Shown piece after piece: positions 1-64,000 of a stretch of DNA of 64,000 nucleotides. Both the position numbers and the translations under genes were made by a program. The DNA is from Tubiluchus corallicola (taxonomy: Eukaryota; Animalia; Priapulida). The stretch is taken from NCBI GenBank assembly GCA_030141605.1, contig JAQGDQ010000005.1, positions 488,607-552,606 on the forward strand, in the 5' to 3' direction. The notes under the pieces were generated by a model. It was not told the origin of the DNA. It made no database searches and saw only the letters and a list, made by a program, of their open reading frames with translations. The stretch's first letter is position 1. The number at the start of each line of letters is the position of its first letter.

Positions 1-2
1 TA

Positions 3-130
3 AGCATAAAAAAACTGTTCGCTCACTTTAAAGATGAGTACAGACAAGAAATTCCAATAAAACAAATGGGCTATGAGAGCAAGTTGGAATTTATATCTCA
101 GTTTGCTCCAGTTTTAAATGTAATCAAGAA
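3..130 (+). other. LOTUS/OST-HTH-like domain (C-terminal part) at the start of the NOV-like protein
   Basis: Frame open from base 3: SIKKLFAHFKDEYRQEIPIKQMGYESKLEFISQFAPVLNVIK. This fits the LOTUS pattern L...Y/F...Y...IP....LGY.S..EFL...P....V. Confidence 0.65.
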
Positions 131-3100
131 AGCAGGCAACAACTCTGTGATAAAGATGAATAGGAATGAAACCACAGCAAAATACAGCTCAAGCATTCAT
201 CAAAAGTCGTGGAAGGAATTGAACAAAGTGCTTATCAAAAACACTTGTGAGAAGCTGCGTGAGTTGCAGAAATTGCCTGCAAATTCTAAAACCAAAGAAC
301 TTCAGGGTGATAATAATATGGCATGTGCTGGTTCTGTTGTTAATGGTGTCGGCTCATCTAAGAGACTATCTTCCTCTGCTATGGAAAAAAGTGAAACTGA
401 TAGTGATTGTTATATTGTTGGTACAGTGCCTGCAAACGAAGCTAGCAAATTGCAGCCATCCACAGCTGCAACTACTGATCAGAAAGTGATGTCTCAACAA
501 AGTCAGCAGAACCTGGGCATTACCAACCAATTTAATGCACACTCAAACCAAATGTTGAAACACATGGAGCACAAGTCAACTATTGATACTTTTTCTGGAT
601 GCTCTTCACAAAATCCTGTGTTACCACCACGCTTTCAAGGTTGTTTAGCAAATGCTGGTCCCATTCCATTGTTGTCACTGCCAATACGACATCCAGAACC
701 ATTTATCAATATAAACCAACCGTGCAGACCTAGTTTAGACAGTGGCAGGTTTAATCTACAAGGAGATTCTTGTCTTTCAGATTACAAGTTAAGTTTTCCT
801 CCGTGCGGTGGGTCAAAAAAATTTTCTGAACCAGAAGGTAATATGAAACAACTTGCAGATTTTGATCAGCCTTTAATAGAAAATGCTAGTCGTTGCACAG
901 CCAGAACCAAAGAACAAGTAAACAACATTGCTCAGTTTTGCATAGATAGGCTAGCAGAGCTGAACGAATTTGTAAGCTTTTCAGCAATAGAAAAACTTCT
1001 CTGTCGGGAGCTAAAAATAAACAATGTGGTTGATTTGCGATTGGGGCTACGAAGATTTGACGATCTTGACTGTATTCAACAGCATTTGCGAACACAGCGT
1101 AGAGTAAATGCATGTGTTCAAGCATTTGTGAAAGTGAGAAACATTTGCACTTTGTTTGAACTTAATGAAAGTTTAGGCGATTATGTGCCCAATAAAATGG
1201 CCTTCGAAACCCTTAAACTTGGTCCTTTGACACGACAACCAATTTTGTATGATATCTTTAAGATTCCGAGTGATATGACTGACATCTTGCCAATAAGAAC
1301 AGCAGATGTATATGAACATCTTCGTAACTACCTGTCTAGAAATGACTTGTGGACGCAGAAGATTGATATGGAGAAATTCATGGAGTATTTAGTTGAAGTG
1401 TATGGTGTAAAAAGTCCATACTATCTAGGAATTAGAATCACTAGTGGAGCTCTAATGATACAACAACTTAAAAAAGCTCAGCGAGATTGTGGCAGTTGTG
1501 TCAGATCAACAAAGGCAGAGCTAATGCAAAATACAGAGAAAAAGCTAACAACAGCATTCCGTCAATTCTGTGAACAGCTTCTAATCGAGGAAAATGGCAC
1601 TTGTAAAATAAAGTCACACTTTGCTCAGTTTGATGCCATGTCTGTTGTTCAGCAGTTTGCCAATGTTTTTAAAGCACTATACGACACTCTCCATTTAGCA
1701 CATCTCATGTCGCAGCCAGGAAACACAGAGGAAAGACACTGGCGGCATGTGGGAGAGGTAATGAAGTTCATGGCTGCGGTGAAAAAGTTGCCTATTTTTG
1801 CACAGTTGTTTCAGTTGGCACTGATAGTTTGTGCCGATGTTGGAACAGCTACAGGTTACTGTAACCATGTTTTAGAAGTGTTGGCTAATGTTATGCCTGC
1901 TAGATTAGTCACATCACATGAAATACCTGCTGATTTGGATGTGAAATCTTTGGGACCAGAAGTATCTACAGGTATATTTTATTTGTTTTTTATTTTACTT
2001 TATCACGTCTTAAATTTTTGAAAAATGACTTGCGAAATTGTTTGTTTTATGCCTAAAATCTGTGTTTGCATTTGCTCTTTTTCTGCAAACATCTTTTTGT
2101 GCCTTTATTTTTAATTTATATTGTTTGCAGTTTGTTTAGCTCTGATAAGTGATGAGTGAGTGATGATGGTTATATTGTGAGATAGAACAACTATCAAAAC
2201 TGTAGAATGGGGGAGGGCAGGTTTTCGTGATTTGTCAACACATATCTTCAGCTAAGTTGGAAATTGGCTATTTGCTTTGCTAATTTTATTAATCAGTAGA
2301 AATGTTCTTTCCTTATAATATATCTCTGTTGGTATTTTATTATTAGTTTTCACTTATTTAGATGAGGTTATTGCCAAGGTAAAAGAATATCTACACAAGT
2401 GTTTAATTGCTGGTTCATTGACTCTAACTCATCTGCACAAAATAGAAACTAAGCTCAACAAAGATTATGATGTTAACCATTTTGGCTTACTGAGGCATGG
2501 GAGCTTTTTGGAATTCTTAACAAATCCAGCTATAAAACCGGTATTTGAACTTCTTTTTTACACATGAACCGTTTGAACTGAGATGGAAAGAAGCTAAACA
2601 GCACTTCCCCAAAGGACGGGAAAGTTTTGTTTGATTCTGGTTTCTGCAATATCATTAATTTTTAACTAAATGCAAAACCATCTTATGTTCATATTTTAAA
2701 TATAAAAACATATGTTATTGTTAGTTTACTACCTTATTATAATAGTTAGGCTGTAACTTGTAATATAGTAATATAGTATATAGTTGTGTAGTAATTTTCA
2801 GCCTTGTGGTTTTTATATATAATGTTTTCGAATTGTCTTGTTAGTTGTAATGGATTGCAGACGTAAGTTTGAATACTAGGCATACATTGTAGTACCTGAT
2901 ATGTGACCACCTTTAATTTTTGAAATTATAAAAGCTTTATTTTACGTGTTCGCACACTTGAGCTTTCTACGTGAGTTATCAGTGCTTGTGCTTAACTTTG
3001 CCGGTCATCGTTTTTTTCCAAATGCTTTGCATAATTTATTTTTATTTTGTGTTAGGTTTTGGAAGAAAGTGTTGGGCAAACATTGGGGAGTGGTAAAGTT

Positions 3101-4819
3101 ACTACGCGTAGCCTTTACTGTCCATCACGTCATGAACTCGTTGAATTTTTAACTCAGTGCAGAACTATTGGCATGTCTCAGGCAAGTTATTGCATTTGGA
3201 ATTTATAAAAGAATGTGAAAGCTTTAGTTGCTACAGGACTAAAGCAGGTAAAGAGGTAAGGTCAATTTGCTGTTGGAGTTGTTAATTTTCTAGTCTTGCG
3301 CTGTTTGCTAAATCTCACTAACATATCTGGCACATTATCTAACACAACGCACATAACATATAGAGAAATGTAATTATAATGTATAATCTTCTTGTGATGC
3401 ATATGTGCATATTGTGTGATATTCATTCTAGGATAACACTGAATACACGGCCTGTGAGTTCTTCAAAGTTAAAGAAATAAAAGACTTTGGACATGGTTCA
3501 CTAAGTCACCTTTTACAAATTGCTGATAAGAGAGTGAAAGACTCTAAGACATTTCCAATAATCTTTGAAAAGCCTCTTTGTGATAACAGTCCGTAGGTAT
3601 TTTGATGATAATCTTTTCTTGCATTAAGTTTGCTCATTAGTTGTAATTATATTAGTGTAACAACACATATAAATGGAGATGTTCAATTGAGTTACTCTGA
3701 ATATTTACTGTACTGAGTTTTGCAAATTGAAAGCTGTTTCCTTCACCTATTATAACACATCTCATTTGTTATAACAGTAGTTGTAAACCTTGTCTTCCTT
3801 AACAAGAGTATGCTTATATATATATATTATGTTTATTCGCATATAAATATCAGTTTACATGCTTAGTGTAATAAAAACATATTACATAACAATAACAAAA
3901 GGTAAGTAATTAGCATGTGCATTCAGTTAGTTACAAGGGTTAGTAACATGGATATTACTTTTTTATTAGTAAAGCCGGGTATATAAAATTCATTACGAGC
4001 AGTCCAATATAAAACATAGGAGACAACATCACAGTCATTATAATGATCATTCGTAAAATCTATTGCATAAAACAGGATGCGATTTTTCCCTAGTGATATG
4101 CAGTGATGGGCCTGTGCTCACATAATTTCTTTACATTTTCAAATTACTGCTATGGCAAATATATCAGTTAGGTTTACAAAAATGTATGTGTGTTTGCAAG
4201 ATTAGCTCTAGTAGATAAGGAGCCTTTGAACATTGATAGCTGTTGATGATACACTTTTACTGGAATTGCATGATAACCAGTTGCTATTATTTGCTGTCGA
4301 AAGGCTTTGACAACGTAATAAATAATCTTAAATTAGTCACTATATTTTTTGTTTGTCCTTTTAATTTTAGGGTGAACAAAAGTAAATGAATGAAATTCTT
4401 GCTTTTATAATATGTGTAATATGTACAAGCATGCATTCTATACCAACTGAGAATGTCCCAAAGCAACAGGCTATCATTTACATTGCAATTCCTTCCAAAA
4501 CTGTTGCAGTTGGAATAAACAGCGTAACATTGTGATGCATATCTAGTAACCAATGTCTAATAACAAATGAATACTAAGCATTTATAAATAATGGAACAAA
4601 AGGCTTGTATGTACTTACATATATAGATCAACGCTGAATCTCGACATTCACGCCACGACAAGTAGATATTTTTTATGTCGCCTAGACTGTTCTGCCCTGA
4701 ATGGTGGCTACTGAATGGGCATTCGTTTTTTAAAAATTCATTTCTGTCCGAGATATGAGGGAAGGGAAGTGAGGTGTTGGGTGAGGAGGAGATAGAAGAG
4801 AGAGGGGGAGGAAGTGAGG

Positions 4820-4867
<48 letters not shown>

Positions 4868-7800
4868 ACTAGGAGTCCATGATTTTGCATGTATTGGTAC
4901 CCAGGTAATTAAGCATTTTTCAAAAAATGGGCATAGCCAGGTCGTGTGATACGAGTGAAATGTTGAAATTGGATCAGAGTCCCAGAAATTGGCAATGGCA
5001 CCTTCACTTCTAGGTCAAAGGTCACAGTAATAGGAGCTGTAATGTGAAAATTAGCTTAAATGGATTTGTCATTCAGCTGCTCTTACAGTATGACTGCGAG
5101 CATATATTTTGGCATGTTTGGGGAGCCAAGTAAGAGTAGATGTGCATTAAGTATTTTTCGGAAAGGAGGCTTGGCCAAGTCAAGATAAATGGACAAAAGT
5201 GTTAAAATAGCATTTTGTCAATGACTTTGAAAAAAGGATCAAGGTCAGCAAACATTTTCCAGTTCCTAGTACAAACACTTTGCAGACTCAGGCAATCATA
5301 TTGCGTGCTCATGTTATCATTCCAGTTCATTCTAGCAGTCTAATCAGTCTAATACTGTCTAGCAGCAAGCCAGCAACAGTTAATGCACTCGGAATGTGAA
5401 TTTCAAACTAAATCATAAATAGAAAAATAGCGGCCAGTACCATGTCAATGCAATAAATAATAGTGACAGTTAATTTATTGAACTAGACAGTAATCTATTC
5501 TGCTTGTGCCACCACTTGTATCTACATCACTTAAACAGAATAACTTTGCTTAGTTAGAGTCGTGTAAATGTAACTGAGTTTGATAAGCATGGCAGCCTTA
5601 AACGTAATTGTCATTATTAATAAAACATTTGACACTCTAATTACTATTCACACTAGAATTGTATATAAATATTGAACAGGTGCATTTTTTTTGTTTTTAG
5701 GTGCAAATTTACAGGAAAAACTGGCATACTCGGGCATCAGTCGGAACAAGCTGCTGTTTCCTGCTTAAGAGCTTGTCCACTACTATTTGACATGGATGAA
5801 TGGTCTATGTGGGCGTACATTTTTGCTCCACAGTTTGGAACGCTAAAAGAGTTTGTAACGAAACATGGTTCTGTAGCAGTAGTACCTGGCAAGTAATATG
5901 CAAGAATTTATATTTTTTAAATATGGTTCCAACTGTCTTTATACAGTGAGTCACCAGAATTAATATGTGTCTGGAGTGTAATACTCCCAATATGGTTCCA
6001 ACTGTCTTTATACAGTGAGTCACCAGAATTAATATGTGTCTGGAGTGTAATACTCCCAATTATAAATTTAGGTAACTGTCTTGCAACGAATGGAAATTCA
6101 TCATTTTTTCGTTATTATTTGCACCGAAGATTTTAGAACTCTCACTTCAGTCAGATTATTTTAACAAACGTCTTTACCATTCATTTATTTTTAAGCCACT
6201 CTAAACAGTTTAACTTTTATTTTATGGACTAACATATCAGTTAGTTAAATTATTCCATAAAATAAAATTAAACTATTTAGACTGCCCTTTAAAAATGAAT
6301 GAATGGTAAAGACTTTTTAAAATAAAGTCTAACTTATAGATGATAAGGCACAAGACTGCTGTTTCTTTTATAACTTATTTAGATTTGTCTATACTATATA
6401 GGTCACAGTGATTCAGAAAATGGAAATTTGCTTGCTTTGGAAGTAGATTCTGGCCGACTACTAAAGCTTCCTTCAACCACAAGTCTTTCTCATTTTTGTG
6501 AAGCTGTTAAACAACGGGATGTTACTTCTACATGTGCTCACCTTGTGTCCTTAGTTGTGCATTACAAAGGAATAAAGTCAACGCCACTTATGTTACTATG
6601 TAATGCAGTACAAGACAGTATGCAGACTCTACTAAATAATGTGCAAAACAATGCAGGTGCGCACTTATATGTAATTCTACTCTGTTTCATTTTATTATTC
6701 GTAAACGTTAGCATCAGGGATCTAGGAGAACCCATATGCTATCATTTTATTATGTTAAGCATCCAGTTTTCTACTGTTCAGTTCATATTAACTCGCAAAT
6801 GCACGTAAGTATTTAAGTAATGTGGGTAGATGTGTACCTGGGCTTTTAAGAAAGTTGAAATTCTCTAAGAGTCCGAGGCAGGAACCAAAATATGTAACAC
6901 TGAATAACTCTAAAACTGTAGTAAGTGGAGTCACGTAACTTGCAGGGACGACAACTAAGATAGGGGCTCAGACAATTGTGTGGTTAAAAAGCTGGTATTG
7001 TCTAAGGACTCGAGTTAGGAGCTAAAATGCGAAATCAGGCAAATTAGTTTTAATTCCTGTTAACTTGCAAACGAAGAAAGCTATGGTCATGAAATTTGCA
7101 GGGTAGGCACCTGGGGTAGGGGCTTTAAAAATGGTGTGGTGGAACAATGACCTCAGTCAACGGGTCAAGGACATTGGATATTGGTCAGTAATTCGATTTC
7201 CATTCACCCCACTTCTCTTACTGTTTTGAATTAAATTTAATTATTTTCATAAGTATTTAGGTATTGTGCGATAGATGTATAACAAGGCTTTGAAAAAGCT
7301 AGGATTCTTTCAAGGTCTGAGACAAGAACCAAATTGCATAACATTGAACAACTCTGCAACTGTGGTAACTAGAGTCATGAAACTTTCAGGGTAGAAACCT
7401 AGGCCAGAGGCTCAGGCAATGGTGTAGGGTATGGTATAGTTCCAAAGTTGGAATTTTTTAAGGACATGAGACAGAAACCAGAATGTGCAAATTTGAGCAT
7501 CCAGTTTTAATTCATGTTAACTCGCAAATGCAGAGTAGATACCTGTGGTAGGAACCTTGAAGATGGTGTGGTGACTTATGACCTTGGTCGAAGGGTCAAG
7601 AACCCTGAACACTCCATCAATTTTTCTATTGTCATTCAAGTCAGCCAAAGACTTTGAGTTCCATTCAAAATATTTTTCACAAGTATTGAGGTATTGTGAT
7701 GTACTTGTGTATGTAGGCTTTTAAAAAGCTGTGGTTCTTTAGAGACCCAAATAGATGCAAAAGTGCATGCTGATGACGTGATGAGTAAGTCTAAAATTAT

Positions 7801-10800
7801 AGTAGTTAGAGTCACAAAAGCTGTAGGGTAGACACCTGGAGTAGGTGCTTCTACTAACATGTGGTTAGAAAACTTGGAATTATTTAATGGCCCAAGATAG
7901 AAACAAATTGTGAAAATTGGGGTATTGAGTTTTAATTCATGCTAACTTGTGAATCCAGAGCGTTATAGTCATGAAATTTGCAGTGCAGATATCTGGGATG
8001 GCAGTGCCTTAAAGCTGAGCAGTGATGTCAATCAAGGGGCCAAAGGCACAGGATATCAGTCAGTTTTTAAGTGTCATTAACTCCTTCTGGGCCTTCGTGT
8101 AAAATTCATTTATTTCGTAAGCATTTAGTTGTTGTGGGTTAATAATCTATTATCACTGATTCAAACCAAGAATATTAGGCTTTTTTGACTGTTATTACGC
8201 TTTAGCTTAATGAAATTTGGCCAGTGTTTAGGAAGGATAAGTGGCATTACTGACTGTGAATAAGACCCCGTAATCTTGTACTATTTGGCCCTCAGTGTAG
8301 CCCTCATTAATAAAATAAAGCCCGAGTGAAAATAGTGAAAATAAAGCCCTCACTATATCATTACCCCTTTTTTCATAAATTTGAACCATATATAAAGTCT
8401 TAAGAAATGCCAACCCATTTCCACTGGACTTAATGACTCAGTGACTAGCTAGGCCAGAAACTGATAATTGTTGGATGTTGGCCAGGCCATGTGTCTGGGG
8501 AACTTAAGTCAAACTTTCAAAATTAGCAAAGCTTATAGCACCATCCAAAAAAGGAAATGTTCTTTGGGTAAAAACTAAGCACAGTTTCTGAAAGGGTGTT
8601 TCTTTGTCTGCCAACTATCTTCTGTCCTTTTGAAAAAGCTTGTAACTTAATATGACGTTCTTGGGTTCATAACTCGGATGGCTTGACCATTGTTGACCAG
8701 TGGTTATAGGACCTGGAAGCCATTTGATCTTCTTACATGCACACTGAATTTGGTCAAGTACGGCTTTCTTGTTTTTATTTATTAAAAAAAAGTCTGAGTC
8801 TTGGAAAATAACCATCATTGAACCAAAAGAATGCCATGTTCTGAATGCTTACATTTTGGGTACGTACATCACCATTTTGTGTAGCTAAACAAAACCCGAC
8901 TTGCAATTTTGACAGAGTGCATTTGATTACACATTTCACGGAACATATCTGTAGGAATTATGGCTTCCATTTACAAATATCATTCCATTTACAATATTAA
9001 GTATAGTAAAGGTTTTAAGTGTGGAAAAAGTGCCTAACCATGGCAACCCTTCTTAGGTGGCTGTTGTGTGGCGCATCGTTAGATAAACAATTGATTGGAC
9101 TGTTATCACTATTTTGGCAGATGGTGTTTCTGTGATGAGACAGGGCTTACCAAAAGGTACGGGACTGACGTGGGTATAAAAAAGAGCCGTAGTATGGCAA
9201 CCCTATGTGAGTGGCAGTTGTGTGACACCTCGTGGGATAGAGAGTTGATCGCAGTATCACCACCATATACAGTACATCAGTTTAAATGTGTATTGTACTA
9301 TTTCTAATAACTACTGGCAAAATGATAGACTGACGAAATGATATACTGGCAAAGTGCAGCTCTGTTTATGTATTGTACTATTTCTAATTGCTACTGACGA
9401 AATAGTACACTGGCGAAAACTTGCACTGCTAAAGTGTACCACTGTTTTTACGACTACAGAATTTTTAATAACTACTAGCGAAATGTTACACTGGCAAAGT
9501 GGTGCACTGTCTAAATATGTATTGTATTATTTCTGATAGTCACTGGCAAAATAATTGACTGTCTTTATGATACACTGCCAAAAAGTTGCACTGGTGAAAT
9601 GTACTACTATTTAAATACTTATTGCACTATTTTTATTATCAACTTGCAAAATAATAGACTGGCAAAATGATACACTGGCAAAATGATGCACTGGTGAAGT
9701 GAGGCACTATTTAAGCATGTATTGTACTATTTCTAATATCTACTGGCAAAATGATACACTGGCGAAAAGGTAAAATGCGAAACGATAGATTGGCAAAATG
9801 ATGCACTGGCAAAACGATAGACTGACAAAACATTAAACTTGCGAGATGTTACACTGCTGATATGATTCATTGATGATATGTTACACTGGCAAATTGCAAA
9901 CTGGCGACTAAAAGGCTACTAACTATTTGTTGTTAGCTAGCTAAGAGATAGCTAATGAGTGCCCAGTGTCTTCAGAAATATGTAAGATAAATGTAGGGAA
10001 TGCTTTTCTATATATGAATAAGGTTATCTTTTTATAGAATTATGAAATAGATTCTCTAAGGATTAATGAATTTACTTGCAAAAAAAGTTGTTCGGGGTTT
10101 ATTTCATTTTCTGAATATGAAATAGTGCATAGTGAATATTTTTCGACCTTTATCACATTTTGCAACAACCATGAAACTACTGTTAAGCTTGGGTGTTAAA
10201 CAAAGTTTGTCTTTATATTTTCAGAAATGGCCAACCAGAGAATGTTGTTGCACTTTGTCTTGGAATGTTTATGCCAACTACCTGCAAACATTTGCATTTC
10301 TGTAGCATTTAAGGTATTTAGTAGAAACTTTTTCAGTTGCAGTGAGTTGTTGTAGTATTTACTTAATATTGAATTTCTTTATGTACTGAATCTGGTAATA
10401 ATAATTTCTTTTTTCAAATTTTTTAGGTATTTCTGGAACCAATTGCACATTTTCTTGGATCAGCTCAGTCAAAGCAGCTGCTTCTTACTGCTTGTCATTC
10501 TCCAGCTCATTATAGTCGCCTTCACGTACTTGGTGTTACATTGGGTATTGCTGAATGGCGTGATCACTTTCTAAATGGTCTCACATCTCAGCAAGTGGTA
10601 GAGGAACCAAAGGTACGTTGAATAGAAATTTATATGAAATGAAAACGTTTTAGATTAAGTACAATGACATGTGCTTTTAGTGTAGCAAAATTTGTTTTGC
10701 GCAAAATTTATGCTATTTTCTTGAAAGAAAACTCATGAAATGAGTCTGACAATCTTAAATTGTTAAAAAGTATTCAAAACATATAATGGAAACTAATACT

Positions 10801-13800
10801 TTTATTAGGTGAAGAAACACTCTGCCTTGTTTTGTCTTTGATGCATTTTGATTTATTGCTTTTTAATTTCCTCTACTTTAGAAGAAACAGTCAGATTTTG
10901 CACTTGGTTTTGCTGACATTGATAGTGATCTGGATGATGTATACGAATTTGTTGAGGAAGAAGATGATGATTACGAAACTCTGTCAGATTCTGAAGATGA
11001 TTCAAGTATTCAAGAAATAACCCCAATGCTTAGACATGCAGGAAATGTGGGTGATACTAGGGACCTACAAATTTTTGAAAACAGTTTCACAAAAATGCAT
11101 AAAAAAGTTGACATGGATGTGACAAAAGACTCTCCTGAGACAACAAGTGTTGAAGATATTGTCAAATGTTTGTTAAGTGATATACTAGCTGAAGTTGAGG
11201 TGCGTGTGATTCAACTTGAAGATGATGTAAGCTGTGTAGAGCCCGAAGATAAATGCAAGAAACTGATTGAATTAATAAGGGAAGAAGAATTTGGCGTTGG
11301 CATAGAGCTAAGTGAAGATGGAAAAAAACTGATGAAAAAACAACAGGAAAGATTAGGCAGGAGTCTAGAAAGACTGTCCAAGGTAACAATGTTAACAGTG
11401 TGTAAGAGATGTAAACAAGTTGATGTATTTCAAAAATTCAAACTTTTTTTAAGAAAATAATAAAAATTGTCTGTTTTTGGATTCAGCAATAGTTTGATAT
11501 ATAAGTTCTTTGTCAATACTGGCCAATCCAGCAAAAAATAATTTCTAAGCTGATGCTTCAATGCTGTTTTTCTCAAATGACTAATGAAAAGAAATATGAA
11601 GCTGTTAATTGCAATTTTTACGCTTGGTATTTTTTTACTAGTGTGACCTTCCTAGTACTAAATTATTGATGTTCAGTATTTTGAACTCACAGCTATGTCA
11701 ATCTGAAATTTACTGCATGCAAATTTCGTATAATCTTAATTAAAATTTGTTTTAATGCAATTAAAAAGGCTTGCTTGATTATTTGCTTTTGTCCAAGGAG
11801 CAGTTTTATTGTGTGTTTTAACACTTAATGTTAATGTCACAGGAATTGTACAGCAAAGACACACACTTTGTTTTGGAGTTGATTCAAAATGCAGACGACA
11901 ATGAATATCCATTGGAACTAAATGACATTCCCTCTATTACATTTATTGTCAACAGAGATGAAGTCAGTGTTTTAAACAATGAATGTGGGTTTCAAGAAAA
12001 AAATATTCGTGCAGTATGTGATGTGGGTAAGACAACAAAAGGCAAACACAAATATGGATATATTGGTGAGTTTTTCATGTTTTAATAGATTAGTACTTGG
12101 TCATTACAGTTGTAGCTATTAGAAATTAATAGTTACTCATGTGTTTGTACTTTTTTTACTTTGGAAATTTGTTTAGTTTTGAAGAAATTGAATTTTCTTT
12201 GAATTTATATTTTCGTCTGTTGTAAATTCTTAGTTTTGTTCGCATGTTACATTGTGACGTGTATTCACTGTTTGCAAACAATTAGAAAATGGTTTTATTT
12301 AAATAACCATTTCAATATTTATACATTTTCTAGGACAAAAGGGCATAGGCTTCAAGTCAGTATTCAGAGTCACTAACAAGCCTGAAATTCACTCGAATGG
12401 TTATCATATGATGTTTGACTTGGAGTGTGGACCAATGGGCTATATCCTTCCTCACTGGTTGCCATGTGCCACCAACTGTCAAGACACAGCGTGAGTTGAT
12501 TCACATTATGGCAGGTTTTGTATTCTGTGTTATTGTTACGGTATGTGAAACACTGACCTGCTGTTAGGCTGTGTCTAAAAGTTACAAGTAGCCTTAAAAT
12601 AGAATTTTTGTTGCAAGTGTTAATTCACATTATAGCAGGTTTTGTTCGGTGATATTGTTATGGCATGTTAAACGCAAACTAGATGTTAGGCTGCGTCTAA
12701 AAATTACAAATAGTTTAACAGTTGCGAATGTTATGGTTTTGTTTAGTTATGTTGTCGAAAATCTCTTCTTTTTTGCCAGTAGTGGTTAAATAATGCATAG
12801 TGCGATATTTTTGTGATGCTTTGAATTCAGTTTCAAAGTCATATTGACAATGTAATATTTTTTCACACTCTATGTACACTATATTATACTGTGGGAACGT
12901 TTTGTGTTCACGTGGAGTTAGCTGCTAATTTGAATGTACGTTTACAGTGCTCAGTAATTTGCTAATTTACACAATTTTTAAGTTTGCAGTAACAATAACA
13001 ATCACAATGACGTATTTACCTGTCTCAGTGTTCACTTGATTATATTGTTATTACAATGATACTTGTAATTTTTGCACACTGAAAGTTATTGCTTTGTGCT
13101 TTCTTCAGAAAAGCCACAATAATTTCCAGTTATACTGCATATGATTTATAATATCAAGTGTACTTCACATGTTGTTTCATTCTATCTTACTATTTTTTGG
13201 TTAATGTCTGTGTTTCTTAGTGAGGCATATGTGTATCAGCTGAATAATTTTTTGATAAAAATGTTCTTGCTGTTCGTTATTGTTGCAGCATTCAGTCTGC
13301 TAGACTATTGTTAATTACTGCTAGTTGCTCAAACTTTTGATTCTAATGTTATGTTTATTTTATATAAAATGTAGTTGGACTACCAGAATAGTTTTACCTC
13401 TCAAGCCAAGTTTATGGGAGGAGACAAAACATACCCCAGAATCGCTAGCTTCTCGTTTCCATGATATCCACCCAGCTTTGCTTTTATTTCTCCACAGATT
13501 AAGAAAGATCATTGTTATAAATGAGGTAAATAAATGCAGCTTTTCCTTTCACATGTCGTTCTGTGTATTTAGTAAATATATAATTTTTTTGCCAAAAAAT
13601 GCTTGTGTTAAGTCAAAACGATATCATATCTAAAAAAATGTGCGTAAAAGTGATGCTGATTAAAAAAAATTATATCTTTCTTTACATGGCAAGTTTGCGT
13701 TTTAGATTATATGATTTAAGAAAAGGTTTTTAATGATGTCTTAACTACTATTCTAGGTTGAGAATGCAACGTTGGCAATGCAACGCCGTGACCTGGATAA

Positions 13801-16800
13801 TGGTATTGTCCAGATTCATCATAACACTGGTACTGACTACTGGCTAGTAGCTAAAAAACTTGTGGATGCCACGACAATATCATTAAAAGTAAGTGGTGTT
13901 GATTATTAGCTTTGTGACATGATAAATGCCATGAATTTGTAACACAGCACAGTGATTTCAACATTTTAAAGGGAGTTTAGCTCAGTCAGTAGCTGTAAGG
14001 ACCCCACCCTTTGATAGGGGCTGCCATTTTAGTCTGATGTTATAGCACTACTAAAAAGTCATTGCTGATAGAAAATTTATTTTTTGTAATTGTATATTTA
14101 TTTAACTAAATTAAAGAAACACGAAGATTGTAGAAAAATAATTAATTGTTAAGCTTTAGCACTGGCATAGGAATAATATTTTTTGGTATAATTCCTTATT
14201 GAAAGCTCTTTTTTTGGCAATAGATTTTTATCTTTTGTGGCCTGGAATACACACCCTTGTTAACTTTGTATTATTTCCATTATACTTGAGACTGTATAAT
14301 TATTACATTTATGTTTTTATTGGACGTCAGGCAAAGTCTGGTATTGATGTTGAGTCATCTGAGATAGCACTTGCTTTTCCTGTTAGAAAACTGCAGCAGA
14401 CGAGACTGGGATCTTTCCCATTAAAACAACCAGCATTTGCCTTCCTGCCACTGCGAAGTTATGGATTTAGATTTATTATTCAAGGTAATGTGACTCAAAC
14501 ACGAGGTTTATTATTTAGTTGTGTATGCTGCATGGAATGACTTAAATTGATCATTCTTGATAAGATATATCTCGTACAGGTAACCAGTATCTTTCACTAA
14601 TAATTATTTTGTTGTTGGCTGTAAGCTGGTAGTTTATTAATAATGATAGATCGAGACCTTTTGTTTGATGTATAGATCACCGCAAATGTAGCCGTCGTCC
14701 GGGCTGTAGCCTCGAATCTTATATATATATATATAAAACACAAATAATAGTAATATATAGATTGGCCTTTCTTGTAGGAGATTTTGATGTTCCATCATCT
14801 AGGGAAGATGTAGACAGTGACAGTGCTTGGAACCAGTGGCTTCGATGTCAAATTCCATCTTTGTTTGTAGAGTCATTGGAATATTTTAAGGTATCATTAC
14901 TAAATATTTTTTGTGTGAAAAAATGACAGATTTCATATAATAGCAAGTTTAAAAGGTGATTTTTTATGCTTGTAGAACCAGCCTGGGACAAGTGATATAC
15001 AGGCCGTGTGCCAGTTTTTGCAGTTTATACCATTGGAGGACGAAATTCTCGGTTTTTTCAAACCAGTTGCTTCCGAGATTTTACATCAGTTGCGAGCTCA
15101 ACCTTGCATTCCTACACAACCTTTTAAAGGTGCATTTTTCTAAATTTACAGAACAGAAATATAGTTCATAAGCTGTATTTGCATCTTGTCAATATGACCA
15201 TAATATTGGTGCAGCTATACAGAGTGGTACATAATCTTTTGCTAAGAATACCGAAACAGCGAATAACAGTATCAAACAATTTATTATAGCAAAAAGTTGC
15301 TAAAACAATAATCTATCATGCCCTCAAACTTTAGTGTGAAAGCCCCATATATCTCCTACAGGCTGCAGTCTTAAGGTATATGATTGGAGCAATGACCTGA
15401 AAACTCTGGAATAATAGTATTAATTTTTTTCAATTCAATTGAATAGCCTGGAAATTCACCAGACCCAGCTGCCAACTGTGCCATACACATTTGAACTAAT
15501 CCGAATGATAGAGTGGATGCTAAGATGATAAAAACTTGCCATTGATCAGTGTTCAACAGATAATCTTGTGAGACATGTTATAAATATGATGGAGGATCTT
15601 GACTTCTTCAAGTCACTGCTTCAGTCATATCCGCAAGATGTATGAGGCTTTCACATCAAAGATTTGCTATTGTTTGGCAGTACTTTGATGTGCTAAACTG
15701 ATCTGTGCTAGTGCTTGTTGCTTTGTAACTCTTCGAAAAAGATTATGAACCACCTGGCATACGTTGAGTGCTAGATGTACTAACTTTGTGTACAAATACT
15801 GCATTATCAGCTAATGAACATTAAATTGATGGGAGCTACTATTTGCTAGCCATTAGTAGTACTGAAATTAGCACTTGTTGCATCAAACCACAACATTTTT
15901 TTATAAAATTCATTTAACTTAATGAATAGGTTTTTTGAGTTTCCTAATAATGTTTGATCATTATCATAAAGTGTATTAGAGATGATGTGCCTTGTTTAGA
16001 AAAAGTTGTTTTGTGTTGTTGTTGATTGATATAATTTTGTGGACTAATGTCCTTAGGTTTTTCAGTCAAACAAGAGAAAGCATTTTTTCAAAAAGTCAAC
16101 ATTTCATTTCAAAAAAATGCTCATAATATATAAAAATTTAACACATTTTAAGTTCAAGCCTAAATTTTGCAGAAGGTACACGCTTTTAATCTTTGTAAGT
16201 TCTTTAAGCACCCTGTTGATTTACTTTCAGTCTGATGTACATTCAGAACATGTAGTTTCATTTACATTGTCATTATAAATTCTTTTTCAGGAAAACAAGT
16301 TGAATGGAAAACTCCAAACCGAACAGTAATAGCTAGCAGCCCATTGCTGTATGATGTTGTGAATCCTTCACTTTTACTTGAGTGTCTTGGCTTGTACTAT
16401 GTTCACAGAGATGTTTCTGAGAGCTTGAACAATAGTTTGCTAACCAGTCTTGGTGCTCAAGTAGTTACTACACAGCATTTACTTGAAATAGGAAAGACAT
16501 TAGCTGTCAGCCCCAGCATGATGCCTCCAGGTATTTTTCTTCTTTTTTTGTTATTACATGACATTTTTTTCTCTTTTACAATTACCGTTCATTAATTTTT
16601 TAAGGAAATGTAATATTTTGGAAGACTGATACACTTATAGTTCAGTGAATAACATTGAATTTATTCAAACACAGATGTATTAGAGACACATATTGGTGGA
16701 AGCATACAACAGGTACAGCTAAGTCTATACTGATAACTAAATTGAACAAACTGTAAATATTCGTAATACTATATTAGAGGTATATGCTACTCGCATATTA

Positions 16801-19800
16801 TTATGCACTACTACAAACAGTTTGGTTAGAAATATACAAATAGGGAAACGGTGTTGAATTTCAAATGCTACAAATAAGAAACATAGCTATAAGATACATA
16901 TAAGATACCATAAGAACAATAGATAAAGTATAAGATACTCATTCCACTATCACTCGAATATTTCATGCTAATAAAACAAATTAAACTATAGTATTTGAAA
17001 GCATCTTACAGACATTCACTTTTGCAGATCTTAATCACAGCTATTGATGATTAGCGAGAGCTAATTTTAGCAGCATACTTAGTATTATGTAGCACTTAAC
17101 TGGTTTTCTCACTAATATGTTGTTAATTGGTGACTGGGTTTGTAAGCTATATAATCGCAATAGCTGAAATCATAACACTAGTTAATTATTTTTCATGCAT
17201 GTTTTGCTTCCACCTAAAGATGACATATATTGATGTACTAAATACTGAGCTGTTTATTCATTTAGTGTGTTAATTTTACAAAAAATTGCAAAAATTTGTT
17301 TGCCTTTCATGCTTTTACCATTATTAAAACAATGGCAAAAACTGCATTTTTGTTTTGCCAAAATTTTTATCTCGCTAACAATACCTTTTCTGTGTACATT
17401 GCTTTTCTAGTTGATCACATTAGCATTGTTTGCAAATGGCTTGCCTGTCTCTACCACAGTTTGGAAGAATTTCAAGACAATAATGCTATATTTGACCAGC
17501 TGAGACAATTGCATGTTATACCCCTAATGAACAAAACATGGGTGCGCCTTCTGGACAATACAGTCTTTTTTCCGCTGAGTGATTTACAACATACACATAG
17601 GAAGCAATCAGGTATATAAACTCTTGATTTAGTGCATAACTGAACTATGTGCTGTTGCTGTAACTTGGTATAATGAAATGTATTTTACACCATACTTATT
17701 TTCAGTTGTTGCATTTAGATGAGATAGTTTTGTTAAGTACATATGTTTATAGTAATTATAAGCTGAGCAGTAGTACATTTGTAAGAATAATCAGGTTGTG
17801 CAAAAAATGTGCCAAAGTTTTTTTTCACAATATTATAAGAAGAAAATAAAGGAATTGGTTGAAAATTACTACAATTGTGTTACAAATGCTTATGGATAAA
17901 TACATAAAATTCAGGTCATTCCAACTGTGTTTTTTCAAAAGATAAAGAAATTTAAAATGAACAAGTAAAAAATACCAAAAAAATCTTGTTTGTCACTATT
18001 GCTAAAATTTACAGCAAGTCCTTTATGTGCATGTCACCCATTTTAATTACATGCCTAAATAAAGGCATTTCTTTCAACAACTGTTTCTCACTTCTTTAAG
18101 GGGTATTTGGTCCCTGCACTCACTTTTTGTCTTTAGTTCCTTTACATCAAATAGCTCTGCATGGCCATCATACAGTTTCTTTTTAAGGAAATTCTAGATA
18201 CTGTAATCCAAAGATTAATACAGTAGGCGCCGCTTAATACACTCACTTTGGGGCCGACGTGTTTTGACCCAATTAGCCGACTGAACCTATTAAGCAATGG
18301 GTGTAGTATTACAGGTATAGAAGTATGAGTCATCAGCCTTTTATGCACTGCAACAGTTTTTAATGAATTTTAGAAACAAACTAATCCCAAAATTCCTTTG
18401 TGCAGTTAAAAATTAGAAAAAATATTTTAAAATATTAATTTATATAAATGAATTAGCAATAAGTTAAAAAGTATACTCTAAATCACAGACTTTTCTAAGT
18501 CTGTTTATTTGCAAAAGTTACAAAAATTCCTTCAAGGTTGGCTGCTTCTTTTTCTTGCGAAGAAGTTGGCCCACAAAGCTGTCGTAATTATAAAAATGTT
18601 GAAAATCTGTTGTTGTAAACGGTAGCAGAGCAGGTAAGCAAAACCGCTACGCTAGCCTATTAGCGCATGATAAGCGTTACTGCTTATCAACAAAATGGTA
18701 CTTAAATTGATTGTTTCTGGATACATAGTGCACAAAAGGGAAGTAAAGGTGACATAGAAGTAGGAAAGGTTCTTTGGACACATACAAATATCTCATTTTA
18801 AGTAGATGAAGGAAAAATATCGAGTCTTTTAAGCAGAGTTATTTGAGTCAATTATCGATAGTTTTATGTATATTAGAATAGAAGCGGCCCGTTCTAGGCG
18901 TTTTTGAGTCAATCAAGCGATTGAGTCTATTAACCGTGAGTCTGCTAAGTGGCACTGTAGCATTAATCCAAAGCATTTTTTCTTGATGATAAATCTATCT
19001 TTATCAGCATTTCATTTTCTGTAGTGAAGATCATGATGGTTGATTTCTTTGTTGTTTTATTGCCATGTCTTGATTGCTTTATACTCCAGTGCGGCTGTTT
19101 CTCAATTATTAATTATTAACTAACGTTGTTTCAGCATTTAAATTTTTAGCATGGAAAAGTTTGTCAGCTATAACCCAAAAACTGCTAAACCTATAAACTT
19201 GTAACTTTCACACCTGAACGTGGAACTACTTAGTGGCTTGGCCTGTGTTGTTATTTCCGTATTTGTGGCAATTTTCATCTGTCGGTAACATAACTTGGAT
19301 CAGCCTGTTGTTATATTTTATAACTCAAAACTATATCTTGTCTTTCATTTGTTGTTGGACCAAGTTACAAATGATTAATTTGCCTATTCCAGTGATTTCA
19401 GAAGCTTTGCAAGCAGACGTGAATACTATTGACCCAGAGCTGTTTTCCCATCAGGATAAAATTTTAACTTTACAAGTCCAGAAAATATTGGAACATTTGG
19501 GAGTTAAACAACTTCAACCATTTGATATTGTCATTCACCATATTATACCTACATTGAAAAGTGAAACGTGGAAGGTTTGTCACTATTATGTACTGAATTG
19601 AGCACAGGCTAGTATTAATTGTAGTCTGTTGTTTTAGCGCAACAAGAATAGTCACTAATTTGTCTTTTGTGCCTTCGGCTATTTAACACGTTGAAGGAAG
19701 ATTGTTGAAGATTTATCATGTTGAAGATACTGTTTGCGCATATGAATATAGCTATGACACCTCTGCCAGTTTACTGTCTCATCTCAGAGGATTATCTTTG

Positions 19801-22800
19801 ATACTAAGCATGGTCAAACTGTATAAAAACTGCAGTGTACCCAACTGTATAAAAACTATTGTTTAAATGCATGAATATCGGAAGATAGAGCTGTAAGCAG
19901 ATTTTGTAGGGACTGTTTGTTCTTTGTTCACAATTAAATTTGATGTGCATAGTTTACCAGTTTGTCAAAGAACATAATGGTTCTGTTACGTGTACCTGAA
20001 AGAACACTGCTATTAAGCACGAGAAACGTAGAATTTGTTCACTGCTTTGTCTTTCTCATTTTGATTCAGGAAAAGTCCTTGAAAATCTTAGAATACTACG
20101 TTGTATATGTCAAAGAACAGATGGAAAAGTCATCAAATGTAAACTTATGGGAAGAGGTACAGCCGGTTTTGAAACTTCGGACAAACCATGGTGTAGTGGC
20201 TCCTGCAGAGCAGTTCATTTACTTTTCTACTCATTATGGGAACAAACTTGATTTGAGTCAGCAGCTGCCAGGTATTTTTAGAAGTTGTCTCTTTAGTTAC
20301 ACAATGTAACTAGTGGATTTTATAAGTAACATTAGAATTGAGCATTCCAATTACTGTTATGTTTATGTTGTTCTCGGATCCAGCATAGACACTATTATAG
20401 GGATGAACCGAAGTGTCAAATGACCTACCAAAACAAAACTGAATTTTGACCATATCATAAGCTAAACTGAACACAAGCCAAATTGTAAGGGTGCACTGTA
20501 AACTGAATTAATCGAAGCTGACTTTTTACTTATTGTGAAAATGAAACCGAATTTGAATTTTAGGCAATTTTGATAACAGAATATTGATTCTTAAGGTAAC
20601 ATTATACAAATAGCCCTAAAGTACACCTGTTTGTTTTTATACATGATTCTGATAAAAATTAAAATGGCCTTGTTGTTTCATTACTGCCAAACTTTATATG
20701 GTAGAGTGAACAATCACGTACCCAAGTTTGATTTTTACTGCCTGTGTAAGCACTTGAGTTAATGCTTAGGCACGAACAAGGCCACATTTTTCACAGTCAC
20801 AGAATGACAAATTTACTAAAAGTAAAAACTTTCCTGACCCTGATGCCACTACCATAATCGTGAAGAACTTCAGCGATCAGCATGTGCCACACCAGCATGA
20901 AACAAAATTTCTTTCATTTTTTAATAATTGCTAAAAGTCTACGTCAACAAAATTGAGCAGCACGTAGACAAAATTTTTTTCATAATTAGTCTTCATAAAC
21001 AGAAACCTAACAGTAGTCATTAGCATTAAATTTATAAGTTTAGCATAGGATATCATATGTGCAGTCTGGAAATAACATGGCACACAAAAGGAAGGTAAAG
21101 TAAGTTTACTTAATAATATGAAAATGAAAATTCGGCCATAGATTTCCGGAAACCCAAATTTGCTAATAGCACCCGAACCAAATTACAACAAATTTGATAA
21201 TGCACTTTTCTACTGAACTGAAACATACCATAATTGATAACGCACTTTTCTACTGAACTGAAACATACCATAATTGATAATGCACTTTTCTACTGAACCG
21301 AAACATACCATAATTGATAATGCACTTTTCTACTGAACTGAAACATACCATAATGTTTAATTCGGTGACTGACAATTCAACAAATCTGAAATTCGGTACA
21401 TTCCCACACCGTCGACAAAATGTGGAACATTTTCTTATTTTAAATATTAAACAGTGCTTGTCATCCAGTGATGTCTATGACTGTTGGGCAAATTTTCATG
21501 TGTCTTAGAAGTAAGTTTCATTAAGGCTATCTCACTGTAGTAGGTTTTGGTTCTTTGGAAATTATATTAATATCATATACTGTTACTCCGGATAGAGGTT
21601 TTTGCCAGATAGCGAATACTGGATGTCGTCGAATATTTCTTCAAACCAGATAGATTAGCTAAATTCAAATGAATATTTGGATAATGAAAAATAGTAATTG
21701 TTTTTGTGAATAGTAAATAGTAGCTTTAGCATTTTTGTTTAGTCTGTCACCTTAGTTGACCCTAGTTTACACACTTTAAGGCACTATTAAGCAAAATCTG
21801 AAGGAGAATAAATAAATAAATAACTCAATGTTATTTATATATTTATTATATAAATATATATTAAGTTTGATGTTGCTACCCATTACTGTGGCTTTTTTTA
21901 CTTGTAAATTTATGTATTTGTAATTTTGTGCATTTTGTTTGGCTGTTAAGTGTAGCACAAATATTTAGCTACATTTATAATGATAGTGTTTTTGTCGGGC
22001 CACTACTGCGCGATATACCATATTCCCGCATACAAACGGAAACAAAATGCAGTGAAATTTCCGTCAAACACATACATAGCCTAACACAATCTCTGAATTT
22101 TCTTTTTGTAATATTTTATTTATTTATCTGCAGCTGCTGAATTATTCGAAAACCGTTATCAATGGCATATCATAAAAGCTGGAAACTAAAAAATATTCGA
22201 GAATATGAAAGCTTTGTAACTGCTGAATAATATCAGACACAAATAGCTGGAAACTCTCGTGAATATCACAATTTTTTGGATACGAGTCGAATATCCAGTT
22301 ATCATTTTATTGTTGGTGTGCAAATGGCGTTTTTTGAACGCGCTTTTACAAGTATTAATTTTAAAATTTCACTTCATTATTGCTAGTCTGATCTAATTGT
22401 TATTGAGTGAGTCTCAATCATTTTTGAGACTGAAATTATTTTTGAACATTTCTAAACCTACTTTCCAGCAATTCTGATATACTAATGAGTATAGTGGAAT
22501 TAAGGGATGACATCAGTAGGGGCATTTAATTGGTATTACATTTGTATTGAAGGCTATGATTGGACACTGCTAGATCCTTGCTACTTGGTGCATGATGAAA
22601 ACTGGCAAAACTGGAGAAGGTTTTTTGCCAAACTTGGCGTCCAAGACTTTTTAACTGCTACTAGAGATGAAAGAGTTATAACCAGAGACAATGCTGTAAG
22701 TTATTAATTCGGACTCCCAGATTTTATTTATACTTATTTTTAATAAAATTTCTCTAATTTAAGTTTTTGCGTGAGTATGTTTAAACATAACAAAAAAATT

Positions 22801-24884
22801 TTCAGTCTGTCTCTCCTTGGAGTTCACTTGTGGAAACTTGGCCAGAGACGGAAGACCAACAGTACCTCATCAAAGACTGGCGATCAAAGGAACTCATGTG
22901 CCTGCTTAAAAAAAACCATATGCCTAACACAATGCGTAATCAGATGACACATTTGTGTACAGTACTTGATAAGGTATTGGTGTTTATTATAATTAATTTT
23001 ATCACCTGGACTATAAAGCATTTTGCCATTTTTCTCATCTTTTTTCTTAATCATCAATATATTTTCCTGAGGATTTCTGAAACTAAGTCTGAAGACATCA
23101 TTTGCTTTGTTTAATCTTATTTTTAACTTCGGTTTATTTTAGACTTTTAGACTTAATGATCTATCTAACAACAATTTTGGAAAAGCATTTATTGGGTGTT
23201 GCAACTTTTTAGTTTTAACCCCTTGAAAAGTGATATTAATCATACTACATTTTCTGTGTTAGGAGTGGGATACTGGTGCTAGATTTAAACAGTATACCGA
23301 AGCAGAGGTTTGTGATGGTGATGGTAATGTCTTATGTACCACAGTGTCCAGCTTTAGTTTGCTACTTAAAACTACACCTTGGTTACCAACAGTCAATTTT
23401 CGTGGTAACAGCCAGGAGACACTGTCCATTCCACATAATGTTTATCTAAACGTTCCGGAGATTAAAAAGCTACTAACTGAACATGCTTTGTATTTGAAAG
23501 GTAAGGAGGAATCATTTTTGTGCTGTGTTGAGAAGTGGGTTGGTAAAAAGCCATATGCATAGTTCACAATTTCCCTAAGATTTTTCAGTAAAAATCCATA
23601 GAAAGTGAAAAGGACTTCAGTTTGTGTATGAGTTGTCTTTCATGTATGATGAATGAAAAATCACACAATTAAAAAACAAAGAAAATTAAAAAAGAAAGAG
23701 TCATAGTTTTTCGAAATTTAGATTTTTTACTAAGAAAATTCGATCACTGTTAAACAGATTTTCCTGTCCCTGTTGACTGTTTAATTGAACTCATTGAATT
23801 TGCACAAAAAATTCTTACTTTCAATTCAATAGGCAATTTCTTTGAAAAAATATTTCGGCCATGGGTAACCCTCTATCACCTGTTCTGACTATCTATTTTT
23901 AGAACTCATTGAATCTCACATTTTACTTCTTTAAGCGATACAAGAAAGTGATGATGTTCAGATTTTGACGATTTGCTCTGAAGATGGAACAGATTGTGAT
24001 GATAACTGTCGAATGTTAAATGGATTTTAACATTAAATTGTGTAAAACATTATGATCATTGTCATAATTTGCAAAAATGATCAGTTGCTTTTAATAATGG
24101 TTAATGCAGCTAATTCTGCTGGGACAGTTTAATTAGATATGCACTTTTTATATGTAGGACTACAAGCCTATTAGGGCACATAGTAAAAAAAACCTAGAAT
24201 ACTCAACTTTAAACTGTAAATCGGCTGTTAACTTCAACAAACAGTACTCTTGCTTTTTGTACCCTAAATGTATTCAAGTGACCTGAATTATACAAAGTTT
24301 ATCTGTCACTCATATGTCTTTATAACATTGTCTTATTCCGTCTTTTATTTGTGTTGTTATTAAAAGCAAATTATTAAACTAACAAATAATGCAATTTTTT
24401 ATATTGAATCTTGTCTTAAGGTTGTTTGTGACTACATTTCTTTTGTCTTGCATATAAATTTAGCATGTGTTAGGCAAGCACTACAATCTCCCGTGAAAAT
24501 TTTTCTCATGCTGTAATTTGGCTGAAATGGTGCCCAATGTGACCAACAGTCAAGTTTGTCTTGTGTCCACTTGTGACTAGTGATGTTTTGTTTTGAGCAT
24601 ATATCTGAGCACTACTAATCATGCTCTACACACTGCCCCTACATAAGCCCCTTTCCTTGTGCTCAAATATTACATTAAATGGTTATTTATATTCATCTGA
24701 AGAAGATCTACAGTTGCTGTTCAAAGCATTGTTTCTTTCCTTTTTCTTGTTTCTTAAATGTGGAACTTATTATTCATCGTCACTGTTCTTGTCATTTAAG
24801 AATTTTAAGAATTTATTTATATTGTCATTCATGTAGTTACTTAGGATTTAATGAAATGATATCATATAATTGCGAAGCAGCACG

Positions 24885-24981
<97 letters not shown>

Positions 24982-27900
24982 TGTGGGGGGGTTTGTATGG
25001 GTGTGAGTGTGGGTGGGTGTATGTGGGTGTGGGTGTGTGCGTGCATGCGTTTGTGTAAAAGAAGCATTTTAATCCTAATTTTGATGCGGTATAAAGACTT
25101 GCAATACTTGTTTGCTAAATAAGACCAATTGTTTGAATAAACATGTAATTTTTCAGCTAACATCAATGTTTGTGAAAGCACATTTGCAGAGCACATAAAC
25201 TTAAAAACAGTACTGACAGTGGATGCTTTAATTGAACACTTGCAAAGCTGGTCTGCAAGGGATCATTTAAACTCTAACATACCTGCCTTGTTTTCAACCA
25301 GTCTTTCACATATGAAGGTAAAGTGATTTTTAATGTTTCATATCTTGTGTTGTGGTTTTTTTTTTGAGGTAATTTAGTCATTTTTTGGCTTTTAGAGAAA
25401 AGACTAATTGTTACCACTGGCTGGTGAGTCCATTTTAACAAATTACTGTAGTTTGGACACTGTTTTTTATGTGGATATAGACAGTCTTTAGACAGTCAAT
25501 ACTAGAATCATGTTGCTTATAATTTTATGTTAATACAGGACCCAGTATCACATAGCCGTCTCTAACTTAATGACACCATTATTTATAGTTAACTGAATGT
25601 AATAATGACATCGTTAACTTTGTAACTTTATTTTGTGAAACCAGCCCCTTTTGCCATTTAATACATTTTAACACTATTGTTTTTAGGCTGTCTACTTGTA
25701 CTTGTCCCACAATGTTCCACCAAACAAGTTGAATCACATTCTAGCAAATCATCCTGTCATATTCATCCCATCTACAGTAGCAACGAATCCTGCTATGGTG
25801 ACTCAGGGTAAAATAGTTTTGATCTAAATTTGATGTTTAAAGAAATAAAGACATTGCATGTTTTTACACCTACACCTGATCCCCTCACAACTGTAATACA
25901 GAATTTAGATTTTAGAAGTTTAGCATTTTATAGCTGTTTCATTTGACACTTTACTTGACTTTGTTGAACATTTCATAAAAACCATTAGTCTGTATCTTTC
26001 AGCTAATAATAGATGAGATATCTAGACCTGTAATCATGTTTGTAATGGTCAATCAGCTAATGACCCAACTTCGCCACCGTGGAACTGTTTTCAAATTAGA
26101 GTTTACAAGAATATGTAGATTCAGTCAAAACTTGTGTGACATGACAAATGCAGTTTTAGTATATGCTCAAGTTTGGATTTGCACTTTACGACAATTTATT
26201 ACTACACATCAAATTGTTTTCATTCTGCAAACAAATAAAATTGTTAATGACAAATGGATTTTTCAGGTAAATTTCACTTTGCAAAAGACCTTTGTTGGAA
26301 TGATCCATCCGGAATGATGAGTAAATATCAAGCTTTGATGACTGAGTCAGGATTTCAGCCGCAGCTATTTCTCTGTGATATTTATTATCAGGAATCTGAA
26401 AGATACAGCAAAATTAGAGTAACATTTTGTGCTCATAATATTTAAACTACCTAAACAATTATGCTTTTGTAAGCATAGTTATATAACCTTTTTACCAAGT
26501 TTTCTATGAATAAGTAAAGTTGATTTGAAATATAATCTAAGTTTGTACCTAACGTAAGAATTTCAATAAGGAAAAATTAAGTTCGTGTTATGGAAATCTC
26601 AATCACAAAAAATGGCCAAACCATACAATTTGCATCTGCATTTTTGTGGGGTGCAAAGTGAAGTAGAGTTCTTTCTTGAAATTGGTAGTTTGTGAGTATT
26701 TTAACAAGTATGTTCTGACAGTTCTTTTTCTTTTACCACAATCACTTGGATGCAAGTATAGCAGTATTGAGGGAGCTTGTGTATTTCTGCTTGCCGCCTC
26801 TGTTTTCTCTCAAATAATAGACAACAAAAGATATTTTTATAAATATTTGCTGCTACCTTAGAGTAAAAATAAATTTGTAGGCATTGTGTTTTGTTTTATT
26901 TATTTCATGGCCATATCCAGTTACCTACAGTTTGGAATGTTTATTTTTGTTGAAATTTTTAGGAGCCAGACTATCGCCAGTTATTCATATATGGAGGTGG
27001 AGTGAGAGAAGATCCACCAATAATGGATTATGTACAGCTTGTACAAATTATCGCTACCAAAAATGAACCACCCACAAAGCCAATCATTCATGATGTGTGT
27101 GTTATATTTGAAACACTTGGCAAGAGATTAACTACAGGTAATTTACACTGCTGAGCAGCTGAGTATATAATCATCTTGCCTGTCTCAGCAAGACCATGCA
27201 CTGCATTTAGAATACAGATATTTTTTAAGTTTTTGAATCTAATTTTTGTTGAGTCTATAGTCTTTAAGCCAACCATAACCTGCTTGGGAAAAAATGAAAA
27301 TAGACGCAATAATTAATGTCAGTGTCATGTGCTTTGTCAAGTTTTCCGACATGTTCTAACAGTGGTGATGATGACAATAAAACGGTGGCTGTGGCTATGA
27401 CAGTATTTTATATGAGGTGTAATCAACAATGGTGGGGTTCTAAGAGCTCAGGCAAGTTTTTTAACTTAGGAACATAGCAGTTATTAGAAAGGTTACTTGA
27501 ACTTGAATATTGAGGAGTTCATCGGAAATGCAAACTTAAACTGAAGTTATAAGTTCATCTACTAAACTATGACAAAAAATTAAAAAATAAATAATTTCAC
27601 AGGAAACAGCGGTGTTAAGTTATACCAGCACTCAGATCGCACCGCTTTGGAACTGGAACTCTGCCAAACTCCAATTATTAACTTAAACTTAAGTAAATTT
27701 CATTCTGACTGGAGGAATTTGAACTTTAATTAAGCCAAATTCTGATAAAATTAATCCAAATGCAGGCAAATTTAGCCAAATCTAAGTGCAAAAATAGCTA
27801 AAATATTGCCAAATTCTCAAGGCAAATTCTTGAATGTTAGCTAAATAAGGATACATGTACAGGCTTACATACTTAGTTCATTAGTGCTGCTATTTAGGTA

Positions 27901-30900
27901 GTTACTATCAACTTGGAACTTAAGCTTTGCCAAAACCTGATGGTGAACTTGAACTTGAACTTTCATTTCTGGCTCGGAGGAACTTGCATTAAAATGCTTT
28001 CACAGACCAAAATTGATGAACTGAATCCTCTGCATTAAAACTTTTTTTGGTTGTATAGTAGTGCATTTAGGCATTTTTCACCAGCTAATTTTACATTTGT
28101 GTTCAAAACTAAGTGTAACTGGAAATCAAGTGTAACTAGGATCGCTTTGCAATAAAATTATTTTTCCATAAGTTTGAAGCAGTTGCAAGATTAATATTTT
28201 TATTGAAATATATTGAAAAATTGAAATATTGAAAAAACTATAAAAATCTGCTTCTTTACACCTAAAAACATTTAAAAACATTCTAGATTTATAGTTGTCA
28301 TATTTTGCTCTTGTGTGCATATACTTCGTATACATTTAACACACGTAAATCTTGTAATCATTGAATACACATAAGTTTACAAGCTTGAAAGGAGCACGGG
28401 CATAGTGGCACATTTATTTATGTATGTGTTGAAATTGAAACATTTTCTGCCATTTTTTCATCACTTGTACTTTTTTTATTTTTTAGGACAGTTAAGCAAT
28501 GATATGTCCAATGATGTGGATATAAATAACCTTAAAGAAAGTCTACTGCAAGCGCGAATTTTTCCGACGAAGTGCAGCAAATGGGTATTTAATGTGAATT
28601 TGTTCTTACTTTAATACACGTTAATTTTATTACCCAGTTTAAAATTTGGAGTTGATGAATGCGATTTGCCTTGTTATTCACTAAATTTTAACACTGAAGA
28701 CTTAATAAAATGAGGTTAAAAGAAAATTTGCTCGTGCGTACGTGCGTGTGTATATATGTAGAGAGAGAGCGAGAGAGAGGGAGGGAGGGAGGGAGAGAGA
28801 GGGAGGGAGAGGGAGAGAGACGGGAAAGGGGAGAGGGAGAGGGGGAGAGAGAGAGGGAGTAAGCTAATCAATTTGTTTATTTACAAGGTCTCATCAAGAG
28901 ATGATCCTATATTACCGGATAATGCAGCATTGCAGAAAGTTTTCAGTGCCTGTCGTGAAATTATGTTTCTTGACATTGACGTGTCTCAGCAAAGGATAAT
29001 GGAAAAACGATACAAATTAGAAAGTATGTTTATCAGTACATTTTAATTTATATTAAACAAATAAGTAGAGCATACTTACTTTGTGTTGGATTTGGTAAAT
29101 TTCTTAATATTGTAGATGGTTTCTTCTACTTTTCTTAATAAAATTGTATTTTTTATTGCATGCTATAGTTCTTTTCTTCTCTATGATTATTGCTAATGCT
29201 TATTATTTCTAACAAATTAAGATTTGTACTGAAAAATATAAACCAGGTTATTTTACAGTTATTTGTAAAGTTTAAACAATATTATAAGTTTGACAGTTCC
29301 CAAATATATTGACTTATTCTACTTATCATAATAAAATGCTTGCTTATTGCTGAAATGTTTCAGATCAAAAGAAAATTAACGAAACCTTCGTTGGAGAGTT
29401 TTTACGTGTTTGTGACATAAAGAAGCTTAGTGAGTGCGTAGACACTGAGTTTGTAACGGAATCATACCAACCTTCGAATGCTACACAACACTACATATAT
29501 ACCATCTTACCTATCATTCAACGTTACCTATATACAAAACACGAGGATGCTTACCTAGCTGCAAAATCTCGGAATTTAGCAGCTGTTTTCAAAGTGATGA
29601 CTTGTGCATCTGTAAGTGTTGTTATGATATGTTTATAGACCATTAAAAAATGAAACTTGTGATGTATTTAAATTTTACAGCAAATATGTTTGAGTTCAGT
29701 TTTGAATCAGAGATGGAGAATTTCACGTGTATTAGCAGTACTAGTTACTAATATAGGATTGCTTGTGAAGGAAGCATCTACAACATGCAACCGAGAAAAT
29801 GCTTCTTAGTAACGGAGTTTGGCGTTCTTATAATCCTTGATTCAAACTTTGTGCAAGTTTCTTTCTGCATTTATTCAAATATTTTAGTACCCTTCTAATG
29901 TGAGGCTAGTGTAGGTTAGTACACCATAGTTAGCTATATACTGTGTATTGTTTAAATATTATCCGTGTAGAAACTTATGAAATAACTGGACTGATTATTA
30001 CACGTGACTTTATGTAAATGCATAATGAGGATAGTCATCAAATTTTGTTGGAACAGGATTATAATTTAAGCAATAATTATGTTCTATTATTTGTTTTTCT
30101 TAGTTTCTGGGCTGGAAATTAAATAATGATTAATTAGTAATTGCAATAATTACAAGTCATCTAACAAGTCTAATTAACCTTATTATGTGCCATTATTAGG
30201 TTGGCAAGTTGGAGCTTATCTACAGAATTAAGCATAAGCCAGAAGTTGTCGTATCAAAGCCTGAAATTTGCCGCATTGCTGAGGATGGCATGAATTTTTA
30301 TGTACATAAAGACAACTTGAGAGCAGACAGTGAGCTTAACAAAGAATTGTCTCGATTTATATGCAAGGGACATGAGGCTGCAATAGAAGGGATTAGGTAT
30401 GGTATCTTTTAGGGTGTTCATTTATCAGTATTATAGCCTTAGTGACACTATAATTCAACTTTACAGAAATTCTTTTGACACAAAGTTAAATTGAAAGGAG
30501 ACCCACTAGTCTCATTTTCTCATTTATAAAAACAGTTCTGAACTATGCCATTTTGGCTGTTTTTAGATTCTATCTTATACTTGTTAAAAACATCTTTTCA
30601 AAAATATGTTTACTTATTTAGAAATTTCTCAATCAGTCTGGCTGGTGTGTCTGTCTTTGACACTTGTAGTGCAAGTTACACAAATTAATTGGAATTTTTT
30701 GGTGTGATGAGTGAGTAACTTTTAAGTAGGTGGATTTCAGCTGATACTGGTGCACTTCGCAATATTTTCTAATGTCGTATTCAAACTTCACTGGAGTTTT
30801 GTTGGTTTTTGCCTTCAGTTATTTTATGTAACTTTTGTATATTACTGTCAGTAACAAATTTAATTCTTAATGCCAAGAATAGTGATAATTAATTAAGAAT

Positions 30901-33900
30901 TCCGCACTTAAGACAATGAAAAAATACAAAGTTCCAAACAGACAAGATCGTTTATAATCAGGTGATGAAAAACAGAAAAGAGAAAAAAATCACATAAAGA
31001 TATTAATACAATTTTTTAGTGTTTATAAATAAAAAACACCATACTTCAAAAAGGATGCACACATTAAAAACACAAATGGTTAGAAAATAAAAAATGTAAG
31101 GAAAACACAGATATAGAAAGTAGAACCAATGACCACAATCACTGTAACAGAGAGAGAGAGAGAGAGAGGTCCATATCCTACTTTAATGTTAAGCAAAGCA
31201 GTAAATGTGAGTTATTTGTATGCTTAATGCTTAAATATATACAATAATATGAATTTGAATAAGCTTGGGTCATCCTCATATTCGTTAGTCTTGATACTCC
31301 ATTCTCCACAATGGAGTTGTGGATAACCTTGATGCTCCATTCTCCTTAAAAATATGTGGTAAAAATAATAACACAATTGCAAATATAACTGGGGGAAATA
31401 GGGTAAAATTCTAAACAAGGATTGTGGTTCAGCCATTCGCAATAATACAAAACTTTTTTAGCATCAGGGCTTCATACTATGTTCTTTGACTTCAAAGTGA
31501 CATGTTTGATAAAATGTTTAGAGGACCATTTGATAACAGAACGGATGAAACCATAAAAGTGCCTGATGTGGAGCCAGAAGCTTTTCAGTTATTCTCATTT
31601 GTTTATACAGATGAACAAATCACTTGTGATACTGTCTTAACCATTTTGTACAGAGTTGAAAAGTATGGTATTTGTGGACTTGAAAATCTTGCAGAGACAC
31701 TTCTATTTCAGATGATTCAGTGAATCAGATGTTTCAGATCATTCAGATGTTTTAATGAGTGAAATGTTTCAATTCAGTGTATGTGTATCTTTATGCAATC
31801 TGCATTCTTTTATGAAGTGAACATACAAATGGAGTGCTTGGGTTTAAAATTTGTACAATTACCGTACGATAGGCTTCTAATTTTTTAAAAATGATGAATT
31901 GAAAATCACAGAACTGCTACTTGATTCAGTTCCTTAATGGGTAAATTCAAAATGTAGGCCTAACAATTTGGAGTCTAATACATGCAGTAAAAGGAAATTT
32001 TTAAAGTATGGCCCTTATCAAATATGTTTTCCAGCCATGGATCCCAATGTTTTCACTAGACGACCAGTGCTTTTTTGACTGTTAAATGATACTGAGATTT
32101 CAAATGTTTTGCTGTACCACCACAACAAGAAGTTGGGATCGACAATGTTTCCCACAAAAGTCTGCAAAACTATGCGTCATCCATTAAATGGATTTTCCAC
32201 TACATCCAAAATGTTTTAGCTTTGTCACCAGGCGGGAACACAAGGTTTTTCTTTATAAACTAAAAAAACTTGTGCCAGTACATTTTTACAGGTGATGCCT
32301 TAGTAAAAGTTGATATCGTAATCCTAGTGACAAAGATGAAATTGGATACTGTGTTAATGTTGACATTGCTCTTGTGTTGAGTGATAGTCGATTTTGTGCA
32401 CCATTAGTACCAGGTTGCCTTAAGTTGATAACAAATTTCACCATAAGGTTGTGACCTGCAATTTAGCACGTGTGACCTATGATAAAGTTGGCCATGGGAC
32501 AGTCTGTTACCTCACCTTTTTAGTTAACTGTTTTAGTCTAGGTGATGAATGTGATGAGTTTGTTAACAGTGAAACAGTTAGAGTTGGACTGTACCTTTAG
32601 AATAAAATGACACAACAAAAGTTACCGAATATCAACAAAACAGTTAATAGCATGCAAGTTGTTCATGTTTCAGTGGCTGTATAGTTTTTAAAGAATTATC
32701 TAGCCTGTATCATTCAGCTTGATTTTGATTCTTTCAGCGGAACAACATTTTTACATTGCGTTGTTATTTTAGTGGCATCTGTTTATATTGTAGCCGCATA
32801 GCTGCTAATTAAAAATAAATTGAATTGGTTTGTAATTATAATATAGCAATAGTAAACTCACAACCAGAAATGCTGAATTGGTTGGCAAGACACTATAATT
32901 GAGTTAATATCCAATGGGCTCAGTGGTCTTATGCTATCGTGTTAGATATGTAATTCAAGAGTTTGATTTGAAAGAGATTCATTTTCACTTTTTTATGTTT
33001 TTTTTCTATTTGCTCTGTCATGTTTGGTTCCAAAATTTGATTCTTGGGATTTCATTATACCCTTAACACTCACCTATTAGGTTTCTTCACTTTCACATTG
33101 CTTAAACTGGTGTTAAAAAAGAATTGGTTGTTGCAACTCTGCCTTACTAGGACTCCTGGTATATGCTTGTAATAACTAGGACCTTGGTATATTTAAACAG
33201 GAGTCTGATTATCTAAAAGACCATTATTCATCACTTTTATTTAGATGATCACAAAGGATAGGACATTTTTGGAACTGGTTAACCAGTTGCAGTTTGTCCA
33301 TTAAGATGAATGAAGCTATAATTACCAAACAGCCCAGGGACAGATCTGGGTCAGTCTGGCAAAAGCTTGATTTTGGGCTCAAAATAGCATTTTTTACTGG
33401 TTTTTTTATTTCAGAGGATTTTTGGCTCGGATCAAACCAAAACAGCTAAAGCAATCAGAGTTACTAGAACAGTACTTAAAAGAGGAAGACATTGAGGAAA
33501 TTCCCTCAAATGAAGAGGTGTGGCTTGTCATGCCTCCACGTGCTCCAATGCCACAACCTCCCTCTCCACTATCTGTACCCGTGTCATCTAAAGGTATTTT
33601 TGCGTATGCAGTGTTTTTACAGTCAAAACTGCTTAACAAAATGTTATCTCTGAAGACTAGTTACAAAAGTAAGGTAGTTGACACTGTGTTCCTACTAGTC
33701 ATTTTTACATGATAGGTTTGAGCATTTTCCATTAATCCTCACCAGACCTCAGCACATTTAAAATATCATCAAATCTATTTATGTAATTGCCAGGAATTTT
33801 CTAGATTATTTTGTTGTTCCGAGAATGTTGTATAGCCTCTAGTCTCCCGAAAATTTTTGTGACTACACTTGTGGAAATAAATTTACTGCCAAACCCCAGT

Positions 33901-36900
33901 TTTACTCTAACCAACATTTTTTATTTTGCTGCGGCTGTACTGATATGGCAAAGTAAACAATACTACTACTGCTGCTGCCACCGGGAATGTTGTATAGCCT
34001 CTAGTCTCCCGAAAATTTTTGTGACTGCACTTGTGGAAATAAATTTACTGCCAAACCCCAGTTTTACTCTAACCAACATTTTTTATTTTGCTGCGGCTGT
34101 ACTGATATGGCAAAGTAAACAATACTACTACTGCTGCTGCCACCACCACCACCATCACCAAAACTCTACACCACTACTGCTGCATTGCCAGTACAGTGGG
34201 CGTCATTTATTAGATTCACAGTTAACAGAATCAGTCGCTTAAATGACTCACAAATGTCTGGCATGGGCCACTCCAATTCAAAGTACATGTATGCAATTCA
34301 CTCAAATAACTCCACATAATTGACTCAATATTTTTGCTTCGTATGCTTAAAATACAATACCTGTGTGTTGAGAACTATAATGTAGGTAGAAACAATCATG
34401 TTAAGTACCATTTTGTTTGTAAGCTGGTACGTTTATCACGCACTGATATGCTGGGTCAACAGTTTTGTTTTGAGTCTGTCACTCGCTGCAATTAACCTCA
34501 TTGTTTCTGGAAGCTAAACTTGATCATTTGCCCTGCAGTTGCTTTTGAAGCTCCTGTTGGTTTTCGTGGAAGCACCACCAACAGCTTTTCACAGTGGAAA
34601 CACGGTTATCACCAACTTTAGCTCAATCATGTCAAGCATTAGGTGTTTTGAGTCAATATGTGCAGCATGCGATAGCAGATTTCTAATGTTTTTAAGAACT
34701 TTATAGAGCAACTTCTTTGTGAAGAAATGAAACAACAGACTTTGCACGATTTTTTCTCATTTTTTAGTGTAAATAAACAGATCTTTGGGATTTTTTTGCT
34801 AATTCACTTACTTATTCTTAAATAATTGCACAGATTTTTAAATAATTGGAGATAGGAATTTGACATTCATTAATTTCTAAAATTCATTTGAAGCTTTGCA
34901 GTGCATGCTAGCCTGATGAGTGATGACTCTATAGTAAAAATGCTACACCAGTCATGTAATAGATTCTGTCGGTTAATTAGCACAAAACACTTTCATCCAA
35001 AAGTGAGTCTTGATTATTAATTGCTGTTGCTGCTACTATATCTACCAACCATGAAATTTAAACTTTAACAAATGTGGGGGTTTCAACATGTTCTCTGAAA
35101 TAAAAATCTTTTAAGGTTCTAAGTTATTTTATTCTGAATTTTTAAATTTGAGGTCCACATGAACCCAGTGGATTGTTTTGTGACTTTTTTCAGTAGTTCA
35201 AAATTCGGGATGAAGGTTAATATGATTGTTTTTATAAACATAGCATTTTCTTATAAAAACATTTTATGCAATTTGTTATGACAAGTTTAATAGAACAAGT
35301 CTCAAAAGCAAAATTCATCTCATTATAAATGGGGGAAAGTCTGTCAATGTTAAATATTTCTTACAGAGCAAAAATCTGTAGTAAGTGATGTGCATACTCT
35401 TATGTCATGGCCGCCAATGTCTGGAAATGCAAGTAGACGAAACGCTAGTGATGGATCACATCCAGAGTTAAAGCTCTACCCAATCCCAGAACGACCACAG
35501 CAGGTAGTCTATATGCCACCACAAGAGATTTCTACAAATGAGGAACCTCCTGACAAAAAACTGATTTCGGACGTTGAGCAAATACCGGCTGTTGCAAAGA
35601 GCTTGAAATCTGACCACAGTGAATCAAAGAATGGCGTGCCCACATCTCACTCTGATAAGAAAATTGCAAAACCAACTAGTGCTCCCACAAGAGGAAGTGA
35701 GCCTGGTAAGGCAAATGTTTTAACAATATTTACATACAGTGAAAGTTTTGAGCATTTCTCAAATTAATACTCATCAGAAAAGTCATCTTAAAATTCATTC
35801 AAGATAAGATAAGTAATAGATAAGGTATTTTCTGTAGGCTGGCATTTGACAAGTCTAAGAGCTACTTCTTGATTAGTAGATCAAGAAACAACAATTTAAA
35901 AGTTAACATATTAATTTATTTCAATTTTAGAAACACTGGAACATGTAACAAAATTTTGATAGTAGTTTATGTTAAAGTGCATTCATGTAGTTTATGCAAA
36001 TGTGTCATTTTAAAATTTGTCATTTTTGGAAAAATGCTGCATTATCCTAAATATCTGTTACACTGATTACTCATATTTTTGTGATACTTTTTTGTGTTTA
36101 CAGGTGAACGACAAAAACATAAAATATCTACCAATGAAGTAGAAATTTGTAAAATAACAAAAAGTGATAGGGAACTGCAAAACGATAAAGCGGTTAGCTC
36201 TGTTACTTGTTCAAAAAGTGTTCAATTTCTCGGTCATACACAAACTGGTACAGAAGGTACATTTCTAGACCGTGGTGATGCTTCACCAGAGCACATTGAA
36301 GGACAGGGGCATGTAGAATTTTCAACTTCACATTCACCATTTCAGCAGCAACTCTCTGCTATTGCTCATCAAGATCTATTGATTAATGATCAAGACTACG
36401 TTCAGGAGTACATTAATTTTACAACTTCATTAAGGGATATGGAACATTCACCAATTAAGAATGTCTTTTTAAACTTAGGTATGTTACAATAATGCTTTTG
36501 TATTAATCGATAATTGATCAAAATTCAGTCTGATTTCTGAAATGTCACTAATACATGTTAAATTGATGACACGAAGCATGGGTTGTTTCTTGCCTGTATT
36601 TATTTTTCAATTTGCTGCTAAAATTTAATGGACATTTTATTTAGATGAAATCGTCACTGATAGTAATCCTGAAGTATTTGAGCACCTTGAATGGCATCAC
36701 GATATAGAAAACTTACCTTCTGAAATTCCTGAAGATTGCACAGGTTGGTTCAAGTTTGATAATAATAACTGCATTAAATGTTTTAATAAATATTTATTGC
36801 TTGATTAATAAATGCTTGTGGATTCTCTGACAATTTGCAGACACTGAATCAATTGGACGTTGGGGTGAAAATTTCATTTACACCTATCTAAAGCACATAA

Positions 36901-37452
36901 AGGAGACAGAGGAAGTTTCTCAGTTAATTGACGTTGTATGGGTAAATGAGCATAGTGAAACTGGTCAACCTTTTGACATTGCCTTACAGCTGAAATCAGG
37001 AAATGGCAACTTGCAAACTGTGTACATTGAAGTGAAAAGTACTGTTAAAGGTAAGCCATTTGTTAATTTAGGTGTATAGCACATTTATGAAGTAGTGCAG
37101 TATCATAATAAAATGTTAAAGCTTTGCGATTTCAATCTCTTTGAAATAGATGATCTGAGTTATCAACATGAGTACTTAACCATTCCAGGAAAGTCATATT
37201 GATAATTTGCAAATGCCCAGTCTGCTGTTTTGTTAATATGTTACTTAAGGTAACTATTTTATTTCTTTAGGAGATCGGTGTCTGTTTCAAATTTCAGCGC
37301 AACAGTTAAGCTGTGCTTTCAAATACAAGGAAAACTACCATTTGTATCGAGTATTTAATGCAGGCAGTCAAGCCAAAGCACATATTGTTCGGCTAAAGGA
37401 TTTGGCTAACAAACTGATTAGACAGGAAGTTAAATTATACATGTGCATATAA
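3..37452 (+). CDS. NO VEIN (NOV)-like giant protein: LOTUS-like + NOV N-terminal region + sacsin-type GHKL ATPase + C-terminal DUF3883 nuclease-like domain; 37 exons, 5' end outside the window, >2,900 aa
   Basis: Manually spliced exons, all phase-compatible: <3-1971, 2362-2540, 3056-3181, 3432-3592, 5701-5888, 6402-6656, 10225-10313, 10427-10612, 10882-11382, 11843-12065, 12334-12490, 13375-13525, 13757-13888, 14331-14484, 14778-14890, 14976-15129, 16291-16530, 17411-17611, 19393-19574, 20070-20271, 22553-22695, 22806-22973, 23263-23500, 25157-25317, 25687-25807, 26267-26418, 26963-27137, 28487-28584, 28888-29023, 29364-29611, 30200-30396, 33415-33593, 35367-35705, 36104-36478, 36645-36743, 36841-37050, 37271-37452 (TAA). 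NOV-type motifs: FETLKLGPLTRQPIL, CLRACPLLFDMDEWSMWAYIFAPQFG, RLHVLGVTLGIAEW, LIELIREEEFG...RLGRSLERLSKELYSKDTHFVLELIQNADDN, AFLPLRSYGFRFIIQGDFDVPSSREDVD..SAWNQWL. The frame is open from base 3, so ATG 66 is probably internal. Confidence 0.9.
4790..4868. repeat. (GA)n microsatellite / purine tract
   Basis: Direct reading of gagagagaga run followed by poly-G. Confidence 0.95.
5921..6059. repeat. Perfect 69-bp tandem duplication (2 copies)
   Basis: atatggttccaactgtctttatacagtgagtcaccagaattaatatgtgtctggagtgtaatactccca starts at 5921 and 5990. Confidence 0.95.
6760..8140. repeat. Degenerate tandem array (~440-bp unit, ~3 copies) of an interspersed repeat family
   Basis: Block aagtatt(t)ag(g)tattgtg..tagatgtgta...ggctttt.aaaagctgg recurs near 6808, 7251, 7681 and 8118. 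Related sequence occurs at ~57590-57810 in the HSBP1 intron. Confidence 0.7.
9270..9910. repeat. Degenerate minisatellite built on an (a)ctggcaaaa(tga) core
   Basis: Many copies of actggcaaaa/actggcgaaa/actgacgaaa, interleaved with tattgtactatttctaat. Confidence 0.8.
11843..13525 (+). other. GHKL (Hsp90/sacsin-like) ATPase domain exons of the NOV-like gene
   Basis: Motif I ELIQNADD, motif II NNECGF, motif III GYIG|QKGIGFKSVF (across the 12065/12334 junction), motif IV TTRIVLPLK. Confidence 0.9.
12497..12735. repeat. Diverged ~123-bp tandem duplication at the start of an intron
   Basis: attcacattat(g/a)gcaggttttg...tgttaggctg(t/c)gtctaaaa(g/a)ttacaa occurs twice. Confidence 0.8.
15220..15757. 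mobile_element. Tc1/mariner-type MITE (degenerate TIRs and subterminal inverted repeats)
   Basis: Left TA|cagagtggtacataatctttt versus reverse complement of the right end caggtggttcataatctttt. Inner inverted pair caaactttagtgtgaaagccccatatatc (~15324) / gatgtatgaggctttcacatcaaagatttg (~15638). Confidence 0.65.
18221..18957. mobile_element. Tc1/mariner (pogo/Tigger-like) MITE, copy 1
   Basis: TA|cagtaggcgccgcttaatacactcac ... gtgagtctgctaagtggcactg|TA. Homologous in reverse orientation to 34194-35012. Confidence 0.65.
20398..21406. mobile_element. hAT-like non-autonomous element containing a 40-bp minisatellite
   Basis: Degenerate TIRs tagggatgaaccgaa / ttcggtacattccca, with subterminal aaccgaa/aactgaa motifs. 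Confidence 0.5.
21195..21354. repeat. 40-bp tandem repeat, 4 near-identical copies
   Basis: Unit tgataatgcacttttctactgaactgaaacataccataat. Confidence 0.95.
24886..25050. repeat. Compound (GT)n/(GCGT)n microsatellite
   Basis: Direct reading. Confidence 0.97.
28733..28858. repeat. GA/GGGA-rich simple repeat just upstream of a splice acceptor
   Basis: Direct reading. Confidence 0.9.
31460..32120 (+). pseudogene. Decayed intronless BTB/POZ-BACK (BTBD1/2/3/6-like) pseudogene inside NOV intron 31
   Basis: IRASYYVL*LQSDMFDKMFRGPF...IKVPDVEPEAFQLFSFVYTDE.ITCDTVLTILYRVEKYGICGL (BTB), then BACK-like pieces VCIFMQSAFFYE, DELKITELLLDSVP*WVNSKC, KRKFLKYGPYQICFPAMD...F*LLNDTEISNVLLYH. Several in-frame stops and deletions; no introns. 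Confidence 0.82.
33823..34143. repeat. Near-perfect 162-bp tandem duplication (2 copies)
   Basis: gaatgttgtatagcctctagtctcccgaaaatttttgtgact... begins at 33823 and 33985. Confidence 0.95.
34194..35012. mobile_element. Tc1/mariner-like MITE, copy 2 (inverted relative to 18221-18957)
   Basis: TA|cagtgggcgtcatttattagattcacagttaacagaatcagtcgctt aligns with the reverse complement of 18900-18957. Internal taagtaccattttgtt is shared. Confidence 0.6.
36841..37452 (+). other. DUF3883 / NOV C-terminal PD-(D/E)xK restriction-endonuclease-like domain (last two exons)
   Basis: IGRWGENFIYTYL...VVWVNEHSETGQPFDI...VYIEVKST...FQISAQQL..A....ENYHLYRVF. These exons are absent from the ORF track. Confidence 0.88.
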
Positions 37453-38689
37453 GCAGAATTTTACAGAAGTGAGATAACTCCCATTGTTACAATAGCAAAT
37501 TAACAAGCTCGATCTGCAAAAGTTGGGTTTGTTTTGCAGTAAATGGACATTTTTCTAGGCTTGTCACTATAACATGACAGTGAGGTACTGCGAGATTCTT
37601 CGTTTTAATAATCAATAATGAGAAAACTTTCTACAAGTTTGTGTCTTGTTTAAGCAGAAGCAAGGCCAAAGTAACGGGCTACCAGAATAATAGTCTAGAT
37701 AATTTCTCAGTAAAAATCATGAAACTAGAAAGTTGAATCACACGGTGTCCATTTTATTCAATGCATGTCTTTTCAAACAAAATTTTTTGTACTTTGTAGA
37801 CCAATTATCTCTCTTTCTAGTTGCTTCCCTGAAATTATTAAAAAAATTATTATTCCAAAAGTTTGTTCAGAAGTCAGTTTTTGCAAAGTTCAGATGGTTC
37901 CTATCAAAAAGTAGACACTACAGCTTGAAGTCCCTAGGCATACAAAGAACTCTAGATATATAAACTCTTACATCACCTGATACGGTTTCTTTTTTACATC
38001 TCAAACTTATTTGTAAAAAAATGGCCAAGAGTGACAGTTTTTTGCTTTCTGTCGCCCTTGGTTTTTTAAAGCAATCTGTATCCAGACAACACTAAGTCAA
38101 AAAGTCTTTTGGTACCTCATAATGTCCAAAATGCCAAAATGATCCGTATGTACATGCACATGCCCACAATCCTGATATCTTAATATAGTTATATCGTATA
38201 TGCATACATTTTTCAGATGTAATTTCTGCAGTTTAGAATTCTATAACGTGTATGAAATAATAGACATTAATCACATGGTAGTGTATAAATCTGTCTTCAT
38301 TTTAAATTATTCATGATTTGTCTGAATATTTCAGTGATTCTTTGTAATAGTCACAGCAAATAATATGTGCAAATTACAGTTTCGGTATTGTAGTTAGTCT
38401 TAAGTCCACTTTTTTAAGAATGGAGAAATATGCCAATTACCAAACATCATTTTAGTTTTTTAACTGTGACAATTGTGCATTTCTAGTGTTCAGTTCAGTT
38501 ACTCATTACACACCTACAGGTAGTAGTGTGTGCAAAAAGCAGCCAATAATCTTCTGTGTAACTGTTCGGGTCTTTGTTAATGCTTTTTTAAATAAATAAA
38601 ACAATATTTTTCGTTGATAAAATTTATTGGTGCATGCGTATTTTTGACAAAAATGGTAATAAAATACTAATATTAAACTGTAAGAGCAT

Positions 38690-39008
38690 CCATCACAAAC
38701 ACCACGTGCTCCAACACCACAACCACCTCTCCACTATCTGCATACGTGTTATCTAAAGATATTTTTTGTATGCAGTGTTTTTACAGTCAAAAATGCTTAA
38801 CAAAATTTTATCTGTGAGACTAGACTAGTTTTGCAAGTAGGGTAGTTGATATTGTGTCCCTACTAGTCTTTTTTTACATGATAGGTTTGAGTTTTTTGCA
38901 TTAATCTTCACTAGACCTCAGCACATTTAAAATGCCTACAGATGTATCAAGAAGCATCCTATCATCAAATCCATTTACGTAATTGTCAGGTATATTGTCT
39001 AAATTATT
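38690..39008 (+). repeat. Diverged duplicate of the NOV exon 32 end and intron 32 start (33527-33810)
   Basis: ccacgtgctccaa..ccacaacc..ctctccactatctg...atctaaag(g/a)tattttt...tatgcagtgtttttacagtcaaaa.tgcttaacaaaat...agacctcagcacatttaaaat is shared. The donor GT has become AT in the copy. Confidence 0.9.
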
Positions 39009-39601
39009 ACTCTGCCTTAAATGTTGTGCATTATTCATAACAGTGGATGGCTTGGCACTCACTATAAATTCTGAGAATGACAAACCACACTGACGAAAAT
39101 CTAGACCAGCTTGATATCGTGAAACTTGAATAACATTCACAATTCTTGGCATCCACAGTCTTTCAACGATGACAAACTTGACACTGACAAAGTTTTGAAT
39201 AACTATGTGTGAACAGCCTATTATTAATTGATATGGAAAACTGAAAGTGAATTGAAATCACTGCACGGACAAATAACTACCTACACATCCATAAATCAGC
39301 AAAAAACTAGTTAGCTAAACGTAAATCCATTATAATCACAGTTAAAAATTACACATCTAATTATAATTTATGAGTACTATACACAATACTATTTCATATT
39401 TGTCATTTCAGAATTTTAGATTTGGAATACAGTTGAACTCACATAAATTTCAATTGAGCTGAAGTCATAAGCTTCTCGCATTCATAATGTTTTCTAAAGT
39501 AAGATTGCTGCCAGTAGAAATTATACAAGAATCTATATGTATATTGCAACATTATTAGTTGCATCTTCACTCCTGTCTGGCACGTTTATATAGTTCCATA
39601 G

Positions 39602-39815
39602 TGCCATACATTAATTTAAGCAAACAAACTAGTTTCCTAGCCATAATTCACAAGGGCAGCGTGTATTTTTAATGCCATGCGTTAATTTAAGCAAGCAAAC
39701 AAACTAGTTTCCTAGCCATAACTCACAAAGGCAGCGTGTATTTTTAATGCCATACATTAATTTAAGCAAGCAAACAAACTAGTTTCGTAGCCATAATTCA
39801 CAAAAGCAGCGTGTG
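39602..39815. repeat. ~70-bp tandem repeat, 3 copies
   Basis: gccatacattaatttaagcaa(gcaa)acaaactagtttcctagccataattcacaa.ggcagcgtgtatttttaat. Confidence 0.92.
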
Positions 39816-40626
39816 TTTTGGATAAGTAATAAGCATACAAAATTCCGACATCAGCAACACAAATCAGTCACCAATCTTTGGTTTAAGTGTTACAGACCAT
39901 GGTAAAAGTACTACTTATTGTAATAAAGCAATAATAAATACTGAAACTGAAAAGTGCAAATGAATAGCTATACATTCTTAACTAAATCCAAGCACAGTAA
40001 CTGCAGGCAAATGGTAAAATTGACTTTTACTCTCGGTCTTCACCATGGCTGTAAAATGAAAACCAGGGGAAAGTATGAAAATTGTAAATATTCCATGTAC
40101 ACTCTATAGTTTTAAAATAACGTGTACACATAACTTGGTCAAAGTCTTGTGCAGATGTGCGCTGCACAAGCTGAATTGGGCCACATTGCAGCAGGCACCC
40201 TCCAGAGCTCTACCACAGTTAAGTAATAGTATTGCACAGTATGTACTATTATTTAATCTGTGGCTGTACTCTTTTCACGCACTGCAGGGTTGCAATAGAA
40301 TCATGCTGGCATCAATTATTAGTAAATAACAAATACAGGTCAACTGGCTATACAGATATGTGAAGTAAATTAATGCTAAAACGTTGCATTACTATTTTTT
40401 CCACACTTTAAATTAAATTTCAAATCGCTGGAAACAAGACTCATGCAAGACTAACTGTGCATATTATGTATTATGTAATATTATGTAACAAGTATTTTGG
40501 CACAATTTAAGTAACTTTCATTGCTTGGTTAGGTCACGATGTTTGATGCAAGAGCATAATTAACAATTGCTGAACTTCGTCCACTTTGATGCTGTATTAA
40601 ACAAACACAGGCAATTCATTTACACA

Positions 40627-43600
40627 TCAATACATGTGACTGAATGTAGTTGTGCGACGACCAGGTGATGATAAGTAAGGATGTGGAGGAAGCTGCTCTG
40701 ACATTACTTGAACTTTGACCCACTGTTTCTTCTTGCTAGATTTTTTAACTGCATCAAGTACTGCTTGTACATACAGGCCATCCTCAAATGTTGCAGCAAG
40801 TGCCACGGGTTCTTTGACCCAACTGTGTTTATCTTCCACAGCTCCAAATGCATTTTTCAGAGCTGTTACAAGTCTAAATAAACCTCGCAAATATGGTTTT
40901 GGAAGGTATGTGTCAGTGATGTCTGCGGCTGTAGACGATCTTGAAAGGTCGTCAATGTCTCTGTACAATAGTTCTTCTTTGGTTTGTGACAGCTTTTGCC
41001 CATACAGATCTGAACCTCTGAGTATTAATCTCCCATTTGTTCCACAAATGATAATTTCTTGTGAAAAGCAGCCAGGTATATGGTTATTTAATGTGACAGT
41101 CGCACATGCACCGAGGTCCAATTCCATTTGTATTGCACAAAAGTCATCACTGGTAATATTACGTATACCACTCATTTTCTGTGACTGCTTGACATATGTT
41201 TTCACCATGCCATTTAGATGCGTAACCTTTTGCCCAGTTAGGAAATACAGAACGTCAATAACATGACTACCTACAATATTCATTAAGCCACCACCCATAT
41301 TTTCATCACACATCCAGTTGTATTGATCTGTCACTAAAGTACCACAATGTACTCTTGCCTCACATACTGTCACTTCACCAATATAATGTTGTCCTATGTA
41401 CTTTCGTGCCTGCACAAAAGCGGGCAGGAACCGTAATCCATGACTGATCAAAGAAATTAAGGATGGATAGTACTGAGCAGCATTTACCATCTTTAATGCG
41501 TCACTCTGATTTAAGCCAGCTGGCCTGTCGCAGAGAACATGCTTGCCAATTCGTAGTGCTTTTGCTGACATTTGTTCGTGAAGATGTGGTGGGCAAACAA
41601 TACACACGAGATCAACATTCTTGTGGAGAAGCACTTCTTTTTCCTACATAGTAATATTGCAAAATTAAAGACAGAGAAGCAAATAAAAAATGAAATGAAT
41701 GACTGTCTATTACAGCAACCCATTAAAATGTATTTCAGAAATGAATTTGAAAAATCAATAAAATATCAAGCATTTTCTGTTACTATCTAATGGGAAGACA
41801 AACACAGACAACATTTATTTACCATCACTTGTTTAACAGACAACATTAGCACTAACAACTATTTAGCATTACACTTACAGTAATACAGGTAAGAACGCAT
41901 ACACAAATAATGAATAACATGTAGGTGTATGCCCTGGCACTGGCAGCTGCTAGTCTCGAACTTAAGACTGTGTGGTTGCAGTCCGAAATCTAAACCACTC
42001 GGCCACCCAACTCAGGACCAAGAAAAATTCGGCATCACAATAGTTGAGGTACTTTTAGGAAAACTGATTATGCATTTAGGAACTGATAAAAATAAATAGC
42101 ACAGTTTCGAGGCAATACAACTTTTTAGTTAACAATAAATGTTTATAAAAATACTTCAATAGGCAAGGCAATTTTTCATTTCATATTTCCACATGTTAAT
42201 GACTAATCACTGCAAATTTATAGTCGTCAAAATTGAGTGTTTGTGCTGTACAGAAAAACCCAATTATGTCGGATACCAACTGCATATTATGCTAAATGTC
42301 AAAACACTTGTATTGACATTTTTGAAATTTAGTCAAGTCAACAGTCTAAGGCGAATGATTTAGTGCTAAGAAGAAAAATGATGTGAAATTGTATTTATTA
42401 GAACTTCTTCATACTAACAGGAAACTATGTAAGCTTTCATAATGTGAGAAAATGTGTCAATATTTAATATTACAATGTTAACACACTTACATTACTCGTA
42501 GAAAAAGGAATTTTCAGGTCACGGGCCAACATTTCAGCTTGTTCTTGTGAGCGTCCCCAAACTGCTTCTACGGTAAAACCATTATTTCGAAGAATTGGCA
42601 CCAAAACACGCACAACAGGACCTGAAACATTTATTGTCACAGGACAAATCTTAAGTGATGTACAATTATTCAAAATGTTATTAGAGCATAACTAAAGATG
42701 TATCATTTTCAAATAGAATTTATTTGATTGTATCTTCCATCACACGTGAATTTATTAACACATAATCTAACAAAACTAATGAAATGGGAAGGTGAAAACC
42801 AAAAGGTAATCTGTTGATAAGTAAAAATGTTGATAAGGCTATATTTATAGACCCAAAATCCTGTTATAGTCCTGTGATTTTGCAAATTCGTTGGTTACTA
42901 CACATCTTCTGTTCAAAAGACTCCGAGTTTTTTCTTTCTGCTTCTTTAATGTATAGTCAGACCAAAATTGACATATGCAAGGGAACTTTTTTAGGCAACT
43001 ATTGCTATTTATCATTAATTTTATTTATTACTGTAGTGTTACATTAAAAAAGCAAAAGTTTAGGCCCTGTTAATGCATAAGCTAATACAAACTTAGTCAC
43101 ATGACACACCACATATTTACATGATGTTAATGCGAACTGTATAGCGTACAACAGTGAATATTACATAATTATCTGTTATTATACACTAAATATAGGACTA
43201 AATTATTGATCACGGGATTAACAGAAACATCTACTGATGATGTAAGAATAATAACATAGAAAAAACGAGATGCGAAGTGTAATAGTGCAGGTACAATGTG
43301 GGGTAGGTGGTGTAGTGTGGGCAGAAATCTACAATACTAAACTATCAAGAATCCTAATCCGTTGCTTTATCATGGCGGGTCAAGTGGATAGGTTATTGTA
43401 GCCCTCAAGCACTATCTGTCATGCCCATTCATTTAAATGGAATTGAAAAACTTGGCTGGGTTTATAAAACAGGAAAAGACATCTAGTGCCTAAAACTAAA
43501 AGATTGTTGTCGTTGTTTTTGTGTATTTGCATGTCTCTGGACTATAGCTTTTAGTAAAAGCTATAACCCAGAGACATGCAAATACACAAAAACAACGACA

Positions 43601-44052
43601 TAGACATGGACATTTATTTTCTCCAAATGGGTCACAAATTTCCATTTTACAAAAAAAATAACTTTATCCGTGGAGATGGGGGCAAGGAAAGACGACAACA
43701 ATCTTTTTACAAATTGCTTAACTGAGCGGCTATTATAAAGAGTTATTACAATTATTAGTAGAGTAAAATTCTTTTATGGTGTTTAGAATATAGGTCTAAC
43801 TAGTATCAAGTTTCATGTAAAACTCTATTATTTTTCGTCCTTAGTACTTAGTAGACCTACTTTTATGCTTAATATTTTCACATTAAATCAGACACCAAGA
43901 CAGCAGGGTACCAGGTAATATGGATTTTACATACTAAAGTATCTAATGCTTTTAAAGACAGTCAATAATTACTACCACTTCACTGTTAGAGTAGCATATA
44001 TTCTAGTCTAGGTACCTGTTCCAAAGACACCTATGCCAGGTAACATTATCAT
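40627..44052 (-). CDS. GFOD1: Glucose-fructose oxidoreductase domain-containing protein (GFOD1/GFOD2-like, Gfo/Idh/MocA family), ~394 aa
   Basis: Exons (-): 44052-44016 (MIMLPGIGVFGT), 42621-42491 (GPVVRVLVPILRNNGFTVEAVWGRSQEQAE...FSTSN), 41643-40627 (EKEVLLHKNVDLVC...LRFLPAF...YNWMCDENMGGG...GIRNITSDDFC...AATFEDGLYVQAV). GT-AG introns are in phase. The protein is probably co-orthologous to both vertebrate paralogs. Confidence 0.92.
41930..42008 (-). mobile_element. tRNA-derived SINE head (Pol III A and B boxes) in GFOD intron 2
   Basis: Minus strand ggTGGCCGAGTGGtttagatttcggactgcaaccacacagtcttaaGTTCGAGACtag. A box and B box are at tRNA-like spacing, but no clean acceptor stem is present. 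Confidence 0.55.
43508..43600. repeat. 93-bp near-perfect palindrome (fold-back) in GFOD intron 1
   Basis: 33-bp perfect arms (43508-43540 / 43568-43600), a 2-nt mismatch, 11-bp inner arms (tatagctttta / taaaagctata) and a 1-nt centre. Confidence 0.93.
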
Positions 44053-44400
44053 TTCAGACTAAGTAAAACATGCACGACTGGTCAAAATTATCATACACTA
44101 CAAAATCACAAACAAATGAAGCACAAGAAGGAAAAAATCAAAAATTTACGAAACATTCACATATCTACACTCCGTCCATGATTTTTGCTCACTGCACTTT
44201 CTATGGTAGCAGGGTTGCCAGATTCCGGTAGCTATAATAGTCCAACTTTCTGTTTAAAAAAGACCAGAGGCCGAATCATCGTAAGAAACTTTGTGCCATT
44301 TTTTTGTTTGCGTAAAGTTACGATCACATTTAATAACCTTCTTAAGTTACGAAACTTTTTGTGAGTTCCATCGTAAGACTTAAGAATGTTCTTCAGAAAA

Positions 44401-46645
44401 TGTTGTTTATTGCCCATGGATACGCTCGATCCTCTTCACCACCAGTGGCGGGCAAATAGACTTCAATAATAAGTGTCTGTTTGTGAGATCAACAACACGA
44501 TCCACTTGTTTTACAAATCACACCAAATATCTTTTACGTCAATTTGCCTTTACTGTTCACTCGTCTTTAGTTATATTCAGGGCCTATTTCAAGGGGGGGG
44601 GGGGAGTGGGGATATTTCCCCGGGGCCTCACCCTCCAGGGGGGGGGCACGCGCCAAGGTAACATTTTTTTTTGCTTTATGCGAACATACTGCCTCCCCCC
44701 TCCCTCTCTCTCTCTCTCTCTCTCTTGCCGCACGTGCGCCGTTTGCCAGTATTGACAAGTATTAGGGACTGGTCTTGAGAATAAAGGAGTTTTTCTTTCA
44801 ATTGTTCTTGCCTTTAACAATTGTATAACTCCGAATTTTCTCCTCGAAAATGCTTCACCGGCAGTCTAGCAGTTCAAAATTTTTCTGGGCGCCAACCATG
44901 GTAGCCCCCCCCCCCCGGCACTTCGCCCCCTGGCCCCCTCCCTCACCCCCAATGGGGCCTCACACGCCCCACTTCCCCGGGCCTCGCCTAGGCTGAAATA
45001 GGCCCTGGTTATATTTTTAGTTTCAACAGCTCGTTAACATACATCCTAGTCAGTAGCAATTTATTTATGTTCCATTCACTTATATCTTGCACAGATGTGC
45101 CCAACTTGTTGATATACACAGCATTACATTCAAAAAGATGCTCAGTGGTATCCTCTGCTACCTGGCATAAAGAACATTTGAGATCCCATTTATACAGATT
45201 TTTGAAATTTGCTTTAACATCTATCATATTAAGTCTAATTGACATAATATATTTCATTTCGTCTAACCTACATTTTTCGGCATACATTTGTCTTTGGAAA
45301 GTATTGTTTTTAAAAACCTTAATTTTGTCATAGTTTCTATTTTAGTTTTAAGCTCTCTTTCTGTAAATAAATGAATTTCATTCTTTACATATTTTTTCCA
45401 TCTAGATTTGGTTATTACAGTTATATCAACTGTACTTATATCAATATTATATTTATTCGTGATGTGTTTGATTTCTGAATACCAACATTTATTGAAGTTA
45501 TTATTTAATTGCACTTTTAGAACTTGTTTTGCCGTTCTTTCATCATTTGAGTTCATTAACAGACGATAATACGTTAATTTTTTAAAGTCTACCCTACAAA
45601 CATTGGCCAGGTTTTTGTTTCACTTAACATGCCCCAATATGGCGTACTATCGTTTTGACGTAAAATCTTTGCTAGTGCTTCTTTTTGTATGCTTTCTAAT
45701 TTATCTATTTCTGATTTGGTGAGATTGGTCCAAGTCTCAGCATTATTGATTATTATCGGTATAACTGTGTTTTCGTACACCATTAGCCGAACAGCTGTAA
45801 CAGTAGTTCCAACCTTAGATTCATTCCTAATGTTCATTATTTCTAAAATCATAAATTTCATTTTATCTTTTTTTCAAACATAAGCTGATAATTAGTTTTG
45901 CTATTAAACCAATCTCCCAAGTATTTATATTCATGAATTTGTTTAATTTGGCCATTTTTTACGTTCAATATAGTTCTTTATTGTGTCTCTTTTTTGTCAT
46001 ATTAGTTACCATGTATTTTGTTTTTTTAAGTTGAAGTTCATCATTTTTTGAGTTTCTGCTTCTTTAATTACTGTTTCTGTAGTCCATACTGATAACACGT
46101 CATCCACATATAGCAGGGTGCCAATTTCTAATCAGGGCCAAACATTGTCACTGAATGATACTGTATATCAATTATATCGTACATTGTTATCCCACATAGT
46201 GTTGGTCCTATTGGAGTACCTTGCCTTACATTTTCAGTTATTTTAATACTTTTAGTAAATCCAATAGGGGTGTTAATTTTGGCTTTAGGTTCACAGTTGA
46301 GCTTATAAACTGGTAATGTGTCACGAGAATTAAATCCTAATTTCCATAATTGATAAATGTAATCTTGTAGCCATAATCGGTCAAAACACTTTTCAACATC
46401 ACCAAATAATAAGCATAATTCTGTATTCATCATTTTATTCTAATCTAATATGGCTCTCAATGTAAAAGGTGATCTGATGTTCCTCTATTTTTACGCCATC
46501 TGCACTGTAAATTGCTGATTTTATTGTTTAATATGTCACAGTTTCCTTTTATGAGAATCCTTTCAAATAATTTGCTAATAGCTGATGTTAAGAAAATCGC
46601 TCGTCTGTTAACCTCGTCTGTCAAACATTTCAAAGGTAACATTAG
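44401..46645 (-). mobile_element. 5'-truncated, frameshifted non-LTR retrotransposon (LINE) RT-zinc knuckle remnant (RTE-X-like, clade tentative), interrupted by the hAT MITE
   Basis: Minus-strand pieces NRRAIFLTSAISKLFERI, FGDVEKCFDRLW, VRQGTPIGPTLC, LLYVDDV (~46100), YKYLGDW, NNAETWTNL..IDKLESIQ, and CCHC-type CSLCQVAEDTTEHLFEC. AATAAA-containing 3' end near 44405. Confidence 0.88.
44578..45007. mobile_element. hAT-superfamily MITE (430 bp) with perfect TIR and TSD
   Basis: 14-bp TIR CAGGGCCTATTTCA / TGAAATAGGCCCTG; perfect 8-bp TSD GTTATATT at 44570-44577 and 45008-45015; GC-rich interior. Confidence 0.92.
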
Positions 46646-46796
46646 TCGGAAAATAGCCTTTGACTAATGCTATTTTTTAAATATTCGACAATAAATAAAA
46701 ATTTTTTTACTACTACTAGGAACTAAACAGTTCACATAAGAAGCTTTGTGAATCCGCCTCCTGCATTATTTTACTACGCTAAGTAAAGGCACAGCC

Positions 46797-46960
46797 AAAT
46801 CAAATCAAGTTTATTTTCTCTATAACATTTCAGGAACATATACATATAATGAAATATACAAACATAATTAGAGTAATAAGTGTGTTAATAAAGTAAATAT
46901 AATGTCAAAGAGATAGGGTAGTGAATTGACTAAAAAATTATCAAGTCAGCTACCCTTTAT
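46797..46960 (-). mobile_element. 3' tail of an L2/CR1-type LINE
   Basis: Minus strand ends aataaac(ttgat)n, preceded by a stem-loop agggtag...ctaccct similar to the 3' end at 47336-47466. Confidence 0.5.
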
Positions 46961-47194
46961 TTGGCAACAAAATTGGTTAATTTGAGCACTGGTTAACATA
47001 GCAGATTAAGTAATGATGTAAAGTTATCTGTCAAATAATAGTAGATAATTATCATCTAAATGTATGTTATCAAGTTATTTCCATCAAAATTAAATATATA
47101 AGTAAAGCACGTTAAAAAAGCGTGAAAGTGAATTAATGTTGTTTTGAAAACACCCATAGTACGACCCTTAGTGGAACTAGAAACACAAATTCAT

Positions 47195-47335
47195 ACAATA
47201 ATAATGATAATGATAATAATGTACATACAACAACATCATTATTGTACAGCAATAATTACTGTACAACAATATGATGACTGTACTATTATATAATAATACA
47301 ATAATAATGATAATAATAATAATAATAATAATGAT
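47195..47335. repeat. (AAT/GAT)n low-complexity microsatellite
   Basis: Direct reading. Confidence 0.85.
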
Positions 47336-48740
47336 ATTCAATTCAATTCAATGTATTTATTAACTCCGCAACAATTATCAAAATACAGTATTAGGAATAC
47401 ATGCAATATTATGTACCAAAGGAGAAGGGCAGCGAAGAACCCGTAGGTTATCTAGTCAGCCACCCTTAAATAGCTAGGGTTAAAAAAAATTAATTTTGGT
47501 ACCGGTCTCAATTTAAATTTGAATTCTGTAGACGTGTGTAATTGGCAATTAAATGATGGGAAACTCAATACTGTAGAACATTATAATTTAAATAACCAAA
47601 AATTTACAATTCTAAAATACTGTGAGTATGCAAGCAACAAAATAAAAATAACTTAAGGTTTTTAACATAACGGAAAATGGATAATGTGAGCATTAACTGA
47701 AAAATCCGGCAAAAAACAAAAAATCAGTAGAATGATCAACCAAAGATGTTCATAAAACGAATATAATAAATTAAACCAAGGAAATAAGGTAAATATAAAT
47801 CATACAAAACAAAACAAAAAACTGAAACAAATAAGAAAAAACAAGACTGAAATGTTGTAATAGTAACATCAATGACTGAAGATGTCGAGAAAGAGAATAT
47901 AATAATTAAACCATCGAAAAACTAAATCTCAACTGTAAATAAGACAAAATGAAATCAAAATATAGCAAAAACTTAAAGAAAAACTTATAGTTCGTAACAA
48001 TGAAAAAAATGTATAGGTGTTCAAAGTACATAAGTAAAATATCTCATTTATTTGTACCCTGCAATAAATTGTTTTTTATAGTTTAGAATTAACTTATTGT
48101 AGTTACTTGACTTTAATTGATCAGATAATGAATTCCATAGCAAAGATCCTTGTTGTTTTAAAGAATTCTGGCCTTTAGATGAATTAAATCTTTCAATAAA
48201 ATAAGATTGGGCAGTAGCAAACCTAGTAGAATGGTGATGCATGTGACATGCTAAAGTATAATAATTGCTGAAGAGATCCGGGAGTGAATTATTTTTGAAT
48301 TTATATACAAACTTGACCAGTTCTAATTTATACAGATCTTATACTTTTAGTAGACCTAATTGCAAATACAAAGGTGCTGCATGTTCTCTTTTACTAGTAA
48401 ATGTTATAAGTTTGATAATCTTGTTTTGTTTAGAAACCAATGATTTTAAGACCAATGCTGAAGCACTACCCCAGGCAAGAATGCCATAACTCAGATATGG
48501 CATGACAAGAGAAGAATACAAGAGCCGTAATGCATCTACATTTATGTAGTGTCGTATTCTAGCTAATACACCACTTAATTTGCTAATTTTGTTGACTATA
48601 ATGCAGTACATGTGTTTCCCAATGAATTCTACTACAAATATACCAAGATATTTGATTTCTTAGGCAGATTGAATATTACAACCTCCCATATTTATGTTTA
48701 AACTAATGCTATGTTGCTTGTTTCCAATTAACATATATTT
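47336..48740 (-). mobile_element. 3' fragment of a CR1/L2-clade LINE (ORF2 C-terminus, 3' UTR and (TTGAA)n tail)
   Basis: KYLGIF...KISKLSGVLARIRHYIN..ALRLLYSSLVMPYLSYGILAWG...QNKIIKLI...EHAAPLYLQLGLLKV*...HSTRF...GSLLWNSL. Tail aataaatacattgaattgaattgaat on the minus strand. Confidence 0.88.
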
Positions 48741-49154
48741 TTTTTTATAATTTATGGATGGATATTAATAATACTAACAGTAGGCTCAATTAGGATACAG
48801 TAGTAGATCCCTGTATCATTTACCACGTCAGGTAATGACGCCAAATGGTGGCAGATTTTAGATAAGAAAGATATTAATACTAGCAGTTAATGAGACAAAA
48901 ATTGACACAAAATATATTTCGTGAGACGAAGCCAGTAACCAAAGCCAGGCCAGTAAAATATCACTGAAAAAAAGGCCAAAATCCAAGCACAAAATTAATA
49001 ATCCATATATAATCAAAAAAGGCCAGATTGGATTTAGAAAACCAAACCTGGCAACCCTGTATAATAATCATTAGAAAGGTAGAGTTTGGTAAAGTCATAG
49101 ATAATAAAAATGTTTTATTTAGACTGGTACATAACGTCCAAAAACAAAAGAACG

Positions 49155-49188
49155 CCCTTTTCGATAGTGGCTGCTGAAGAGTGTTGAG
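49155..49188 (+). promoter_or_regulatory. Candidate TCT/5'-TOP start and non-coding first exon of RPS18
   Basis: gcCCTTTTCG pyrimidine tract followed by a possible donor gag|gttgtt. A strong acceptor ttttcatttttttag lies 4 nt before the RPS18 ATG. Confidence 0.4.
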
Positions 49189-50908
49189 GTTGTTTTTTCT
49201 CAGTTCAGATTAATTTCATTAATTTTGATTAAATAGTCACGACTTTTAGCTCGTTGTTGTAAAGGCTCCACATAACCTTTAATTTCGTTAATAAAAGTGT
49301 AGTAATGTACTGTAGCACACTGGTGGCTATACTAGTTACTACTTTTACTAGTAGTAGCAGGGTACACTAGTAGTAGTAATGGACAACTCTATAAATACGG
49401 GCGCAACTGGAAGGCACAAACCTGCATTGTGAAAAACACGGGATTGGCAAGAGTAACTCAGATTGTTTTCAATATATCGACAGAAAATAATTTCTAAATA
49501 AATTGTACAATGTGTCTGGAGGTCCAGTTCCGGATCCGAATTTTTATCTTATCTAACACCCGAATTCGAAATATTGTGGCGTATGCGATGTCTAGTCTAG
49601 CAGTGGTTAAAGGTACGGGACAGCATTAGGAAAATCAGTAACTAAGCAATACCGATCCGTCTGCCAAGTGCATTTATTTAATAAAAAGTATTGATTATTT
49701 CATATCTTGAACGATGTTGACTAGAAAATACTGAACCATATCTGGTGATAACCAGTGAAAACACTGTAGAAATTCATGCCAGTGTTAGCATAGCCTGCCT
49801 TGCTTGATTCTCCTGATACTATAATTAAGTACTATAATTAAGTGCAAGGAAGCACAAACAATAAGGTTATTTATATACAAAAAGCTGGCTAGATTATAGA
49901 AATGAATTTAGTGCAGTATCTGTTGTGAAAGTATTTGGGATTTGTGTAGTTATAATTAATAGAACATAGTAAAGAGCTTTATGAAGCCTACGCCACCCCT
50001 CTCCCGAAAATAGAAGTACCTGTCTGCTGTGTCAGAAGACGCAGTATCTCTAAAAAAATTTCTGGAACATAACATTAACTTTAGGGTTTCGTTATTTTGT
50101 AAATAATTATAATATTAGTTCTAACATCCAGGTCATTAAATTACTATTATAGCAGCTGTTTATATAAACGCATTATAATACCACATCAGTATTAGAAAAT
50201 AGAACTGTAATGAGATAATAGTGAAACACAACTAGAACCCCAAGGGTTTTACTTAGTGTAATTGAAGGTAGTGAAAAATTTAATTTAGTTCAAGGATCCT
50301 TAGTTCGTTCCTTATTCATTATGCATGGACTGGGACAAATTTAAGAATGATGCATTTATTACCCGTCCAACTTTCTTGTATATTTTGTTGTATATATTCA
50401 TGAACTTTTTAGCAGAATTATAATAAAGGGCAAATCCACATCAATAACAGCTTGGATTCATATTAGACTCGATTGATTGACCTATAATTTTATGTTTGTT
50501 ATAAAATTCAAGTTGACCTACATCATACACGTTATCCATATTTGCAGTGTTGCGCCTTGTTAATCCTAGTATAGGCCACCTCAATCTCGTTAAGTATATA
50601 AGTTTTATTTGGCTGCCGTACAAGTGAGAAAATAAGTACTAGACGCAGCTGCCGTTGCTCGAGTTTTGGGCATCTTGCAGTGCTTTGGTAATCACTGACA
50701 CAGTATCGGATCTGTAAGAAAAAAATTATTGGGTCCGGTGCCAAACTTCTAAACACTTTGATCATTATATTGTGACTATGGTAATACTGTGTTTTTGAGA
50801 ATTCTAGCTAGCTGAAACTGTTAAACTATTCTTTGATTAGATGTGATTTTTAGGGTTTCTGGTGTAAAACACGGTGCGTAATCTTCAACTTTTCATTTTT
50901 TTAGCATC

Positions 50909-51367
50909 ATGTCATTAGTAGTACCAGAAAAATTTCAGCACATTTTGCGTGTACTGAATACCAACATTGATGGGCAAAGAAAAGTCATGTTTGCCTTGAC
51001 GGCTATCAAGGGCTGTGGTCGACGGTATAGCAACATTGTATGTAAAAAAGCGGACATCGACTTAACGAAGCGTGCCGGAGAATTGAGTGAAGAGGAGGTT
51101 GAGCGTCTTATCACAATAATGCAGAACCCGCGCCAGTACAAAATCCCTGATTGGTTTTTAAATAGACAAAAAGATGTTAAAGATGGAAAATACAGCCAAG
51201 CATTGTCAAGCGGTTTAGACAGTAAACTTCGTGAAGATTTGGAAAGAATGAAGAAGATTCGTGCTCATAGGGGTTTGCGTCACTACATGGGTTTGCGAGT
51301 GCGAGGTCAACACACTAAAACTACAGGTCGCCGTGGAAGAACTGTAGGTGTGTCCAAGAAGAAATAA
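50909..51367 (+). CDS. RPS18: 40S ribosomal protein S18 (uS13), CDS without introns
   Basis: [22 protein letters not shown]...[19 protein letters not shown]...[25 protein letters not shown], 152 aa. AATAAA at 51407. Confidence 0.98.
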
Positions 51368-54300
51368 ACTGGCACCTTGTAATTGAAAGTTCTGTATTGA
51401 TAACTTAATAAAAATAATGATTTGAATTTTTTGTTTTAGCAGATTATGATGAAACCCATTTTGTGTTGTTCTGTTTTTTCCAACTGAGCTTATCTACATT
51501 AATAACTGCTCTAAGTCTTCATACTTCCCACTGCAGCATTACTAAATTTATTTTAAGCACGCATGACACATTTTCTTTGAAATTTCCTAGTTACAAGAAA
51601 GTTATTCACCAGTACTTTTAATTGCAATTTTTTTCTGCTGTTCCTGTTATGTTTATTTGTCTTGAGTACTATAGTTTTTACAGTATATGAAAATATCTGA
51701 CATGTTACAAGTTACTCCAACAGCTAGAAAAGTTATATTACCAATATTACCTATATTTTCAAGCGGTTTGAAAGGATCAATATTTCATTAAGATATTTTC
51801 AGAATTAGGAGCCTACTTTTATGTAAGCAATATTAGCTAGTCTTTTCGTAAGAATTGCACAGAATAAACATGTGCACACATACGCCACAAAATCTTCTGA
51901 TGTAGCACTTTCATAATCAGATTATAAGGCATATTGTTGAAAGACTGGTGGGTAATTTTTCATTATGCCATTTGGTTGGTGGTAACTAACTCAAAAATAT
52001 AACAAAGACTGACAACTGATATACATAAAATATACTGTGCGAAAAGTTATTTTTATAAACTGTTTGTAATAATTATTAACTTGGTTTGGCATATTGTATA
52101 TTAACATAGTTGAGCTACCTTTAAAATGTAGTACACTCACTACACTGATACAAGAATTACAGTTAAATATTGTTTCACAGCAATGAAAGAAAAGAAAAAT
52201 GATGTAAGCGTACATAGAATGTATGTACTCCAGCTATTTAAATAACAGTTTATAAAGAAATAATGGTTTATAAAGAATCAATAATGAAAGAGTTCAAAAT
52301 AATTATGGTCATAGTCTGCTGTCGTACTGATTTCCTCTTCTGTGTGGATCGGAGAAATAAGTTGTTGCCAATGAAAATGAAGCGTGGCATGAAGCCTATA
52401 AAAACAATTAATAAACTATACATTATGCAATGTATAATTTTACAAACGTTCAAAATGTCAGCTCTTAAGGCCCGTCTTTCTTGCTATTGGAAGAAACGCT
52501 CGTAAAACCGCTTATCGCTACAGCGAGAAAAAACTCTTGCGAAAAATGTTGGAGTGATGAAAACGTTAATCTCAGCAAGAAGTAATATCACTCTTCAAAA
52601 CGCTGACAAAATGCTGTTGAAAATGGGCTAACGCTGCAACGAGAACAAGCCTCTTGCCATGCTAGAGATGGCTAAGGGTTTTTGCTGCAGGTTGCGTAAT
52701 GTGCATGAACAATGCTAGATACATTACTGTGTAGTCTGCAGTGTAAACTACACGCAGTACATTGCCTAGTGAATAACTTCACTATTTTAATCTAGTACAA
52801 GTGCCATTACCTGACGTATTGATGATTTGCTTTTGATGTGAAGATGTGTGCATACTGCAATTCATTGCATATTATTGCTGATTCCACATGCCAAGAAAAC
52901 AAAGCATTTGAGTGGAAAAAATAGTAAGTGGGCAATGTATTACGTATTATCAGTGAACTAAAACGTATGTTTATGGCACATGGGCCTATACCTGTACAAC
53001 AGTACAAGCAGCGAGAAAGCTGCTTCTGAAAACAATAGGTCATTCTAGAAATTAGAAAACGATATTCATTTTCACTAGCGCGTGAAAAACGGTAGTCAAA
53101 ACGGACCTTTTAGCAATTCGGTTGTAATTAAAAGGTCCAACTAGACATAGCCAGTGTTAGATCTTTGTTTCTCTTTTTTGGAAGTTTTTAAATATTATTT
53201 TTTTATATTTTTCTCCAAAATGACTGATAATCTTGTTGAATATTATTGTAAAATAGCCACATGAAAGAGGTGGTATTTCAGGAGAAGAAAGTTAGACCCT
53301 AAAATTTATATTCATAATTGCTTCTATTTTCAGCAAAAAGCGGGGAGCATAAATAAAGTGCATTTCATTTTCTATTCGTGTTTTTATGGAAAGAGTTTGC
53401 GCAGTAACTGCATATTCATTTTTGTTCTGGTGTTTTGGCTTAACGAGCACATTTATTTCCAAAATCATGATCACTCACTCGTAGTTTCGTGATAACCTGC
53501 CTATGATTTTTGTCCTTAATAATGTTTAGGTATGGCTCTATTTTGTATTAGCATTTTAAAACTCTGTAAAACCTGAGCTTGTCATAATCACCTTTTTTTC
53601 TGATCATCATCATAAATTTCGCTAAAACATACATTTTCGTACCGGGTTTTAGAACTTTGTTCAGGTCTTTGACTTTCTCATTAATTTCTTTGTCATTGAT
53701 TCCTTCTCACATTTTAATTATTTGTAGTTTGGGATAAAATGCAGATCATAGTTTGCACAATGTACATTGGCAAAGCAATACACGTTAAATACTACATAAA
53801 CCGGCTGTGTGCAAAGTTATTTTCATAAACAAATGTTAAGATATGGTATACTGATACTAGCATCACAGTTACATAAAAATTGTAAAACTTAGCAATGGAA
53901 AAAGAAAAATGACCTGAAAGTAGTAGGTATCTGTACCAGCTTTTTAAACGAAAGATTATAAAAAAAAAATAATGAGAGTTAGAGTCTGCTGTCAAAGTGC
54001 TGATTTCTTCTTCCCTAGGAATCGGGAGTTGTGGCCAAAAGTTGCTTGCATTGATGTCGTAGATGTACAGATAGATGAACTGATGTGGATTACGATCCAA
54101 ACTTATGAATACTTAAAGCACAAAGCCTATAAAAATAAAATAAAAAACAATTAATAAAATGTACTCTATGCAATATACAATTATACAGACGTGTCTAAAA
54201 TTTCTTAACTCTTAAGCATTTGAATACTTCAGAGATTTTAATTTAATTAAATTCAGTTTATTCGCTCAAATATGTGTGAAAAAATAATGTACTGGAAAAT

Positions 54301-54372
54301 GGGTTATGATTTATTATAACTATTACACAAAGTACTTGCCGGCTTTTGGTGTCGTGAGACTCACTTCGCGAT

Positions 54373-54380
54373 TGACGTCA
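54373..54380 (+). promoter_or_regulatory. Perfect CRE/ATF palindrome TGACGTCA, 9 nt upstream of the HSBP1 ATG
   Basis: Direct reading, in a locally CpG-containing patch (cttcgcgattgacgtca). Confidence 0.45.
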
Positions 54381-54389
54381 GAGTTCAAC

Positions 54390-55496
54390 ATGTCCGACCA
54401 ACATAGTGACAATAAATTGGTTATAGGAGTAAAATCGGAAAAGACAAAAAATCCAGAGCCTGGATCTGATCCAAAGTCAGTTCAAGATTTGACGTTATAT
54501 GTAAGACATTTATTTTGTGTACCTAGTGTTTTCAAAATATTATTGCAATTTTGCAAATATTAGTAAATTTTTACTGGCCTACAGTACAGTAACGTAACGT
54601 AGCTGTCTATCAAACGTCACCTATCTCTTGTAATCAACGAGATTCATATTATTCTTTCTGCATCACTCATAATAATTAGCAAATCGATTACCTGTTTAGA
54701 TAATAAAATATTTATAGGGGTGATAAACTGCTTTTAAGAACGTCTAGACTATTGGGAATAGGCATATGCATCGATTAGAACTTGGACATATTACTATTAC
54801 TAAGCCTTTTAATTAAATTAATGAATGCAACATTAATAATTCTATTGCTTATTGCCTAAGCCTTGATATTCTGTTCATTTATTTATTATGTCATGCATAA
54901 TTAAAATTCATAGGGAATACTCATCTGCCTCATACTTTGAATATCCATAATGTGCAATGAGTGACTTAATATCTGCAGAGTGAATGAGTGTCATCACTTG
55001 AGGTGGCATAGCAATTCAGTCACGTTGTGTTAAAATTTTGCTTTTGAATCATAATTTGAATTTGAATGGATAGTTCAATCCAGGTATCCAGAACTTAAAA
55101 TACTGTTGTAATATGGTAACTATAACTGGCGTTTCTTGCAGTTTAGGTAGTAGTGCAAATTATTCGTGAATATGTGCACATGTAATATGCCAGTTTAGTT
55201 TAGTTTTTTGCTTAGGTTTCTTTCTAAGTCAATGACTACAGCTATAATAATACTACCTGGAACTGCAAATGTACCTAGTAATTTCTTTGAAAAGGTGTTT
55301 TGCAATATTTGTTTGAACAGATATATATTATATATACATGATATACAAAAACAGATATATACAAGAAGGTGTCGTTCTATTTGCATATATATATATATAT
55401 ACATATATGTGCAAATAGAAGGACATATATTTGTTTTTTTAAATAAAGAATTATAATAATATATAGTATATAGCATCCTATATACGTATATATTAG

Positions 55497-55543
<47 letters not shown>

Positions 55544-58419
55544 ATTAGAAATATATATATATATATTTCTAATTTTGAAAACATTACAGTGTTCCCTTGC
55601 TACTTCGCGGTTTGTTTATCACTGACTCGCTGTTTCGTGGGTTTTCAAAAATATTAATGTAAAACATTTATCGCGGTATTTTCGCTGTTTTGCGGGTTTT
55701 TGCGGTATTCCGTGTTGAAGTATTTTTGCACATGTGTAGTAAGTATTGTACAGTAATGTATAGATTTGATGAATTCATCATCATCGTTCTAGCTATAGGA
55801 CATATCTTCAATGGTGAATACCCATATCAAATTTTAAAACTACATATCTAAGTTTAAGAGCTTAAAACATTTTTATGAACATTTAAGTAAAGTTTTTTTA
55901 AAGGTACATGTACAGTATGGGAAAAGTTATTATGGGATTGGGAAAGGGTTATGCATAAGAGTGTGGGGAGGGTTTATAAAGACTTAAAAGAATGTATAAC
56001 TAATAAAATAAGTATAGCATTCCTACTTCGCGGAAATTCACTTATCGCACTTGGACCTGGAACGGAACACCCACGATAAGTGAGGGAACACTGTATAGGT
56101 AACATTGTTATCATTTGGCTATTGCTACTTAATATGATGTTAGATTTATATTTAATGCAAAAGTCAGATGTATCTATAATTCTGTATCCCTGTCAATTGC
56201 TTATCATGATTGCTTTTAAACAAATTGCTGACAAGATGCACAAGTGGCTAGAGTATTTGCAGTAGTGGAGATTCTTTATAGACTGATGTCATTCAATGTG
56301 CTATTGCGAGTATCAAATGTATTATTGTGAATAAGACAAAGAGTTATATGCAGGTATGTTGCGAACCGGTTGGCTGTAAAATTATGAGTCTTAGCCACTG
56401 CATAATAAGTTAATATAGTGTTTGTCTTTAACTGATCACAGTTTAATTATAATCAGTGATTAATAGTACTGAGTAAACTATATGAATTATATGCAAAGAA
56501 CTTTTTATATTTAGGTTCAAGATTTGCTACAAGGAATGCAGGACAAGTTCCAAACTATGTCTGATCAAATAATTGGACGAAATATCCTTTTTTCAGCAAT
56601 TTCATGTGTTAATTATCAAACAACAAAGTAGAGCGTAGAATTTCTTCTGACTTCTCTGAAATTTAGAATCAGACATAGGATAGCAGGATTTTCACAACTG
56701 AGACAAAATTTAAAAATCTTAAGAAGTAGTAAGAAAGTAAGTTTATTAAAAAAACACATAACATTTAAAAGCTGAATTACTGTACACAGACAAATGATGA
56801 AAAATAACTTCAAAATTTATAAGAGATATTATCGACGGATCTTACATAAAAATACATGTATCAAAAAACCTGTCGCGCATTAAAAGCAGTTATGCAAATT
56901 AACAGCGAAATAATCTAACATAATCTTCCAAAATGCTTCTTTTGATTTTCTGTGATCTTTACCATTCACAGTAATCTAATTAATTATTGTAAAGGTGATG
57001 TATTATATTTTTCTTCAATGTATTTTTTTATTTCTAATCAATTTTTAACCCACTTGTTCACTTGTTGCTACGGTTAAATTGTTATGTCTTCATTTTTTTT
57101 AATTTGCTTCCAAATTTTAAGCACAATTTTACTTCAGTTTGCCTTATCCAGCAATTCCAGTTTTAATTTGGCAAGCACATTTTAACACACTCTATAAATT
57201 ATTTTACTAACCCTTTTTTTAAATATTTTAAGTTCTTTAGATTGTGTAGCAGTTATACTTGAGTGACAGACAGAGCAAGTGCATTTTCTAAAATGGGAAG
57301 AATATATGTAATATATGTTTGAATTAGATCAACATTGGTTCTGCCTGAGCATCTCAGAACTCTTAAAATTAACAGTCTGCTGGCAGCTTTTGAGACTAAA
57401 GGTTCATCATGAATATCCCACTTATTTTTCTGATTATTTTCCATAAGTCCTGTAAGTTAGGATCATGAAACTCACAGGCTGGATAGTCTTGTGTGGGGAA
57501 AGGGTAGGGTCTGGTCAAGGTAAGGTGTAGCAGATGTTGTTCCATTACTCCACATCTCCTCCTAGGGCTTTCACATCTTGTAAGCTTTTTACTAGTATTT
57601 GAGTATTATGGGTGACATTTTATTACCTGGGTGGTTTTATTACTTGACATTTTAAAAGCTGGGACACTTTAAGGTCTGGAGATAGGATCCAAAATCTTCT
57701 TCTAGGCTTTTTTTCATTTTTTCCACAAGTATTTAGGCATTGTGGGGTAGATGTGTCCTTAGGGTTTTAAAAAGCTGGGATTCCTTAGGGCCACAGATAG
57801 GAGCTAAGGCCAGAAACATTTACTGCATCTCTAAGATGGCTTAGGTGAAACAAGAAAGCGGTAGAGGTGTTTTTGTTAAATTTGAATGGTGCATCAAAAT
57901 AGAAAACTGAGGGCAGGATGTCCTGAAGTATTTTTCCCAGCACTTACCCATAGATCATTTTACTAACTATCATGTCATTTTGTCTATTTCGGTGCATGCA
58001 AACATAAGTATGGTAGTAATTAGCCATCACCAGTTTTCCTATGGAATAGAATGGAAAATTAGCTAAATGCGCCTCACAGTTATATCTTTCCCTCTGCAGT
58101 GACTGCAGTCCACCTTCCTTAGTCATAGTACTTGAGTTGTACTGTTGTCCACTTGCAGAATTTTGCACGTGGTTAAAATTATCTTTCAGTCTTAGCCAAG
58201 GCACAGCTCTTGATGACAATTCATGTATGTTATTCTGTACATGAGAGCTGCAGTGTTGTAAGGGCAGCTGTTAATTTTCACATGGTGTATGCTTCATTAT
58301 TGTTAAACTTTCTTAATGACATCTGTGTACTAGATGAAATGGGAAAAAGAATTGATGATCTAGAAAAAAATATAGCAGATTTAATGACTCAAGCAGGAGT
58401 TGATGAAGGAGAGAAATAA
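54390..58419 (+). CDS. HSBP1: Heat shock factor-binding protein 1, 88 aa, 3 coding exons
   Basis: Exons 54390-54500 (MSDQ...[12 protein letters not shown]), 56515-56581 ([22 protein letters not shown]), 58331-58419 ([29 protein letters not shown]). Intron 2 is AT-AC. Confidence 0.95.
55502..55566. repeat. (TA)n microsatellites
   Basis: Direct reading. Confidence 0.9.
55587..56093. mobile_element. Tc1/mariner (pogo/Tigger-like) MITE in HSBP1 intron 1
   Basis: TA|CAGTGTTCCCT ... AGGGAACACTG|TA (11-bp perfect TIR, extending imperfectly), with internal tcgcgg motifs. Confidence 0.85.
56582..58330 (+). other. U12-type (minor spliceosome) AT-AC intron of HSBP1
   Basis: Donor ATATCCTTT, branch-site-like TTTCTTAAT at 58309-58317, terminal ...GTAC. 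Splicing restores the conserved IIGR-IDEM frame. Confidence 0.93.
57440..57830. repeat. Copy of the interspersed repeat family seen at 6760-8140
   Basis: aagtatttaggcattgtggggtagatgtgtccttagggttttaaaagctgggattcc matches the unit at 6808/7251. Confidence 0.6.
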
Positions 58420-61151
58420 CCTTAGTCTGCTTCACTGCAACTTCAGGTAATGTAACTAACTTTTTAACTTGTTCTGTTACAAGAAACCGCCAGTGACTAT
58501 TTCAAATTTCAACGTGTTTGTTAAATGGAAACAACATAAGAGTTTTAATTGGTTTGGAACAGATTTAGATGGAAACTTGCCTTGAGTGCTACTGTTGTAA
58601 TTTTTCATTTTGATGGTCAAATTATTATCTGACAATGAAAGATCATTTTTTGTTTTTAAAGTTTTTGAAATCTTGCACAGACAAATTAGTTTTTAAACAG
58701 TAAGGTTAATTTTGATTAAATTTTGTGTGGTGTAGCACTTATAGTCTGAAGAAGATAAAATGTGTTACTGTGGCTTCAAATGTTCAGGGTCACCTGTATG
58801 AAAACACAACAGCAACGGCTAGTGTATGATTTAAACACATTAAGCAAATATTACGAGAATCTGGAGACTACAGGTCATGGTGGAGAGTAAAAGTCACACT
58901 AGTAAACAGTAAAACTTAAGTGACTCTGTGTGACTCTGCCTATAGAATTGTAACTAAATATCCCACTAATAATTTGTGCTCTTAAATATGAAATTCTACA
59001 TCTAAACATAATGATTTTGCTATCTCACATTTGATATAGCTTTGCTATTACTATTGCTATTGCTCCCAATGAAACTCTTTTATGTCTTAATACCATACAT
59101 TATTCTAAATTTGTAATTTACATCAGAGTGTACTTTTTCTTTTGAATAACAGGAAAGTTATGATGGTTTCGAAGTACCATCTCATAATTTTCTTTTCTAC
59201 TTCTTCCACAAAAGATTTATGCTGGTAGGAGAAGCAGACTGTATATGAATTCTCCACGGCACTATGCTAACTTGTAGATAACCGATCATCAATTATGTTA
59301 GTCAGAATAAGATAAGTAATAAATTTTTTCCATGCTTTTTGCATAGATAAATTTATGCTGTATGTTAGATATCTTAGCCATATTTTATGTCGTTAATTTC
59401 TGTTGCACCTAGTTGGAATGGTATCACATTACGAGTGTGTACTGAGGCATACAATAAACTTGTGCCAGCTCTACATTATAATTAATGTATGTTTCGATCA
59501 TGCAACTGTAATTCTTATGGGTTACAAAGACAACTTACATATTTTCTTGTAAGGTCAGTCAACACAGCTACAGACTGCACATTGCTCAGGATACTGTTAA
59601 TTGTGGGAGGAGTAACTGTTTACTACATTACACTTTTTTCGTTTTCTCACCTGCTGTTTATTTATACTGAAGATCAGATCTAGTCCTATAATTTTTCATT
59701 TGCATGAACTTTTGTGCCAACTAATTTAATATTTAAATTTTGTGAATTGTGCAGCATTTTTTGGAAAAGGCTAACAAAAATGATAATAAAGCATGTTGCA
59801 ATGCAGCATTATGATATGCATAAAGAATATTGCCTAATATTCAGTGCTTGCTTCAGACAATTTCTGAGTGGTCTGTTGCTTGTCTTTTGCCAGTAAAATA
59901 TGGTGAATTATTATATTTGTCAATGTCATGTCAAATTTTTTATTAGTGACTTGTTAGTTAAGTGTCTAAACATTTTCTGTCTTGTTAATTTCATTGCCAT
60001 TAATTTCAAGTAAAATAAGAATGTTAATTTGTTTTCTGTCTTGACATTTTTGTGTTATAATTTTTATTTATGTTATGATGAACTGTGATTATTATGTTGT
60101 TGTCGTTTAATCTGTACGCAAGTAAGTAAATCAAAGGTACATGTAACAAGCTTGTTTCATTATTAAGAAATTGATATAAAGATCAATTCTGTAGATGGCA
60201 GTGTTATGCTAAACAAATCATTGAATTTTGGTGCAACTTATTGTAACTACCTGGTTGTCTTTTAATTCAATATCTGTAATTCAAAAAAGGTTTAAAAAAA
60301 TTAGCAATTCACTGGGTTAACAAAATTTTAATAGTCAGCCTGTAGACTTCAGCAGTGTTACGACTTTTATTAGTCATCACACAGCTGTTGTACTGTACTG
60401 CACATCAAAATACTGTAACAATAATCAAAGTTGAGCAACTAAGAAAAAAATAGTTAATTAATTAATGACATGGCAACGGGCGTCCTCATGATCGTTATTA
60501 CTTGTAAATATATAGACGTATTGTCTGAATTGTAATTTTTATTCTGTGATTCATAATATTTATATAGGGTGCATTAAGTCGGAGCCTTGTTTCTTTTTTG
60601 TTATACTAAGTAAAGTGATGTTACCGTTGCCAGCTACAGACTTTTTCCTTAAATCATTTAAGTATTGTAACATACTGCTGTAAAACATTCACAGATATTC
60701 ATTAGTGTTTGGATTTTAATAAAACCAACGTTTTGCACACTGCTGTGTTTCATACTTTACTACAGATTGTACTATAAGTAATGTTAAGCCCATGAAGTGA
60801 TAGTTGGTCGACAATGAGTGAAGCTTTAAAAATAAACTAAGCTACAATGCTTGATGTCCTAAAAAAAGGTGCACCTAATCTTAGATTTCAAAAAGATGAT
60901 AAATACAGTGTTTTATGAGCTCGTATACTCAAATTTGAAAGCTAGCTAACATTGTAAAAAATCAGCTCTTTACCATCATATCTTTACTTGAATTCAGTAA
61001 GGCACTTGAAATCCTGGCAACGAATTAGTTGAAAAAACATGCACTACAAAATTATATAAGAGTAACAAAATACAAAGTGAAAATAAAATTTGCCAAGTTA
61101 TATTTGAATTATTATTGTTGTTGTTATCGTTATTTTTGTTATTATTATCAT

Positions 61152-61924
61152 NNNNNNNNNNNNNNNNNNNNNNNNNNNNNNNNNNNNNNNNNNNNNNNNN
61201 NNNNNNNNNNNNNNNNNNNNNNNNNNNNNNNNNNNNNNNNNNNNNNNNNNNNNNNNNNNNNNNNNNNNNNNNNNNNNNNNNNNNNNNNNNNNNNNNNNNN
61301 NNNNNNNNNNNNNNNNNNNNNNNNNNNNNNNNNNNNNNNNNNNNNNNNNNNNNNNNNNNNNNNNNNNNNNNNNNNNNNNNNNNNNNNNNNNNNNNNNNNN
61401 NNNNNNNNNNNNNNNNNNNNNNNNNNNNNNNNNNNNNNNNNNNNNNNNNNNNNNNNNNNNNNNNNNNNNNNNNNNNNNNNNNNNNNNNNNNNNNNNNNNN
61501 NNNNNNNNNNNNNNNNNNNNNNNNNNNNNNNNNNNNNNNNNNNNNNNNNNNNNNNNNNNNNNNNNNNNNNNNNNNNNNNNNNNNNNNNNNNNNNNNNNNN
61601 NNNNNNNNNNNNNNNNNNNNNNNNNNNNNNNNNNNNNNNNNNNNNNNNNNNNNNNNNNNNNNNNNNNNNNNNNNNNNNNNNNNNNNNNNNNNNNNNNNNN
61701 NNNNNNNNNNNNNNNNNNNNNNNNNNNNNNNNNNNNNNNNNNNNNNNNNNNNNNNNNNNNNNNNNNNNNNNNNNNNNNNNNNNNNNNNNNNNNNNNNNNN
61801 NNNNNNNNNNNNNNNNNNNNNNNNNNNNNNNNNNNNNNNNNNNNNNNNNNNNNNNNNNNNNNNNNNNNNNNNNNNNNNNNNNNNNNNNNNNNNNNNNNNN
61901 NNNNNNNNNNNNNNNNNNNNNNNN
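61152..61924. other. Assembly gap (N run) flanked by (TTA/TTG/TCA)n simple repeats
   Basis: Run of N. Confidence 1.
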
Positions 61925-63120
61925 TTCATCATCATTACTAGAACTACCTAGATTTATTTTTGCCTGCATCGGTTTTGTCATTGCCTCGCTTGTAGTGGTT
62001 GAGTGGTTTCAACTTTAAATTTCAAGCTGCAGAAGTTGGTGTGCAAAATGCAGCCAACATAGTGCGCATTAACGCAGAGAAATCGTGTTCTTGGAATGGA
62101 ACCAAGATGGTCGCCTCCTTTAAAGCCAGGTTGCTATATTTTAAGGCGGGAATCGAATTATCAGTTCAATTCGCGTTTATTGCAGAAATACTTAAATTAC
62201 AGCGTGGATAGGGATTATGCGTAAATGACCGCTTTTTGTCCCTCTAATCTTCTCTGGATGCTTTAATTACGTTGGATATTCTAGTAGATAGTTGAATATT
62301 ACAGACTACAGTGGCAAGTTCTCCCTCTACACATTATTTAAAAAGACAAGTAAAAATCTGAATTGTAGATAATCGGTGACCATAGCATAGTTGATTGTGT
62401 TTTTACGAGTCATTATATGTCATAACATCGTGCATATAGATACTTTATCATGGCTTGCCCTGCTGAAATGAATTAATTAATCAGTCATAGCTGCATAGAT
62501 TTAAATGCCTTTTGTGCGTAGTCACATCATTGATTTTTGACAAGCATCCGTCTTCTCATACTGATATTTTGGCGTTATAGTTTGAATCACCTATACTGCA
62601 TTAATCGCCTGTCTTACTATCTGATCAAAATAAAGCCGATGCACAGACTACGTGCATCTGTTAACTGCTATTTTGCATTAGACATAACATATTATAAATT
62701 AGCAATAATGTATAGTACAGAACACATTTAATACTAAAAGATATTTTGATCCCTTGACAACTGTATTACCGGGATTCGATTACACACTATTACTCAAGTT
62801 TATTAGGCTTTAGGGTCATTTGCTTAGTAGTTCTTGTGAATTGACAAAACTTACGTCAGAGTTTTAATTGTATTTTAGTTGCTAAAGCAGTTTCAAATCC
62901 TCACGCAGTTTCTTTGTGCTTTTTTCTACTCTTGATTTGTTGCAGAAGTTATAGAAATGCTCCACATAATTTATGATATAATCTACACCTGAAAGATGTA
63001 ATGTCGTCGTATGTGCATAAGTTAGTAACACGCAAAAGCTGCACACTGTCTTGGTAGCAAGCAGATCTTGCATTTACTTTGCTTGATTATTGCGGCTGAT
63101 TTTCAAAGTAACTCGACACG

Positions 63121-63276
63121 ATGATGGAATTTGACTATGATGATTATGGATATGATCTGCTTGATGATGATATGTATGATGACTATAATTCAATGATGCA
63201 CAATTACATGTCTGATGAAGACGTTCTTCAACATTTGTTACAGCAAGAACCTCATCAGACACTGACATTTACCGAG
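63121..63276 (+). CDS. Probable first coding exon of an unidentified gene with an acidic D/Y-rich N-terminus
   Basis: MMEFDYDDYGYDLLDDDMYDDYNSMMHNYMSDEDVLQHLLQQEPHQTLTFTE ends at the donor gag|gtatgt. Upstream acceptor ttgttgcag at 62945. No secure downstream exon was found in the window. Confidence 0.5.
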
Positions 63277-64000
63277 GTATGTGTGATGTACATTAGGTAC
63301 TTGAGAAATTTTTGATTGGGTACAGGTCATTAGTATTATTTAATAATATTAACTAAGTAATTTTTTATACATTGGTGGTTCTGCAAGCCAAAATCTGGTA
63401 CTTAACGGTAGGCCTCCGTAATATAGGAGGCTATGGCAGGACAAAATTTATCTCATTATCACAGATAATCTTATACAATGAGTTCCTAAATTTCCAGAGG
63501 TGTCTTAGGCATGTTCTGCTGCATACTCATTTTTTCTACTGTCCAGGGGCTGGATTCATGTGCTGTACTTATGACAGTTTCGTTGTCTTAAGTGGCATTT
63601 ATACACTGTCGTAAGTGCAGCGTGGAAATATTTTGATGGAATTCATGTAGACGTCTTATCTCCTTAGATGCACCCTGGTCACGACTAGCTTCCGCGTGAC
63701 TAGAAAAGGTAAGCAGAATTCAAGTAAATGGCTTAAGTTGCATTTAGTCGTGTATGACTTTGTGCGGATTCATTAAACAAAATTTTGTCTTAGCTGCACG
63801 TCTAACTTTATGGCACCTCCGAAGTTGTTGTAACTCCAAAAAGAGTGCTGTTACATTTCAAAAATCATAAAATGGTTGGTAATACTTGTAAATACAGTGG
63901 CGGTAGTTACTAAGTTAATATTTTACTAAGCAATTAACCAATAATAAACTATCATCCACTTCATTTATAGGAATTACTGTGCCCAATTTTGAGTGCAAAG

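What the first reader, a model, noticed from the sequence alone, without database searches (positions are those of the whole stretch)
3..37452. Animal NO VEIN-like protein joining a LOTUS-like module, a GHKL ATPase and a PD-(D/E)xK nuclease: candidate nucleic-acid surveillance machine
Seen: an intact, in-phase 37-exon ORF of more than 2,900 aa. It has all four GHKL motifs, a C-terminal DUF3883 with the catalytic-type residues present (GRWGE...PFDI...YIEVKST) and a LOTUS-like stretch at the N-terminus. Known: NOV is characterised mainly in Arabidopsis development. LOTUS domains in Oskar, TDRD5/7 and MARF1 bind RNA or DEAD-box helicases in germ-granule and piRNA biology. GHKL plus restriction-endonuclease fusions are typical of prokaryotic conflict/defence proteins. 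Inference: this may be a single-chain, ATP-gated nuclease targeted through LOTUS, acting in transposon/virus defence or RNA-granule function. NOV-like genes exist in other animals, but I know of no assigned function, and the LOTUS fusion may be unreported.
Basis: partly seen in the sequence, partly recalled or inferred. Interest (0 to 1): 0.8.

Follow-up and report, generated by a model that had tools for sequence, protein, structure and literature searches.

The report
Animal NO VEIN/Tiamat ATPase-nuclease gene
This is an intact animal gene of the already described NO VEIN/Tiamat family, joining an ATPase domain, a nuclease domain and a likely LOTUS domain, and it likely works as an ATP-gated DNA-cutting clamp, although no animal member has been tested.

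Summary
My own exon model gives 37 exons, 2,920 aa plus stop, 34 GT-AG and 2 GC-AG introns, open at the window's 5' edge. ATPase and nuclease catalytic-type residues match 16-17 of 17 homologues. ATPase and nuclease exons hit the PADLOC Tiamat (TmtA) models (best E 3e-20 and 7e-11) and Pfam NOV_C. The N-terminal LOTUS is supported but cut by the window edge: no Pfam hit, but a homologue-trained HMM scores it above 0-of-986 shuffles. The novelty claim fails. [quoted passage not shown] Splicing, expression and activity of this gene are untested. One small possibly new lead: two of the 'unannotated' NOV N-terminal motifs look like five related winged-helix repeats, weakly LOTUS-like and present in plants too; Pfam and fold searches did not confirm it.

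The parts
3..37452 (+). NOV/Tiamat gene model, 37 coding exons, 2,920 aa in window, 5' end missing (frame open at window edge)
   Evidence: exons: 3-1971, 2362-2540, 3056-3181, 3432-3592, 5701-5888, 6402-6656, 10225-10313, 10427-10612, 10882-11382, 11843-12065, 12334-12490, 13375-13525, 13757-13888, 14331-14484, 14778-14890, 14976-15129, 16291-16530, 17411-17611, 19393-19574, 20070-20271, 22574-22695, 22806-22973, 23263-23500, 25157-25317, 25687-25807, 26267-26418, 26963-27137, 28487-28584, 28888-29023, 29364-29611, 30200-30396, 33415-33593, 35367-35705, 36104-36478, 36645-36743, 36841-37050, 37271-37452. Homology support.
9..152 (+). C-terminal two thirds of a likely LOTUS (OST-HTH) domain, aa 3-50; first helix upstream of the window
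   Evidence: Homologue-trained HMM, i-E 2.4e-4; 15.5 bits against 0 of 986 scored shuffles at or above it. ESM Atlas top hits OST-HTH, 0.88, a lead only. No Pfam hit.
906..1472 (+). Conserved NOV N-terminal block, aa 302-490, three ~62-aa helical repeats (R1-R3), shared with plant NOVs; weakly LOTUS/winged-helix-like
   Evidence: 286 hits at E<=0.001, most on this block; AlphaFold2 mean pLDDT 94.2.
2362..3592 (+). Exons 2-4: second N-terminal block, repeats R4 (aa 656-716) and R5 (aa 738-795)
   Evidence: hhalign R4-R5 probability 95%, R1-R4 86%, R2-R4 87%; R4 and R5 profiles hit plant NOVs.
11245..15129 (+). Sacsin-type GHKL ATPase and its extension, about aa 1173-1580 (end of exon 9 to exon 16); catalytic-type E1230 at 11876-11878
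   Evidence: PADLOC TmtA hits on exons 10, 11, 12 and 15, best E 2.9e-20; weak Pfam SACS on single exons; motif residues identical in 16-17 of 17 homologues.
16291..33593 (+). Middle region, exons 17-32 (helical repeats, Fold B and metalloprotease-like fold in the published scheme; folds not modelled here)
   Evidence: 23-36% mean identity to 9 animal homologues, colinear; fold names.
35367..36743 (+). Low-complexity linker before the nuclease, exons 33-35
   Evidence: 11-19% mean identity; S/P/E-rich.
36841..37452 (+). NOV_C (DUF3883) PD-(D/E)xK nuclease, exons 36-37: E2800, D2836, E2854 (37029-37031), K2856 (37035-37037); stop at 37450-37452
   Evidence: Pfam PF13020 above its curated cut-off on each exon alone (33.0 and 25.4 bits against 22.1); TmtA E 6.5e-11 and 3.1e-6; 16 of 17 homologues share each residue.

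Best explanation
The gene encodes an animal NO VEIN/Tiamat protein that likely works as a two-copy, ATP-driven clamp whose C-terminal nuclease is predicted to nick or cut single-stranded DNA, while its N-terminal LOTUS domain would steer it to RNA-protein complexes or a partner helicase in a likely surveillance role against foreign or aberrant nucleic acid. Shown here: intact frame, domain order, Tiamat/NOV membership, conserved catalytic-type residues. Taken from the bacterial relative: ATP hydrolysis, ssDNA cleavage, weak dsDNA nicking, phage defence needing the catalytic glutamate. Predicted in print: dimers through both catalytic domains, P-body location for many LOTUS-bearing members. Inferred: that the animal protein keeps these activities, that LOTUS does the targeting, and that the role is defence. 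Odds: family identity 0.98; active ATPase plus DNase about 0.75; surveillance as the main role about 0.45.
For: TmtA models hit 6 of the 10 stretches tested (exons 10, 11, 12, 15, 36, 37). All GHKL and PD-(D/E)xK key residues are kept in 16-17 of 17 homologues from animals, two plants and a foraminiferan. ATPase exons 10-11 are 63-68% identical to 9 animal homologues, the middle region 23-36%, the pattern the preprint reads as a conserved engine with a variable sensor. B. cereus Tiamat hydrolyses ATP, cuts ssDNA, nicks dsDNA, and loses defence as E44A. NOV knock-down in N. benthamiana raised PVX 1.7-2.25-fold. The family is patchy: not detected in tetrapods or Ecdysozoa as full NOV, a pattern common in immune genes (own knowledge). 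LOTUS; 6 of 17 long homologues have Pfam OST-HTH at E<=0.001.
Against: No eukaryotic member was tested for antiviral or nuclease activity in the Tiamat preprint. The plant effect looks indirect (dampened defence-gene induction) and the two ssDNA geminiviruses were unaffected, which a direct ssDNase would be expected to hit. Plant NOV is nuclear and essential for development, and zebrafish NOV is broadly expressed. The LOTUS here is incomplete, has no Pfam hit, and 11 of 17 long homologues have no Pfam OST-HTH, so it is not needed for the core function. Neighbours are housekeeping genes. Small departures from the homologues: T1282 where all 17 have S, and Q2872 where 10 have E and 5 have Q.
Confidence: 0.45

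Rival explanations
1. Exapted housekeeping or developmental regulator: the clamp acts in nuclear transcription or RNA processing, as proposed for plant NOV, and any immune effect is indirect.
For: Arabidopsis NOV is nuclear and embryo-essential; knock-down blunts a transcriptional programme. Broad tissue expression in fish. Mainly vertical inheritance in animals; my tree puts the model beside 6 molluscs at 89/89, unstarred. An acanthocephalan NOV transcript tracks body size and is female-biased.
Against: Not detected in whole animal lineages and pseudogenised in Thlaspi arvense, so not universally essential. Nuclease residues are kept in 16 of 17 homologues.
Confidence: 0.33
2. RNA-granule RNase: LOTUS places it in germ granules or P-bodies, where the nuclease cuts RNA (piRNA-like or decay pathway).
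For: LOTUS in 316 of 918 eukaryotic members; 191 predicted in P-bodies, about half of them with LOTUS. The plant virus affected was an RNA virus.
Against: B. cereus Tiamat did not detectably cut ssRNA. The P-body call is a language-model extrapolation from human proteins.
Confidence: 0.13
3. Sacsin- or Hsp90-like chaperone or scaffold whose nuclease fold only serves dimerisation.
For: The ATPase is of the SACS type; the nuclease domain is predicted to be the dimerisation module and the middle has TPR-like folds.
Against: Catalytic-type nuclease residues are kept across animals, plants and a foraminiferan; the bacterial enzyme is an active DNase.
Confidence: 0.07
4. Gene-model artefact: two or more genes joined, or a pseudogene.
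For: Exons 33-35 are poorly conserved; the start codon is not in the window.
Against: No internal stop over 8,763 nt with canonical splice sites. Single annotated proteins in molluscs, an echinoderm, an annelid, fishes and plants span the same order of domains; 15 of 17 long homologues carry both SACS and NOV_C, and the 2 that lack NOV_C are marked partial.
Confidence: 0.02

Closest known systems
Animal NOV/Tiamat with N-terminal LOTUS (zebrafish wu:fj29h11; mollusc, echinoderm and fish 'protein NO VEIN-like'); bioRxiv 10.64898/2026.09.30.754977 and 10.64898/2026.09.30.755639
   Same: Same domain order, similar length, 29-38% identity over most of the chain in named animal homologues; LOTUS ahead of the conserved N-terminal block.
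   Different: No architectural difference found. Number of LOTUS copies unknown because the 5' end is outside the window; long homologues that have any carry 1-4 upstream of R1.
Bacterial Tiamat (TmtA), B. cereus
   Same: GHKL ATPase and NOV_C nuclease match TmtA models at both ends.
   Different: About 1,170 extra N-terminal residues, 36 introns, housekeeping neighbours instead of a defence island; activity tested only in the bacterial protein.
Plant NO VEIN (Arabidopsis AT4G13750)
   Same: Plant homologues from Dendrobium and Puccinellia share the N-terminal block, ATPase and NOV_C. Arabidopsis NOV itself was not aligned.
   Different: Plant NOVs have no canonical LOTUS (my LOTUS HMM found none in 5 plant-clade sequences).
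Sacsin (SACS)
   Same: SACS-type ATPase.
   Different: One ATPase unit and a PD-(D/E)xK end, not three repeats with J and HEPN domains.

Membership tests
Tiamat (strict definition of 10.64898/2026.09.30.754977) | Hsp90-like GHKL ATPase domain | tested here: met
   TmtA E 2.9e-20 and 3.9e-13 on exons 10 and 11; motif residues conserved. Pfam SACS stays under its cut-off on single exons.
Tiamat (strict definition of 10.64898/2026.09.30.754977) | C-terminal NOV_C/DUF3883 PD-(D/E)xK domain on the same chain | tested here: met
   PF13020 above cut-off on exons 36 and 37; same open frame as the ATPase in the model. Joining rests on the model and homologues, not on RNA.
Tiamat (strict definition of 10.64898/2026.09.30.754977) | [quoted passage not shown] | tested here: inconclusive
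   Colinear sequence homology to NOV proteins; folds of this region were not predicted.
Tiamat (strict definition of 10.64898/2026.09.30.754977) | ATPase and DNase activity; antiviral defence | not testable with these tools
   Shown only for B. cereus Tiamat.
Eukaryotic NOV (10.64898/2026.09.30.755639) | Conserved N-terminal motifs shared by plants and animals, ahead of the Tiamat core | tested here: met
   Animal-trained profiles of aa 302-490 and 656-716 hit plant NOVs; exons 5-8 are 31-39% identical to 9 animal homologues. The paper's seven HMMs were not available, so matching my blocks to its motifs 1-3 is inferred from order.
LOTUS/OST-HTH (PF12872), aa 3-50 | Match to the OST-HTH profile or fold | tested here: inconclusive
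   No Pfam hit on the truncated piece; significant hit to a homologue-trained LOTUS HMM; Atlas lead 0.88; single-sequence model too poor (pLDDT 53). Likely a LOTUS, about 0.9.
LOTUS/OST-HTH (PF12872), repeats R1-R5 | Match to the OST-HTH profile or fold | tested here: inconclusive
Extended LOTUS (Vasa-binding class; class definition recalled) | C-terminal extension helix that binds DEAD-box helicases | not tested
   A helix is predicted at aa 67-90 in a low-confidence model; no comparison to Oskar or TDRD5/7 was made.

The most novel reading that the evidence does not exclude
The first two 'functionally unannotated' N-terminal motifs shared by plant and animal NOV are five degenerate LOTUS-derived winged-helix repeats. 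The LOTUS link to RNA or RNA helicases would then be ancestral to all eukaryotic NOV, plants included, and the canonical LOTUS copies of aquatic animals would be an expansion of that array rather than a separate fusion; these repeats would be the module that turned a bacterial antiphage DNase into an RNA-coupled eukaryotic machine.
Probability: 0.35. Interest if true: 0.5.

Novelty: new member of a known kind. Interest (0 to 1): 0.22.

Why it matters
As a gene it adds one more intact invertebrate-type member to a family that two recent preprints already map across eukaryotes. The open question it touches, whether animal NOV/Tiamat is still an antiviral nuclease or has been exapted, is real but is better tested in zebrafish or another model than here. 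The only possibly new element is the repeat structure of the N-terminal motifs. If they are LOTUS-derived, plant NOV gains a testable RNA or helicase-binding module and the claim that plants lack LOTUS needs qualifying.

Full report
Observation. I read window 1-41000 and listed stop-to-stop frames. I hand-picked 37 exon candidates and snapped them to splice sites with a script that demanded an open frame. The model has 37 exons, 8,763 nt and 2,920 aa with one terminal stop at 37450-37452; 34 introns are GT-AG and 2 are GC-AG. The frame is open at the window's first bases, so the start codon is missing; no genome is held to recover it. The model aligns colinearly with annotated proteins of molluscs, a crinoid, an annelid, fishes, Hydra and plants, at best 35.4% over aa 304-2920. 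Five homologues together hit 30 of 37 exons by tblastn and nothing outside them. Exons 33-35 form a poorly conserved linker and are the least secure.

Domains. Exons 10, 11, 12, 15, 36 and 37 hit PADLOC TmtA (Tiamat) models, 6 of 10 stretches tested, best E 2.9e-20 for the ATPase and 6.5e-11 for the nuclease. Exons 36 and 37 each pass the Pfam NOV_C cut-off. In an alignment with 17 long homologues, E1230, N1234, D1278, G1293, G1296 and G1298 are shared by 17 of 17, and T1348, E2800, D2836, E2854 and K2856 by 16 of 17. Motif labels and the equivalence of E1230 to B. cereus E44 are recalled or inferred; B. cereus Tiamat was not aligned. Of 17 long homologues scanned with Pfam, 15 have SACS plus NOV_C and 6 have OST-HTH at E<=0.001.

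LOTUS. The window's first 56 or 86 residues have no Pfam OST-HTH hit. I built an HMM from 88 LOTUS domains of 62 of the 156 homologues then held, seeded on Pfam hits and without the window protein. It matches aa 3-50 to positions 24-70 of 75 (i-E 2.4e-4 in the whole model); the first 100 aa score 15.5 bits, and 0 of 986 scored shuffles (of 1,000) reach that. The ESM Atlas puts OST-HTH clusters first at 0.88, under its 0.9 threshold. A single-sequence structure was too poor to use. I read this as a real LOTUS cut by the window edge.

What is in print. bioRxiv 10.64898/2026.09.30.754977 (seen: abstract, introduction, methods section 8, results parts 1-3 of 5, discussion, and 12 of 25 keyword passages) defines Tiamat as GHKL ATPase plus NOV_C and finds 918 eukaryotic members. 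LOTUS occurs in 316 of them, in aquatic lineages including sponges, cnidarians, molluscs, echinoderms and fishes, and in no land plant; 191 are predicted in P-bodies. Purified B. cereus Tiamat hydrolyses ATP, cuts ssDNA, nicks dsDNA weakly and does not cut ssRNA; no eukaryotic member was tested. bioRxiv 10.64898/2026.09.30.755639 (seen: parts 1-4 of 6 of the text) shows that NOV knock-down in N. benthamiana raises PVX 1.7-2.25-fold, leaves two geminiviruses unchanged and dampens defence-gene induction. It reports full NOV in many animals but not in tetrapods or Ecdysozoa, LOTUS in some, and three unannotated N-terminal motifs. PMC12690905 (two passages) notes a female-biased acanthocephalan NOV transcript. 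PMC11232893 was seen as a search listing only. Millman 2022 and Tsugeki 2009 are cited through these preprints. The preprints' supplements could not be seen and may bear on the N-terminal motifs.

Mechanism. By family, the protein would dimerise through both the ATPase and the nuclease, close on a substrate held by the middle region when ATP binds, and cut exposed single-stranded DNA, perhaps with a helicase; this is the preprint's model and is untested even in bacteria beyond the two activities. LOTUS would add RNA or helicase targeting. I put active ATPase plus DNase at about 0.75 and surveillance as the main role at about 0.45. An exapted nuclear or RNA-processing role is the close rival (0.33), supported by plant essentiality, nuclear location, broad fish expression and the indirect look of the plant virus effect. 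A tree of 23 rows (model plus 22 of the 24 long representatives; P0006, P0115 and six isoforms left out) places the model beside 6 molluscs at 89/89, short of starred support, in line with vertical inheritance in animals. Neighbours are a GFOD-like oxidoreductase, RPS18 and HSBP1.

Verdict. A real, intact gene, correctly described, but an ordinary member of a family whose architecture, LOTUS fusion and surveillance hypothesis are already published as preprints. New member of a known kind; interest 0.22.

Noticed in passing
window 40627-41643 (-): GFOD-like Gfo/Idh/MocA oxidoreductase, long exon, convergent with the NOV gene.
   Followed up: partly
window 50909-51367 (+): Ribosomal protein S18 with an intact, intronless 152-aa frame; could be a retrocopy or a true intronless gene.
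   Followed up: no
window 54288-58419 (+): HSBP1 exon at 58177-58419; the frame at 54288-54563 may be an earlier exon of the same gene but had no Pfam hit.
   Followed up: no
window 31490-31723 (+): Isolated BTB/POZ fragment inside intron 31 of the NOV gene (E 2.2e-8), probably a gene remnant.
   Followed up: no
window about 18010-19340, 14008-15341 and 33949-34582: Very high summed contig depth in run X1 (up to 3,505, 625 and 1,276 against mostly under 25 elsewhere) points to high-copy repeats in introns; no clear terminal inverted repeat was found for the first.
   Followed up: partly
window 45263-46439 (-): Broken reverse-transcriptase (LINE-like) remnant; RVT_1 hit at 46131-46439.
   Followed up: no
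window 38702-39008 versus 33536-33810: An 84-86% identical copy of the 3' end of exon 32 and the start of intron 32 lies about 1.2 kb downstream of the stop codon.
   Followed up: partly
window 3182 and 5889: Two GC-AG introns among 36, after exons 3 and 5.
   Followed up: no
window about 61100-61900: Assembly gap (run of N) flanked by simple repeats.
   Followed up: no
P0117 cluster: Dendrobium chrysotoxum has six near-identical NOV or NOV-fragment proteins with close locus numbers, suggesting a local expansion.
   Followed up: no
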